Part shown: positions 1 to 64,000 of the stretch, piece by piece | Layout: the number at the start of each line of letters is the position of its first letter | How positions within the stretch are numbered: position 1 is the stretch's first letter | Assembly: GCF_023055435.1 (NCBI RefSeq) | Contig: NW_025964383.1 | Location: 10,416,001 to 10,480,000, forward strand | Origin: Haliotis rufescens | Lineage: Eukaryota | Length of the DNA: 64,000 nucleotides | Direction: 5' to 3' | The notes under the pieces: model-generated | What the model saw: only the letters and a program-made list of their open reading frames with translations | Database searches by the model: none | What the model was told of the DNA's origin: nothing | Position numbers and translations under genes: made by a program

Positions 1-1400
1 TCGCTGACGTGATGCGTTCACGAGCGTCGGTTTACACAACGAACAGGATGTTGGTTTGTGCATCGACCAATCTAATGACTCGTGAGTAGGAATAATTCTT
101 CATATATTAGTCAACATGTATGGTATTCGCGTTTCTTTTGTCAGTGAGTATATCAGAAGCAAAGTTCCCAGTATTGCAGTCAAGCATATCATACAAGGTG
201 ATACGAGGACGTTTATTTTTTAGTGGTCATAGTGAAATATATTTCTTCAAATCATTGAGCACACGAACATATACATTGAACAATACTTTAATCAAAGTAA
301 TTTACATGATTCATCAATACATTAATTGAATGTGATTCCTTGGCATTTAATTGGCTAACGCATTGTGACGTCACAGTCGTACATAGAAAAGCGCCAAATA
401 GCAGGATCTCCATTATTCTTAAAACTTTAAGTACATTTTCTTTGTTGATTTTATCGTGTTTTCTGCACAATATGTATTGTCACACATCCATGGAGTATTG
501 AAGCAACCGCAGTATGCATTTTGTAGTGTGTAATTATACATAAAGATATTTAAATATTCCAAACGGTACTTCCCAAATATATAGTAGAATGTATATTTAA
601 TGCTTATACATCTGAAGAAATAACTTGTTATATACATATACATTGGAAATATATATGATAGACTATCAGGTTTTTTATGCAGCGCGCGTGTTTATAAACA
701 TGTGTACACATATACCGTTCCATTGAAGGCAACGAAATCCATGAACATGGTTTAATTCATCCATGCTGCTTGTAATCCGTTGAATAATACAATGACACAC
801 CTTGAAGAGCATGCTAGTATTCGACCGTTTTGTTATATTTGATCAAATGGACATCAAAATAAAATAAAGTTGTTCGTGGTATTTAGGTATAAGATAATCA
901 AACACACAATTATGCCATTTGCCACAAAGTCATTATACTTTATCATGTTACAAAAAATCGTTATCACGTCATTCGAAATAAAGCTGATGATGCGTTTTCA
1001 TCGTATGTAAGTATACATAGCGATAATCACAGATTGGCTTTTAAAAATAAGAAATAAAACATCGATAATGTGATTACTACTATTTCCACACTGGATAACG
1101 ACATTAAATAATTTACAATGGTGATGATGGAAGCATGCAATTATGAATATGCTAAACTTAGTACAAAGTCTTTAATAGGCATTTAGAAGTTTGAAGAACA
1201 TGAATACATGACACATTTTATGGATATCAACTTCTTTTATTCTTTGTCAAGACGATTCAAAGGTATTTCGTTTGTGAATAGAGTTGGAATAAAGGAAGTT
1301 GATATTCCTAAAACAGTGTCATGTATTAGTACAGACAACTCAAAGATGATCACCGGTGATAAACATCTGCGTTATAAGCAGTGTTGCTAATTCTGTTGTG

Positions 1401-1698
1401 CTACTGTCTAGCTACCGAAAAAGCCATGGCTTTCTCCAATAACGATTTCTTCCACAGTGGTAATTGTATCTCTTTTCCCGACACCAGCTTCATCTGAACA
1501 GCAGCTAGGCAAGAGTTGTATGCTCCAAACACGGGCCAGAGGTCATCTGCCTGTTCTTCTGTGTCTAGTGTCACAAGTTCAGCTAGGGTGTTGAGGTCAA
1601 ATATAGTGAGGGTGTTCCTGGTACCGTCAAACAGAAGCCCATGTCGCAGTGTGTCAGATGTTCCTGGACTGGTCGACAAAACGTTTTCGTAGCATCTC
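1401..1698 (-). pseudogene. Displaced original 3' half of the A1 SPRY exon (A-type tail EIQLPLWKKSLLEKAMAFSVARQ)
   Basis: Matches A2 31269-31566 and is cut off from the rest of the A1 exon by two 557-bp inserted units. Confidence 0.8.
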
Positions 1699-2812
1699 GA
1701 AAAAGACAACACACACATCTGCTTGGCTGTTCAGCGGATTAAGCTGCTGCATTAACACATGCCTTGGCACTATGTTGGTAAGAACGTTTAGGTACATCTA
1801 ATATGTAACTGTACAATAATTGGCATGCATATATACTTTTTTAAATGGACTGTTTTAAGAAAACAATATGCGAACTTTATCAATCAGTCCAATAAACAGC
1901 CGTAAGAAACACCTCACTGATTATTTATCATCATCTACTCCCACGAAAATTTTCAATAGCAATATAAGCTACAAATCACTCCATTGCTCCCTTCAGCATT
2001 TTTGTCTTTGATTTTAAAATATTTATTTCTTTTCCCGACACCAGCCTTATCTGAACAGCAGCAAGGGAAGAGTTGTATGCTCCGAACACGGGCCAGTAGT
2101 CATCTGCCTGTTTTTCTGTGTCTAATGTCACAAGTTCAGCTATGGTGTTGAGGTCAAATATAGTGAGGGTGTTCCTGGTACCGTCAAACAGAAGCCCATG
2201 TCGCAGTGTGTCAGATGTTCCTGGACTGGTCGACAAAACGTTTTCGTAGCATCTCGAAAAAGACAACACACACATCTGCTTGGCTGTTCAGCGGATTAAG
2301 CTGCTGCATTAACACATGCCTTGGCACTATGTTGGTAAGAACGTTCAGGTACATCTAATATGTAACTGTACAATAATTGGCATGCATATATACTTTTTTA
2401 AATGGACTGTTTTAAGAAAACAATATGCGAACTTTATCAATCAGTCCAATAAACAGCCGTAAGAAACACCTCACTGATTATTTATCATCATCTACTCCCA
2501 CGAAAATTTTCAATAGCAATATTAGCTACAAATCACTCCATTGCTCCCTTCAGCATTTTTGTCTTTGATTTTAAAATATTTATTTCTTTTCCCGACACCA
2601 GCCTTATCTGAACAGCAGCAAGGGAAGAGTTGTATGCTCCGAACACGGGCCAGTAGTCATCTGCCTGTTTTTCTGTGTCTAATGTCACAAGTTCAGCTAT
2701 GGTGTTGAGGTCAAATATAGTGAGGGTGTTCCTGGTACCGTCAAACAGAAGCCCATGTCGCAGTGTGTCAGATGTTCCTGGACTGGTCGACAAAACGTTT
2801 TCGTAGCATCTC
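1699..2812 (-). repeat. Two tandem 557-bp units (1699-2255, 2256-2812), each the B-type 3' half of the SPRY exon plus B 3' flank
   Basis: Identical junction catctc|gaaaaagacaac at 1698/1699 and 2255/2256. The unit matches B1 ~10507-11075. Confidence 0.9.
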
Positions 2813-5755
2813 ATCTTCTGGCCATTGCTCCAGATCTTTGCACAGCCTCCTTTGTGTGTAGAGCAGTGTGCGATGACGAGACACATGGATCCTTTCTGCC
2901 CGCTCATGCAGTAGCTGTTGTCCAGGCATGCTCCCCTAGCCACACCTATTTCCATAAGTAGGCCATGTTGCATTTCAGAGGCCACGTTGAAGTCTGACTC
3001 CACCTCCCAATAGCTGACTTTGTCTTTGGGTAGAGGTGTAATAGCCGTTGTCCCAACATACTGACCTAGTTTCCTTTCTTGGGAGACTTTACTATTAACC
3101 AGGAACCCTTTGTTGTTGACATGGACCTTATTGTTGTTGATTCTTTCCACGTCAAACGACAAAGCAGGATCTGCAATGTACCAACACCTTGTTTCTGCAT
3201 ATCATTTGGTATCATTATTTTTTTCTAAATTGTAATCTCTGAATTCTTTACGCTCGCACTATTTACTGGGTCTGTGGCTAGTCTGGTGGTTAAAGCGTTC
3301 ATTCGTCACGCCGAAGACCCGGGATCGATCCCCACATGGGTACAATGTGTGAAGCCCATTTCTAATGTCCCCCGCCGTGATATTGCTGGAATATTCCCAC
3401 TCACTGTAATATGTTCTAATCATAATTAATGTTTCTACGCTGACATTAGTGTTTCCGTGTCTGCATAAAGATACGTTCAGTGTAATAAAAAAGATTCCAG
3501 TGCATGTTTTGTTTCATTCAGTTTCCCCATGCGTATTATTTCGTTTTATTACAGTTATTGATTTGTCTGTAATGCACAGTCTTTAAACTATTAGCTTGGC
3601 GTCACGCTTTTGATGTTGCAGCTGATTCTGAACCAGATTTCACAGAGGCAGATTCTCGTATTTTCTACACCAAATTCAAAATAATTACAAACATACTGAA
3701 ACAACATTTACATATTGTCAGTGATGACAAACACCAAGATATGTGGTAACTAAGAGTGTGTGAGTCCGGCAATATTACGGTGGGGACACAAGAAATAAGC
3801 TTCAGCCATTTGCGTAAAGAGCGAACGCTTTAACCACTATCATCTTCAAAGAAAGCTGCTAACATACAATATAAATGTTTTCAACAAACCCATATACATG
3901 CTATGTAATCGGGATAAATGTTTCTTCACTGAACGTAATTTACCTGAATTAAAACTCAGTCTATATTAGATAAATTATCAAGGATACTCATGAAACCGGA
4001 AAAGGTCAAATAAACATACAATGCATGCATGCAGATCAAATTGTTCATACATTGTGGGATTCCTCTCTGGAGAAACCCTGGTAAACCTGATGTTTTTTTA
4101 CATAAACCTTATTCGTTTTAATCCTTTCAAAATCAAATGCCGAATTCGGACTTTAGATATAGACTAGGAAAATCTAAGGACAATATTTGAGTCAAGCAGA
4201 TTATCATGCATGTTATTTTAAAATTGTTAATTATTAAAGCTATTGCCTTCATTATTATGACATATTAACAACATTGAATTCAGAACAAACAAGTTGTTGA
4301 TGTGTTTTCCACGTTGCTCCGTTTGCTTCAAATGTGCGAAAAAAAGAAACACGTTTGGTGTGGAATGATTTCACTTACACAATCTCTCTTCTACTGGCTC
4401 AAGGTGACGTTTCTCGGCTGAAGAAGAAGTTAATGCAAATATGATCCAAGCAAACGTGTAAAGGTATGTTCATTTCGTTTGGCATTATACAGTTTCAATG
4501 TTACCATAGCACAACAATTTTATCGTTTTAGACAATGATATTTCAATCCTATCTCTGCTGTTGTTCGGGCGTCACATAAGTTACAAATTTGATTTGACAT
4601 TAAATCTCTTTTTAATTGTTTAAAAATACCATTATCAAAAATTTCTTTCATTTATTTCTAACCTGAGCCCTTCTTGTCGTTTTCCTTGTCTTGGCTGTGA
4701 ATGTCAGACTCAGTTGTTCCAATGGATGAAATAACTTCTTCAAGATGTTCCATCTGGTCCTTCGAGAAGGACAGTTGCATTGCTTCAACCTCAGCCCCCG
4801 CAACATCCTCAGCTAAACAGTTTTCCGTCTGTATTTTCATGCATTTCTCCAGCATCAGGATATCACTGGGAGGCCCATATTTCAGCAGTTTTTCAGTAAA
4901 GTCATGTGTGTCCTCACATTTACGTAGAACGTTTTGCAATCCCAAGTTAATCCTTGAAATGTCCACCAGGTTAAGTCTATGCTTGGAGTCTAATTCTTCT
5001 TGTAGTTCTGCTTCACGTTTGGTGAGGCACACCTTTAGATGATGGAATCTATTTGACAGGAGTGTCTTTGAGTCGTTGTAACTTGCTTCCGAATTCTCTC
5101 GCGTTGTTTTGGTTTCTGTCATCGCTTTCCGGATTTCTTGTAACTTTTCTTCTAATTTAGCTTTGCGTTGTTTCGTCGTGCTTTTCCCCACATTAGCTGC
5201 ATCTTCCAGTTCCTGCACAACACAATGCTTATGTTCTGACCGTACGCATTTAGAACAAATGAGAGTCTCACAAGTTTCATCGTAAAGGTCAAGAAAGTAC
5301 TCATCGTGATCAGTACAGAGGGCACTGGGGGGCGTCAGTCCACCTGCTTTCATATCTCCCACTGGCAACATCTGATGGGTCCTGGACGTCTTAACTTGGT
5401 TGTGAGCAGATTCACATGACCTACAAAACATGGCCTGGCAGTTCCTACACCATGACCTGGCAGTCTTTGCTGAATTACCGTGGTCTTTATTGGTGCATGT
5501 GACCTCTGATGGCTTCAATTTGAGGGTTGAGGATAGTATATCCATTTCAGTGACATGGTCCTTTGGCAAAACGATCGTTCTTTTGTCGAAAGAATATCTA
5601 CAAAATGAACACTGTACCGTTTCGCATTCAGCTCCGATGCAATCAGCACACACAGGATGTAAACAAGGGAGAAGGTATGGCTCGGCTCCTTTGTATCTGA
5701 ATGGCGTCTCACAAGCACTGCATTGTGGGATTCTAACTGTGATTTTGGTGGCCAT
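2533..5755 (-). CDS. TRIM-like E3 ligase A1 (RING-Bbox1-Bbox2-coiled coil-B30.2/SPRY-like), ~589 aa, with a B-type C-terminal tail
   Basis: Predicted coding exons are 5755-4663, 4417-4379 and 3170-2533, joined by GT-AG phase-1 introns (1770 nt in total). Motifs: C3HC4 RING CSAC..PCLHPVCADC..CSFC; B-boxes WCRNCQAMFCRSCESAH and CTDH..CETLICSKCVRSEH; SPRY-like YWEV..EIGVA..WPVFG. A probable 5' UTR exon has its donor at 5912. Confidence 0.85.
3270..3405 (+). mobile_element. tRNA(Asp-like)-derived SINE, family 1 (paralog at 32030-32162)
   Basis: A-box-like tagtctggtgg, cgtcacgccgaagacccggg..tcgat head, and body gatattgctggaatatt. Confidence 0.85.
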
Positions 5756-6619
5756 GATGTTGGAAACCTTATAAACGAAAATTAGGTATATGTACAAAAT
5801 CAGTATGTCTAAGATTATAACAGGTAATTAAAATAATGTACCTTCAGGACGTCATTTAACCTGTATGGAGATTATTATTCATATATAATTTTTAAGGCGA
5901 TATTCTCCTTACCAGTATAATTCAGCTTCGATGTTCGTATTGCGATGGTTGGATGATGTTGTTCAAAGGCTTTCGCTTAGAAATTCAGACATTAGACTCC
6001 GTTAGCTACCGTCGTGGAGACACCATCCACAGGACGTGTATGACTGGGGGCGTTTGTAAACTTCGAACCACAAAATGACAGCCGACACTCTGATAAGCTG
6101 TAGTTGATGGCCGTGTGTCACATGATAGGTGACACACTCTGACCGACTAAGCTGATATGCAGTGCAAAAGTGTTTTTTTTATCTACACTAAATGTAAAGC
6201 TAAGGACTGTAACATGGTCATTATTATCGAACTTAATTTAATCATCTCTCTAAATATATCTCCTGTACCCTCATTCAGTCACGAGTACCGTACTGACTAC
6301 CCAACTATATATGTATACTTAATGAAGGCTGTACTTGTCAAAATCTGACACATTTTAGGTTTTAATGGAGACATTGCAGTGGTTTTAGATACCATGAAAA
6401 ATATTATTTCTTAACCTGCAAAACAACTGGATATTTGTGATCAAATCGTTTACAACGGGTGGAACTTGTAGATGTCCACTTGCGGTGTGTGTGTTAATGT
6501 CGTGTAACTCTGCATCCAGGTTTACTACTACATACAACATTAAGTATAGCTAAGTACAGATATTATTAAGGTCATCATTGGCGCTGCTCCTCCAAAATAG
6601 GTTGTACCTACGCTCTTCC

Positions 6620-7575
6620 CACTTTCCAAGTTTAACCCGACTGTTTCAGCACTTTCCATCCCCCAAGTATAACCCTATTGCTTCAACTTTCTTTCCACTT
6701 CCAAGGTTTAACCTGACTGCTTCATCATTTTACACTCCACAAGTATAACCCGACTGCTTCCACTATTTACACTTCCTAAGTAGACCCGATTGCCGTCACT
6801 CTTTCCACGTCCTAAGTATAACCCGACTGCTTCCACTGTTAACACTTCCTACGTAGATCCGATTGCTTCCACTTTTTCGACGTCCTAAGTATAACCCGAC
6901 TGCTTCCACTATTTACACTTCCTAAGTAGATCCGATTGCCGTCACTCTTTCCACGTCCTAAGTATAACCCGAATGCTTCCTCTATTTATTTTTCCTAAGC
7001 AGATCCGATTGCTTTCACTTTTTCCACATCCTAACTATAACCCGACTGCTTCCACTATTATACTTCCTAAGTAGATCCGATTACCTTCACTTTTTCCCGT
7101 CCCCAGTACAATCCGACTGCTACCACTATTTAAAGTCCATAAGTAGATCCGATTGTTTTCACTTTTTCCACGTCCTAAGTATAACCGGGCTGCTTCCACT
7201 ATTTACGCTTCCTAAGTAGATCCGATTGCTTCCACTTTTTCCACGTCCTAAGTATAACCCGACTGCCTCCACTATTTAGGCTTGCTAAGTAGATCCGATT
7301 TCCTTCACTTTTTACCGTCCTAAGTATAACCCGACTGCTTCCACTATTTAAACTTCCTAAGCAGATCCGATTGCTTTCACTTTTTCCATGTCCTAAGTAT
7401 AACCCGACTGCTTCCACTATTATACTTCCTAAGTAGATCCGATTACCTTCACCTTTTCCCGTCCCCAGTATAATCCGACTGATACCACTATTTAAAGTCC
7501 ATAAGTAGATCCGATTGTTTTCACTTTTTCCACGTCCTAAGTATAACCCGACTGCTTCCACTATTTACACTTTCC
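6620..7575 (+). repeat. Tandem array of alternating 36/37-bp subunits (~73-bp higher-order unit)
   Basis: cctaagtataacccgactgcttccactatttacactt alternates with cctaagtagatccgattgcttccactttttccacgt. Confidence 0.9.
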
Positions 7576-8744
7576 ACTCCCGCTCTGTACACTGCTTCCT
7601 CAGTGCTTTAACCCTTGGCAGTGCTTCCCTACTTTCCACCTCCCGAAGTGCTTCCGCTCTTTGTACTGCTCACAGCCTTACCTGAGTCCTGCCACTCACT
7701 GGTTCGATATGCCAGGTGGTTGATGTCGCACTTTAATATGCGTCAACCAATTACACGAATTATTCCACATTTATACTTCTCGTCAATTCGAATCCTTGTA
7801 TGCCCTGATTATGTTTCTGGGTTTTTCAACACTATTACAGTGTTTGTGGATTTCACCAAAGTGGTAAACGTTTTAGACCTACCCAACAAGCTGACAAAAT
7901 TACACCAAGTTCTTTCAAACGTTAGCTTGACCTCAAATTACCTTTACTCCTATCACTGCCCCAGATTTTAGTATGTGTATAAGTGTTAAAAAAAACTTTT
8001 CAAAATATATTAAATTGTCAGAGTGCTTCAAAACCTCTGCCGTAGAATACCAGAATGAATCCGTCCTCCCCATTATACTCTTCCTTATGGGTTTACGTTA
8101 AAGAAAACATCTGTAATCTGCACCATCTTGTGCTCTGGTCTCGCATTAAGCTCTGACATAACTGATATACTGTTCAACGCGGCGTTAAAAACAACTTACT
8201 CAATCACACACGTTGTGATTCAACACTTTACACTTCCTGGACAGTTGTACCTTATATGTCTTTAGAGATAAGCCCTCAATCATCATGCTGTGCATATTGA
8301 CTCATGTGCACTGCACGTCGCTGCAAGTCGTGAGCTCTATTATACAGACCTGTGCTCATCCATATATGGGCCAACTGCTTGAGTAAAGACTCAACACTGC
8401 ATTATCTTTTTATCTTGATTTGAATGGTGTCACGAGAGAGTGATTGGACTGTGCGATGTCTGTAATGTGTGTAGATTATGTAAGTGGCTTGTTGTGTGCC
8501 AGGAGTGCGTGGTGTACAACAGAAAGTGACCTGATTATCAGGATAGCCTATGAAAATGTTCACGCAGCTTCGGTCGATAAGGCTGTTGTGAAATTTTCCC
8601 AATATGTTTTAGTAAATATCTGCATAGTTCTGGTAAATTTGCACATTCACTGTAACACATTATTTTCTAGCATACATATTTATTACACACACACGGGTTG
8701 CTGAAGGCCAATTCTAACCCGGATCTTCACAGTATATACAAATA

Positions 8745-8781
8745 CATTATATATATATACATTATATATATACACATACCT

Positions 8782-8824
<43 letters not shown>

Positions 8825-8905
8825 TAGATATAGATAATATAGACATATGTATGTAGATAGAAAGATAGATATAGATATATAGATATGTAGATAGATAGAT
8901 ATATA
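8745..8905 (+). repeat. (TA)n/(TAGA)n microsatellite
   Basis: Direct reading. The paralogous site is the N gap at 37648-37800. Confidence 0.95.
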
Positions 8906-9627
8906 CATCGAATAAGTATGACAACTACGATTTCTCTCACAATTGAACTATGTGTGGTATATGTGTAAATGATATGACACGAAGTTATAGATAGTGTTTT
9001 GGCAGTCGTCATTGTACGTACATGTATATGTCAAATCACCATCATTATTGCAGAAAGTCATATGTAGTATGAATTATTGTGCAAACACTTCTGGGCCAGG
9101 TATTCTAATGATTATTCTGCGTATGTTCATAGTCGTTTGTATTGTGAATAACTGTGTATTTATAGCTATTCTGAGTGTGCTCTCATGCTTGATTGTATGT
9201 TGGATAGTTCATGGAAGATCAACAGTTTTGAGTATGTGTATTCACGCTGAATGTAAGTTGAATGGTAATGTGTAGCGGTGTGTATGTATTGGAGTATATA
9301 ATGTCCGTATATCAGATGACGACCGAGTCCAGTAAACGTCTCGGGTGAGAGGAGGTGAGGTGAACTGGGGTTTAACTTCGCGTTCATGATTTTTTTCCTT
9401 ACATAGCGTATGTGTGTATGCTCACTGATATACCATGCCTCCGTTTGACATGTCTACCCCACTCAAACACGGTATACTGACTCCGAGCCGACTTGCCCTT
9501 GTTTTAGCCCCTTAATGACGAGCGCCAGGCAGGGTAACATCAAGTACCTTTGTTATGACGCGTCCGGGGATCTAACCAACGACATTCCGTTCCCGGCCAG
9601 ACGCTCTTTCCAATCGATCACGGAGGC

Positions 9628-9670
9628 GGTGAGGTGAGGTGAGGTGAGGTGAGGTGAGGTGAGGTGAGGT
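9628..9670 (+). repeat. (GAGGT)n microsatellite (paralog at 38578-38625)
   Basis: Direct reading. It sits at the tail end of an adjacent SINE. Confidence 0.95.
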
Positions 9671-10795
9671 GCAAAATTTCACTTGGATACCCAACTTATT
9701 AATTGTCTCCGGGCAGACCAATCCTTGTTTTATCCCCTTCCTGCCTAGCGCCTGGCAAATATCATCTTTTAGCTCCTTTTGGTATGACGCGACCGGGGAT
9801 CGAACCCCGGATCTTCCGCTTTCTGTGAAGGCGCCCTATCCACTCGACCAGGGAGGCGGTCATAGTCATGAAGGAGTTTTAGTGATTTGTGCGTAATCTG
9901 ATAGAGTATCTGTGTATGTATGAGCGGCAGGATGAGAGTGGGTTCAAATGAAACTCAATTGGGATGATTAAATCATTAAGATTAGTTTCAAAAGTATTAT
10001 GAGTTCATATCTGGCTAGTTTTTGCTCCCTGTTTGGAGAATAGCTGACAAAGAAGCGACAATACCCTTTCCAAAGTCATAAGAAGCGCTTTTTATTATTC
10101 TTTGTATCATATACATGCAGCGAAACAATATAAACATATCCTTGCACATAACCTTGAACATATATTTATCTTTAACCATCAACATAACGCAGGTACAAAT
10201 AATGTATTTTACACCTTGTATACACACACACACACCAATTTTGTCATTTTAACTTCATATCTATAGTTTAACCACAGAGAGAAATCATGACAGTTTGTAC
10301 AGTCATTATGATGAAGATGGGGAAAATTTTGATAAATGTGTAGATAAGAAAACTGTATATGTGGTGTACATTACTTACATATACGGTATGTTTATCATGT
10401 ATCTTGTGGCTTGGAATGAACTTTTAGATTTTCACAGTTACGAATTGAATTAACAATGGCGAAACGGGTAAATAGTAAAATAATACACAAGTACAATTCT
10501 TGGCATGAAACAGACAACACACGCATCTGCTTGGCTGTTCAGCAGATTAAGCTGCTGCATTAACACATGCCTTGGCAATATGTTGGTAAGAACGTTTAGG
10601 TACATCTAATATATAACTGTACAATAATTGGTATGCATATACACTTTTTTAAATGGACTGTGTTAAGAAAACAATATGCGAATGTAGATAGTGATGTTAT
10701 CAATCAGTAAAAAAAACAGTCGTAAGAAACACCTCACTGATTATTTATCATCATCTACTCCCACGAAAATGTTCAATAGCAATATAAGCTACAAA

Positions 10796-13739
10796 TCACT
10801 CCATTGCTCCCTTCAGCATTTTTGTCTTTGATTTTAAAATATTTATTTCTTTTCCCGACACCAGCTTCATCTGAACAGCAGCAAGGGAAGAGTTGTATGC
10901 TCCGAACACGGGCCAGTAGTCATCTGCCTGTTCTTCTGTGTCCAGTGTCACAAGTTCAGCTATGGTGTTGAGGTCAAATATAGTGAGGGTGTTCCTGGTA
11001 CCGTCAAACAGAAGCCCATGTCGCAGTGTGTCAGATGTTCCTGGACTGGTCGACAAAACGTTTTCGTAGCATCTCATCTTCTGGCCATTGCTCCAGATCT
11101 TTGCACAGACTCCTTTGTGTGTAGAGCAGTGTGCGATGGCGAGACACATCGATCCTTTCTGCCCGCTCATGCAGTAGCTGTTGTCCAGGCATGCTCCCCT
11201 AGCCACACCTATTTCCATAAGTAGGCCATGTTGTTGCATTTCAGAGGCCACGTTGAAGTCTGACTCAACCTCCCAATAGCTGACTTTGTCTTTGGGTAGA
11301 GGTGTAATAGCCGTTGTCCCAACATACTGACCTACTTTCCTTTCTTGGGAGACTTTACTATTGACCAGGAACCCTTTGTTGTTGACATGGACCTTATTGC
11401 TGTTGATTCTTTCCACGTCAAACGACAAAGCAGGATCTGCAATGTACCAACACATTGTTTCAGTAGAATACCTTGATTCTGTAAATCATTGAGTATCATT
11501 ATTGTTTTCTCAACTGTAGTCTCTTTTCTTTACATTTATATGATTTATTAAGCATTCTCTACTGACATGAAGGTAATATTGTGATAACCATTGTTGATCA
11601 TCTGCGCATCTACTTACATGACAAAACATGATTGCCAGTGATCAACTCTTCTCCGTTGTCCTCTTCGTTTTCTTCGTTGTGTTCTCTTTCCTTTTCTTCT
11701 TCGGTGTCAGGATCCATGTCAAGGGGCTCCGTTTCTGCATCATGAAAATGTTTAATGTTATGTAAGCCAATTCAGAGAACGTTTTGTGTTTTTTATTTAA
11801 CTTTGTCATATTATTACATAACAGTTATTTGTTTTTCTTTAATGCACAATTCATAATGTTGAAATTATCCTTACCCAAATCAGCACGAGGTTTGAAAAAC
11901 AAAAGTTCAATAAATCAGTTCAGATGTGTCAGTACCTGATATCATGTCTGAAAGTTTACTCTCGTCCACTGTTGAAAACATTGGAAGATAGTTTCCCTGT
12001 GCTTGGGGATCTGAAACATAGTGCATGTCAATGATGCGAAAGCACACACACACACACACACATTTATATATTTATTATGTTTTCATTTCAAGGTAAATCT
12101 TAAAGGATGTCATCATCGTTGCTTTCATAAAATATTATCAGCTTTCACGTGTCTAGGTTCTCCTCCTGTAAGCGACAGCTGTTGACATAAATCACAAATG
12201 TTCTCAACAACCCATAAACATGATTGCGGATTGTTCATGACTGGAACAAAAACTAAATGTTGTGTTTGCAACTCGATGTTAAAGCATTTCTCAACCATAT
12301 GACATGAATCAGAAAGGTAATACTGACAACCGTTACCTATGAAAATGCAGAATGTACAAGTATTTAAACATCCTAAAAATAGCAATGCTGAGGGATTTGT
12401 AAAATACCCTGATGTATTTAGTTCTATAACACACACAACCATCTTGATGTAATGCTCTATTGATGAAACTTTTGCAACATAATATGTTCCAGTGCTCCTG
12501 TGAGAGTTCACGACCAAATCACAATGAATATTATTATTCAATGCTCTTTCAGAAAAAAACAAAACATATGTAATCTTTTTGGGACGGCTTTCATTGGAAT
12601 TCAACAAAAATTCAAGCCATACCTTTCTCAGAAGTTTCAGTATCACTGTTTGGTCCCTCAAAATTGGCATACAAATTCATAAAGCTGCCATCATCCCCCT
12701 CCTTGGTCTCAATGTCGCACACGGTTTGTAAAACATTTTCAAATGATTGTATTTTCTCCCTCGAAAATGTTACATGAACTGGTACAACTTCAAACATCTC
12801 GGCCTCCTCAGATAAAGCCATTTCTGTCCTGAACTTCACATACTTCCTCAGCATCAGGATGTCGCTCGTGTTTCCATGCTCCAGCAGTTTCCCTGTGTAA
12901 TCATGGGTGTTCTTGCATAACCTGACAATCCGCCTGAGATTGTTACTGACCCTCGCAGCCTCATCCATCTCAGACAGGTGTCTGAACTCCAAGGTTTTCC
13001 TCAATTCCGCTTCTCGTTTTGTAATCAAGTCACGGAGGCTGTTAAATCTTTGTGACAACAAATCCTTCAAATCGTTGTGCCTATCCTTCATCGTCTCCTG
13101 TTTTGTGTTTGATTCGTCGATCATATCCTTGAAATGTTGTAACTTGGCTGCCAATTTACTCTTATCTTCTATTGTGTCTTCCTCCACGGCACCAGCAGCC
13201 TCGTCTAACTCCTCAGTCTTACAATGCTTATGATTTGACCGAGCACATTTTGAACAAATGATAATCTCACACGTTTCATCGTAAAGATCCAGAGCATACG
13301 ATTCATGGTCTGGACAAAGCGACTTCTGTGAACGCACATCCGCTGGCTTCATGTCCTTCAGAGACACCATCCCATGGGTGCTGGAACTCCTCACCTGATT
13401 GTGTGCAGCTTGACACGATTGACAGAAGAAGGACTCGCAATCCTTGCACCAGGATACTGCATCCAGGCTATGATCTTTGTTGGTGCATTTGATCTCCGAT
13501 GGCTTGTGTTTTAGGGTAGTGGCAAGGGTTTCTACTTGAGTGACGGTATCATTTAGGAAAATGAATTGCTCTTTGTCAAATGACTCTCTGCATAACAGGC
13601 ATGTTATTGTTTCACGTTGAACGCTAATGCACCCAGCACAGGCTGCATGTAAACACGGAAGAAGGTACGGATCTATCCCTTTGTACTTGTATGGCTTCTT
13701 ACAAACACAACAATGCGGACACTGAGCTTTAGACGCCAT
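10796..13739 (-). CDS. TRIM-like E3 ligase B1 (RING-Bbox1-Bbox2-coiled coil-acidic linker-B30.2/SPRY-like), ~649 aa
   Basis: Predicted exons are 13739-12623, 12010-11936, 11734-11618 and 11436-10796, all GT-AG phase 1 (1950 nt in total). RING: CCVC..PCLHAACAGC..CLLC. A probable 5' UTR exon has its donor at 13938. Confidence 0.85.
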
Positions 13740-14579
13740 GATATATGATCCTATACGAACCACTGGAACGACACAGAAAAGACAACACATTTATATAAAG
13801 TGAATACATATAAGCTAAACTATATCAACCTACATTTAAGACGTTATCGATTATTACATTACTGCTTACTCTGTCAATAGACGTTATTTCGTATATAGAA
13901 AATCCAGACATTGTATCACCCAGGTGTTTAAAACTTACCTGGATGGGACTCACGGTTTAGAAACATGTACAAACGTACCCCTCCTGTTCTCGGTAATGTC
14001 TAATATGAATATAGATGTCTTGCGTTGCCTGTTGGATAAACCTGTCTCGACTGAGACCCACCCTTCTCGCAAGAAATAACTGACCCGAATCAGGTAGTTG
14101 GAGATGCAGCGTGTGTGTCAGACTGTGCCCTTCACTGGCGCGTTGACAAAAGATATGTCACCCGCTCTGTCGACAGATGATACTGCACAAGGTCGCGCAG
14201 GTTATTTTTGACTGTGGCGTCTGTCCAGGTGGCAACACTACACACTGATTACACCAAGAGAATAACCTAGGACGTGGTCTATTTCATTTAAGAGTAACTA
14301 TGCATATTTTGTGCAGGTTTATATGCGCCCCGCTACGGATTGTGGGCAGGCCTATACACTTCATATTAACATACAACTCTACATAACTTTGCAACAACTG
14401 CACTCAGTGTGTATGGCTTCAGGGTAGTAGATACTAGTACATGCCGTGGACGTATCACAAGGGTCTCCTAAACAGTAATGTGATTGTTGTATCAGCCTAC
14501 GAACATGTAGATAATTATGATGTTGAGTGACAGGTGAAACTCAATTGTTTGCGAGTCTGACGCGATCTCAACTGGACTT

Positions 14580-17085
14580 GTTAGCCTTCGAGGAGTACAC
14601 ACATCTGATAGCCTTCAAAGAGGACACACATCTGGTAGCCTTCGGTGAAACCACAATTTGATAGCCTTCGGTGAGGTTTGTTGTTTAACGCCGCATTCAG
14701 CAATATTCCAGCTACATGATGGCTGTCTGTAAATGATCGAGTCTGGACCAGACAATCCAGTGATTAATATCATGATCATCGATCTACGCAGTTGGGATAC
14801 GATGACATGCATCAACCACGCGATCCCGTTAGTCGCCTCTCAAGACAAGCACAGTCGTCTTTTACGGCACGCACGGGTTGCTGAAGACCTATTCTACCCC
14901 GGATCTCCACGGGTCCCTTCGGTGTGGACACACGTGTGAAACCCTTCGGAAGGGATACACATCTGGTAGCCTTTGCTGAGAACACACATCCGAAAACCTT
15001 CAATGAGAGCACATATTCGATAGATTTCGGTGAGGTCTCAAATCTGATAGCCTACGGTGAGATAACACATCTGGTATCCTTCGGGGAAAACTGACATCTG
15101 GTAGCCTTCGGTGAGGAAACATATCTGATAGCCTTCGCTGAGAACACATATCTGGTAGCCTTCGCTGAGAACACACAACCGAAAACCTTCAGTGAGAGCC
15201 CATATTAGAAAGACTTCGGTGAGGTCACACATCTGGTAGCATTCGCTGAGAACACACATCTGGCATCCTCCGATGAAAACACACATCTGGTATCCTTTAA
15301 TGAGAACACACATCTGGTAGCCTTCGCTGAGAACACACATCTGGTAGCCTTCACTGAGAACACACGTCTGGTAGCCTTCGATGAAAACACGATCTGATAG
15401 CCTTTGGTGAGGTTTGTTGTTTAATGCCGCACTCAGCAATATTCCAGCTATATGATGGCTGTCTGTAAATGATCGAGTCTGGACCAGATATCCCAGTGAT
15501 TAATATCATGATCAACGACCTACGCAGTTGGGATACGATGACATGCATCAACAAAGTTCGCGAGCCTGACTACCCGATCCCGTTAGTCGCCTCTCAGGAC
15601 AAGCACAGTCGTCTTTTACGGCACGCACGGGTTGCTGAAGACCTATTCTACTCCGGATCTCCACGGGTCCCTTCGGTGTTGACACACGTGTGAAAGCCTT
15701 CGGAAGGGATACACATCTGGTAGCCTTCGCTGAGAACACACATCCGAAAACCTTCAATGAGAGCACATTTTCGATAGACTTCGGTGAGTTATCAGATGTG
15801 ATAGCCTTCAGTGAGATAACACATCTGGTATCCTTCGGGGAAAACACACATCTGGTAGCCTTCGGTGAGGACACATATCTGATAGCCTTCGCTGAGAACA
15901 CATATCTGGTAGCCTTCGCTGAGAACACACATACGAAAACCTTCAGTGAGAGCCAATATTAGAAAGACTTCAGTGAGGTCACACATCTGGTAGCCTTTGC
16001 TGAGAACACACATCAGGTATCCTCCAGTGAAAACAAACATCTGGTATCCTCCAATGAGAACACACATCTGGTAGCCTTCGCTGAGAACACACATCTGGTA
16101 GCCTTCACTGAGAACACACATCTGGTAGCCTTCGCTGAGAACACACATCTGGTAGCCTTCGCTGAGAACACACATCTGGTAACCTTCACTGTGAACACAC
16201 ATCTGGTAGCCTTCGCTGAGAACACACATCTGGTAGGCTTCGCTGAGAACACACATCTGATAGCCTTCGGTAGGGACACACATCTAACCGCCTTCGGTTG
16301 AGACACACATCTGGTAGCCTTCACTGAAGACACACATCTGGTAGCCTTCGGTGGGCACACACATCTTATCGCCTTCCGTGGGACACACATCTGATAGCCT
16401 TTGGTAGGGACACAAATCCGAAAACCTTCAATGAGAACACACATTCGATAGACTTCAGTGAGGTCACACATCTGATAGCCTTCGGTTGGACACACATCTG
16501 ATTGCCTTCGATGATAACCCACATCCGAAAACCTCCAGTGAGAGCACACATTCGATAGACTTCAGTGAGGTCACACATCTGATAGCCTTCGGTGAGAACA
16601 CACATCTGGTAGCCTTCGGTAAGGACACACATCTGATAGCCTACGGTGAGATAACACATCTGGTATCCTTCGCTGAGAACACTCAACTGGTATCCTTCGC
16701 TGAGAACACACATCTGATAGCCTTCGGTGAAAACACACATCTGGTAGCCTTCGGTGAATTTACACATCTCATAGCCTTCTTTATCTGATAACCTTAGTTG
16801 ACACACATGCGACACACGTCTGATAGCCTTCGGTGAGGATACACTTCTGATAGCCTTCGGTGATAACACACATCCGAAAACCTCCAGTAAGAGCACACAT
16901 CTGATCGCCTTCAGTGAGAACACACATCTGATAGCTTTCAGTGAGAACACACATACGATAGCTTTCAGTGAGAACACACATCCGATAGCCGTCGGTGTGC
17001 AGACACATCTGATAACATTAGTTGACACACATGCGACAGCATTCGATGAAAATACACGCCTGGTAGCCTTCGGTGAAGACTTCAA
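14580..17085 (+). repeat. 27-bp minisatellite (acacacatctggtagccttcgctgaga)n with two embedded SINEs
   Basis: Direct reading. It generates the repetitive EGYQMCVLS and KATRCVFSA ORFs. Confidence 0.95.
14676..14916 (-). mobile_element. SINE-like family 2 (head gacccgtgaagatccggggtagaatagg); further copies at 15412-15670 and 43592-43852
   Basis: Dispersed ~250-bp repeat that shares the gctggaatattgct..cggcgttaaa 3' end with family 1. Confidence 0.85.
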
Positions 17086-17799
17086 AACAATCAATGACAG
17101 AAACAATATTCCGTCGTTGGCAGCGGGTGTTTACCTTACAATTCGGCTTTATTAATGGTGGCCAAACACGCGCTCTACCACAGAACAGTGTTAGCATGAG
17201 TGCTCTAGAGTTACTTCCCCTCCACTGTAAAGCGATTTAGGCATAACTCGCCTGCGTTGTAGAACTAATTACATGAACTAAATTATACGCTACATTACAA
17301 CACAATTCAGTTGTCACACGGGGAGGTAAGTTGAAATGGGGTTTAACGTCGCCCAGTCATTATTTTCGTTATTATAGTTATCATTGTGTCTGCTGGGGAA
17401 GGCGGTGGGTTAGATCCCCGGCCGCGTCATACCTAAGTTCTTGTTTTTACCCTACCTGGCGCTCGGCATTAAATGGGTACAACAAGGACTGGTATGCTCG
17501 GAGTCAGTATACTGTGTCTAAATGTGGTATTCATGGTAAACTGTGTCATGGTATCTCAGTGGGTTGGCGCTATAAATCGGCATTAGTCATGTGTATGCAC
17601 GTCGCTATATAAGTGCAATAATCTTGAATGCTATGTTAAACCCCATTTCCCATCCCCTATGCCATGATGTCTAATGCCGGTTTTATAGTTTTAGCCTAAT
17701 AAAATACCATGCAGTTTAGCAAGGATACCTCACTCAAAAACTTAACACTGCCTCAAAGCCGACCAGTCCTTCTTTACCCCCATAATGCAGAGGACCAGG

Positions 17800-18390
17800 A
17801 AGAAACGTGAAGAAGGATATGAGCCCGTCTTCTTAGACGAGACATGGGTAAATGCGTCACACACAGCCAGCAGTCAGTGGGTACCCAGTGGTGACTGAAA
17901 GGAGTCTGGTAGACAGTTATCAATGGGAAAGGGTGAAAGACTCATAGTTCTCCATGCTGGTTCTGCTAGTCAGGGTTTTCTCCGAGACTGTGACCTCGTC
18001 TTTAGAGCCAAGGCCAAAGACACCAGGGACTACCACACAGAAATGAACGGCAATGTATTTCTGGAGTGGGTGAAAGATAAATTAGTCCCTGCTTTGCCTA
18101 CCAAGTCTCTCATTGTCATGGACAATACACCGTATCATAGTGTGCAGGATCCAGAAAGCAAGACTCCAACCTCTAATAACCGTAAAGGAGACGTGGGGTT
18201 ATTTGGCTGCAATGGAGGAACATACCTTTCCTTCTCTATGAAATCATCAAAACTATGAAACCTGTCCCCGTGTATAAAGTTGACAGTTAGATCAAGGGTC
18301 AGGGTCACGCTGTCTTACGACTGCCACCTTATCACTGCGACCTGAATCCAATCGAGTTGGTATGGGGCATCGTCAAGGGTGACGTTTGAC
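17800..18390 (+). mobile_element. Degenerate IS630/Tc1/mariner-superfamily DDE transposase fragment
   Basis: Motifs PVFLDETWVN, GKGERLIVLHAG, DYHTEMN, VMDNTPYHS and VLRLPPYHCDLNPIELVWG, with stops and frameshifts. Confidence 0.85.
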
Positions 18391-18889
18391 AATCGAACAC
18401 AACGTAACGTGTAACGGGTAACAGTAGATAGAGCCACGTTATTGGTCACGAGGTGGACTACGGCCAGCAACAGTCCAACCTATAATAGTGGCAGTCGGTT
18501 CAGGCACCAGCAGTTCCGACGACGAGATCTATGAGATTATATGAGCGAGTCAGATTGCGATTGAAATTATCATGAGACGGCCCCTCTAACGCTCTGTCAT
18601 TTCCCCTACCACAGAACGTGCAGTGCATGCGTGCTTGTGCTGTGCCTTCAACGGTTTGTCCCCCCTTCGTGTCATGTACACATTTCTATACAAAATTACA
18701 TGGTAGTTTCTTAAAGAACTTCATCCGTCATGGGTCTTAAAATAAACAAAATTCAGATTTTGTTGGGTACATGGTATTCATGGTCAAGTACCGTATTGAT
18801 GTTTCATACACTTTTCTGGATTTCGAGTTATTTGGCAATTCATCGTTCTCATTTGGAGTCAAACGGACTGTACATGATACCCTCCTTGT

Positions 18890-19300
18890 CAGCCTCTTTG
18901 CGTGTGTCCTCTTCTACCTTGGCACCATATCTGCAACGTGGCATGGCGCCGGGTGAGAATAAACTGGATGATGTGAGGTATACATAGGGCATTTCTGAAC
19001 ATGAGGTCCTTTATAAATTGATCAGTGTTACAGTTCAAAAGAGATGCCTCATAACGAATGGAATAAAGGAAATCGCAAAAACCTTCATGTTCTTTTTGTT
19101 TTCTGTCTATCAGGTCATTCTTGCGGTCTATAACCTGAATAGACGTGGGGCCATACCATTGCACAAAAAGATTGTTGAAGCTCAGGCCATGTCATGTTGT
19201 CCTTGCATACCAAATTAAAGCAGTTTTTGATAAATATAGGGGGAAAACGTAAATAATTTCTTCACTGGTGTAATTTTGAATTGACGTAAATTTCTGAAAT
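18890..19300 (-). mobile_element. Probable Ty3/Gypsy gag (capsid) relic
   Basis: Frameshifted translation FPLYLSKTALIWY..TWPELQQSF..YGP..IDRKQKEHEGFCDFLYSIRYEA resembles the retrotransposon gag pattern (A..W..TW.EL...F..Q..E...DF). Confidence 0.45.
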
Positions 19301-21166
19301 CTACCCAGGCATGAGGGTGCAGAGCGGGCATCATATCCGTCGAACAAAGGCATCGGGAGGGTTATGAAGCTGACGCGAGATGGGGACGGGGGTGGTCAGC
19401 GGTTGAAGAGAGGCACGGACAGAGAGAACAACAACGGCCCTCACAATGGAATATATATATACTCCCTGTTTATACCTATACCCTGCCAAACTGCCTACGA
19501 TACTTGGCTTAATCGTCCGGTCACCGGAGGGGAACATTCCGAGTATTGACCGATTTCCGGCAGATGACCTTGTCCGAATCCCTCTTGGTCTGGCAGGTGC
19601 CTGGGGGGTCACTGGTGGGCTGCCGGGAGATGTGTCACGGATCCATTACCGACGGGGGCGTGGGCCACTGGACGCCGCAAGAAAATAACTCCGAGTTATT
19701 ACCTTCCGATGTGTCCCCCGGGTCTTCCCGATGGCAAAAACATGGCCAATGCTCACAGATGATCGTCCGGAACCCTGTCAGGTATGCCTCAATTGTGCCG
19801 ATTTTCAGTCTTTTCAGCATCGTAAACTAATATTCCCGGTATCGGTGGATATGTGACTCGGGCATAAGTCGATCTGTATCTGTATCATTTCAGCATTGAT
19901 GGCGACCCATACTTTGAACACTGTAGTAACTGAAACTCTACATGTTGTATAACGTACATGTCATCACCGAAAAATGCATATCAACAAAGGTTAATAAGAT
20001 TTGAGATATTCTAACAATATTTGTTCAAAGGTAAAAAGTAAAAAATCCTATACCGCTATACAAAACTATGCAGCTTGACAGATTAGGACATTTACGTCTG
20101 TGCAAGTTTCAGCCTCGAACGAGAATGCGATCCTAAGATTCGAATTCATGAAATATAAAACACGAGTTGCGTCCCTTGAACCACACACTTTTCAGCAGCA
20201 ACGTTGATAACAGTGAGCTGACGAATGTGATCTAACACATGACATTGTCCGACACCTGATATATTGCATTTCAGAGAATCGAGATCAAAAGAATAGATGA
20301 CATTACCATGTTGCTGCCGTCCCTATATTTGAAATTAATCAAGTCCATGTTATCGTGAAAATAAAGCAAATATGTCATCAATACACCTGTTGGTTGAGCA
20401 CAAAAACCAAATTAATCACGGTAAAGCAGGAATTGCCTCCAATGATTTAGCCATTTCGTGAAAGCTTCAGAAGTAAATGTATCATCTTTTTTAATTTAAC
20501 ACTGGCGAATGTCATTTCGAATATTGTTTCATTGGATATATATGTTTTGGAGATGGTACACGTGATCTTAGATTCGTTCCATCAAATACAGACATGACCG
20601 ATTCTTACGTCCATTTGTATGGTGGGAGAAACAGACACGTCAAGTAACGGAGTGTAGTGTGAAGCGGTAGGGAAGAGAATGACACGGGGGATACTGCAAG
20701 TAAAACATGTATTTTCATACAAATCATTGATCTTGACAGACAAAAACAAATCTGTCGCCAAAAGTTGAGATCATATGTTCCTGATGAAACCCTTAATGGA
20801 GTCACGAAAATACAGTGAAGTTAACCTCAAAATTGAAATTGGTTACCTGACATGAATACTTGATTAAAACAGTTGATATATTCCAACAACTGATCATGAC
20901 GAATCAGTTACTCAGCAGGATTTCCAGGGCAGAACATGACCTCAATACACTGTCTTCATCGCGCGTTTGTTATCAGAGGCGAATTATGAGGATCGGGTGG
21001 TTACATTGAACGACTGGGTGTCATCGCTCCCGCTACATGTAGCATAGACTGAGCTAGAGTGGTCTTGATATAGACAGAATATTACAGACAGGTATACATT
21101 TCCTCACCATTTCGGCACAGTCATAGGGAATACAGCCTTACTATCATTCAAGTTCCTCACCACAGA

Positions 21167-21312
21167 NNNNNNNNNNNNNNNNNNNNNNNNNNNNNNNNNN
21201 NNNNNNNNNNNNNNNNNNNNNNNNNNNNNNNNNNNNNNNNNNNNNNNNNNNNNNNNNNNNNNNNNNNNNNNNNNNNNNNNNNNNNNNNNNNNNNNNNNNN
21301 NNNNNNNNNNNN
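21167..21312. other. Assembly gap (others at 37648-37800, 45612-45828 and 47970-48115)
   Basis: Runs of N. Confidence 1.
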
Positions 21313-21324
21313 TCATTGTCACCA

Positions 21325-24300
21325 TCACGACAGGGCCTTAACAATCACTGCTTTCTTCTCCTCTGTCATGTTGATGTCGCTGCCCACTACAAGTGTCATG
21401 CTGACAGAGACATACTCTGGGTTATACACCCCGAACATCGGCCACAGTGGCTGACTAGAGTCTACATTGTCTAACGTCGATATCACTTTGTTCTCCTTCA
21501 CATCAATGAAGACAATCTTCTTCCTGGCGTCATCATAGACACCACCGTAATGTAGCGTGTGTGATGCCCCTGCTGTGTTGGGGAGAGTGTCAGGCAGACA
21601 CAGCACACGCTTGTCCTCCTTACATGTCTTTCTGCATATCCCGCCGTGTGTAGGACAGTGGGAGACCGCCATGCTGCAGGAGCTGGGTTCTCCACTGATA
21701 GAATGATACACGTCCCTCTGCTCCTCCCTGCATACACCCACCTCGAGGATGAGGAGGCCTTCTGTTAGTGGTTTGTTCAGACTGACCCTGGATTTCATCT
21801 CCCAGTACTGGGGACAGCCAGCCCGGGGGAGGGGGGCAGCGCCACATGTGCCACTGTACTTCTTCAGTCTCCCCTCCCCTGCAGGTATGGTGTCCGACTT
21901 CCTGTTGACCAGGTCTCCTTCTGTGTTGATGTGGACGCTGTCGAGCTTGACTCTGTCTTTGTCATATTTTACATCTATACCTAAAAAATATGAATAAAGT
22001 AAACTTTCCAACACAAATACATTGTATCTCTGTCGCATCATCATGTCTTACCTAATTTCCTGATTTGCCCTTTTAAACACCAAGTTCAAATTATCCGAAA
22101 AGACTGATACCATGTTTTCTTTAATTGGTAATATCTGAAACTGTCAGCTTTGACTCGAGAATACATAAGTTTTGAGTTTGTTTGTTTTTTTCAATTTAGA
22201 AAGTTTTCATTCCACGGCTTTTTTGTAGTTAACCCGCCATGTTATGACTGGAATACGCGTCAAAACGTTGTGACAACCAGCTTAGCCACGGAAATATTAG
22301 TATGTAAACCGAACTTCTAAATCATATAGTTATAGTCGTTGAATAAAGATTGTCTTGATACATCTAGAGTAATGATTTATTAGAAACTGCAGGTGTGCTA
22401 ACAATAAATGGAATATATTTGGAGTAGGGGTCACGGTCTGACATCTAGGCACTCACAATAAATGTGTATTTAGTAAGTCGATTGGGCTGGTTGAACTGGT
22501 TTATATTTGCTGAATGATTGGAAATGAGAGTTTGCAGTATGGAGTATGTAAGGTCATGATGAATGAGTCCAACAAACACTGTAGTTCAAACCCCATAGAG
22601 TATAAGCAATGTTACTGATGGTGTTATCAAAAACGAGGGACATGTGAGTGTGAAGCAACTGCAAATTCGTCAAAGCCTGTTATAATATGTCAATGAGTGA
22701 AATTTTGTGTGCACACACTTTAGCACAAGTAAACAACAATATTAGGGTGAGTGAGTGAGTTTGGTTTAACGCCGCTTTTACCAGTATTCCAGTTACATCT
22801 CGGCGTGTCAGCTTAATGTTGGAGGAAAGCCCGAAGTGATGCAGGTTCCAGACGATTACCACCTTGGAGAAACCCACGAGCACGGGTATGGTGCTGACAA
22901 ACCTAGAGACATAATCGGGGCGAACCGGGATTCGAACCCACAATCAAAGGTTTCTGGTGTGCCCAATGGACGTAATTCTGCACAACGAATCGCAGCGCCT
23001 TAGACGACTGGGCCAGCCGTGCCCCCTATCAATATATGATCTGCACAGTCAGGCACTTCACGCACTGCATATAGCTAATCTCATTCTACTCGTCACATCA
23101 GACAAGTATGGATTTTGTAGAGTCTATCAGTTCAATTTATCAACGTTGTCATAACACTCTCCCTGGTGCAAACATACTTACAGAGAAGAGGAACAGGAAA
23201 AGGGGCATCTGAGGCAGGCAGAAGGTGGACAGCTACACTGGACACGCACTCTACAAAACAAAATGTCAAATGTATACTATTGCCATATGGTATTGTGGTA
23301 TAATGAACTGTTCAAGCCGACTTTAACAGCATTTCACTTACATCCAGGTGTGTCAGCTTAAAGTTGAGTGAAGCTAAGGAGAGGACTTGGTGTAGATTGT
23401 GGACGTTTGCCACTATGCACAGGCAACAATAATGGGTATAATCAAATCATACTTTGAGATTCGATCCCCCAATGGGCATACCCTTTCACAGCATAGGTGC
23501 CCAACTCTGAAGAGTGCACAGTGAATTACAGAACACGAGCTCATTTGGCAAAATATGTTATTTGCTCACATCTCTTTCATTTTTATAACTATGTTTGTCA
23601 TACTAGCTCAAATTCGTGTTTGCCATGTAACCAATATTGAAATGATGCTCACCTAAAGACTTCATTGTTGACGACAGCTGTTCGATCTGTTGATCGCGAT
23701 TCTTTATAACCTTAAATCATAATTAATAAGAATAATGTATACAATGTACATCACTCGCATGTAATGAGGAAGTCTTGGTAAGGTAGCCTTTTGGTTAACT
23801 GGTTACCTAATCACACCAAAAACGAGAGAGGTCTAATCCTCTTAATTCCACCATATCGTATGATACTTTATATATCTCAAAATAGATTTATACTTTGAAC
23901 TTGTGGTTTTCTGGTTTTAGAACGGATTGAGTAAGGTGAATTACATTTATATTGAACATTTCAAGTTATATAGCAGGTGTCAACAAACTGTACCTGCAGA
24001 TGTAACATGTTATCAGCTTCAAGCTTATTTATCTTCGTTTTCATAGCATTCATAGTAGATCCCTCTGTAATAACAAACACATGTAATATATGAGTAAATG
24101 GAATATTTAACAATTGCAACGCGCATAAAAATAAGGTACACATGCATTACACAGGACACCTACCTACCATATAGGTCATGTGACGTTCATATAACACAAT
24201 ACTCGCGCGTGATGGAAATGACAACGGGGACATTTAGATTGAAATGAACATTAAATGTGAGTTCTATGCATCACTTCCGGTCTCGTAAATCTAGACTTAG

Positions 24301-26874
24301 TACTTTATTTTTGTTCAAATCGAAAAAAACTAAACTTGTAATGGCTCGTTATTTTTTTTGCCTATGGATTTATGAGGTGTGGAACATCGGAGCGTAAGAG
24401 AAATCTGAAAGGTAGGTGGTTCCTGAGTTGTCCATTTCTGCGTGACGTCACAAACCTTTGATCAACAGAGATCTGGGGCATTACATCTCGGCTGCCTTTG
24501 AAGATCTAATCAATCAATAGACTAATTAATTAACATCCAATTCAATCAGCTTGTCATAACTGTTTATTCCTTTTTATCCTTATACTTACTGTACATTTGG
24601 CTTTATTACCCGTGTGTTTTATTACCTTGTGCTATGTGTTATTCTTACTGTACATTTGGCTCCACCCAATTACATGTGTGCTACTTATTATTTGTTACCT
24701 GTTCTCAATGTTAATCTGCTGCTTATCAGAACATGACCTGTGTCTATACCTCTCATTCACTTGGTTGTTGTCACTCCAGAATCAACATCGAAACGTCGCT
24801 ATTTGTAATAAACTAAAAAATGTTCACTTCCACGAAGGGGGACAACGTTAACAAAAGACATGTTCACCTATTTCGAGGAATTTTTTAAAATGTTCAGACG
24901 TCTCGGACAAGTTCACTGCCTTCTTACCTCTCATTGTGCGAGCAAACAATCCCCATGGAGAAGACAATGATATTGTCAGACCCAGCCCTCCACGCGCTAC
25001 TATTGATAAAATGACAGTCTGAACGACTTCGCTCTTAAGTATTTACTTAAGTACTTATGTTAAGTACTTACTGATATGTTTATTGAAAACCCTAAACCCA
25101 ACAACTACTACTAACCCTAATTCAGTTATAACAAAGGCCCAAGGGTTAAATATGTCGGTATAAAGAACCCAAGGGCTAAAGAAATTAACTGAAGCGGCAG
25201 GAAAATGGCGAATGCTTTGGTTGCCAAGGAAGTAGTTCGCGCATAACAGAATATGGCGGAAGGTGTCCGGTATCAAACATTCTTTCCAAAAATAATACAT
25301 AGAATATGACTGAAAATGGTAAGCTTCATGTAAAGCTAGCTATAGTGATGCTGATGTGTATGTCTGAGTTTCTCCCAGCAGACTTGGTTACCTAGATTAC
25401 AAGTAGATCATCTCCGGGAACAGAGGCAACTAGCAACGAGCTCTATAATGATTGGGAATGCTCATGGACACTGAATGGGGTAGCCTTGTGGTTAAAACAT
25501 CGGCAGCTCACGCCATAGATCCGGGTTCGATTCCCTTCATGGGTTCAATGTGTGAAGCACATTTGCTGTTGTACCCCGCAGTGACGGCACTGGAATATTG
25601 CTAAAAGCAGAGTAAAACCACATTCACTCACTCAGGGACACTGACATTATTCGTATTTAACTCAACATTCCTAATAAACTGTATGCAGTGTAATGGAACA
25701 GCTCCAGGTACAGGATACTAAACACTTAGCTTTTCTTTAGCTCGTTACAATATCAATTTATTGTTTCATCATCCAAGAAATAATCAATACTGTACCTACC
25801 TGGGTTACTTTCTGACTGAGGGTCCATGGGTACGTAGTACCCTCCAAAGGAAGAAATCAATTGCTTCAGGTCTGTAAAGTCCTGTCTAGATAGAGTGACT
25901 GCAGCCTCTGTATCTCTCACTTGGGGAAGCTCAGTTGTAATACATTCATTGGTTCTGGATACTACTGTCTTTCTGGCCCTGAAGAGTGCGTCAACACTAG
26001 ACATAGCAGCGAATTTCTGACAATACCCAAGTGCTGTGTCACATTTGGCTTCCTCCATTTCCAACTTGGATAGCCGTGAATTATTCATATCATATACAGC
26101 TCTGAAACTTTGATCCAGTTGTAGAGAAACCCCTTCTTCTCGCTGTTTTAAAGTAGTTCTCAGGTCAGAAAATGTATGCTTTAAGAACTCCTTCCCTTCC
26201 TCCTCTTTCCCCTCTGACATCTTGACAACTTCTAGTACCTTGTCCCTGATGGCTCTGATTGTTTCTATCTTCTTAGAGAGGCCTTTCTGTCCTTCCTCCA
26301 GTACCGTCTCCTTCAGATGTTGACATGCTGTGGCTATGTCATTCACCTTGCAGTCGCTATGATTCTCCTTACATTTGAAACAGATTCTTTGCTCACATGT
26401 TTCGTCATAGAGCTGTAGAGGATGATCAGCATGTTCTGTGCAGTAGACAGTCTTAGGAGTAGGTTCTCCGTCAGAAGACGTCAAGTTTTCCAATGGCACA
26501 ACTGCATGTGACCTTGTTATCTTCATATCCTCATGGCTGGCCTGACAGTGCTCACACAACAAGGCTTCACATTCATCACACCAGGACATGGCTTGGTTGC
26601 CGTCATCTTTGTTGGTACAAAGCACAGCGGAACCATCGTTTTCAGCAGTTTGGTGGAAGATATCTTTGATGACAACGACATCGGGAGGAAAATCCGTTTG
26701 TTCTTTATCAAATGTTTCCTGGCAGATGTCACACGTCAGTGTATCAAGGGTGTCAGTGTCTAGGCATGTCTGACGCACCAAGTGGAGATATGGTAGGAGG
26801 TGTGGATCAGGCCCACCATACTTGTACGAGGTGTGTCACACTCTACACTGGGGTAGCTTCACTGCAGTCGCCAT
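21325..26874 (-). pseudogene. Divergent TRIM-like gene C with an in-frame TGA at codon 13 and a degenerate RING (pseudogene or RING-less TRIM)
   Basis: Exons 26874-25800, 24064-23994, 23710-23653, 23250-23182 and 21980-21325 join in frame (1929 nt) with GT-AG sites. The N-terminus reads MATAVKLPQCRV*HTSYKYGGPDPHLLPYLHLVRQTC. B-boxes, coiled coil and SPRY-like exon (QYWEM..LEVGV..LWPMFG) are intact. A possible 5' UTR exon donor lies at 28652. Confidence 0.75.
25477..25633 (+). mobile_element. SINE family 1, diverged, in an intron of gene C
   Basis: ggggtagccttgtggttaaa..ccgggttcgattccc..cactcactca tail. Confidence 0.8.
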
Positions 26875-29689
26875 TGTCCTGTTTAGTGTTATGATGTCCA
26901 AGTTGTGCACAGTTCTGGAAGATTCGAAGTATTGGAAATTATACATGCAAATAAAAAATAGAAAAATATACATTGAGATAACATAATGTCTGAGATATCA
27001 GATGACAACGTGCGCCCTGATTGAAAGTTTTTAAAAAAAAATATGACTTAGAAATACGATGTATCTCATCCATGTCGGAAACAATTTTTTTATAATGGAT
27101 TATATTGTAGACAGCTTATTCTTGATGTTGAACAGCTTTGCCACATCAGCGGACAATACGTGTACTTGTATTGTATATATGAGGTCTTGGTTACGGGTAT
27201 GACCTTTACATAGATTAATGCATGGTATGTTCACATAATAATTAGTAGACCGCCAACGTGGTCTAGTTTTTGAACATCTGCCCGGAGAGCGAAAAGGCGG
27301 GGATTTGATCCCCGGCCACGTCATACCAAAAAGACTTGTTGTTACCCTGCCTGTGGCCCGGAATTGAGGGCCGCTCGGAGTATAGTGTGCCTGAGTGGGG
27401 TAAACATGTTAAACTGCGACATGGTGTTTCAGTGGGCTATCACTATAAAATCGGCATTTGTCCGGACCACAGCAGCCACACGCACACTTGCATGCACGTC
27501 GCTATATAAGTACAATAATCTTGAGTGAGTGAGGTAATGCTTTACGTCACATCGGCAATATTTCAGCCATATCGTGACGATCACAATAATCTTGAACGCG
27601 ACGTTGAACCCTATTCCATCTTGCCTCAAATATAATTAGTATCAGCCGAACAAAATAAAAAATATCATGTACTTCAGATACCAACAAATTGTATACGACA
27701 GTGCAGCAATAAATACATACAACTGTACAACATCATTATCTTAACCACAACATACATTTCACATGTATTGACATCGGAAGATTGTCATCTGTGCTCATGT
27801 TTCATTCTATTATTATGTTTTAATTTTGTTTTTCTCATGTCTGTTGACATAATTCTATGTGATGCATTTAAAGGATGACGTTTTCATGGAAACTGCGGAA
27901 TGCTAAAATAATATTAATGCCGATTAGTAAAAAAAAACCAGAATAATAAAATTTAATATTAAATAAATAATGTACTTCAGGCCATCACTGATAAGACATG
28001 CATAACAAGATATATCAAATTCGCACTGTCGCCAATTCAACGTAACTGCTCACGTACGTAGCTACTACGCGTCCAAATCGCCAATTATATATATAATTAG
28101 TTTCAAATATATTGCTCAATTTGACCATTCGTCTCAAATAAAGAAATAATAATGGCTAGTCAAACTAATATCAAACACACCCCTGTATATTCACATTTAC
28201 ATGTCAATAAATGGCCTTTCAAGCACTGTAATGCTGAACTATCCGTGTATTCGATCGATCAGATAACAATAAGCTGTTCATTCTGCACGGGAGGTATGAT
28301 ATCTGTTTGCAAAAGGAAGATACGCGCGAGGTCGTCATAATACTCATGAACAGCGGCATAGAAAAGGCGAGATTGTATCAGCAGACCACATAGGGCAGGC
28401 AAGTGTGTCGTGTCCCAGAACATGTCGGCGCTTGAAAACGAAAGTAGCACTGTTTAGTTGTCACCTCACACTAATGTATAGACTTTAGACGAGTGTTTCA
28501 TGATTCAAGTTAAGATATGCTTAAGATATGCAATGTAACAGTTGAAATGCATTCTTGTGATTTAGTTAAACACATGTAATTTCTCATACAGAACAATATT
28601 ATCTTATTGATTATATTGTTAGGCTATCAGAGACGATCCACAACGCACCTACCTGGCACAGACCACGTCATGTTTGTGTAGCTAGGTCACTTCCGGGTTG
28701 AGGTGCAAAGGTGAATGCTATTTTAATACACGTATACGATAAGAGGGGAGTTGGACGTGAGCTGACATGGACTTAAACGTCGTCTTCATGAAACGTTATT
28801 GCGTTCAACCATAAGTTGGCTGGCCATGTCTGAGATCTGCCTTCCTAATCTGTCCCGTAGCCATACATGTCTATGAATGCATTGCCTTTTGCCTCAAGTA
28901 GTACTTCTCATTGACCGTATAAATTTCCTCAGAAAATAGAATCTCAATATATTAAGTTCGTACTTAATGGATGTAGAATGCACATTTCAGTATCTTTTGA
29001 TAAAGTCTTTGATATATATTATCTGTAGTGTCAGCAATGAGTAAACGTGTTATGTTTTCGTTCAATGACTGTGAAGCCCATTTCTGGTGTCCCCCGTCGT
29101 GATATTGCTGGAATATTGCCAAAAGCGGCGTAAAACCACACTCATTCACTTACGCTTTCATTGAAGTTACAGTATGGATTTTTTGCGTGTAGGCTAGTGA
29201 CGGGGATGACATTTTATCCAATGTTTTACGAACAAGAAACTGCCAAAACAGATCTAACATTAAATATCCAAACAACAAATAGCTATGAATAGCTAAATTA
29301 CATAAATTGGTCAAATACACAGACAATACATAATTGATTTATGAATGACAAAAAAATGTTTGCATTGTTAAGGATACCACTTTGGAATTTTATTGTGATT
29401 TTATTATATTTTTACCGTGCAATTGCGAGTGACAGCAAAATATTATTTTGTATTTCTAATCAATTTCTAATGACATTGTCAAATACTTCCATGCCATCTG
29501 ATTATTTATGCATATAGTAAAAGTAAAAACATTTTGGCTCATTAAATATATTAAAATACGTAAAAAAAAATAAAGAGAGCAAAATTAATCATGTATTCTT
29601 GTGTTTTATATAGATGTTTTTTTCACAATCTTAATATATATGTCTTTCTTCTGCGAAAGCGTAGTCGGGCCAGGGTGAATTATTTTTGT

Positions 29690-29765
29690 CTAAGTATCTC
29701 CTACGTAGGACTCAGTATCTTCTACATAGGACTTACTATCTCCTACGTAGGAATTACTATCTATC
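29690..29765. repeat. Three ~21-bp units with palindromic core cctacgtagg
   Basis: tatctcctacgtagga repeated, possibly internal to a MITE. Confidence 0.6.
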
Positions 29766-30357
29766 GTTGCGCAAACGGGCATAACTAAAACAATTGTCAA
29801 TTCGTTGCGTAATGGTTCACATATATTTCCCCATATATTATATATATTTCAGATGCCTTTTAAAGCACATCGGGACGTGCGGAATTATACAATATGATTG
29901 AACACATTTAACTGTGTCTTTGGTATATTTTTAGATGCAAGACATATGTAAAATAAAAAATTATTTCTGAGGGATTCTTTGACGAAGTACTTGAAATCAT
30001 ACACGCACTCTGATTGGTTTGTCGTATTTTCGCACATAACATTCATCGAGAGGGGGACGAGTCTTCTTATAGGTTACGGAAAGGGGCGAGTGCTGACGAA
30101 TGGCGCCAAATAGCAAGATCTCCATTATCCTTAAAACTTTAAGTACATTTTCTTTGTTGGTTTTATCGTGTTTTCTACACAGTATGTATTGTCACACATC
30201 CATGGAATATTGCAGTAACCGCAGTATGCATTCTGTAGCCTGTTGTTATACATAAAGTTATTTAAATATTCCAAACGGTACTTCCCAAATACATAGTAGA
30301 ATGTATATTTAATTCTTATACATCTAAAGAAATAACTTGTTATATACGTATACATTG

Positions 30358-30520
30358 GAGTGAGTGAGTGAGTGAGTATAGTTTTACGCCGCTTTTAGCA
30401 ATATTCCAGCAATATCACGGCGGGGGACACCAGAAATGGGCTTCACACATTGTACCCATGTCGGGAATCGAACCTGGGTATTCGGCTTTAACGCTTTAAC
30501 CAATAGGCTACACGATGGCT
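30358..30520 (-). mobile_element. SINE family 1, present only in duplication copy 2
   Basis: (gagt)n tail and gggaatcgaacc B-box. Absent at ~648 in copy 1 and flanked by tatacatt repeats. Confidence 0.88.
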
Positions 30521-31268
30521 CCACATATACATTATATATGATCGACTTTTAGTTTTTTGATACCACGCGCGTGTTTATAAACATGTCTACACATATATCG
30601 TTCCATTGAAGGCAACGAAATCCATGAAAATGGTTTAATTCATCCATGCTGATTGTAATCCGTTGAATAATACACTGATACACCTTGAAGAGCATGCTAG
30701 TATTCGACCGTTTTGTAATATTTGATCAAATGGACATCAAAATAATATTAAGTTGTTCGTGGTATTTAGGCATAAGATAATCAACCACACAATTTATGCC
30801 ATTTTGTCACAAAGTCATTATACTTTGTCATGTTACAAAAATCGTTTTCACGTCATTCGAAATAAAGCTGGTGATGCGATTTCATTGTGTGTCAGTATAC
30901 ATTACGAAAATTACAGATTGGTTTTTAAATCGATAATGTGATTACTACTATTTCCTGACTTGATAACCACATTAAATAATTTACAATGGTGATGATTGAA
31001 GCATGCAGTGATGTGTATGCTAAACTTAGTACAAAGTCTTTAATAGGCATTTAGAAGTTTGAAGAACATGAATACATGACACATTTTATGGATAGCAACT
31101 TCTTTTATTCTTTGTCAAGACGATTCAAAGGTATTTCGTTCGTGAATAGAGTTAGAATAAAGGAAGTTGATATTCTTAAAACAGTGTCACATATTAGTAC
31201 AGATAACTCAAAGATGATCACCGATGATAAACATCTGCGTTATAAGCAGTGTTGCTAATTCTGTTGTA

Positions 31269-34200
31269 CTACTGTCTAGCTACCGAAAAAGCCATGGCTC
31301 TCTCCAAAAACGATTTCTTCCACAGTGGTAATTGTATTTCTTTTCCTGACACCAGCTTAATCTGAACAGCAGCAAGGGAAGAGTTGTATGCTCCAAACAC
31401 GGGCCAGAGGTCATCTGCCTGTTCTTCTGTGTCTAGTGTCACAAGTTCAGCTATGGTGTTGAGGTCAAATATAGTGAGGGTGTTCCTGGTACCGTCAAAC
31501 AGAAGCCCATGTCTCAGTGTGTCAGATGTTCCTGGACTGGTCGACAAAACGTTTTCGTAGCATCTCATCTTCTGGCCATTGCTCCAGATCTTTGCACAGA
31601 CTCCTTTGTGTGTAGAGCAGTGTGAGATGACGAGACACATGGATCCTTTCTGCCCACTCATGCAGTAGCTGTTGTCCAGGCATGCTCCCCTAGCCACACC
31701 TATTTCCATAAGTAGGCCATGTTGTTGCATTTCAGAAGCCACGTTGAAGTCTGACTCCACCTCCCAATAGCTGACTTTGTCTTTGGGTAGAGGAGTAATA
31801 GCCGTTGTCCCAATATACTGACCTAGTTTCCTGTCTTGGGAGACTTTACTATTAACCAGGAACCCTTTGTTGTTGACATGGACCTTATTGTTGTTGATTC
31901 TTTCCACGTCAAACGACAAAGCAGGATCTGCAATGTACCAACACGTTGTTTCTGCATATCATTTGGTATCATTATTTTTTTCTAAATTGTAATCTCTGAA
32001 TTCTTTACGCTCGCACTATTTACTGGGTCTGTGGCTAGTCTGGTGGTTAAAGCGTTCACTCGTCACGCCGAAGACCCGGGTTCGATCCCCACACGGGTAC
32101 AATGTGTGAAGCCTATTTCTAATGTCCCCCGCCGTGATATTGCTGGAATATTCCTACTCACTGTAATATTTTCTAATCATAATTAATGTTTCTACGCTGA
32201 CATTAGTGTTTCCGTGTCTGCATAAAGATACGTTCAGTGTAATAAAAAAATTTCCAGTACATGTTTTGTTTCATTCAGTTTCCAATGCGTATTATTTCGT
32301 TTTATTACAGTTATTGATTTGTCTGTAATGCACAGTCTTTAAACTATTAGCTTGGCGTTACGCTTTTGATGTTGCAGCTGATTCTGAACCAGATTTCACA
32401 GAGGCAGATTCTCGTATTTTCTACACCAAATTCAAAATAATAACTATCATACTGAAACAACATTTACATATTGTCAGTGATGTCAAACACCAAGATATGT
32501 GGTAAATAAGAGTGTGTGAGTCCGGCAATATAACGGTGGGGACACAAGAAATAAGCTTCAGCAATTTTGCGTAACGAGCGAACGCTGTTACCACTATCAT
32601 CTTCAAAGAAAGCTGCTAACATACAATATAAATGTTTTCAACAAACCCATATACATGCTATGTAATCGGGATAAATGATTCTTCACTGAACGGAAATTAC
32701 CTGAATTAAAACTCAATCTACATTAGATAAATTATCAAGGATACTCATGAAACCGGAAAAGGTCAAATAAACATACAATGCATGCATGCAGATCAAATTG
32801 TTTATACATGATTGGATTCCTCTCTGGAGAAACCCTGGTAAACCTGATGTTTTTTTTACATAAACCTTATTCTTTTAATCCTTTCAAAATCAAATGCCGA
32901 ATTCGGACTTTAGATATAGACCAGGAAAATCTAAGGACAATATTTGAGTCAAGCAGATTATCATGCATGTTATTTTAAAATGGTTAATTATTAAAGCTAT
33001 TGCCTTCATTATTATGACATATTAACAACATTGAATTCAGAACAAACAAGTTGTTGATGTGTTTTCCACGTTGCTCCGTTTGCTTTAAATGTGCGAAAAA
33101 ACGAAACACGTTAGGTGTGGAATGATTTCACTTACACAATCTCTCTTCTACTGGCTCAAGGTGACGTTTCTCAGCTGAAGAAGAAGTAAATGCAAATATA
33201 TTCCAAGCAAACGTGTAAAGGTGTGTTCATTTCGTTTGGCATTATACAGTTCCAACGTTATCATAGCACAACAATTTTATCGTTGTAGACAATGATATTT
33301 CAATCCTATCTCTGCTGTTGTTCGGGCGTCACATAAGTTACATATTTGATTTGACATTAAATCTCTTTTTAATTGTTTAAAAATACCATAATCAAAAATT
33401 TATTTCATTTATTTCTAACCTGAGCCCTTCTTGTCGTTTTCCTTGTCTTGGCTGTGAATGTCAGACTTGGTTGTTCCAATGGATGAAATAACTTCTTCAA
33501 GATGTTCCATCTGTTCCTTCGAGAAGGACAGTTGCATGGCTTCAACCTCAGCCCCCGCAACATCCTCAGCTAAACAGTTTTCCGTCTGTATTGTCATGCA
33601 TTTCTCCAGCATCAGGATATCACTGGGAGGCCCATATTTCAGCAGTTTTTCAGTAAAGTCATGTGTGTCCTCACATTTACGTAGAACGTTTTGCAATCCC
33701 AAGTTAATCCTTGAAATGTCCACCAGGTTAAGTCTATGCTTGGAGTCCAATTCTTCTTGTAGTTCTGCTTCACGTTTGGTGAGACACTCCTTTAGATGAT
33801 GGAATCTTTTTGACAGGAGTGTCTTTGAGTCGTTGTAACTTGCTTCCGAATTCTCTCGCGTTGTTTTGGTTTCTGTCATCGCTTTCCGGATTTCTTGTAA
33901 CTTTTCTTCTAATTTAGCTTTGCTTTGTATCGTCGTGCTTTTCCCCACAGTAGCTGCATCTTCCAGTTCCTGCACAACACAATGCTTATGTTCTGACCGT
34001 ACGCATTTAGAACAAATGAGAGTCTCACAAGTTTCATCGTAAAGGTCAAGAAAGTACTCGTCGTGATCAGTACAGAGGGCACTGGGGGGCGTCAGTCCAC
34101 CTGCTTTCATATCTCCCACTGGCAACATCTGATGGGTCCTGGACGTCTTTACTTGGTTGTGAGCAGATTCACATGACCTACAAAACATGGCCTGGCAGTT

Positions 34201-34512
34201 CCTACACCATGACCTGGCAGTCTTTGCTGAATTACCGTGGTCTTTATTGGTGCATGTGACCTCTGATGGCTTCAATTTGAGGGTTGAGGATAGTATATCC
34301 ATTTCAGTGACATGGTCCTTTGGCAAACCGATCGTTCTTTTGTCGAAAGAATATCTGCAGAATGAACACTGTACCGTTTCGCATTCAGCTCTGATGCAAT
34401 CAGCACACACAGGATGTAAACAAGGGAGAAGGTATGGCTCGACTCCTTTGTATCTGAATGGCGTCTCACAAGCACTGCATTGTGGGATTCTAACTGTGAT
34501 TTTGGTGGCCAT
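31269..34512 (-). CDS. TRIM-like E3 ligase A2 (paralog of A1), ~596 aa, A-type tail
   Basis: Exons 34512-33420, 33174-33136 and 31927-31269 (1791 nt), collinear with A1 at an offset of 28757. Confidence 0.88.
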
Positions 34513-35599
34513 GATGTTGGAAACCTTATAAACGAAAATTAGGTATATTTACAAAATCAGTATGTCTAAGATTATAACAGGTAATTAAAATAATGTACCT
34601 TCAGGACGTCATTTAACCTGTATGGAGATTATTATTCATATATAATTTTTAAGGCGATATTCTTCTTACCAGTATAATTCAGCTTCGATGTTCGTATTGC
34701 GATGTTTGGATGATGTTGTTCAAAGGCTTTCGCTTAGAAATTCAGACATTAGACTCCGTTAGCTACCGTCGTGGAGACACCATCCACAGGACGTGTATGA
34801 CTGGGGGCGTTTGTAAACTTCGAACCACAAAATGACAGCCGACACTGTGATAAGTTGTAGTTGATGGCCGTGTGTCACATGATAGGTGACACACTCTGAC
34901 CGACTAAGCTGATATGCAATGCAAAAGTGTTTTTTTATCTGCAGTAAATGTATAGCTAAGGACTGTAACATGGTCATTATTATCGAACTAAATTTAATCA
35001 TCTCTCTAAACATATTTCCTGTACCCTCATTCAATCACGAGTACCGTACTGACTACCCAACTATATATGTATACTTAATGAAGGCTGTACTTGTCAAAAT
35101 CTGACACATTTTAGGTTTTAATGGAGACATTGCAGTGGTTTTAGATACCATGAAAAATATTATTTCTTAACCTGCAAAACAACTGTATGTCATCAAGGTT
35201 CTGACCATGTATTTTTCTTGGGGTAGTAGCGATTACGGGGATTGTGGCGGTGTCAGTGTGGGTTGGAGGGGGGTGATGTCACCTGGATTGTTTTTTAGAC
35301 AGTATCATCTCCAGCCACTGCTTCGGAAAATATTTTTCTAAACATTATAGCCCAAGATATCCAAATATTGTTGGTTTTGTAAGACAGCACAAGTGAGAGT
35401 CAACAAGACAAGAATTAATGGATATTTGTGATCAAATCGTTTACAACGAGTGGAACTTGTAGATGTCCACTTGTGGTGTGTGTGTTAATGTCGTGTAACT
35501 CTGCATCCAGGTTTACTACTACATACAACATTAAGTATAGCTAAGTACAGATATTATTAAGGTCATCATTGGCGCTGCTCCTCCAAAATAGGTTGTACC

Positions 35600-36495
35600 T
35601 ACGCTCTTCCCACTTTCCAAGTTTAACCCGACTGTTTCAGCACTTTCCACCCCCCAAGTATAACCCTATTGCTTCAACTTTCTTTCCACTTCCAAGGTTT
35701 AACCTGACTGCTTCATCATTTTACACTCCACAAGTATAACCCGACTGCTTCCACTATTTACACTTCCTAAGTAGATCCGATTGCCTTCACTCTTTCCACG
35801 TCCTAAGTATAACCCGACTGCTTCCACTATTAACACTTCCTACGTAGATCCGATTGCTTCCACTTTTTCGACGTCCTAAGTATAACCCGACTGCTTCCAC
35901 TATTTACACTTCCTAAGTAGATCCGATTGCCGTCACTCTTTCCACGTCCTAAGTATAACCCGAATGCTTCCTCTATTTATTTTTCCTAAGCAGATCCGAT
36001 TGCTTTCACTTTTTCCACATCCTAACTATAACCCGACTGCTTCCACTATTATACTTCCTAAGTAGATCCGATTACCTTCACTTTTTCCCGTCCCCAGTAT
36101 AATCCGACTGCTACCACTACTTAAAGTCCATAAGTAGATCCGATTGTTTTCACTTTTTCCACGTCCTAAGTATAACCCGGCTGCTTCCACTATTTACGCT
36201 TCTTAAGTAGATCCGATTGCTTCCACTTTTTCCACGTCCTAAGTATAACCCGACTGCTTCCACTATTTACACTTCCTAAGTAGATCCGATTGCTTCCACT
36301 TTTTCCACGTCCTAAGTATAGCCCGACTGCTTCCACTATTTAGGCTTCCTAAGTAGATCCGATTTCCTTCACTTTTTACCGTCCTAAGTATAACCCGACT
36401 GCTTCCATTATTTAAAGTCCATAAGTAGATCCGATTGTTTTCACTTTTTCCACGTCCTAAGTATAACCCGACTGCTTCCACTATTTACACTTTCC
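35600..36495 (+). repeat. Paralogous ~73-bp array, slightly shorter
   Basis: Same units as 6620-7575. Confidence 0.9.
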
Positions 36496-39400
36496 ACTCC
36501 CGCTCTGTACACTGCTTCCTCGGTGCTTTAACCCTTGGCAGTGCTTCCCTACTTTCCACCTCCCGAAGTGCTTCCGCTGTTTGTACTGCTCACAGCCTTA
36601 CCTGAGTCCTGCCACTCACTGCTTCGATATGCCAGGTGGTTGATGTCGCACTTTAATATGCGTCAACCAATTACACGAATTATTCCACATTTATACTTCT
36701 CGTCAATTCGAATCCTTGTATGCCCTGATTATGTTTCTGGGTTTTTCAACACTATTACAGTGTTTGTGGATTTCACCAAAGTTGTAAACGTTTTAGACCT
36801 ACCCAACAAGCTGACAAAATTACACCAAGTTCTTTCAAACGTTAGCTTGACCTCAAATTACCTTCACTCCTATCACTGCCCCAGATTTTAGTATGTGTAT
36901 AAGTGTTAAAAAAAACTTTTCAAAATATATTAAATTGTCAGAGTGCTTCAAAACCTCTGCCGGAGAATACCAGAAGGAATCCGTCCTCCCCATTATACTC
37001 TTCCTTATGGGTTTACGTTAAAGAAAACATCTGTAATCTGCACCATGTTGTGCTCTGGTCTCGCATTAAGCTCTGACATAACTGATATACTGTTCAACGC
37101 GGCGTTAAAAACAACTTACTCAATCACACACGTTGTGATTCAACTCTTTACACTTCCTGGACAGCTCTACCTTATATGTCTTTCGAGATAAGCCCTCAAT
37201 CATCATGCTGTGCATATTGACTCATGAGCACTGCACGTCGCTGCAAGTCGTGAGCTCTATTATACAGACCTGTGCTCATCAATATATGGGCCAACTGCTT
37301 GAGTAAAGACTCAACACTGCATTATCTTTTTATCTTGATTTGAATGGAGTCACGAGAGAGTGATTGGACTGTGCGTAGTCTGTAATGTGTGTAGATTATG
37401 TAAGTGGCTTGTTGTTTGCCAGGAGTGCGTGGTGTACAACAGAAAGTGACCTGATTATCAGGACAGCCTATGAAAATTTTCACGCAGCTTCGGTCGATAA
37501 GGCTGTTGTGAAGTTTTCACAATATATTTTAGTAAATGTCTGTATAGTTCTGGTAAATTGCACATTCACTGTAACACATTATTTTCTAGCATACATATTT
37601 ATTACACACACACGGGTTGCTGAAGGCCAATTCTAACCCGGATCTTCNNNNNNNNNNNNNNNNNNNNNNNNNNNNNNNNNNNNNNNNNNNNNNNNNNNNN
37701 NNNNNNNNNNNNNNNNNNNNNNNNNNNNNNNNNNNNNNNNNNNNNNNNNNNNNNNNNNNNNNNNNNNNNNNNNNNNNNNNNNNNNNNNNNNNNNNNNNNN
37801 TAGATAGAAAGATAGATATAGATATATAGATATGTAGATAGATAGATACATACATCGAATAAGTATGACAACTACGATTTCTCTCACAATTGAACTATGT
37901 GTGGTATATGTGTAAATGATATGACACGAAGTTATAGATAGTGTTTTGGCAGTCGTCATTGTACGTACATGTATATGTCAAATCACCATCATTATTGAAG
38001 AAAGTCATATGTAGTATGAATTATTGTGCAAAAACTTCTGGGCCAGGTATTCTAATGATTATTCTGCGTATGTTCATAGTCGTTTGTATGGTGAATAACT
38101 GTGTATTTATAGCTATTCTGAGTGTGCTCTCATGCTTGACTGTATGTTGGATAGTTCATGGAAGATCAGCAGTTTTGAGTATGTATATTCACGCTGAATG
38201 TAAGTTGAATGGTAATGTGTAGCGGTGTGTACATTGGAGTATATAATGTCCGTATATCAGACGACGACCGAGTCCCGTAAACGTCTCGGGTGAGAGGAGG
38301 TGAGGTGAGGTGAAATGGGGTTTAACTTCGCGTTCATGATTTTTTCCCTTACATAGCGTATGTGTGTATGCTCACTGATATACCATGCCTCAGTTTGACA
38401 TGTCTACCCCACTCAAAAACGGTATACTGACTCCGAGCCGACTTGCCCTTGTTTTAGCCCCTTAATGACGAGCGCCAGGCAGGGTAACATCAAGTACCTT
38501 TGTTATGACGCGTCCGGGGATCGAACACACGACATTCCGTTCCCGGCTAGACGCTCTTTCCAATCGATCACGGAGGCGGTGAGGTGAGGTGAGGTGAGGT
38601 GAGGTGAGGTGAGGTGAGGTGAGGTGCAAAATTTCACTTGGATACCCAACTTATTAATTGTCTCCGGGCAGACCAGTCCTTGTTTTATCCCCTTCATGCC
38701 TAGCGCCAGGCAAATATCATCTTTGAGCTCCTTTTGATATGACGCGACCGGGGATCGAACCCCGGATCTTCCGCTCTCTGTGAAGGCGCCATATCCACTC
38801 GACCAGGGAGGCGGTCACAGTCATCAAGGAGTTTTTGTGATTTTTGCGTAATCTGATAGAGTATGTGTGTATGTGTGAGCGGCAGGATGAGAGTGGGTTC
38901 AAATGAAACTCAATTGGGATGATTAAATCATTAAGATTAGTTTCAAAAGTATTATGAGTTCATATCTGGCTAGTTTTTGCTCCCTGTTTGGAGAATAGCT
39001 GACAAAGAAGCGACAATACCCTTTCCAAAGTCATAAGAAGCGCTTTTTATTATTCTTTGTATCGTATACATGCAGCAAAACAATATAAACATATCCTTGC
39101 ACATAACCTTGAACATGTATTTTATCTTTAACCATCAACATAACGCAGGTACAAATAATGTATTTTATACCTTGTATACACACACACAAATTTTGTCATT
39201 TTAACTTCATATCTATAGTTTAGCCACAGAGAGAAATCATGACAGTTTGTACAGTTATTATGATGAAGATGTGGAAAATGTTGATAAATGTGTAGATAAG
39301 AAAACTGTATATGTGGTGTACATTACTTACAGATACGGTATGTTTATCATGTATCTTGTGGCTTGGAATGAACTTTTAGATTTTCACAGTTACGAATTGA

Positions 39401-39731
39401 ATTAACAATGGCGAAACGGGTAAATAGTAAAATAATACACAAGTACAATTCTTCGCACGAAACAGACAACACACACATCTGCTTAAGCTGCTGCATTAAC
39501 ACATGCCTTGGCACTATGTTGGTAAGAACGTTTAGGTACATCTAATATGTAACTGTAAAATAATTGGTATGCATATATACTTTTTTAAATGGACTGTTTT
39601 AAGAAAACAATATGCGAATGTAGATAGTGATGTTATCAATCAGTCAAAGAAACAGTCGTAAGAAACACCTCACTGATTATTTATCATCATCTACTCCCAC
39701 GAAAATGTTCAATAGCAATATAAGCTACAAA

Positions 39732-42689
39732 TCACTCCATTGCTCCCTTCAGCATTTTTGTCTTTGATTTTAAAATATTTATTTCTTTTCCCGACACCAC
39801 CTTCATCTGAACAGCAGCAAGGGAAGAGTTGTATGCTCCGAACACGGGCCAGAGGTCATCTGCCTGTTCTTCTGTGTCCAGTGTCACAAGTTCAGCTATG
39901 GTGTTGAGGTCAAATATAGTGAGGGTGTTCCTTGTACCGTCAAACAGAAGCCCATGTCGCAGTGTGTCAGATGTTCCTGGACTGGTCGACAAAACGTTTT
40001 CGTAGCATCTCATCTTCTGGCCATTGCTCCAGATCTTTGCACAGACTCCTTTGTGTGTAGAGCAGTGTGCGATGGCGAGACACATGGATCCTTTCTGCCC
40101 ACTCATGCAGTAGCTGTTGTCCAGGCATGCTCCCCTAGCCACACCTATTTCCATAAGTAGGCCATGTTGTTGCATTTCAGAGGCCACGTTGAAGTCTGAC
40201 TCAACCTCCCAATAGCTGACTTTGTCTTTGGGTAGAGGTGTAATAGCCGTTGTCCCAACATACTGACCTAGTTTCCTTTCTTGGGAGACTTTACTATTGA
40301 CCAGGAACCCTTTGTTGTTGACATGGACCTTATTGTTGTTGATTCTTTCCACGTCAAACGACAAAGCAGGATCTGCAATGTACCAACACCTTGTTTCTGT
40401 AGAACACCTTGTTTCTGTAGATCATTAAGTATCATTATTGTTTTCTAAACTGTACTCTCTTTTCTTTACATTTATATTATTTATTAATCATTCTCTACTG
40501 ACATGAAGGTAATATTGTGATAACCATTGTTGATCATCTGCGCATCTACTTACATGACAAAGCAGGATTGCCGGTGATCAACTCTTCCCCGTTGTCCTCT
40601 TCGTTTTCTTCGTTGTGTTCTCTTTCCTTTTCTTCTTCGGTGTCCGGATCCATGTCAAGGGGCTCCGTTTCTGCATCATCAAAATGTTTAATGTTATGTA
40701 AGCCAATTCAGAGAACGTTTTGTGTTATTTATTTATCCTTGTCATATTATTACATAACAGTTATTTGTTTTTCTTTAATGCACAATTCATAATGTTGAAA
40801 TTATCTTTACCCAAATCAGCACGAGGTTTGAAAAACAAAAGTTCAATAAATCAGTCCAGATTCTGTCGATGTGTCAGTACCTGATATCAAGTCTGAAAGC
40901 TTACTCTCGTCCACTGTTGAAAACATTGGAAGATAGTTTCCCTGTGCTTGGGGATCTGAAACATAGTGCATGTCAAAAATGCGAAAGCACACACAGACAT
41001 TTATATATGTATTATGTTTTCATTTCAAGGTAAATCTTAAAGGATGTCATCATCGTTGCTTTCATACAATATTATCAGCTTTCACGTGTCTAGGTTCTCC
41101 TCCTGTAAGCGGCAGCTGTTAACATAAATCACAAATGTTCTCAACAACCAATAAACATGATTGCGGATTGTTCATGACTGGAACAAAAACTACATGTTGT
41201 TTTTGCAACTCGATGTTAAAGCATTTCTCTACCATATGACATGAATCGTACAGGTAATACTGACAACTGTTACCTATGAAAATGCAGAATGTACAAGTAT
41301 TGAAACATAGGGACTTTATACGTACTTTAAAAATAGAAATGCTGAGGGATTTATAAATATCCCTGATGTATTTACTTCTATAACACACACAACTATCTTG
41401 ATGTAATGCTCTATTGATGATACTTTTGCAACATGATATGTTCCAGTGTTCCTGTGCAAGTTCACGAACAAATCACGATGAAATATTATTTTTCAATGCT
41501 CTTTCAGAAAAAAACATATGCAATCTTTTTGGGACGGCTTTCAATGGAATTCAAGAAAACTTCAAGCCATACCTTTCTCAGAAGTTTCAGTATCACTGTT
41601 TGGTCCCTCAAAATTGGCATACAAATTCATAAAGCTGCCATCATCCCCCTCCTTGGTCTCAATGTCGCACACGGTTTGTAAAACATTTTCAAGTGATTGT
41701 ATTTTCTCCTTTGAAAATGTTACATGAACTGGTACAATTTCAAACATCTCGGCCTCCTCAGATAAAGCCATTTCTGTCCTGAACTTCACATACTTCCTCA
41801 GCATCAGGATGTCGCTCGTGTTTCCATGCTCCAGCAGTTTCCCTGTGTAATCATGGGTGTTCTTGCATAACCTGACTATCCGTCTTAGCTTGTTACTGAC
41901 CCTCGCAGCCTCATCCATCTCAGACAGGTGTCTGAACTCCAAGGTTTTCCTCAATTCCGCTTCTCGTTTTGTAATCAAGTCACGGATGCTGTTAAATCTT
42001 TGTGACAACAAATCCTTCAAATCGTTGTGCCTTTCCTTCATCGTCTCCTGTTTTGTGTTTGATTCGTCGATCATATCCTTGAAATGTTGTAACTTGGCTG
42101 CCAATTTACTCTTATCTTCTATTGTGTCTTCCTCCACGGCACCAGCAGCCTCGTCTAACTCCTCAGTCTTACAATGCTTATGATTTGACCGAGCACATTT
42201 TGAACAAATGATAATCTCACACGTTTCATCGTAAAGATCCAGAGCATACGATTCATGGTCTGGACAAAGCGACTTCTGTGAACGCACATCCGCTGGCTTC
42301 ATGTCCTTCAGAGACACCATCCCATGGGTGCTGGAACTCCTCACCTGATTGTGTGCAGCTTGACACGATTGACAGAAGAAGGACTCGCAATCCTTGCACC
42401 AGGATACTGCATCCAGGCTATGATCTTTGTTGGTGCATTTGATCTCCGAGGGCTTATGTTTTAGGGTAGTGGCAAGGGTTTCTACTTGAGTGACGGTATC
42501 ATTTAGGAAAATGAATTGCTCTTTGTCAAATGACTCTCTGCATAACAGGCATGTTATTGTTTCACGTTGAACGCTAATGCACCCAGCACAGGCTGCATGT
42601 AAACACGGAAGAAGGTACGGGTCTATCCCTTTGTACTTGTATGGCTTCTTGCAAACACAACAATGCGGACACTGAGCTTTAGACGCCAT
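39732..42689 (-). CDS. TRIM-like E3 ligase B2 (paralog of B1), ~649 aa
   Basis: Exons 42689-41573, 40955-40881, 40670-40554 and 40372-39732 (1950 nt), with the same splice sites as B1. Confidence 0.88.
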
Positions 42690-43549
42690 GATATATGATC
42701 CTATACGAACCACTGGAACGACAAAGATTAGACAACACCTTTATATAAAGTGAATACATATGAACTAAACTATATCAGCCTACATTTAAGCCGATATCGA
42801 TTATTACATTACTGCTTGCTCTGTCAAGACGTTGTTTCGTATATAGAAAGTCCAGACATAGTGTGACCCAGTTGTTCAAAACTTACCTGGATGGGACTCA
42901 CGGTTTAGAAACATGTACAAACTTACCCTTCCTGTTCTCGGTAATGTCTAATATGAATATAGATGTCTTGCGTTGCCTGTTGGATAAACCTGTCTCGACT
43001 GAGACCCTCCCCTCTCGCAAGTAATAACTGACCCGAATCAGGTAGTTGAAGGTGCAACGTGTGTGTCAGACTGTGCCCTTCACTGGCGCGTTGATAAAAG
43101 ATATGTCACCCGCTCTGTCGACAGATAATACGATAATACTGCACTAGCTCGCGCAGGTTATTTTTGACTGTGGTGTCTGCCCAGGTGGCAACACTACACA
43201 ACGATTACACCAAGAGAATAATCTAGGATGTAGTCCATTTCATTTTAGAGTAACTATGCATATTTTGTGCAGGTTTATATGCGCCCCGCTACGGATTGTG
43301 GGCAGGCCTTTACACTTCATATTAACATACAACTCTACATAACTTTGCAACAACTGCACTCAGTGTATATGGCTTCAGGGCAGTAGATACAAGTACATGC
43401 CGTGGACGTATCACAAGGGTCTCCTAAACAGTCATGTGATTGTTGTATCAGACTACGAACATGTAGATAACTATAATGTTGAGTGACAGGTCCAATCTTT
43501 CCTGAAACTCAATTGTTTGCAAGTCTGACGACCATCCCAACTGAACTTG

Positions 43550-45012
43550 TTAGCCTTCGGTGAAAACACGATCTGATAGCCTTCGGTGAGGTTTGTTGTT
43601 TAACGCTTTACTCAGCAATATTCCAGCTACATGTACATGACGGCTGTCTGTAAATAATCGAGTCTGGACCAGACAATCCAGTGATTAATATTATGATCAT
43701 CGATCTACGCAGTTGGGATCGATGGCATGCATCAACCATGTCAGCGAGCCTGACCGTCCGATCCCGTTAGTCGCCTCTCACGACAAGCATAGTCGTCTTT
43801 TACGGCAAGCATGGGTTGCTGAAGACCTATTCTACCTCGGATCTCCACGGGTCCATTCGGTGAGGAGACACGTGTGAAAGCCTTCGGTGAGAACACACAT
43901 CCGAAAACCTTCAGTTAGAACACATATTCGACAGACTTCGGTGAGGTCACAGATGTGATAGCCTTCGGTGAGATAACACATCTGGTAGCCTTCGGTGAAA
44001 ACACACATCTAGGAGCCTTCGCTGAGAACACACATCTGATAGCCTTCGCTGAGAACACACATCTGATAGCCTTGGCTGAGAACACACAACTGGTAGCCTT
44101 GGCTGAGAACACACATCTGGTAGCCTTCGCTGAGAACACACATCTGGTAGCCTTCGTTGAGGACACACATCTGGTAGCCTTCGCTGAGGACTAACATCTG
44201 GTAGCCTTCGCTGAGATAACACATCTGGTAGCCTTCGCTGAGAACACACATCTGGTAGCCTTCGGTGAGGACACACATCTGGTAGCCTTCGCTGAGAACA
44301 CACATCTGGTTGCCTTCGGTGAGGACACACATCTGGTAATCTTCGCTGAGACAAACATATTCGACAGACTTCGGTGAGGTCACATATCTGGTAGCCTTCG
44401 GTGAGATTCCACATCTTGTATCCTTCGGTGAGAACACAAATCTAATAGCCTTCGGTGAGGAAACACATCTGGTAGCCTTCGCTGAGATCACACAACTGGT
44501 AGCCTTCGCTTAGAACACACATCTGATAGCCTACGCTGAGAACTCAGTGAGAACACGCATTCGATAGCCGTCGGTGTGAACACACATCTGATAACCTTAG
44601 TTGACACACATGCGACAGCTTTCGGTAAAAACATACGTCGGATAGTCTTCGGTGATAACACACATCCGAAAACCTCCAGTGAGGTCACACATTCTATAGA
44701 CTTAGGTGAGGTCACACATCTGATCGCCTTCCGTGGAACACACATCCGATAGCCTTCAGTGAGAACACACATCCGATAGCCTTCAGTGAGAACACACATC
44801 CGATAGCCTTCAGTGAGAACACACATCCGATAGCCTTCAGTGAGAACACACATCCGGTAGCCTTCAGTGAGAACACACATCCGAAAGCCTTTGGTGAGAA
44901 CACACATCCGATAGCCTTCAGTGAGAACACACATCCGATAGCCTTCAGTGAGAACACACATCCGATAGCCTTTGGTGAGGATACAGATCTGATAGCCTTT
45001 GGTGAGGACTTC
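43550..45012 (+). repeat. Paralogous 27-bp minisatellite with one embedded SINE
   Basis: Same unit as 14580-17085, shorter array. Confidence 0.95.
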
Positions 45013-46509
45013 AAGGAACCGAATACCTTTGGCGATACACATGTATTGATATTATTTCAAAACAATCAATGATAGAAACAATGTTCCGTCGTTGGCAGCG
45101 GATGTTTACCTTACAATTCGGTTTGTTACGCATGTGAAACACAAAGACGCTCTGGCTTTATTAAAGGTTAGGCTAAACATGCGCTCTACCGCAGAACAGT
45201 GTTAGCATGAGTGCATTAGAGTTATTTCCCCTCTACTGTAAAGCGGTTTAGGAATAACTCGTTTGCGTTGTAGAACAAATAACATGAACTAAATTATACG
45301 CTACATGACAACACAATTCAGTTGCCACACGGGGAGGTAGGTTGAAATGGGGAGTAACGTCGCCCAGTCATCATTATCGTTATTATCGTTATTATTGTTA
45401 TTATTGCGTCTGCTGGGGAAGGCCGCGGGTTCGATCTCCGGCCGCGCCATACCTAAGTACTTGTTTTTACCCTCCCTGGCGCTCGGCATTACATTGGTAC
45501 AACAAGGACTGGTCGGCTCGGAGTCAGTATACTGTGTCTAAATGAGTATTCATGGTAAACTGTGTCATGATATCTCAGTGGGTTAGCACTATAAATCGGC
45601 ATTAGTCTGCANNNNNNNNNNNNNNNNNNNNNNNNNNNNNNNNNNNNNNNNNNNNNNNNNNNNNNNNNNNNNNNNNNNNNNNNNNNNNNNNNNNNNNNNN
45701 NNNNNNNNNNNNNNNNNNNNNNNNNNNNNNNNNNNNNNNNNNNNNNNNNNNNNNNNNNNNNNNNNNNNNNNNNNNNNNNNNNNNNNNNNNNNNNNNNNNN
45801 NNNNNNNNNNNNNNNNNNNNNNNNNNNNAAGTGCAATAATTTTGTATGCTAGGTTAAACCCCATTTTCCATCACCTATGCCTCGATGTCTAATGTCGGTT
45901 TTAAAGTGCTAGCCTACTGAAATACCATGCAGTCTAGCAAGGATACCTCACTCAAAAACTTAACAATGACCCCGAGCCATAATGCCGAGGGCCAGGCAGG
46001 GTAACAACAAATAACATCATATAACTTATTTTGGTATAATTCTACCAGGGGATTGCACCATTGACCTTCCACTCTCCGGACAGATGTTCTATCCACTAGA
46101 CCACGGAGGCGGTCCTCTCGGACAGGGGGTAATGGTACTGGATGCGGAGCCGGTTCAGTTCGCCCGGGCTGGAAGGTCACGAACCGTAATCAACAGAGAA
46201 AGTATCTCCCAGTGTGCTCGGGATTCAGTGCAAGATTACAGAAACCAGCACCAAATGACCTCGTACATAAATTCGCATCTGTAACGAGCCCACCGTCAGT
46301 TCATCCCGGTGCGTGATGACGTGGGTGTTCCGCAATTGCCAAACACAATGTCTATTTTATATTTACCAACAAATGCCACAGTGTTGCTTTAAATAATCCC
46401 CATTCGGCAGCATTGTAGCACTTCAAGTACATTTGTTCCCAAATGAACCTTTATAAAAATATACATAACATGTACTGAGTATCTTTGTTGCTAAATGCCA
46501 GCATGCAAC

Positions 46510-47200
46510 AGCACCACACCACCCCACCACAACACCATCACGCGGCACCACACAACCACTCCACCAAGCCACCACACCACTACACCACCACACCGCCGAT
46601 CCACCACACCTCCAATCCACCACACCATCACGCCACCACGCCACCACGCCACCATGCCACCACGCCACCACGCCACCACGCCACTACGCCACCACACCAC
46701 TTCACCACCACACCGCCAATCCACCACACCTCAAATCCACCACACAATCACGCCACGACACAACCACGCCACCACACCACTACGCGGAACTGCGCAACCA
46801 CTCCACCAAGCCACCACATCGCAACACCACCACACCGCCACACCGCCACACCACCACACATTCACACCATCACGCTACCTGACAACCACTCCACCAAGCC
46901 ACCACACCGCCACACCACCATACAACCACTCCACCAAGCCATCACACCACCACGCCACCACACCGCCACACCGCCACACCGCCACACCGCCACATCACCA
47001 CACAACCACTCCATCAAGCCACCACACCGTCACACCACCACACCGCCACACCATCACGCTACAACACAACCACTCAACCAAGCCACCACACCCCACACCC
47101 CCACACCCCCACACCGCCACACCACCACACCACCAAGCAACCACACCGCCACACCACCACGCCATCACACCATCAAGCCACCACACCACCACACCACAAT
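46510..47200 (+). repeat. C/A-rich degenerate (CACCACAC/CACCACGC)n low-complexity array
   Basis: Direct reading. It gives His/Thr/Pro-rich spurious ORFs. Confidence 0.9.
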
Positions 47201-47540
47201 CACTCTCCGAGGAGTATCTCACATTGTTTACTTCGTATGTGTTTGTGTTTAAGTTCTAGTCGTTTTGAATAATTAACTAGTTCATCATTCATAATGTAAC
47301 ACCTGACTCCAAGCTAGGGCAGAGGAACCAGTACATTCACGGAAACCGGATACTTCGGCACACAGTAAGGGATTGACTCACACACCTACTGACGTTCAGT
47401 CAGCATTACATGCTCCCCATCAAGCACGGCTTGTTCAACTAGACACGTATTGTTTATGAATTTGACATCGTTTGCAATGATACTCTTCATTAAGCTGATC
47501 AACTATTCGTATGATACATAAACCAATCATCTGGGCTAAA

Positions 47541-47835
47541 GACCGCCTCCGTGGTGTAGTGGATAAGGCGTCTGCCCGGAGATCGGAAGGTCGGGGCTGC
47601 GATTGCGGGCCGCGTCATACCAAGACACGTTCAAAGCTGATATTGCCTGGCGCTCGGCTTGAAGGGGCCTAAAACAAGGACTGGTCGGCTCGAAGACAGT
47701 TAATGAGTTGGGTATACATGTATCAAAGCTTGGTATCACGTTGTGCTTGCACTATAATGTATACTATACCAGTACAAGCAGTCAAACGCACACACATGTA
47801 CATAGACACGTGTATGCACGTCGTTATAAATTAAT
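47541..47835 (+). mobile_element. tRNA-derived SINE family 4; copies at 27248-27520, 17385-17650 and 45410-45610 (+), and 9365-9628, 9700-9862, 38320-38818 and 45925-46115 (-)
   Basis: Head gaccgcctccgtggtgtagtgg..ccgcgtcatacc, core cctggcgctcggc..caaggactggtcggctcggagtcagtat. Confidence 0.75.
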
Positions 47836-47837
47836 AT

Positions 47838-48190
47838 TCACCTGACCTGACCTCACCTCACCTCACCTCACCTCACCTCACCTCACCTAACCCAAAACAC
47901 CCCACCCCAACTCACCTTACCTCACCTCACCTTCACCCTACCTCACCACACCTCACCACGTCATGATACNNNNNNNNNNNNNNNNNNNNNNNNNNNNNNN
48001 NNNNNNNNNNNNNNNNNNNNNNNNNNNNNNNNNNNNNNNNNNNNNNNNNNNNNNNNNNNNNNNNNNNNNNNNNNNNNNNNNNNNNNNNNNNNNNNNNNNN
48101 NNNNNNNNNNNNNNNCCCTCCCACCCCACCCCACCCCACCTCACCTTACCTCACCTCACCTCACCCTACCTCACCTCACCTCATCACGTC
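47838..48190 (+). repeat. (CACCT)n microsatellite spanning an N gap
   Basis: Direct reading. It follows a SINE 3' end. Confidence 0.9.
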
Positions 48191-49961
48191 ATGATACTCA
48201 CCTGAACAGTTATTTAGACAGTTAACCTAACCGTTTAACTTAAAGCCCATTTATGGAACCTTTCAAAACTAATTACAAATGCATCGTTTGTTATAGTTAT
48301 CAACCAATCCTTGTTTATCCCATGTATCTTGTATTCATTATTTATGGGACAACGCTCTTCATACAGCTAGTGTACTCCAATGACCACACATAAATTGTGT
48401 ATGCCCTCTGATCACTTCTACACCGTTCAGTACAGTAATCATTGAAGCACCAATGAATTACCTAATCGCCTATATTGTTTAACAAACCAATGGACCATGC
48501 AAAGTTCCGCTCAGTGGTTACCAAAATAACGCTACTATTGATATTTAATTTGAAGAAATTTACAGCAAAAACTTCGAATTGCTGTATTTATAAATCGATA
48601 TATCGTATATCTGTTGATCGAACAGTAACACTGAACCACATGGATCTACTTCTGTTGGCTATATTTAAATATGCATGTTTGCAGTTATATAATGATGCAG
48701 TAATTATAATGCTATGAATAATCTGTAATTGAAATTGTTTTCTACATTGGTCAGAAGGATATCCTGATAATCAAATGATATCCTTGTTACCAAATAATTG
48801 GCCTAGGATGTTGATCACCCATGATCTAAATTATGGAAATCGTCCATGCTTTTTTGACTGGAATGTTTACTACCTATAACATGACCGATAGATAAGTTAC
48901 ACGTGTTCTATAGGATATCATGATCACCCATTCTATGGCTAATCACCGAAGGCGCTTATTTAAATCCCGAAAACGTTCAGCCAGACGGATATTCTAACAA
49001 ATCCTGTTCTGTTCGATGACCTTTCACTGAACTATTTGATGTCATGGTCATCATATCTGCATACATTCGCACTCATATAATAGACTGTCTGACTAATCGA
49101 TCACCTGTCCCCAGATTGATGTTACCGTTCTACGTGTTAACATCAGTTATCTGTTTCTTTCACGGCTCCACTCAGGATCAAGGTATCATCTTTCACGTGT
49201 ACATACATGCACAGCTCCACGTCAGGAACACGTGCATCAGCCGGAAACCTCGCTGATCTTTAGTCCACGAGCACCCAAACGACGTGCACGCATTGAGATG
49301 TGCTTGTAGACGTTTACTGGGTGTCTGCATGCAATGTCGGTCACCATTTCTTATTTATCAATCCGCAGTTACTAGGTGCTGCGTTTCGAGTCACATCCAT
49401 CACCTGTTTCAGGGGACTTTCCGAGTTCCTGTCGCTACAGCCACTGACGTCAGCTATGCTCTTAAATTGTGCGTGGTGCTCTGATGTGTCATGACCCATT
49501 GTGGCTGCAGTGTTTCCCATGTCGACAGTTGAGTGAGAGTGATTTGGGTTTAACGCCACTTTAACAGTATTCCAGTTGTATAACGGCGTGTCAGATTAAT
49601 GTGGGAGGAAAGCCCGAAGTGATGCAGGCCTCACACTTACTCCATGGTGAAACACCCGAGGGGGCTATTGGGTGATTAACCTAGAAACATCGTTGGAACT
49701 TGGCTCAAGGGACGAAAGTCTGCACAGCGAATTCCGACACCTTAGACTGTGCCACCCGTGTCCCTTCTTGAGATGACTTGAATGAGGATCGGGTGGTGAC
49801 AGTGTGTCACGTGACTGATTAAGTAATCGGACACTGAAAACATGGTTCATAGCTCTTCTTTATTTTGAACTACACACTTATTTACTCAATTATTCATAAA
49901 GAGTATTTTGTAAAACACCAATCACTCTCCTGCTGCACAATTGACATACTCTCTTGGTCTA

Positions 49962-50126
49962 GGGGCGGTCGTGTAGCCTGGTGGTTAAAGCGTTCGCTCG
50001 TCACGCCGAAGACCCGGGTTCGATTCCCGACATGGGTACAATGTGTGAAGCCCATTTCTGGTGTCCCCCGCCGTGATATTGCTGGAATATTGCTAAAAGC
50101 GGCGTAAAACCATACTCACTCACTCA
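49962..50126 (+). mobile_element. Full-length SINE family 1 (second copy at ~50198-50362)
   Basis: Near-consensus A and B boxes, (actc)n tail, flanking tggtctag duplication. Confidence 0.92.
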
Positions 50127-50435
50127 TTGTGGTCTAGAGGAGACATTGATTCCTAAATTGAATCCTATATTGATTCCTTCATTGATTCCTACATTGAGGG
50201 GCAGTTGGGTAGCCTAGTGGTTAAAGCGTTCCCTCGTCACGCTGATGGCCCGGGTTCGATTCCCCACATGGGTACAATGTGTGAAGCCCATTTCTGGTCT
50301 ACGCCGCCTTGATAGTGCTTGAATATTGTTAAAAGCGGCGTAAAACCATACGCACTCACTCCTACATTGAATCCTACTTTGAGTCCTACATTGAATCTTA
50401 CAATGATTCCCACACTGATTCCTACATTGATTCCT

Positions 50436-50700
50436 GACCCGTGACGATACGGGGTAGAATAGGTCACTCTTCAGCAACCCATGCTTGCCGTAAAAGGCGA
50501 CTATGCTTGTCGTAAAAGGCGACTGACGGGATCGGGTGGTCAGGCTCGCTGACTTTTTGATGCATGTCATCGATCCCAATAGCGTGGGTTGATGTTCATG
50601 ATGTAAATCATTGAATTGTCTGGTCCAGATTCGATTATTCACAGACCGCCGTCATATAGCTGGAAAATTGCGGCGTTAAAAAACAACCAACCAAACAACC
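50436..50700 (+). mobile_element. SINE-like family 2
   Basis: gacccgtgacgatacggggtagaatagg...aaacaaccaacc tail. Confidence 0.85.
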
Positions 50701-51920
50701 AACATTGATTCCTACATTGAATCCAACATTGAATCCTACATCGATGTCAACAGTGAATCCTACATCGATGCCAACATTGATTCCTATATTGGATCCTACA
50801 TCGATTCCTACATTTATTCCCCCATTCAATCCTACATTCAATCCTACATTGGATCCTACACTGTACATTGATTCCTACAATTATTCATACATTGAATCCT
50901 ACATTGATTCCTACATCGATGCCAACATTGATTCCTACATCGATGCCAACATTGATTCATACATGGATTCCTACAGTGGATTCTACATTGATTCCTACTT
51001 GGATGTCAACATTGATTTCCTCATTGATTCCCACATCCTTTCCAACACTGATTCCCTCATTGATTCCTACATTGGATCCTACATTGATTCCTACATTGAT
51101 TCCTACATTGATTCTTACATTGATTCCTACTTTGGATCTTACATTGATTCCTACATTAATTCCTACATTAATTCCTACATTGATTCCTACATTGATTCCC
51201 ACATTGATTCCTACATTGGATCCTACATTGATTCCTACATTGATTCCTACATTGATTCTTACATTGATTCCTACATTGGATCTTACATTGATTCCTACAT
51301 TAATTCCTACATTAATTCCTACATTGATTCCTACATTGATTCCTGCATTGATTCCTACATCGATGTCGACATTGATTCCTACATCGATGTCAACATTCAT
51401 TTCCTCATTGATTCCCACATCCTTTCCTACACTGATTCCCACATTGATTCCTACATTGGATCCTACATTGATTCCTACATTGGATCCTACATTGAATCCT
51501 ACATTGATTCCTACATTGATTGCTACATTGATTCCCACATTGATTCCTACATTGGATCCTACATTGATTCCTACATTGATTCCTACATTGATTCCCACAT
51601 TGATTCCTACATTGGATCCTACATTGATTCCTACATTGATTCCTACATTGATTGCTACATTGATTCTCACATTGATTCCTACATTGGATCCTACATTGAT
51701 TCCTACATTGATTCCCACATTGATTCCCACATTGATTCCTACATTGATTCCTACATTGATTGCTACATTGATTCCTACATTGATTCCCACATTGATTCCT
51801 ACATTGATTCCTACATTGATTCCTACATTGATTCCCACATTGATTCCTACATTGGATCCTACATTGATTCCTACATTGATTCCCACATTGATTCCTACAT
51901 TGGATCCTACATTGATTCCT
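50700..51920 (+). repeat. 12-bp minisatellite (attgattcctac)n
   Basis: About 100 units. Degenerate units also lie at 50145-50195 and 50360-50435, interrupted by SINEs. Confidence 0.97.
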
Positions 51921-52495
51921 AAAACTATGCCAAAATCGACTCCTTCAATCGATCGAAAGGGAGAGTTATTCTGAGCAACATCACTCGTAGATCTTTCAGT
52001 GATGTGTCATCAGTCAGGCAAAGAAAAACACAGATAGACCCCGCACTGCTAATGATACTACCAAAGATATTGCAACTTAATTGTCATACATGGAAGTAGC
52101 TGAAATAGCTGTCACACATATCCTTTATTTGCCATAACATATGATACACACTGACGTACGTTGTGTTGACAACAAAGAAACGATCTGCTGCGCATCACTG
52201 AAGATAATAGCAGGAGACCCATCACAAGGCATGGAGAAGAGTTCCTTGTATGATTATACAATGTTCCGTGATTAAAATTGTATATTTCCATAGTGTTCCT
52301 CACGCAACGTTGACGTCAGCGTCAATGAAGCATGGATCATTTACAATGTAGTATCGAGAATAGGTGTAACCTTTCATATAAACATCCCGCTCTGTTGGAA
52401 TAAAAACATCATTATAAGAGACAAAATGGAAAGGTTAACCTAAAAAATAAACTGTTACTAAGAATAGTTTTGTCGTAAGAAATGTTGTAGTTATT

Positions 52496-53455
52496 GGTTT
52501 ATTGGCAAACGTGGAGAAGTACAAGAACCTGGCTTCATTGGCAAACGGTTCCTCGGGAGGGAGAAAAAACAGGAACCTGACTTCATTGGCAAACGGTTCC
52601 GCAGGAGGGAGAAAGTACAATAATCTGGCTTCATTGGCAAACGGTTCCGCAGGAGGGCGAAAGTACAATAATCTGGCTTCATTGGCAAACGGTTCCGCAG
52701 GAGGGAGAAAGTACAATAATCTGGCTTCATTGGCAAACGGTTCCGCAGGAGGGAGAAAGTACAATAATCTGGCTTCATTGGCAAACGGTTCCGCAGGAGG
52801 GAGAAAGTACAATAATCTGGCTTCATTGGCAAACGGTTCCGCAGGAGGGAGAAAGTACAATAATCTGGCTTCATTGGCAAGCGTTTCCTCGGCAGAGAGA
52901 AAAAAACAGGAACCTGACTTCATTGGCAAACGGTTCCGCAGGAGGGAGAAAGTACAATAATCTGGCTTCATTGGCAAACGGTTCCACAGGAGGGAGAAAG
53001 TACAATAATCTGGCTTCATTGGCAAGCGTTTCCTCGGCAGAGAGAAAAAACAGGAACCTGACTTCATTGGCAAACGGTTCCGCAGGAAGGAGAAAGTACA
53101 ATAATCTGGCTTCATTGGCAAACGGTTCCGCAGGAGGGAGAAAGTACAATAATCTGGCTTCATTGGCAAACGGTTCCTCGGGACGGAGAAAGTACAATGA
53201 CCTGGCTTCATTGGCAAGCGTTTCCTCAGGAGGGAGAAAGTACAATGACCTGGCTTCATTGGCAAACGGTTCCTCGGGACGGAGAAAGTACAATGACCTG
53301 GCTTCATTGGCAAACGGTGCCTCGGGAGGGAGAAAGTAAAATAATCTGGCTTCATTGGCAAACGGTTCCTCGGGAGGGAGAAAGTAAAATCATCTGGCTT
53401 CATTTGCATACGGTTCCTCAGGAGGGAGAAAGTAAAAGAACCTGGCTTCAATGGC
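52496..53455 (+). repeat. 48-bp minisatellite (ctggcttcattggcaaacggttccgcaggagggagaaagtacaataat)n
   Basis: About 20 units. One + frame reads (P/S)GFIGKRFRRREKVQ*. Confidence 0.95.
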
Positions 53456-53925
53456 CCCGGGGTTCAAGCTTGTTAATTACCACGACCCTAAATGCGTTGG
53501 AACGTACATAGACAGGTCACACTCTCCAACACTCTATCATGATCAATCTCCTCTTGTAAATTGTTCTCTTGGCACTATGCCATGTGTAGTACACAGGCTT
53601 TGCCCACATATAACCATGCATCGCATGCACGTTGCATTCATGTAAACAGGTTAGTGTGTATCACTGACAGTTTAGGCTCAATTGGGGTAGGCTTGTTTGC
53701 GAAATTTTATGCCATGCTAAAGGGGAGAGAAAAAGTCGGTGTCACCGTCACTCACCATATAATATTCCCTACTACCAAGCCCTCACTGTAATGCAAAAGC
53801 CCTCAATGAAACCACAGATTGTCCACAGGTGGAGACATATCCAATCTCACAAGACCTCCTTTTCAATTTAAATGGAATTGAATGTCTCTGTCAAAATTAT
53901 ATAGTTTTAAAGATGAGGCGTTAGT

Positions 53926-54618
53926 CTATGAGTAAGGGGGTTGATGGGAGTGGATGGATCAGTGATCAATTAGCTGTGCAGAGTGAGTCCCTTAAGGGTG
54001 ACAGAAACAGTGGTTCAAGTCGCGGTACGCCGTCAACATGTTTCCAGTACAGCAGGCAATGCTGGTCGGTGTGACCACAGGGGCGCCCCCATGAAATACC
54101 TGCATCACTCAGGCTTTCCTCCCACATTAAGAGAGAATTTAGCGCAAAACCCCGTGGATTCCGGATTAGAATTGGTACCGAGCAAGGTGGTAAATGGTTC
54201 GCGTGGTCAGGCTCGGTGACTTGGCTGACTGTTTGGATCGCCGTTGCTAAAAAAAACGATCACTGGGTTTCCAGATTTGATTATTTATTTATGTTCGTAA
54301 AGTTCATTTCGGCCATTTTCTGGGGTAATGTTATTTTTTTCAAATCTTGCTTAATGTTTTATGGTGAGGTTAAGGGACGTTCTTGCCAAGACCATGCACT
54401 TTGCATCAAAAGCTATCTATGAGTAAGGTTGAGGGAAGTGGATGGATCAGTGATCAATTAGCTGTGCAGAGTGAGTCCCTTAAGGGTGCCAGAAACAGTG
54501 GTTCAAGTCGCGGTTCGCCGTCAACATGTTTCCAGTACAGCAGGCCATGCTGGTCGGTGTGACCAAAGGGGCGCCCCCATGTAATACCTGCATCACTCAG
54601 GCTTTCCTCCCACATTAA
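53926..54618 (+). repeat. ~200-bp direct repeat (about 53926-54130 and 54417-54618)
   Basis: ctatgagtaagg...ctttcctcccacattaa occurs twice. The end matches the 3' part of the tRNA-Leu-like SINE family. Confidence 0.85.
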
Positions 54619-54964
54619 ACTCTACCCATGATACAACTGAAGTAATGTTCAAGGCGGCGACAAAACTCACTCTCTCACTATTCGAATCTGTAAACGTAAA
54701 TTGCTCTTCCTGATCATGAAGTTTGGACCATGAATGTTCATGTGATGAATGTTGATGTATCACCAAATCACCAGCGTGTAATAGTAGTACAAAATCCATT
54801 CCTAAGGCAAGTACATCGTCATGCGGTCAAACTACGGTAGAAGATACAGTAAACTAGCTTTATAACGAACACACTTGTAACAAACTGACGGATATAACCA
54901 ACTCTTTTTGGTTTTGTTTGGTCCCATCCAGTTGCTGTATATATGCTGTAAATATGCTTATAGG

Positions 54965-55227
54965 GTTTGTTTGTTTGCTTGTTGTTTAAAGTCGCACTCA
55001 GCAATATTCCAGCGATATGACGGCGGTCTGTAAATAATCGAGTCTGGACCAGACAACCCAGTGATTGACATCATGAGCATCGATCCACGCAATTGGGATT
55101 TGATGACATGCATCAACCATGTCAGCGAGCCTGACCACCCGATCCCATTCGTCGCCTTTTACGACAAGCATAGTTGCCTTTTACGACAAGCGTGGGTTGC
55201 TGAAGACCTATTCTACCCCGGGTCTTC
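54965..55227 (-). mobile_element. SINE-like family 2 (degenerate + strand copy at 57672-57900)
   Basis: Matches the family 2 consensus, with a (aaac)n tail. Confidence 0.85.
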
Positions 55228-57979
55228 AAGGTTTTGCTTATAAGGAACTACAAAACGGCTCAACATCACCATTCTCTGAGCAGTGTTATCCACAGTGTCG
55301 ATATTAAACCATTTTGCATATATCAATATATCAATACATATTCTAGCTGTGACATCTGGTTATCGACGTTTCCATGTGCATAGTTATTTCCACTTCCAAT
55401 TAGTCTCGTTAGGTTTTCAAGAGAATCCGACAACATGCTATGAAACTTAATCCACGTTCTCCTATTAACATGTCGCTTTCCCCGGGCATTTACGTTTTAT
55501 TGCAAGGCATCGAGTGTATACATGGAACAGCATGTAGTGTTCCGTGTTCAAACGTAGCATGACATGCATGAGCACCACAGCAAGGACTAAGGATAGAACA
55601 TAATGCATCGCAATTGAGAGCTAATTGCTTTCATGTATTTTTGATAGAGCTAGAAGTGCAAGGGTAAAAACACACCAAGGTCATAAACGCATCTTTTATC
55701 GGGATCTACACACAACGGCGTTATAAAATATGTATGGATATACCGGATTAAGTCTATCATTATATCTCAGTCTGATAAAGTATACTATCTAAACTATTGT
55801 GTTTCAGAGCATGTGCAAATATTCTTGATAGTAATCTGAACTCGTATTTGTTTCAGGATCTCTGGATCTTACTGATTATAATCTCGTGTCTAGCTTTAAG
55901 ACAATACGAATGTTCTTGATATAAATCTAATCATTCATTTTTCAGAATATATTTTAATCTATTTGATTATTATCAAAAGTCTCAGGTTGCAGAATATATT
56001 CGAATCTTCTTGATAACTTTCATACGTTATTTCTTATATGCCTTAACATACTGTAATCTCTGTTTTGTATTATATTTTTAGCTCTGGTTTCACTCAACTC
56101 GTGACGTAATTGTTAAGGTTTCGTAAAAACAAGGGTCAAATTGTCAACATATTTCGTGATCGTTATTAATTCATAAATATATATGGCACAATACCAAAGT
56201 CGGAAAACTAACACCTTAAAAGCCTGTTTTCAAAGATTTGCAACAGATGGCGCTGATGTCCATTAGTGTTGGATTGTAATGGATCGTGGATCATGTTGAC
56301 GCAGTGTTCTTGTAATCGTCTCCCAACATCAAAATGAACCAGGAGACTAGCAATGAACTTTGATATTTCTTTGCCGCTACAACGGAAATTAACGTAGGAT
56401 CTAGATTGAATTTTCTCGTTCTGTAATGTTTTTTCGAAAAATCGATTACTCATAACAAAAGTGCTAAAAAGAGACGTCAGAATTTGAGAAATAAGGTATA
56501 AAGTGTTGTAGAGTTTGGTAGCAGAAAATCCTACCCTTGGTGGTAATGCTGCATAACGACTTCTTGCCTATGGTCAAAGCTAAAGCAGTTGTCTGCATTG
56601 ACTGAAGAGTTCCATGGACGTACAATCAGATATATATCCACGGCAGCTGGTCGTGGAGGCTGATTGATGCCCAATGGGGAAGGTCGGGTTGCATCCGTAT
56701 AATTACTGTTGATTGAACTCAGTGGACGAGCTCTGCAGAAACATCTGACACTCTCGCGTACTGAAATGTTATAGGCTCGAGTTGCTAAGTACATATAATT
56801 GCAAAAGATGTTGTTTTCGGGCATGTTACATGAGATTTGCTAGTGGTATGAGTTAACCTGTAGAAAGTGTCCCCAGCACACTGTGAGACCTAGTAAGATG
56901 CTAATAGGTCAGGAACCAGTGGGATTTCGGGTTAAGATTAAGATTATTTGTACACGTTTGCGAGGCCACATGACCAAAGGAAAATTTTATTTTTACAAAA
57001 AAACACTTGAGTGTTCTTGTATATGGTCAAACCACAAAATCATGTTTGTTTTGGTATGCCTTCATACATTTGTGTATAGAGTACGTGCATACAGTTATGT
57101 GTAAGACATATCTCTATAATGCAATGTTTCTGAAAATTGAACTGGAACTCAACATAAAGATTTTTTTTATCAGTATATAAGAATGTCTAACAATATATAC
57201 GATATCGAGTGAATGGCATTGTGACTATAATTGCAGTGGTTATGATAGGACCCTAGACACATATGCTGGTCATTTAAGAGGCCATGTAATGGATTGGTGG
57301 TCAGACGAGGTGACTCAGTTGATGACGTGACAGCGTTCTCAGATGGTTGAAGGGTTGCTCACAATATCAGGTCCATACTCGACAGCTGACCTCGGCCGTA
57401 TAACACAATGCTGGCTCTGGCGCTGGGTATCTTACTTAAGCTTCAAAATATACATACATGAAAAGTTAATTGTAATTGATGATGTGACATCATTTTGGCA
57501 AGGCATCCATACCTGACAGATAGTAATTTTTTGGTCATATCTTCATCCTAAAGAAATGACGTATAGCTGTTGACAACAGATAATAAAGCAGCAAATTGAA
57601 TTACACATTCATATCAGCGTAAACTCAACACTCCCTGATTCAACTAATCACTATTTTCTACGCGTTCCATCGCCGTGAAGATCTGGGTTATAATTGATCT
57701 ACATCAACCAATGTTCGCTGTAACAGGCGACCAACGATATCGGGTGGTCAGGCTCGCTGACTCGGTTGATGCACGTATCGTAACTGCGTAGCTCGATGGT
57801 CATTATTTCAGTTACTGCATTGTCTGGTCCAGACTGGAATATTTGCAGACAGACGTCATATAGCTGGAATTTTAAGGAGAGCGGCGTGAAACAACAAACA
57901 ATGAAAAAAACATGCTCCATCAAGTCTTTAATGTGTATGAACCCAGAAACCATGTGTCAATAGTTTGCTTGTTCAACAC

Positions 57980-59595
57980 ATCCCCATCCAATATCCCACA
58001 TCCAATATCCCATATTCCTCATCCAATATACCATATTCCTCATCCAATATCCCATATTCATCATCCAATATCCCACATTCCACATCCAATATCCCATATT
58101 CCTCATCCAATATCCCTCATCCCACATCCAATATCCCATATTCCTCATCCAATATCCCATATTCCTCATCCAGTATCCCATATTCCTCATCCAATATCCC
58201 TAATCCCACATCCAATATCCCATATTCCTCATCCAATATCCCTAATCCCACATCCAATATCCCATATTCCTCATCCAGTATCCCATATTCTTCATCTAAT
58301 ATCCCTAATCCCACATCCAATATCCCATATTCCTCATCCAATATCCCTAATCCCACATCCAATATCCCATATTCCTCATCCAATATCCCATATTCCTCAT
58401 CCAGTATCCCATATTCTTCATCTAAATCCCTAATCCCACATCCAATATCCCATATTCCTCATCCAATATCCCTAATCCCACATCCAATATCCCATATTCC
58501 TCATCCAGTATCCAATATTCTTCATCTAATATCCCTAATCCCACATCCAATATCCCATATTCCTCATCCAATATCCCTTATCCCACATCCATTATCCCAT
58601 ATTCCTCATCCAGTATCCCATATTCTTCATCTAATATCCCTAATCCCACATCCAATATCCCATATTCCTCATCCAATATCCCTAATCCAACATCCAATAT
58701 CCCATATTCCTCATCCAATATCCCATATTCCTCATCCAGTATCCCATATTCTTCATCTAATATCCCTAATCCCACATCCAATATCCCATATTCCTCATCC
58801 AATATCCCTAATCCAACATCCAATATCCCATATTCCTCATCCAATATCCCATATTCCTCATCCAGTATCCCATATTCTTCATCAAATATTCCTAATCCCA
58901 CATCCAATATCCCATATTCCTCATCCAATATCCCTAATCCAACATCCAATATCCCATATTCCTCATCCAATATCCCATATTCCTCATCCAATATCCCATA
59001 TTCTTCATCTAATATCCCTAATCCCACATCCAATATCCCATATTCCTCATCCAATATCCCATATTCCTCATCCAATATATCATATTCCTCATCCAGTATC
59101 CCATATTCTTCATCTAATATCCCTACTCCCACATCCAATACCCCATATACCTCATCCAATATCCCATATTCCTCATCCAATATCCCATATTCCTCATCCA
59201 ATATCCCTAATCCCACATCCAATATCCCATATTCCACATCCAATATCCCTAATCCCACATCCAATATCCCATATTCCACATCCAATATCCCATATTCCTC
59301 ATCCAATATCCCTAATCCCACTTCCAATATCCCATATTCCTCATCCAATATCCCATATTCCACATCCAATATCCCATATTCCTCATCCAATATCCCATAT
59401 TCCACATCCAATATCCCACATTCCTCATCCAATTCCCTCATCTCACATCCAATATCCCATATTCCACATCCAATATCCCATATTCCTCATCCAATATCCC
59501 ATATTCCTCATCCAATATCCCTAATCCCACATCCGATATCCCATATTCCACATCCAATATCCCATATTCCACATCCAATATCTCATATTCCCCAT
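57980..59595 (+). repeat. 21-bp minisatellite (catccaatatcccatattcct)n with ccctaatccca variants
   Basis: About 75 units with higher-order variant patterning. Confidence 0.97.
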
Positions 59596-59764
59596 CCTGC
59601 CCACAACGAACCGTCGCTACAATGTATGTAATATCATCCTTTGACATTTAGTCTTTCTTAAGTTACTTCCGTTCTTCGTCTGATATATACTACACAAAAT
59701 AGGTTAAGGATCACCCGATTCTTTCACACTGCTATAGTAACATCTGTCATACCATGCCTCATCA

Positions 59765-59915
59765 GGGTAGCCAAGGGTAAAACAATCGCTCGTCTCGCTG
59801 AAGACCCGGGTTTTATATCCCACATGGGTAAAATGTGTGAAGCCCATGTCTGGGGTCTGCCCCTGTGATCGTGCTGGAATATCATTAAAAGAGGTATAAA
59901 ATCCAGTTCAATCAC
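59765..59915 (+). mobile_element. SINE family 1, degenerate
   Basis: gaagacccgggt..cacatgggtaaaatgtgtgaagcccat. Confidence 0.7.
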
Positions 59916-59940
59916 TCTAATCAGGACATATCTTTTTATC

Positions 59941-60035
59941 ATGAATACATGACACTTTTTATGGATAGGAACTTCTTTTAATCTTTGTCACGACGTTTCA
60001 GAGCTACTTCTTGCTCCTATATCAGGCGATGGAGT
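59941..60035 (-). mobile_element. Penelope-like element terminal fragment with a degenerate hammerhead-like core
   Basis: Minus strand reads cCTGAtatag-gagc-aagaagta-gctc-tGAAAcgtcg followed by an attaaa signal. It is homologous to 1200-1262 and 31068-31130. Confidence 0.4.
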
Positions 60036-61658
60036 TCTCCCAGCTTCTAAATGCCTCTTAAGAACTATATATATTCACTGAAATTATGATGAAAGTGCAT
60101 TTTGCTATAAGCGGGACAGTCGGGTTTAATTTTTACAAAACTTGCAATAATATCTGCGTTACCACGATGAGCCATCACTGTTGGTAAAATACGCGCCGAA
60201 CGAAACCTGACGACTGTTATGCATCTGGTTGAAAGTTGCTTTACCTCGCAATAAACTAATCGATCTAAATCAAGTCTCCGTGCACTGAAGATCCAGAATA
60301 CGGTTAATTAATTGCTAGTTTCTAGATTTGTATGATTCTGACTATTGAACTAGTGTAATTGTCTCAGTCTAATCTGGATGATTGCAGCACCCCAGATATA
60401 GCTCCATAAGCCGAGCTGACATTAAGATGGCGTAACGTAATAGTGCATCTCCATCTCGCCTTCCTGGGATCCTCAGGTGATGAACAGATTTCTTACAACT
60501 CTGTCATTTTCAATAAACTAATAGTGCCGCAGAGACAGGATGACTTTTCGTGATGTAATAACCATTCGATTACTGGCATGAGTTTTTTGCTTAAGTCTTT
60601 TTCTTTTTCTTATGACACAACTGTCGCCAATAGCAATGTCGCCTTGCTTTCGTTTCGTTTGTTTGCTTAATACTTCAAAGGAAAGCTTCTTCTTTGTTAA
60701 AACCATAGTCACGTTTTATTCTTTTCGTTCGGATTATATTGTTGTATCTCTTATGCCAGATAAATAGAAGTAGTGACGTCACGTTTGGTTAGCGAATGAT
60801 GTTTTGCGTCGCAGTCAGCAATGTTCCAGCTGTTTCTCAACGGCCTCGAGTCTAATCCGGACAAGCCCGTGATTGACGTGGAGGATGCTGCTCAGCTACC
60901 CAGATCGCAAGTCGGAACTACCCAATTCTTATTTCCGTTGGTACCCACGACAAGCATTGAATTTTGTAGAACATTATGTCTTTGACACATCGCAGGGGAG
61001 AGTCGTGTTTGTCGTGAATGATGCACGGTGATCTATTACATGGCCCTGAGGTGTGGGGTATAAACAGATTTGAAAAGACTAAAATTGTCCGTTTAATTGC
61101 TTGAAAGAAATTTATTAACGCTGGTCCCCTAATGTAATTGTATGTGCAGAATGTGGCGGATATACGTTATATATGAATTAATGCACTGTGCCATTATTGG
61201 CTTATACATAACGAAATGCACAACGATAGAATGTCTACGAAAGCCTATGATATGCCTATAAGTGCAGTAATCCTGGACGCTACGTTAAATCCCATTTCAC
61301 CTCAACTCACCTGTGCATTTGCAGCACGCACTGTATTGTTTTCACAAGGACTTGGATTTGTATTGATCGTTCATTGTGTTAAAAATAAATTTGCTTTTCT
61401 TAGACTGTATTAAAAAGTTGCAATTGATATGTGTCATCAATCATGGAATAATATTATAGAACATATTTCAAGATATGATTTAAAGCCTTATCGAATCTGA
61501 GAAGTGCCTCGGCCGTTTAACAAATAAGAAAACAACATAATGTGTTGATGAACACTGAGAACGGGGTTGTTAGGCCTGAAAGTTAACGAAGGCAGATGAT
61601 GGGGGATTGATTAAAGTTTACGTATATGTCCTCTTTTTGATCTAGGGATATAAGATGA

Positions 61659-61825
61659 GTGAGTGAGTGAATATGGTTTTACGCCGCTCTTAGCAATATT
61701 CCAGCAATATCACGGCGGAGGACACCAGACGTGGGCTTCACACATTGCACCCATGTCGGGAATCGAACCCGGGTCTTCAGCGTGACGAGCGAACGCTTTA
61801 ACCACTAGGCTACCCGACCGCCCGA
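61659..61825 (-). mobile_element. Full-length SINE family 1 with TSD atataagatga
   Basis: Consensus body and an 11-bp direct repeat on both sides. Confidence 0.92.
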
Positions 61826-62237
61826 ATATAAGATGAAGATATAAGATTAATATGTAATTCCTATAAGAACATAGGACACCTCTGTCTGCCCCAAATTTAT
61901 AGCCATTATCCTAATATGTATAAATTTAGAACGCTTCTGTCTTCGAACGATGTAAGGTTACTAAGCACTAATGGAAATATCTATGTCAAAGTTATGAAAT
62001 GGGACACAAGAACACTATGATAAAAGTTTCTTATGAATTCATGTACCAATGTAATATTTATATACGCACTTTATCTGTATATGCTTCAGTGGCCTTCAAG
62101 CGAATACAAAACTTGATTTGATCAGACCAGTAAAGGAGTTCATGTTTAAGGGAACAAGCAAACAAGTGATAGAATTTCGAAAAACGATCCGAACCGTTGG
62201 GTACGATGACACGTCATAAACCAAGTCATCGTGATTG

Positions 62238-62512
62238 AGTGAGTGAGTTGGGTTTAACGCCGCCTTTAACAGTATTCCAGTTATAATCGCGGCGTGTCAG
62301 CTTAATGTGGGAGGAAAACCCGAAGTCAGGTCTTAGACGTTAACCACTTCGGTGAAACCCACGAGCACGGGTATGGTGCTGACAAACCTAGAAACAAAAT
62401 CGCGGCGAACCGGGATTCGAACCCACAATCATAGGTTTCTCGCGTGCCGATGGAGGGCAACTCTGCACAGCGAATCGCGGCGCCTTAGGCGACTGGGCCA
62501 CCCGTGCCTCCT
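62238..62512 (-). mobile_element. tRNA(Leu-like)-headed SINE family 3; copies at 22748-23030 and 49530-49765, fragments at 7785-7870 and 36705-36790
   Basis: Minus strand reads gggtggcccagtcgcctaaggcgc...gtgggttcgaatcccgg (A and B boxes with a long spacer), with an (actc)n tail. Confidence 0.75.
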
Positions 62513-62933
62513 CATCGTGCTTGACCACTTGATGTATTACGACCAGCATGCACTGTATGTTGATTAGGATGCATCCCAACCAGAAGTCCCCTCGGGGTTA
62601 TATAAACTGCATAAACGGACGAAAGAAAGAATTCACTCGAAAACTGGATTTGACCAAAAACGTAATTATCAAAACGTTACTAGGCTAAAAACGGTCACCG
62701 AAACACTGCAAACTTTAGGTCCAAACAACAACTATGAGACCCGTATAAAAAACATAGCTTTCGAATAACCATTTCATGCTTGTTTCATTATTAGGCACCA
62801 TCAAATCCGGGTGTATATTTTCTTTTCCCAGCAGTTTAGATGTGCTGTAGCATCCCTACTACACATTAATGCACCTTGTATACAATATATATATATATAT
62901 TGGTGCATACAAGATACGTTTATGATAGAACCA

Positions 62934-63086
62934 GGAGCCTAGTGGTGAAAGCGTTCGCTCGTCACGCCGAAGACCCGGGTTCGATTCCCGACAAGGGTAC
63001 AATGTGGGAAGCCCATTTCTGGTGTCCCCCGCCGTGATATTGCTGGAATATTGCTAAAAGCGGCGTAAAATCCTACTCACTCACTT
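62934..63086 (+). mobile_element. SINE family 1 with TSD atagaacc
   Basis: Consensus body and tail. Confidence 0.9.
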
Positions 63087-63591
63087 ATAGAACCCACGAT
63101 AAACGTGTACAAGCTTTAAGGCGACCCGATATGTCCTCGTCTGTGGCTAGTACAAAATAGATGTATACCGTCCTCCTCTGCACGGTGACTCAGTCTGACA
63201 CTGAATCCTTTTAACATAAATGTGATCCATCTAACTTAACCCGATGTATTTCAGTATGATTAGTAATATGAACTACAGCACGGTGCAGTGTGGGGGAGAA
63301 GGTCGTCAGTGAAGTAGTGATGTTGTAGCCACGACCTGGACACAGACATTAAATGGCAGTCAGTCATTGCAGTCACACGCAGAACACCAAAATATTAAGT
63401 TCAGGAATTCAGCGCGTTGGGAACCGAAAATCAGGAGATGGTTTATAGTGAGTGAGTGAGTATGCTTTTACGCCGCATATTCCAGCAATATCACGGCGGG
63501 GGACAGATGGGGTGTAGAACTCAACAGATGGTGCACAGACAATCAGCAGATTTAATTTGGAAATCGACTGGTTGAGTAGAGAAACCAAGTG

Positions 63592-63755
63592 GTTGAGTGA
63601 GTATGGTTTTACGCCGCTTTTAGCAATATTCCAGTAATATCACGGCGGGGTACACCAGAAATGGGCTCCACACATTGTACCCATGTCGGGAATCGAACCC
63701 GGGTCTTCGGCGTGACGAGCGAACGCTTTCACCACTAGGCTATCCGACCACCCCT
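63592..63755 (-). mobile_element. SINE family 1 with TSD gaaaccaagtg (partial copy also at 63448-63503)
   Basis: 11-bp direct repeat at 63581-63591 and 63756-63766. Confidence 0.92.
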
Positions 63756-64000
63756 GAAACCAAGTGATGGAGCACATTAATCAACACAGATCAAGAGAAT
63801 ATGTATATAAATCAACAGATGGTGCTCAGACAATCAACATACTTAACTCGGAAATCAACTGGTTGAGTATAGAAATCAATAAAATCAATGTAGTGAGTGT
63901 AGACAATCAAGAATATGGGGCACAGAAAAAACACATGGAGCGCAGTAATGTCGGGTAATGACATATGAGACACACATTACAGTCATCAAATGAGACACAC

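Follow-up and report, generated by a model that had tools for sequence, protein, structure and literature searches.

A block of about 17 kb is present twice in the window, the 64-kb stretch of Haliotis rufescens DNA that was analyzed here, at positions 391-17750 and 30103-45968. The two copies are 92-97% alike, and each consists of one gene A and one gene B on the minus strand (A1 and B1 in the first block, A2 and B2 in the second). A third related gene sits between the two blocks. One of the N runs stands in place of a microsatellite that is present in the other block, which speaks against scaffold gaps as their explanation.

The first exons of these genes encode B-boxes together with weak RING and coiled-coil matches in Pfam, and the nearest named proteins are TRIM45-like models of Haliotis. 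The H. rufescens models P0011, P0005, and P0009 were matched by inspection to B1, B2, and A1, respectively. In the first coding exon of A1, the zf-B_box profile reaches 33.1 bits against a Pfam cut-off of 24.1, in two stretches. The matches to zf-RING_5 (residues 12-54, E = 8e-4) and to TRIM_CC (E = 0.013) fall below the Pfam cut-off, and the Cys/His pattern of the RING is visible in the translation. An immune role for these abalone TRIM genes is an assumption from the family name only. The features of the locus are as follows.

1401-1466, minus strand: original A tail, now stranded, with 21 residues and a stop in a frame that has stayed open (ORF)
1467-1698, minus strand: repeat c3, the native A 3′ half; equal to the units over 1587-1698; Cys variant in common with black-abalone A
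1698/1699, no strand: non-homologous junction, copy 2; the contigs of run X2 break at 1698 and 1704
1699-2255, minus strand: second unit, behind the stop, with repeat c2 (2024-2255), second B tail (1976-2023), and B flank (1699-1975)
2255/2256, no strand: non-homologous junction, copy 1
2256-2532, minus strand: B-type 3′ flank, copy 1, 277 nt, with a 12-bp deletion and without AATAAA or ATTAAA
2533-2580, minus strand: B-type tail (15 residues) and new A1 stop; predicted terminal helix (ORF; helix 200-210, pLDDT about 95)
2581-2812, minus strand: repeat c1, 232-bp 3′ half of the domain, in frame, with donor-type letters, identical to c2
2813-3170, minus strand: native 5′ part of the A1 last exon (PRYSPRY), with A-type letters as in A2 at 2876, 3001, and 3097 (comparison; fold)
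4380-4419 (approximate), minus strand: possible 13-codon micro-exon used by RefSeq models; peptide in P0004 and P0009, located in the A1 intron
4663-5755, minus strand: A1 first coding exon with RING, two B-boxes, and coiled coil (ORF; zf-B_box above the Pfam cut-off, with the RING and TRIM_CC matches under it; splice phase compatible with the last exon according to the A2 model)
10091-10096, minus strand: first AATAAA behind the B1 stop, outside the copied segment, 416 bp past the breakpoint
10507-11075, minus strand: B1 segment homologous to the unit, a relative of the donor and not the donor (20/556 substitutions and a 12-bp indel versus the unit)
31269-31927, minus strand: A2 last exon, the comparison copy without insert and with an A tail (sequence comparison)
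39459-40011, minus strand: B2 segment homologous to the unit (18/541 substitutions versus the unit)

Structure and donor of the insert in A1

The first-pass annotation had described two 557-bp units within the SPRY exon of A1 that are absent from A2, and the comparison of the last exons agrees. The B-type units lie at 1699-2255 (u2) and 2256-2812 (u1), and the A2 exon is free of them. Each unit combines 232 bp of domain sequence (the 3′ half), 48 bp that encode the B tail and its stop, and 277 bp of B flank. The doubling in tandem was also described correctly; u1 and u2 differ at 2 of 557 sites (1789/2346 and 1966/2523), with both new letters in the in-frame unit. The resulting direct repeat of 789 bp at 98% is far above chance expectation.

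The 64-kb window contains no copies of the junction motif other than those at 1698/1699 and 2255/2256. Microhomology at the internal junction amounts to 0 bp with the B1 flank and 1 bp with the B2 flank, which bears out the claim that each unit has one seamless and one non-homologous end. At the outer ends of the insert the homology is exact, over 163 bp with B1 (2683-2845) and over 112 bp between the unit and c3 (1587-1698). The geometry is that of a circularly permuted B segment between direct repeats, an arrangement that is not specific to a circle mechanism. The original A tail is stranded behind the A1 stop, and its frame (1401-1730) is open, as had been noted.

Identity between genes A and B is 46% in the N-terminal part and 95-97% in the last domain, which indicates an earlier homogenization of the exchanged region. 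They share about 590 bp at about 97% identity, and A2 differs from B at 15-19 of 593 nucleotides. The B genes of H. rufescens and H. rubra are 75-77% identical in the domain and 74-75% in the N-terminal part; the two parts of B are equally far from H. rubra B, and the flow was therefore from B to A. The last domain of A had thus already been overwritten by that of B, and of this region A retained only its tail. Among 19 protein matches there was no A orthologue from either H. rubra or H. asinina.

In the black abalone, H. cracherodii, there are models for A with an A tail (P0004), for B (P0014), and for an A body with a B tail (P0008). The last of these is an automatic gene model, seen as protein only. 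P0008 carries the B variants of its own species along the exon, whereas the 5′ half of A1 retains A-type letters, a difference which suggests that the two tail swaps are likely separate events. The chimerism of A1 is less special in this setting: every A gene already has a B-lineage domain, and the black abalone has a model that combines an A body with a B tail.

The units had been reported as copies of gene B at about 10507-11075. Their B-type origin stands, with a match including gaps of 94.4% to B1 (10507-11075) and 91.9% to B2 (39458-40011), but B1 itself is not the donor. In the alignment of the unit to both B genes, which the first-pass annotation had proposed as a check, there are 20 substitutions in 556 positions between the unit and B1 and 18 in 541 between the unit and B2, compared with 12 in 552 between B1 and B2. 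B1 was rejected as the donor because its distance from the unit exceeds that between B1 and B2, and B2 is not the donor either. The donor is likely a third B haplotype, because the units diverge from B1 and B2 more than these do from each other. Twelve substitutions and the 12-bp deletion of the units are found in neither B1 nor B2. A DYWP motif had been taken to ally the units with B1 rather than B2. The DY codons are indeed common with B1, through two adjacent bases only, but across the whole unit six informative events are shared with B1 and six with B2 (one alignment-edge column was dropped). A contig from run X5 (record 24) aligns to 1699-2023 with 0 gaps, differs there at 10 letters, and is preceded by 46 letters that do not resemble the junction. 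Since this contig combines a flank of unit length with a non-junction context, an ordinary B allele of the short-flank type is likely to exist.

Predicted protein and 3′ flank of A1

The last-exon frame of A1 is open over 2533-3170 and finishes at a C-terminus of ...EINILKSKTKMLKGAME, as expected from the earlier claim that a B-type tail replaces the A tail without closing the frame. Relative to the A2 product, 15 B residues stand in place of 21 A residues, and the unit brings three further substitutions in the 3′ half of the domain. A Pfam scan of the last exon gave no match, and the Pfam SPRY cut-off was passed by 2 of the 26 homologues scanned. The best hit in a PDB sequence search had an E value of only 1.3, and the search for near-length homologues gave 0 of 74 candidates. 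The B-tailed A1 domain is predicted to fold as a full PRYSPRY (pLDDT 94.3), and its best PDB structure matches are the PRYSPRY domains of MID1 and TRIM25 (E = 1e-8 to 2e-8, TM 0.60-0.65, 10-18% identity), so the name SPRY given to this exon was well chosen. The swapped piece is the predicted terminal helix, and an alignable tail is found at this position in other Haliotis family members as well. The fold of the A-tail domain, obtained with 22 sequences, reached a pLDDT of only 62.5, too low for a structural comparison of the A and B tails.

Whatever the origin of the insert, a different product can be envisaged in which the B tails are spliced out and the A tail follows three partial repeats. 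This is the form of the RefSeq model P0009 (715 aa), and an AG acceptor is available in every repeat. However, such splicing requires a GC donor that agrees poorly with the splice consensus, the same acceptor sits within the normal exon of A2 and B, and the repeated half-domains would not fit the single PRYSPRY fold predicted here. We regard this product as quite improbable, and P0009 as an annotation trap in which the A1 insert is spliced into an improbable triple-repeat protein.

The first-pass annotation had also held that A1 ends with the 3′ UTR of B and that UTR regulation would thereby be swapped. The B flank was carried along, but its 277 nt contain no AATAAA or ATTAAA, and the sole AATAAA of the unit falls in coding codons. 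In A1 the next AATAAA downstream lies 1297 nt away from the new stop, compared with 165 nt in A2. Judging from the sequence, transcription of A1 would likely continue across the two units and the stranded A tail. Because the units end 416 bp before the first AATAAA of B1 (at 10091), the predicted 3′ UTR of A1 would be lengthened and chimeric, and the proposed swap of regulation is not upheld.

Evidence for the allele in sequencing runs

The complete A1 allele was found in none of the 24 runs listed; the best run contained 0.62 of 74 words, compared with 0.49 expected from A2, B1, and B2 together. No RNA run among those listed carries the A1 allele. The contigs of four of these runs (X1, X2, X5, and X6) were compared over positions 1-2023. 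No contig that bridges the junction was present among the contigs listed for the four runs, a list of 32 pieces with 7265 more beyond it. The bridging contig is expected to be about 65 nt, which is below the size of the listed contigs. A search for the junction pattern in metagenome contigs gave 0 matches and is uninformative for animal DNA.

The contigs from X1, X5, and X6 continue through both breakpoints into other sequence, and these runs therefore document native alleles and not the absence of the junction. The contigs from X2 behave differently. Record 15 (219 nt) and record 16 (171 nt) both match over their full length; the former stops exactly at 1698, and the latter begins at 1704, immediately behind position 1703, where the unit has a letter of its own. 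The next base is identical in all four native contexts of the window. In a graph simulation with k = 31, a break at 1698 was obtained only when the junction allele was present. Assemblers generally remove plain SNP bubbles, and breaks that last would then reflect diverging paths. In the two bins around the junction, the depth in X2 was 133.1 and 70.4, of which 86.1 and 37.4 were explained, respectively; the listed pieces account for all of the depth in these bins in X1, X5, and X6 but not in X2. The depth ratios were not taken as copy numbers, and the depth bookkeeping of X2 closes with or without the junction.

The contig breaks in X2 are an indirect sign that the junction is real. Of the 24 sites listed in the range 660-1510, 13 have only non-A1 letters in X2, including 1506 and 1510, about 190 bp from the junction. 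This hints that the junction in X2, if present, lies on a background other than the downstream haplotype of A1, although contigs drop variants and the missing A1 letters are thus no proof of absence. A B contig of X6, which is an RNA run by guess only, extends 34 letters beyond the breakpoint; this weak hint was not counted.

An artifact of assembly, with the insert or its second copy absent from the animal, is very unlikely. The near-duplicate of 17 kb in the window could represent uncollapsed haplotypes, and the lack of a bridging contig among those listed fits an artifact too. Against this, the units carry substitutions and a deletion that B1 and B2 both lack, an assembler would meet no overlap at the junction on which to misjoin, the two units differ from each other, and the X2 contigs break at the predicted bases. 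On account of the private variants, the blunt junction, and the X2 breaks, we consider it highly probable that the structure of the A1 insert is real. The second copy of the unit is less secure. As a structural allele, the insert is probably real and probably polymorphic. The RefSeq model P0009 contains the same triple repeat, probably from the same sequence, and is not independent.

Origin of the insert

We tentatively favor a blunt tandem duplication in a B allele, followed by ectopic transfer into the near-identical last exon of A. The starting point is the A gene described above, with a last domain already derived from B and a tail of its own. A blunt 557-bp tandem duplication in a B allele other than B1 or B2 would have created the sole non-homologous junction, and unequal exchange between the repeats would have provided an additional copy. 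A conversion tract or double crossover that began in homology at about 2683-2875 and finished in homology at 1587-1698 may then have carried two units into A. The outcome would be a complete PRYSPRY with the last helix of B and a longer, chimeric 3′ UTR that runs toward the poly(A) site of A.

Ectopic conversion or NAHR calls for long near-identical homology at both ends of the tract, and this is what was found (163 and 112 bp). The earlier proposal is supported insofar as ectopic recombination between A and B is the probable cause of the chimera. With exact homology at both outer ends, the blunt junction could have been formed outside A. A junction on another background in X2, if present, suits a duplication born in B and transferred later. 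The points counted in support of this route include the exact outer homology, the flow from B to A, the third B haplotype and the X5 contig, the breaks, unexplained depth, and non-A1 letters of X2, P0008, and the full PRYSPRY fold. A B allele that carries the duplication was not seen directly, and the signs of one are the indirect ones in X2. The final sequence is identical under each of the first three alternatives considered below.

One-sided repair is a serious rival, although we judge it unlikely. A break in the last exon of A would have invaded a B allele on the homologous chromosome, copied 557 bp, and been closed by end-joining, and the unit would later have doubled between the 232-bp repeats. 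This reading accounts for one seamless and one blunt junction, and one-sided invasion is known from plant gene targeting, according to excerpts of PMC9299229. It needs only two events; three are required for the duplication in B and its transfer. The first-pass annotation had named B1, the neighbor in cis, as the template for repair or template switching, and this version fails: the insert is not near-identical to B1 (20/556 substitutions and the 12-bp indel). What survives of that proposal is the pairing of a homologous with a non-homologous junction, but one-sided repair is not needed to explain it when both outer ends lie in exact homology. In addition, the junction should be tied to c3, yet X2 seems, indirectly, to branch without the A1 letters at 1506 and 1510.

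An unequal crossover that yields an array of B, A/B, and A is improbable. A deletion of about 8 kb would then join the B flank of the chimera to the middle of the last exon of the downstream A, with the unit doubled later. A donor from the other chromosome of the pair is explained by this route, H. cracherodii has models of all three types (P0004 for A, P0008 for A/B, and P0014 for B), and HERC5/6 and FCGR2C arose in the same way, as stated in excerpts of PMC7775381 and PMC6563257. However, distinct A lineages are predicted on either side of the insert, and the A1/A2 divergence is 3.4% beside it versus 0.7-4.3% upstream. A stretch of 9% A1/A2 divergence begins about 500 bp from the insert. The step in divergence at the insert to which this route would lead (7.4% versus 2.8%) looked significant at first but vanished in finer windows.

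It is very doubtful that a 557-bp circle from B entered A through one crossover within the shared 232 bp, either once as a dimer or in two rounds. The insert does have the form of a circularly permuted B segment between direct repeats, and all markers are compatible with one crossover in the identical 112 bp. This geometry is the whole of the support for a circle, however, and u1 and u2 are not identical (2 differing sites). Circles of this size are generally integrated in the germ line more rarely than tandem duplications arise. Extremely unlikely is the further idea of the unit as a reusable tail cassette, excised as a circle by recombination between the 232-bp repeats, which brings the A tail back, and inserted into other A copies; if true, abalone TRIM-PRYSPRY genes would alternate between two C-terminal helices that differ in function, whether in the germ line or also in immune cells of the soma.

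The insert in A1 can be placed beside known systems, as these are described in excerpts of the papers cited. Chimeras of paralogues have formed by unequal crossing over in HERC5/6 of bats and rodents (PMC7775381) and in FCGR2C of apes (PMC6563257). As in those cases, adjacent paralogues with near-identical stretches trade 3′ parts, and the chimera recurs independently (in abalone, P0008). Whole new genes and domain-scale swaps resulted there, whereas A1 trades a 15-residue helix and 277 nt of flank through a tandem insert that leaves the old tail stranded. Recombination breakpoints within the B30.2 exon were reported for the btr genes of zebrafish (PMC3137616), and possible gene conversion for the rodent Trim5 cluster (PMC6677749). 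The abalone genes are similar in being tandem RBCC-B30.2 genes that recombine in the B30.2 exon and may be homogenized by conversion. The btr and Trim5 genes are vertebrate genes with antiviral relatives, however, and the abalone domain is a divergent PRYSPRY that is missed by Pfam and has no known ligand or immune role.

In one-sided invasion or SDSA with end-joining (PMC9299229), homologous and non-homologous junctions surround a few hundred templated bases, which resembles A1. Unlike the events in the excerpts of that paper, A1 has no near-identical template in cis, the insert is doubled, and both outer ends can be read as homologous. In TRIMCyp (TRIM5; zebrafish ftr52), a retrotransposed cyclophilin replaces the whole recognition domain (PMC3137616 and PMC6677749, also in excerpt). 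In both cases the C-terminus of a TRIM protein is altered by DNA inserted close to the 3′ end of its gene, but in A1 the domain is kept, a homologous tail helix is exchanged, and the insert is paralogue sequence of the genomic type. Among the publications listed in searches outside the subscription journals, none deals with these abalone genes, judged by title.

The insert in A1 is likely a new case of a known process, ordinary recombination between last exons that were already near-identical. The change in the A1 protein is small, and no new mechanism is indicated. The locus offers a snapshot of exchange between paralogues, in which the last exons are repeatedly homogenized and identity in the N-terminal parts is as low as 46%. 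A tail swap of this kind is also found in the gene models of a sister species (H. cracherodii P0008). If the terminal helix sets partner binding or stability, these genes provide a natural comparison of A and B tails in a divergent mollusc PRYSPRY family.

A probable tail exchange and the divergent PRYSPRY family in abalone

The automatic RefSeq model P0008 from Haliotis cracherodii, the black abalone, is A-type in its N-terminal part and B-type in its last exon and tail. As modeled, P0008 would likely represent an independent tail swap in this sister species. A third TRIM gene was found in the window.

21325-22047 and 25753-26835, minus strand: third TRIM gene, with a divergent PRYSPRY domain as in the A and B genes and a third type of tail

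The tail type of this gene is common to 15 other Haliotis models. The divergent abalone PRYSPRY domain is present in 105 representatives (proteins P0035-P0138), and two of the domain homologues, P0044 and P0071, carry a CARD and a B-box. The Pfam SPRY cut-off was passed by only 2 of the 26 homologues scanned, and 5 more gave a match below the cut-off. Pfam thus gives poor coverage of a PRYSPRY subfamily of considerable size.

Duplicated block and the 3' flank of A1

The two copies of a block of ~17 kb are 92-97% identical.

391-17750: first block copy
30103-45968: second block copy

These could have arisen by tandem segmental duplication or could be uncollapsed haplotypes, and for the latter reason A1/A2 and B1/B2 may be allelic pairs. 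The two-exon frame of A2 (31269-34512) is intact, and the sole matching record found for it was P0013, a fragment of 153 residues.

The A1 and A2 copies diverge by ~9% in the distal 3' flank (634-1165). The letters of A2 predominate in the compared sequencing runs (20 of the 24 listed sites); one contig from run X1 is identical to A1 across 836-993. The inverted repeat at 1203-1327, with arms of 27 nt, encloses the first AATAAA of A (at 1236). Contig depth over 1203-1327 exceeded 21,000 in three DNA runs, and the segment is likely a high-copy MITE-like element within the 3' flank of A.

Repeats and N runs

6614-7567, 14579-17080, 50699-51954, 52513-53455, 57977-59597: long minisatellite arrays
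21167-21312, 37648-37800, 45612-45828, 47970-48115: N runs of 146-217 bases each

At least one of the four N runs stands where the other ~17-kb block has a microsatellite, so these runs may represent masked sequence and not gaps in the scaffold. Several of the five minisatellite arrays yield long, repetitive open frames. A putatively SINE-like repeat of 120-170 bp occurs at 3275-3395 and at ~10 other sites in the window, in both orientations.

Follow-up and report, generated by a model that had tools for sequence, protein, structure and literature searches.

Diverged tandem TRIM paralogues of the abalone Haliotis rufescens share a near-identical predicted PRY-SPRY core, probably through repeated gene conversion

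The window, the whole 64,000-nucleotide stretch of Haliotis rufescens DNA analysed here, holds an abalone (Haliotis) TRIM cluster with the minus-strand order B2-A2-C-B1-A1. The cluster includes a direct segmental duplication. Block 1 (391..15412, no strand assigned) carries A1 and B1, and its counterpart, block 2 (30103-44324), carries A2 and B2. The two blocks match at 92-97% in a self-BLAST, and the dS between their RBCC exons (A1/A2, B1/B2) is 0.034-0.035. Minisatellites of 73 nt (6613-7572, 35604-36492) and 27 nt (14582-17076, 43856-45006) are duplicated with the blocks. A weak match to a DDE_3 transposase (E 0.0015) lies between them at 17611-18258, in a fragment whose flank matches 45829-45968. 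Spliced at GT-AG introns, each of the four A and B genes reads as an open frame (589, 596, 649, and 649 aa).

The A1 RBCC coding exon (4663..5755, minus strand) encodes a putative RING, two B-boxes, and a putative coiled coil; the exon starts at 5767, after a 5' UTR intron. The A1 intron joints 4417/4663 and 5765/5911 are present in two RNA-like sequencing runs. Exon 3 of A1 is a 39-nt linker (4379..4417, minus strand), whose joints are likewise found in RNA-like runs. The homogenised tract of A1 (2581..3194, minus strand) comprises 24-25 nt of intron and the predicted PRY-SPRY core. Its exon starts at 3170, an acceptor implied by database models and by one contig of the RNA-like run X17 (joint 3170/4379), which has 29 letters on its short side and comes from a run that is only presumed to be RNA. 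In the last intron of A, 43 nt (3719-3763) are missing from two RNA-like runs; the ends are non-canonical, and a deletion allele is the probable cause. A2 consists of an RBCC coding exon (33420..34512), exon 3 (33136-33174), and a terminal exon (31269..31927), all on the minus strand; the terminal exon is divided into the shared core (31335-31927) and an A-specific tail of 21 codons (31269-31334), and the spliced frame is open for 596 aa. B1, also on the minus strand, has an RBCC coding exon (12623..13739), two small exons (11936-12010 and 11618-11734), and a terminal exon (10796..11436) in which the core (10844-11436) is followed by the B tail up to the stop. The corresponding parts of B2 on the same strand are 41573..42689, 40881-40955 and 40554-40670, and 39732..40372, with the core at 39780-40372 and the B tail to the stop; this terminal domain was used for folding. 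Among H. rufescens database proteins, P0006 is identical to the spliced B1 product, the spliced B2 product matches P0001 from its second Met, P0007 matches the A2 end, and the first 566 residues of P0010 match A1. The B genes have further peculiarities. The end of the B2 penultimate exon (40554-40570) repeats 13 nt of the terminal-exon start (40360-40372), which doubles a PALS motif in the protein. Immediately before the acceptor of the terminal exon, the B genes have an 18-nt tandem duplication of their own, which is perfect in B2 (40385-40421) and decayed in B1 (11449-11485); an alternative in-frame AG is found 24 nt upstream of the acceptor that is used. Gene C, which an earlier sequence-only reading of this DNA did not mention, lies between the blocks on the minus strand. 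Its RBCC exon (25801..26874) has an in-frame stop at codon 13 and a degenerate RING, and its terminal SPRY-like exon (21325..21980), 33% identical to the A/B core, appears to belong to a second SPRY pool.

The Pfam B-box PF00643 is matched above cut-off, in two stretches, in A1, B1, and C. The full Cys/His pattern of a RING is visible in A and B, with Pfam RING matches (E 8e-4 to 1.5e-4) below curated cut-offs, and the TRIM_CC coiled-coil matches (E 0.011 in A1, 0.067 in B1) are also below cut-off. None of the four terminal domains matched Pfam SPRY or PRY at E<=1. A search of representatives recovered 107 relatives of the terminal domain, and nine of the ten looked up carry Haliotis names. 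Many of the 30 relatives scanned with Pfam carry a RING or B-box, four carry a CARD, and two match PF00622 (one above cut-off). CARD, with or without B-boxes, is joined to the same SPRY-like domain in P0022, P0025, P0046, and P0056, and weak matches to Schlafen and STAND NTPase come from P0048 and P0062. The relatives form an abalone-expanded SPRY-like family that Pfam SPRY mostly misses. An AlphaFold model of the core, built from a 49-row alignment, is a confident beta sandwich (pLDDT 95.8). The top Foldseek rows are all PRYSPRY domains (MID1, TRIM25, and kin; E 2.9e-9 for MID1, TM 0.6-0.7) at 10-17% identity to the solved domains, and the family profile matches the MID1 PRYSPRY with an E of 5e-10 over positions 18-201. 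Judged by its modelled fold and profile, the terminal domain is a divergent B30.2/PRY-SPRY domain, which agrees with its description as SPRY-like in the sequence-only reading even though Pfam SPRY misses it. The B-boxes and the modelled PRY-SPRY fold, together with a putative RING and coiled coil, are common to these genes and the vertebrate PRY-SPRY TRIMs (MID1/MID2, TRIM25, TRIM21, TRIM5, finTRIMs); the abalone domain differs from theirs in its low identity and in going unmatched by Pfam SPRY. As predicted B30.2 TRIMs, the proteins would be expected to act as ligases and to have a role in immunity.

The RBCC exons of A and B are highly diverged, as had been claimed, with a DNA identity of 60%, a protein identity of 45%, and a dS of 1.64-1.88. 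The cores of their terminal exons, measured from the acceptor to the KEI codons (588-591 nt, ~590 nt), have a DNA identity of 96.8-98.0% and a dS of 0.038-0.077. The contrast between core and RBCC at synonymous sites has a Fisher p of 2.6e-34, and the longest run identical between A and B is 14 nt in the RBCC exons, whereas the core has runs of 110-163 nt. Of 617 columns, 29 vary among the four cores. Between A and B the core dS (0.04-0.08) is near the A1/A2 and B1/B2 values and slightly above that of B1-B2 (0.022); the A-vs-B core dN/dS is ~0.30, and no hypervariable loops were seen. The earlier statement that all four terminal exons are near identical is correct for the core but not for the end of A2, which has its own 21-codon tail and 3' UTR. 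Calculated exon by exon, dS thus marks out a bounded region far more alike than its flanks, silent sites included, as is characteristic of a conversion tract.

The upstream end of this region has three zones. About 25 intronic nt and the core are 97-98% identical, the next 58 intronic nt are 81-83% identical, and beyond them nothing is alignable. The identity had been described as reaching ~20 nt into an intron that is otherwise unalignable; near-identity in fact reaches ~25 nt and an older stratum lies behind it, with the unalignable remainder as described. In A1 this stratum occupies 3195..3254 (minus strand). It is alike at 47-48 of 58 nt, a score reached in 0 of 500 shuffles. A high-copy repeat found by self-BLAST in the last A intron (3275..3395, no strand assigned) lies 21 nt upstream of the older zone; its contigs have depths in the millions, and it is a putative SINE. 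At the 3' end the A/B identity stops abruptly and in frame, where A2 goes on with 21 codons of its own and B with 15. The A2 and B tails are alike at 40 of 73 nt, a score that 493 of 500 shuffles reach, so that they have no significant DNA similarity; as proteins, the A and B tails are in register with those of H. rubra, H. asinina, and gene C. The tail forms the final helix of the predicted structure (residues 201-211), and each of the two tails is joined to the core by 31+ nt in two of four runs. Because the shared tract stops inside the exon and A2 keeps its own last 21 codons, a homologous overwrite is indicated and not a grafted exon.

A1, unlike A2, contains a 557-nt unit twice over, ahead of the displaced A end; each copy joins the last 232 nt of the core to 325 nt of B tail. 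The sequence-only reading overlooked this tandem insertion, and A1 ends like B only through the inserted B-type tail. The first copy of the inserted tail and 3' UTR (2256..2580, minus strand, stop 2533-2535) is 95-96% identical to the B1 and B2 tails; for the tail of the unit in general, identity to the B tails is 95-97%. The second copy of the whole unit (1699..2255, minus strand) has non-homologous junctions at 2256/2255 and 1699/1698. The displaced original 3' end of A1, with 232 nt of core, the A-type tail, and the 3' UTR, follows at 634..1698 (minus strand, stop 1401-1403). Its tail is 93% identical to the A2 tail, and it shares Cys183 with H. cracherodii P0002. The two copies are identical at 555 of 557 positions (tandem region 1467-2812 of the window), and their 232-nt core part is closest to B1 (five differences, against nine to B2 and nine to A2). 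Owing to the inserted tail, A1 stops at 2533 with the C-terminus of B, and the public 715-aa A1 model P0010, spliced around stops, is probably an annotation artefact. Such a structure could have arisen by a template switch from A into B1 between exon nt 493 and 518. Copying would have overrun the end of homology into the 3' UTR of B and rejoined A non-homologously with <=1 nt of microhomology, and the inserted unit would then have been doubled by unequal exchange.

Separate trees of the two parts differ in what they group. In the RBCC tree, the B proteins of rufescens, cracherodii, rubra, and asinina group together (99/99) and A (99/99) falls outside them; at the protein level A is 42-45% identical to any B, and B orthologues are 71-75% identical among themselves. 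The A core is 95-97% identical to rufescens and cracherodii B but only 73-75% to rubra and asinina B, and the core of B itself is 74-77% identical to rubra and asinina B. From these distances, the last common ancestor of the A and B cores is far younger than the rufescens/rubra/asinina splits. The core tree recovers a clade of rufescens plus cracherodii with a support of only 81/78. The best core and RBCC trees differ, although by AU tests on the protein cores an all-B clade (p 0.179) and an A clade (p 0.187) are both acceptable, in a tree that left out out_P0027 and in which P0007, P0010-P0012, and P0005 are not rows. With AU values of 0.18-0.19, which are not decisive, the case rests on distances and not on branch support. 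The B tail aligns with the rubra and asinina tails, while the A tail is in register but distinct, and none of the nine aligned B proteins combines a B RBCC with an A tail. Since the B tail is common to the outgroups and none of these nine B proteins has an A tail, B is the likely donor as judged from sequence. The transfer may have been non-reciprocal or a double crossover. A search for an A orthologue in distant abalones found none (three hits, of which only P0002 is A, then 0 of 74 candidates), which is weak evidence of absence. Direction and start date therefore rest on B-only outgroups, and continuous exchange since duplication is indistinguishable from a later takeover.

Sites within the core bear on whether transfer took place once or repeatedly. 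Among the 29 variable columns, four group A1+A2 vs B1+B2, three (two events) group by block, and no two-state column groups crosswise; gene-type and block-type sites switch three times along the exon. The informative sites number only seven, four of them gene-type, and have little power. The block-type site at exon nt 271 is a CpG and may be a recurrent mutation. At exon nt 518-519 a double substitution (Leu to Tyr) gives DYWP in A1+B1 and DLWP in A2+B2. By comparison with three cracherodii proteins the change is derived, and Y173 is common to rufescens A1 and B1 only. Variants that group by physical block had been pointed out before, and both examples (nt 271 and 518-519) exist, but gene-type sites are more numerous (four vs three). 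In H. cracherodii, where the evidence is predicted proteins and not DNA, the derived residues T42, R118, and M162 each occur in one A protein as well as in B, but in none of the four rufescens copies and none of the six outgroup rows. P0009, an A RBCC with a B tail, shares T42 and R118 with B (P0008), and P0002, an A protein, shares M162 with B. Homogenisation is incomplete: Ser101, found in rufescens A2 and cracherodii P0002, is an A-lineage residue left unconverted, and A1 and A2 have Val99 and Ile189 in common. Taken together, the older intron stratum, the A1/B1 sharing and insertion, and the A/B sharing in cracherodii represent at least three layers of different age. The sequences support transfers later than the block duplication and transfers later than the rufescens/cracherodii split.

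We consider it probable that A and B are old tandem TRIM paralogues whose near-identical predicted PRY-SPRY core comes from repeated non-allelic conversion, mostly with B as the donor, which overwrote the A core, the RBCC exons, introns, and tails having meanwhile become too different to exchange. A and B would have duplicated before the rufescens/rubra/asinina splits, and the core would have kept, or gained, enough homology for repair to be templated between cis paralogues 8 kb apart. Once alike, the core would keep converting. The RBCC exon would not, having lost homology, perhaps with selection against chimeric dimerisation domains. The predicted outcome is two E3 ligase scaffolds that bind the same substrate, and the conversion may be favoured by selection or may simply sustain itself neutrally. 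Of the earlier proposal of ongoing gene conversion confined to the SPRY exon, the conversion itself is supported; that it is ongoing is likely, on few sites and with an A-only clade at p 0.187.

The other ways in which the four cores could have become alike fare differently against these data. Extreme purifying selection since the A/B split, holding the domain constant without any transfer of DNA, is scarcely credible: a dN/dS of ~0.30 would suit it, but the likeness of the protein is matched by that of synonymous sites and of 25 nt of intron, so that the dS already contradicts it, and the same domain has changed by 23-26% between B orthologues of different species. Capture of the last exon of B by an RBCC-only gene A is very unlikely. 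Shuffling of B30.2 has been reported between fish TRIMs and NLRs (PMC2657112), yet the shared stretch stops short of the exon end, and the reading frame continues through an A-specific tail that lines up with the B and C tails, where a graft would leave none. Much the same low probability attaches to an assembly or polishing artefact in which repeat collapse made the exons alike. The A1 tandem junction was not among the 29 contig records listed of >40,000, which speaks neither for nor against it, and the assembly could have set two haplotypes end to end as blocks 1 and 2. Collapse by polishing, which the sequence-only reading named as fatal to its proposal, is nevertheless argued against by the 29 differing columns and by an independent H. 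cracherodii assembly that has A and B proteins with cores 95-97.5% identical. A exon 3 also splices to the core, and both tails join the core, in other runs. Whether the blocks are haplotypes or paralogues, the A/B identity inside each block persists, so that the conversion argument is independent of that choice. The depth of core contigs is about the sum of A-specific and B-specific depths (179.5 vs 107.5 + 69-83 in X1; 69.5 vs 30.6 + 34.5 in X2), but depth is not equal to copy number and is not counted as evidence.

Rather improbable, though less so than these three, is one recent replacement of the A core by B, by conversion or double crossover once in the ancestor of rufescens and cracherodii and before the block duplication, with the later sharing due to ancestral polymorphism and recurrent mutation. 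The larger share of gene-type sites (4/7), the A clade that the AU test does not reject, and the slight excess of the A-B core dS over B1-B2 are what it would predict. It is less easily reconciled with the double substitution at 518-519, the B tail in A1 only, the older 58-nt intron stratum, and the derived cracherodii residues common to A and B. Repeated conversion remains our preferred explanation.

The A/B pair exemplifies, on a small scale and with sharp limits, domain-restricted conversion in a TRIM cluster of an invertebrate, and its layered tract ends and the apparent overrun product in A1 allow the process to be timed. Whole-protein trees and names (TRIM45-like, TRIM33-like) are misleading for these genes. 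In CEACAM pairs, a ligand-binding exon is reportedly kept alike by conversion between neighbours. The same likeness is seen in the textbook pair of receptors SIGLEC11/SIGLEC16, where repeated conversion acts between neighbours with different effector parts; these are membrane receptors with demonstrated co-expression, shared ligands, and opposite signals (PMC5701461). For the A/B pair, splicing was observed for A only. A study of young primate TRIMs concluded that conversion among them was not extensive (PMC3228819). The sequence-only reading presented a conserved recognition domain on diverged scaffolds as a reversal, as if without precedent, but the zebrafish NLR-B30.2 genes have the same contrast. 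There, NACHT dS between groups is 1.5-1.8 and B30.2 dS is ~0.06 (Howe et al., PMC4852459), against 1.6-1.9 and 0.04-0.08 in abalone, with the B30.2 exon exchanged across groups that have old N-terminal modules. The authors also invoke gene conversion and speculate that mixed multimers are disfavoured, so that scaffolds are kept apart while B30.2 flows (PMC4852459). This is the opposite of the heterodimeric or co-acting A/B pair suggested in the sequence-only reading, a suggestion that gains no support from the abalone data. The zebrafish genes have a NACHT-LRR scaffold, number about 400, and have a B30.2 dN/dS of 1.4-1.7, whereas the abalone A/B set has mollusc TRIM scaffolds, four genes, a dN/dS of ~0.3, and a sharp intra-exon boundary. 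The A/B case adds an example from invertebrate TRIM genes to an already described process. A search of open-licence literature, with subscription papers outside its scope, found no publication on these abalone genes.

The SPRY domain of gene C is 82% identical to that of P0021 and 80% to that of the CARD-bearing P0022, whose N-termini are 30% and 21% identical to C. It is only 78% identical to that of P0019, whose RBCC is 92% identical to C, and 63-66% identical to asinina members. This evidence, at the protein level and from a biased sample, suggests that neighbouring C-type genes draw on a second SPRY pool carried by unrelated scaffolds. An all-against-all count of 41 vs 0 of 870 pairs is a lead only, biased because the proteins were found by SPRY similarity among 50% representatives. 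The C-type alignment has a common framework with variable loops, which brings the C pool closer to the zebrafish pattern than A/B with its low dN/dS and absence of hypervariable loops. Together with the C pool, the A/B case suggests that the cross-scaffold SPRY exchange known from fish NLRs arose again in molluscs. A larger scheme, which we hold doubtful, is that abalone independently evolved a modular immune cluster like that of the zebrafish NLRs, in which TRIM and CARD-TRIM scaffolds unrelated to one another draw their SPRY exons from distinct pools: the C pool, with hypervariable loops on a common framework, and an A/B pool that selection keeps uniform so that two ligases read one target. 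In the last third of the window, long low-complexity arrays (50660-53500 and 57900-59650) yield spurious ORFs.

Follow-up and report, generated by a model that had tools for sequence, protein, structure and literature searches.

A TRIM-Like Gene with a Broken RING in a Haliotis rufescens Tandem Array Is Probably a Young Pseudogene

Gene C, a TRIM-like gene of Haliotis rufescens whose RING has lost three zinc ligands, one of them to a premature TGA, is probably a null allele or a pseudogene of recent origin, in a TRIM-B30.2 array that evolves by birth and death. Since its private changes show a nearly neutral ratio of nonsynonymous to synonymous substitutions, its sister copies are intact, and the first in-frame ATG past the stop (Met96) cuts into B-box 1 and lies behind five competing ATGs, we regard an ordinary young pseudogene beside intact sisters as likely, rather than a purpose-built decoy. 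Among the three readings offered by the original prediction (a RING-less decoy made by re-initiation, a young pseudogene and a selenoprotein), the pseudogene is the best fit.

Organization of Gene C

Six-frame translation and self-comparison of the window, i.e., the whole 64-kb stretch of DNA that was analyzed, revealed a minus-strand tandem array of TRIM-like genes (Table 1). Gene C consists of five exons with GT-AG junctions (1929 nt, 642 codons), the TGA being its sole internal stop, which agrees with the five-exon gene originally described. Pfam PF00643 matched B-box 1 followed by B-box 2 in two stretches (29.5 bits at a cut-off of 24.1), and all listed B-box ligands are present in the DNA. 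The coiled coil was placed by its position and by a weak Pfam TRIM_CC match that was obtained only on the paralogue, gene A (E 0.0013, under the cut-off). No Pfam match was returned for the gene C RING, and its relatives P0012 and P0015 match RING below the curated cut-off.

The last exon gave no direct Pfam match for SPRY and a single chance-level match (E 0.28) in a search of PDB sequences. A structure model of this exon (pLDDT 96.4, from a 57-sequence alignment) had the PRY-SPRY domain of TRIM65 as its best Foldseek match (E 2.6e-8), and the PRY-SPRY domains of TRIM21, MID1 and TRIM25 were also matched (E about 3e-8 to 6e-8). PF00622 was matched in 13 of the 57 aligned relatives, and Atlas features of the exon point to SPRY clusters. 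Judging by the modelled fold, the last exon is a C-terminal B30.2/PRY-SPRY domain; the SPRY exon of the original prediction thus stands on its fold and not on a Pfam match.

Gene C itself lacks the eight-ligand C3HC4 RING that defines a TRIM (RBCC) protein. Since its sister copies have the full RING, the ancestor of gene C was a full TRIM, and the combination that gene C presents, a disabling TGA with the five-exon structure kept, is that of an unprocessed pseudogene.

Table 1. Positions of gene C, its lesions and neighboring elements in the window
Feature	Position	Strand	Remarks
Array genes, in order, by ATG	B2 42689, A2 34512, C 26874, B1 13739, A1 5755	-	
Coding exon 1	25800..26874	-	codons 1-358; RING, B-box 1, B-box 2, coiled coil
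Exon 2	23994..24064	-	splice seen in sister-copy contigs
Exon 3	23653..23710	-	exon model
Exon 4	23182..23250	-	exon model
Exon 5	21325..21980	-	divergent putative B30.2/PRY-SPRY domain and stop
Degenerate C3HC4 RING	26722..26847	-	codons 10-51; 5 of 8 ligands remain
B-box 1	26506..26619	-	codons 86-123; ligands intact in DNA; PF00643 at 86-128
B-box 2	26350..26442	-	codons 145-175; ligands intact
Putative coiled-coil region	25840..26334	-	approximately codons 181-345
TGA at ligand Cys13	26836..26838	-	next base C (UGA-C context)
TAT, Cys29 to Tyr	26788..26790	-	from sequence, relatives and contigs
TTG, Ser32 to Leu	26779..26781	-	invariant non-ligand residue
CGT, Cys34 to Arg	26773..26775	-	from sequence, relatives and contigs
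Second patch of private changes	26146..26241	-	five nonsynonymous, codons 212-243
Ancestral ATG to premature TGA	26836..26874	-	12-codon frame, ORF reading
Two short out-of-frame ORFs	26753..26819	-	ATG 26819, 19 codons; ATG 26767, 4 codons
Out-of-frame ORF across Met96	26523..26681	-	ATGs 26681, 26636, 26606
Met96, first in-frame ATG past stop	26587..26589	-	start of RefSeq 547-aa model
Decayed DDE transposase	17700-18450	+	stops and frameshifts; by its motifs presumably of Tc1/mariner-IS630 type
Long minisatellite/simple-repeat tracts	14900-17130, 43850-45070, 46470-47270, 50660-53500, 57900-59630		some at the edge of a duplicated unit
Dispersed repeats of 90-280 bp	25478-25634, 22748-23027, 29060-29153, others		in introns and spacers; likely SINEs

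Lesions in the RING

The RING ligands of gene C read C-stop-Y-H-R-C-C-C versus C-C-C-H-C-C-C-C in its relatives. The change of three ligand cysteine codons (to TGA, TAT and CGT, at Cys13, Cys29 and Cys34) is confirmed; the original description of the damage had missed a fourth change at an invariant residue, S32L. The RING carries five changes at the amino acid level and one synonymous change. The statement that the rest of the gene is undamaged holds for stops and frame; it does not hold for otherwise invariant columns, nine of which carry further private changes outside the RING, compared to 7-14 in five intact close copies.

In simulations that placed 15-20 random substitutions in exon 1, the probability that at least three ligands are struck was 0.0013-0.003 for the RING alone, 0.004-0.010 for any one of the three zinc domains and 0.016 when conditioned on the local patch. 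Ligand loss also differs between the RING (three of eight) and the B-boxes (none of 16; Fisher p 0.028). The clustering of cysteine losses was rightly called odd (p 0.004-0.016). Because gene C was singled out post hoc, in a very large scan and among dozens of family copies, the surprise is lessened, though not removed; chance does not comfortably account for the targeting of cysteines, which is the main unexplained point.

Relatives of Gene C

Genes A and B, to which gene C had originally been aligned, are only about 30% identical to it, and its close relatives (75-91% identical) are the proper comparators. These are two copies in H. cracherodii (90-91%), four H. rufescens models from two loci (LOC124127944 and LOC124127941; 87-89%) and one copy in H. 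rubra (75%). All seven proteins have a full eight-ligand RING, with Cys at codon 13. A RING loss conserved in orthologues, as expected of a functional RING-less TRIM, was looked for and was not found in any of the seven; the nearest H. cracherodii copy (91%) keeps its RING.

Among 87 family proteins examined, with gene C read through its TGA counted as one of them, 71 have all eight RING ligands and only gene C shows in-place point losses. Five belong to a CARD-bearing subfamily whose first cysteine pair cannot be aligned, four are models that begin inside or after the RING (one being the RefSeq model of gene C) and six have no N-terminal match. A search of the protein collection for short RING fragments gave no candidate, and a metagenome scan for DNA of the relatives gave 19 pattern matches, of which none was confirmed.

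The wider family of RING-B1-B2-CC-B30.2 proteins is large: 70 sequence clusters are found among the matches listed, all with the name Haliotis, and many members lie on one 49.5-Mb scaffold. We infer from these names that it is an independent mollusc expansion, and by analogy it resembles finTRIM. Its B30.2 domain is too divergent for Pfam and is the most variable part when close copies are compared, which differ at 22-50 of its roughly 217 residues. CARD-TRIM fusions with an altered first RING cysteine pair and CARD-B30.2 proteins without B-boxes also occur (P0022, P0218, P0222, P0225, P0026; P0021). In three other models, P0043 (H. rubra), P0237 (H. asinina) and P0006 (H. rubra), the start lies within or beyond the RING, or the sequence stops early in the coiled coil; these are possibly more broken copies.

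Setting in the Array

Duplicated blocks within the array are 93-97% identical by self-comparison. Between 2536 and 42689 (minus strand), the RING-B-box exons of A and B are widely divergent and their B30.2 last exons are nearly identical, a pattern suggestive of exon sharing or concerted evolution. The A-type last exon recurs twice more, in incomplete form, behind gene A1 (1404-2287), and in RefSeq XP_048247042.1 these extra copies are spliced in as a repeated C-terminus. An acceptor-like site at about 26914, 40 bases upstream of the gene C ATG, would imply an unseen noncoding first exon.

Private Changes and Selection

A change was taken as private when, in each run with cover at the site, all contigs there differed from the window. 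Among the 40 of 71 variant rows that could be used, private changes in exon 1 were 10 nonsynonymous and 3 synonymous, in line with the 844:230 expected of neutral sites (p 0.75, omega about 0.9). The other 27 variants listed, which are found among the other copies, were 11:16 (omega about 0.19; Fisher p 0.046 against 10:3). From Met96 on, the private changes were 7:1 and those in other copies 7:14 (p 0.014); without M263 and L105, which are common to a RefSeq relative, 5:1 remained (p 0.06). Compared to the A1/A2 and B1/B2 duplicates (17:16), the private ratio gave p 0.18, and compared to all controls p 0.067, or 0.04 with the TGA counted. The dN/dS check originally proposed thus has an outcome for exon 1 only (10:3, omega about 0.9), with p from 0.04 to 0.18 depending on the control. 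Exon 1 thus appears to have become free of constraint along its length, though the evidence is modest: the signal is small, and a ratio near 1 can also mask mixed selection.

Private changes occupy ca. 1.4% of exon 1 sites. Their density is 2.8% in codons 13-95 versus 1.0% afterwards (p 0.06), and 11 of the 15 private sites (the 13 changes above, the TGA and codon 43) fall into two 96-nt windows, one in the RING and one in the middle of the coiled coil (p 0.002). With two patches, the clustering is not peculiar to the RING. The patches may reflect mosaic exchange between copies, and the near identity of the last exons in genes A and B indicates that exchange of this sort occurs in the array.

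At 27 random substitutions, the coding sequence is expected to gain 0.8 stops, and the probability of exactly one is 0.37. All 16 splice bases would survive the private rate with a probability of 0.8, and no frameshift would be expected in 1.9 kb with a probability of 0.07-0.41, at indel rates that were assumed rather than measured. An otherwise intact gene fits a young lesion.

Sequencing Runs and Contigs

Of the words of exon 1, 0.36-0.45 were present in 20 of 24 runs among those listed and none had more; 69% of exon 1 31-mers avoid the private sites. Contigs from 4 of the 20 runs were compared over 25740-27050. Three cover the RING; the fourth, X13, has no cover there and proves nothing. 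At 26775, 26780, 26789 and 26791, all contig depth carried the intact-type letter in all three covering runs, and codons 29 and 34 read TGT in contigs of relatives in the same three; the Cys at codon 13 rests on proteins, the contig rows being 40 of the 71 variant rows. No contig with the gene C RING letters was found in the three covering runs, which possibly come from species other than H. rufescens and whose contigs drop minority paths. Parallel contigs of 94-127 nt do survive in the runs and a path through the RING patch would be about 105 nt, so that, with the assembler threshold presumed here, the absence is a weak hint only.

The exon 1-2 junction at 25800 was spliced in both RNA-type runs. 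These spliced contigs differ by one letter from the window and hence come from sister copies. Six word-matching runs were guessed to be RNA and none is RNA on record; a blank among them bears nothing on expression. In run X6, one contig skips 458 bases (26488-26945, i.e., the start codon, RING and B-box 1); being a single contig at a low likeness setting, it is possibly another 5′-deleted copy. A weak acceptor-like site at 26769, which could skip the stop in frame, is supported by no read.

Gene C from Met96 on corresponds to RefSeq XP_048247296.1 (LOC124128868, H. rufescens) over 547 of 547 residues. Since the RefSeq model of gene A1 matches the window-specific partial exons at 100%, RefSeq probably derives from this same assembly and gives no independent proof of the TGA.

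Start Codons Downstream of the Stop

The short upstream frame of the original prediction (ATG at 26874, 12 codons, TGA at 26838-26836) and its in-frame gccATG at 26589 were both recovered from the sequence; the latter has a purine at -3. Five out-of-frame ATGs lie between the stop and Met96, and none of them coincides with a private site among the variants listed. Met96 is ancestral, being found in 13 of the 31 intact relatives checked. Cys86, ten residues before it, is kept in all 31, and its counterpart in distant relatives opens a CxxC pair; together with the start of the Pfam match at 86, this pattern points to Cys86 as the first B-box 1 zinc ligand. A start at 26589 would therefore lose the first B-box 1 cysteine, and the 547-aa product matches the Pfam B-box only from profile position 16, under the cut-off. 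Once the stop is present, C29Y and C34R are not open to selection, so the selective loss of cysteines and re-initiation are not mutually reinforcing arguments.

Interpretation and Alternatives

As a young pseudogene, gene C would decay without selection, since intact sister copies likely do its job. Ribosomes would start at the ancestral ATG and halt after 12 codons, and those that resume scanning would mostly be caught by the five ATGs in other frames; the frame opened by three of these passes over Met96. Little in-frame protein would be made, and it would be devoid of the RING and of the beginning of B-box 1. The mRNA may also undergo nonsense-mediated decay; stops close to the AUG are reported to be able to evade it in mammalian cells (PMC3273812). 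Some 1.4% of private change in exon 1 would be too little for many further breaks, and the patches likely arose by gene conversion or unequal crossing-over that overwrote parts of the copy, in which case the excess of cysteine losses would be partly chance within one overwritten patch. Several observations speak against a pseudogene: the uneven ligand loss between the RING and the B-boxes (3/8 vs. 0/16), the lack of a frameshift, private changes outside the RING that are no more numerous than intact copies carry, a higher change density in codons 13-95, as relaxation of the leader only would predict, and the modelling of the locus as protein coding by RefSeq.

One can also imagine gene C as a newborn ligase-dead decoy in a finTRIM-like immune array of an invertebrate, a copy surprised while losing its RING, whose product, started at Met96 or made through the leaky UGA-C, tunes or poisons the 87-89% identical sister copies. 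We consider this unlikely, and the estimate counts only those cases of the two routes below in which a working product results. In the one route, improbable in our judgment, re-initiation or leaky scanning at Met96 would yield a protein of 547 aa that lacks the RING and retains B-box 2, the coiled coil, B30.2 and a part of B-box 1; it would pair with sister TRIMs by its coiled coil and dampen their ligase activity or compete for their targets. The first ORF has 12 codons, the purine at -3 is present, and, according to the portion of PMC6614817 at hand, ribosomes in mammalian cells can re-initiate efficiently past a short ORF; the frame is open and the splice sites are intact to the end, and changes are denser before Met96 (p 0.06). 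Excerpts of the literature add that fish TRIMs have undergone RING loss, for which selection was suggested (PMC3137616), that RING-less TRIMs were proposed to be regulators and that many TRIMs lack B-box 1 (both PMC2533329). However, five out-of-frame ATGs come first, Met96 is ancestral and cuts B-box 1, and the nonsynonymous excess continues downstream (7:1), where relaxation of the leader only predicts about 4.7 synonymous changes and 1 was seen (p 0.053). In addition, re-initiation is no reliable shield of mRNA from decay in the mammalian data of the available part of PMC10187673, and the targeting of Cys codons would be left unexplained. The re-initiation decoy of the original prediction bears no mark of selection, and genes A and B were rejected as its targets for their low identity to gene C (about 30%); if a decoy exists, its partners are likely the sister copies. 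In the other route, to which we also give little credence, C29Y, S32L and C34R came before the TGA and produced a full-length RING-dead partner, and the TGA later killed the copy or turned it down, in which case it would persist by read-through of a few percent at UGA-C. This order would account for the targeting of Cys (p 0.004-0.016) and for five amino-acid-level changes to one synonymous in the RING; in the parts of the papers that were accessible, no stop context leaks more than UGA-C (3-4% in mammalian cells; PMC4615788) and ligand mutants of E3 ligases can be dominant negatives (PMC7010608). Against it, the loss of one ligand presumably suffices to kill a RING in most cases, so that further losses gain little, no relative among the 87 proteins has a missense-only RING loss, no stable structure was detected downstream of the TGA (z -0.12), the next codon is CAC rather than a CUA or CGG motif, any read-through product would still be short of two RING ligands, and the order of mutations is unreadable from one haplotype.

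It is very unlikely that the TGA, or the patch as a whole, stems from faulty assembly or from copies collapsed into a chimera. The ceiling of 0.45 of words among the runs listed, the three covering runs without the gene C RING letters and the probable dependence of RefSeq on the same assembly would fit an error; yet there are only substitutions and no indel in 1929 nt, transitions and synonymous changes are included as in real divergence, and the runs may be from other species and their contigs rid of minority paths. Selenocysteine (CxxU), finally, has a negligible chance. The TGA does occupy a Cys position, but all seven close relatives have Cys there, two other ligands are gone, a search of 17500-27200 against Rfam was blank even with E up to 10, and a simple scan for a SECIS core found none in the 3.8 kb past the stop, a short N run there lying outside the scan; the skepticism first voiced about this reading was well placed.

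Comparison with Known Systems

As a pseudogene, gene C represents ordinary turnover of a TRIM cluster, and it carries a practical warning, namely that a copy truncated by a stop underlies the 547-aa RefSeq model of LOC124128868. Were the decoy reading true, it would be a rare snapshot of the origin of RING-less TRIM regulators, and one open to study in a single species. The surrounding Haliotis family, with its variable B30.2 and CARD fusions, may matter more than gene C itself. A literature search, with most subscription journals outside its reach, found no paper on this abalone locus or family, and in literature on RING-less dominant negatives nothing on abalone TRIMs was found. The RefSeq entry XP_048247296.1 is an automatic "uncharacterized protein" model, in which the broken RING is not mentioned.

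The would-be Met96 product, with a B-box, a coiled coil and a B30.2 domain but no RING, resembles RING-less TRIMs such as TRIM16; TRIM14 and TRIM29 are further examples. Theirs are old, conserved losses with a proper start, whereas the loss in gene C is private to one copy and its start would lie inside B-box 1 behind competing ATGs.

TRIM-B30.2 clusters of fish and primates turn over by duplication and loss, as far as the accessible text of PMC2657112, PMC3228819 and PMC2533329 goes. In the part of PMC3228819 that was available, pseudogenes account for 11 of the 31 young human TRIMs, and the young primate clusters on chromosomes 11 and 2 share segmental tandem duplication, gene conversion and a variable B30.2 with the abalone array; about one third of those genes are pseudogenes and one copy (G3) has a degenerate RING. 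The primate genes are of the RING-B2-CC-B30.2 type, whereas the abalone family keeps B-box 1.

The nearest case to gene C is zebrafish ftr52. As described in the excerpts of PMC3137616 and PMC2657112, ftr52 and the finTRIM pseudogenes also belong to an expanded TRIM family and have a premature stop in the RING first exon, with the rest in frame and spliceable, a single RBB exon and a single B30.2-type last exon. According to the available text of PMC3137616, ftr52, with its stop in the RING exon, gives a properly spliced transcript and is not called functional. Unlike gene C, it ends in RanBD-CypA, and it is transcribed and has the stop in all fish tested (PMC3137616, same portion), whereas gene C is known from sequence alone and has two further ligand losses.
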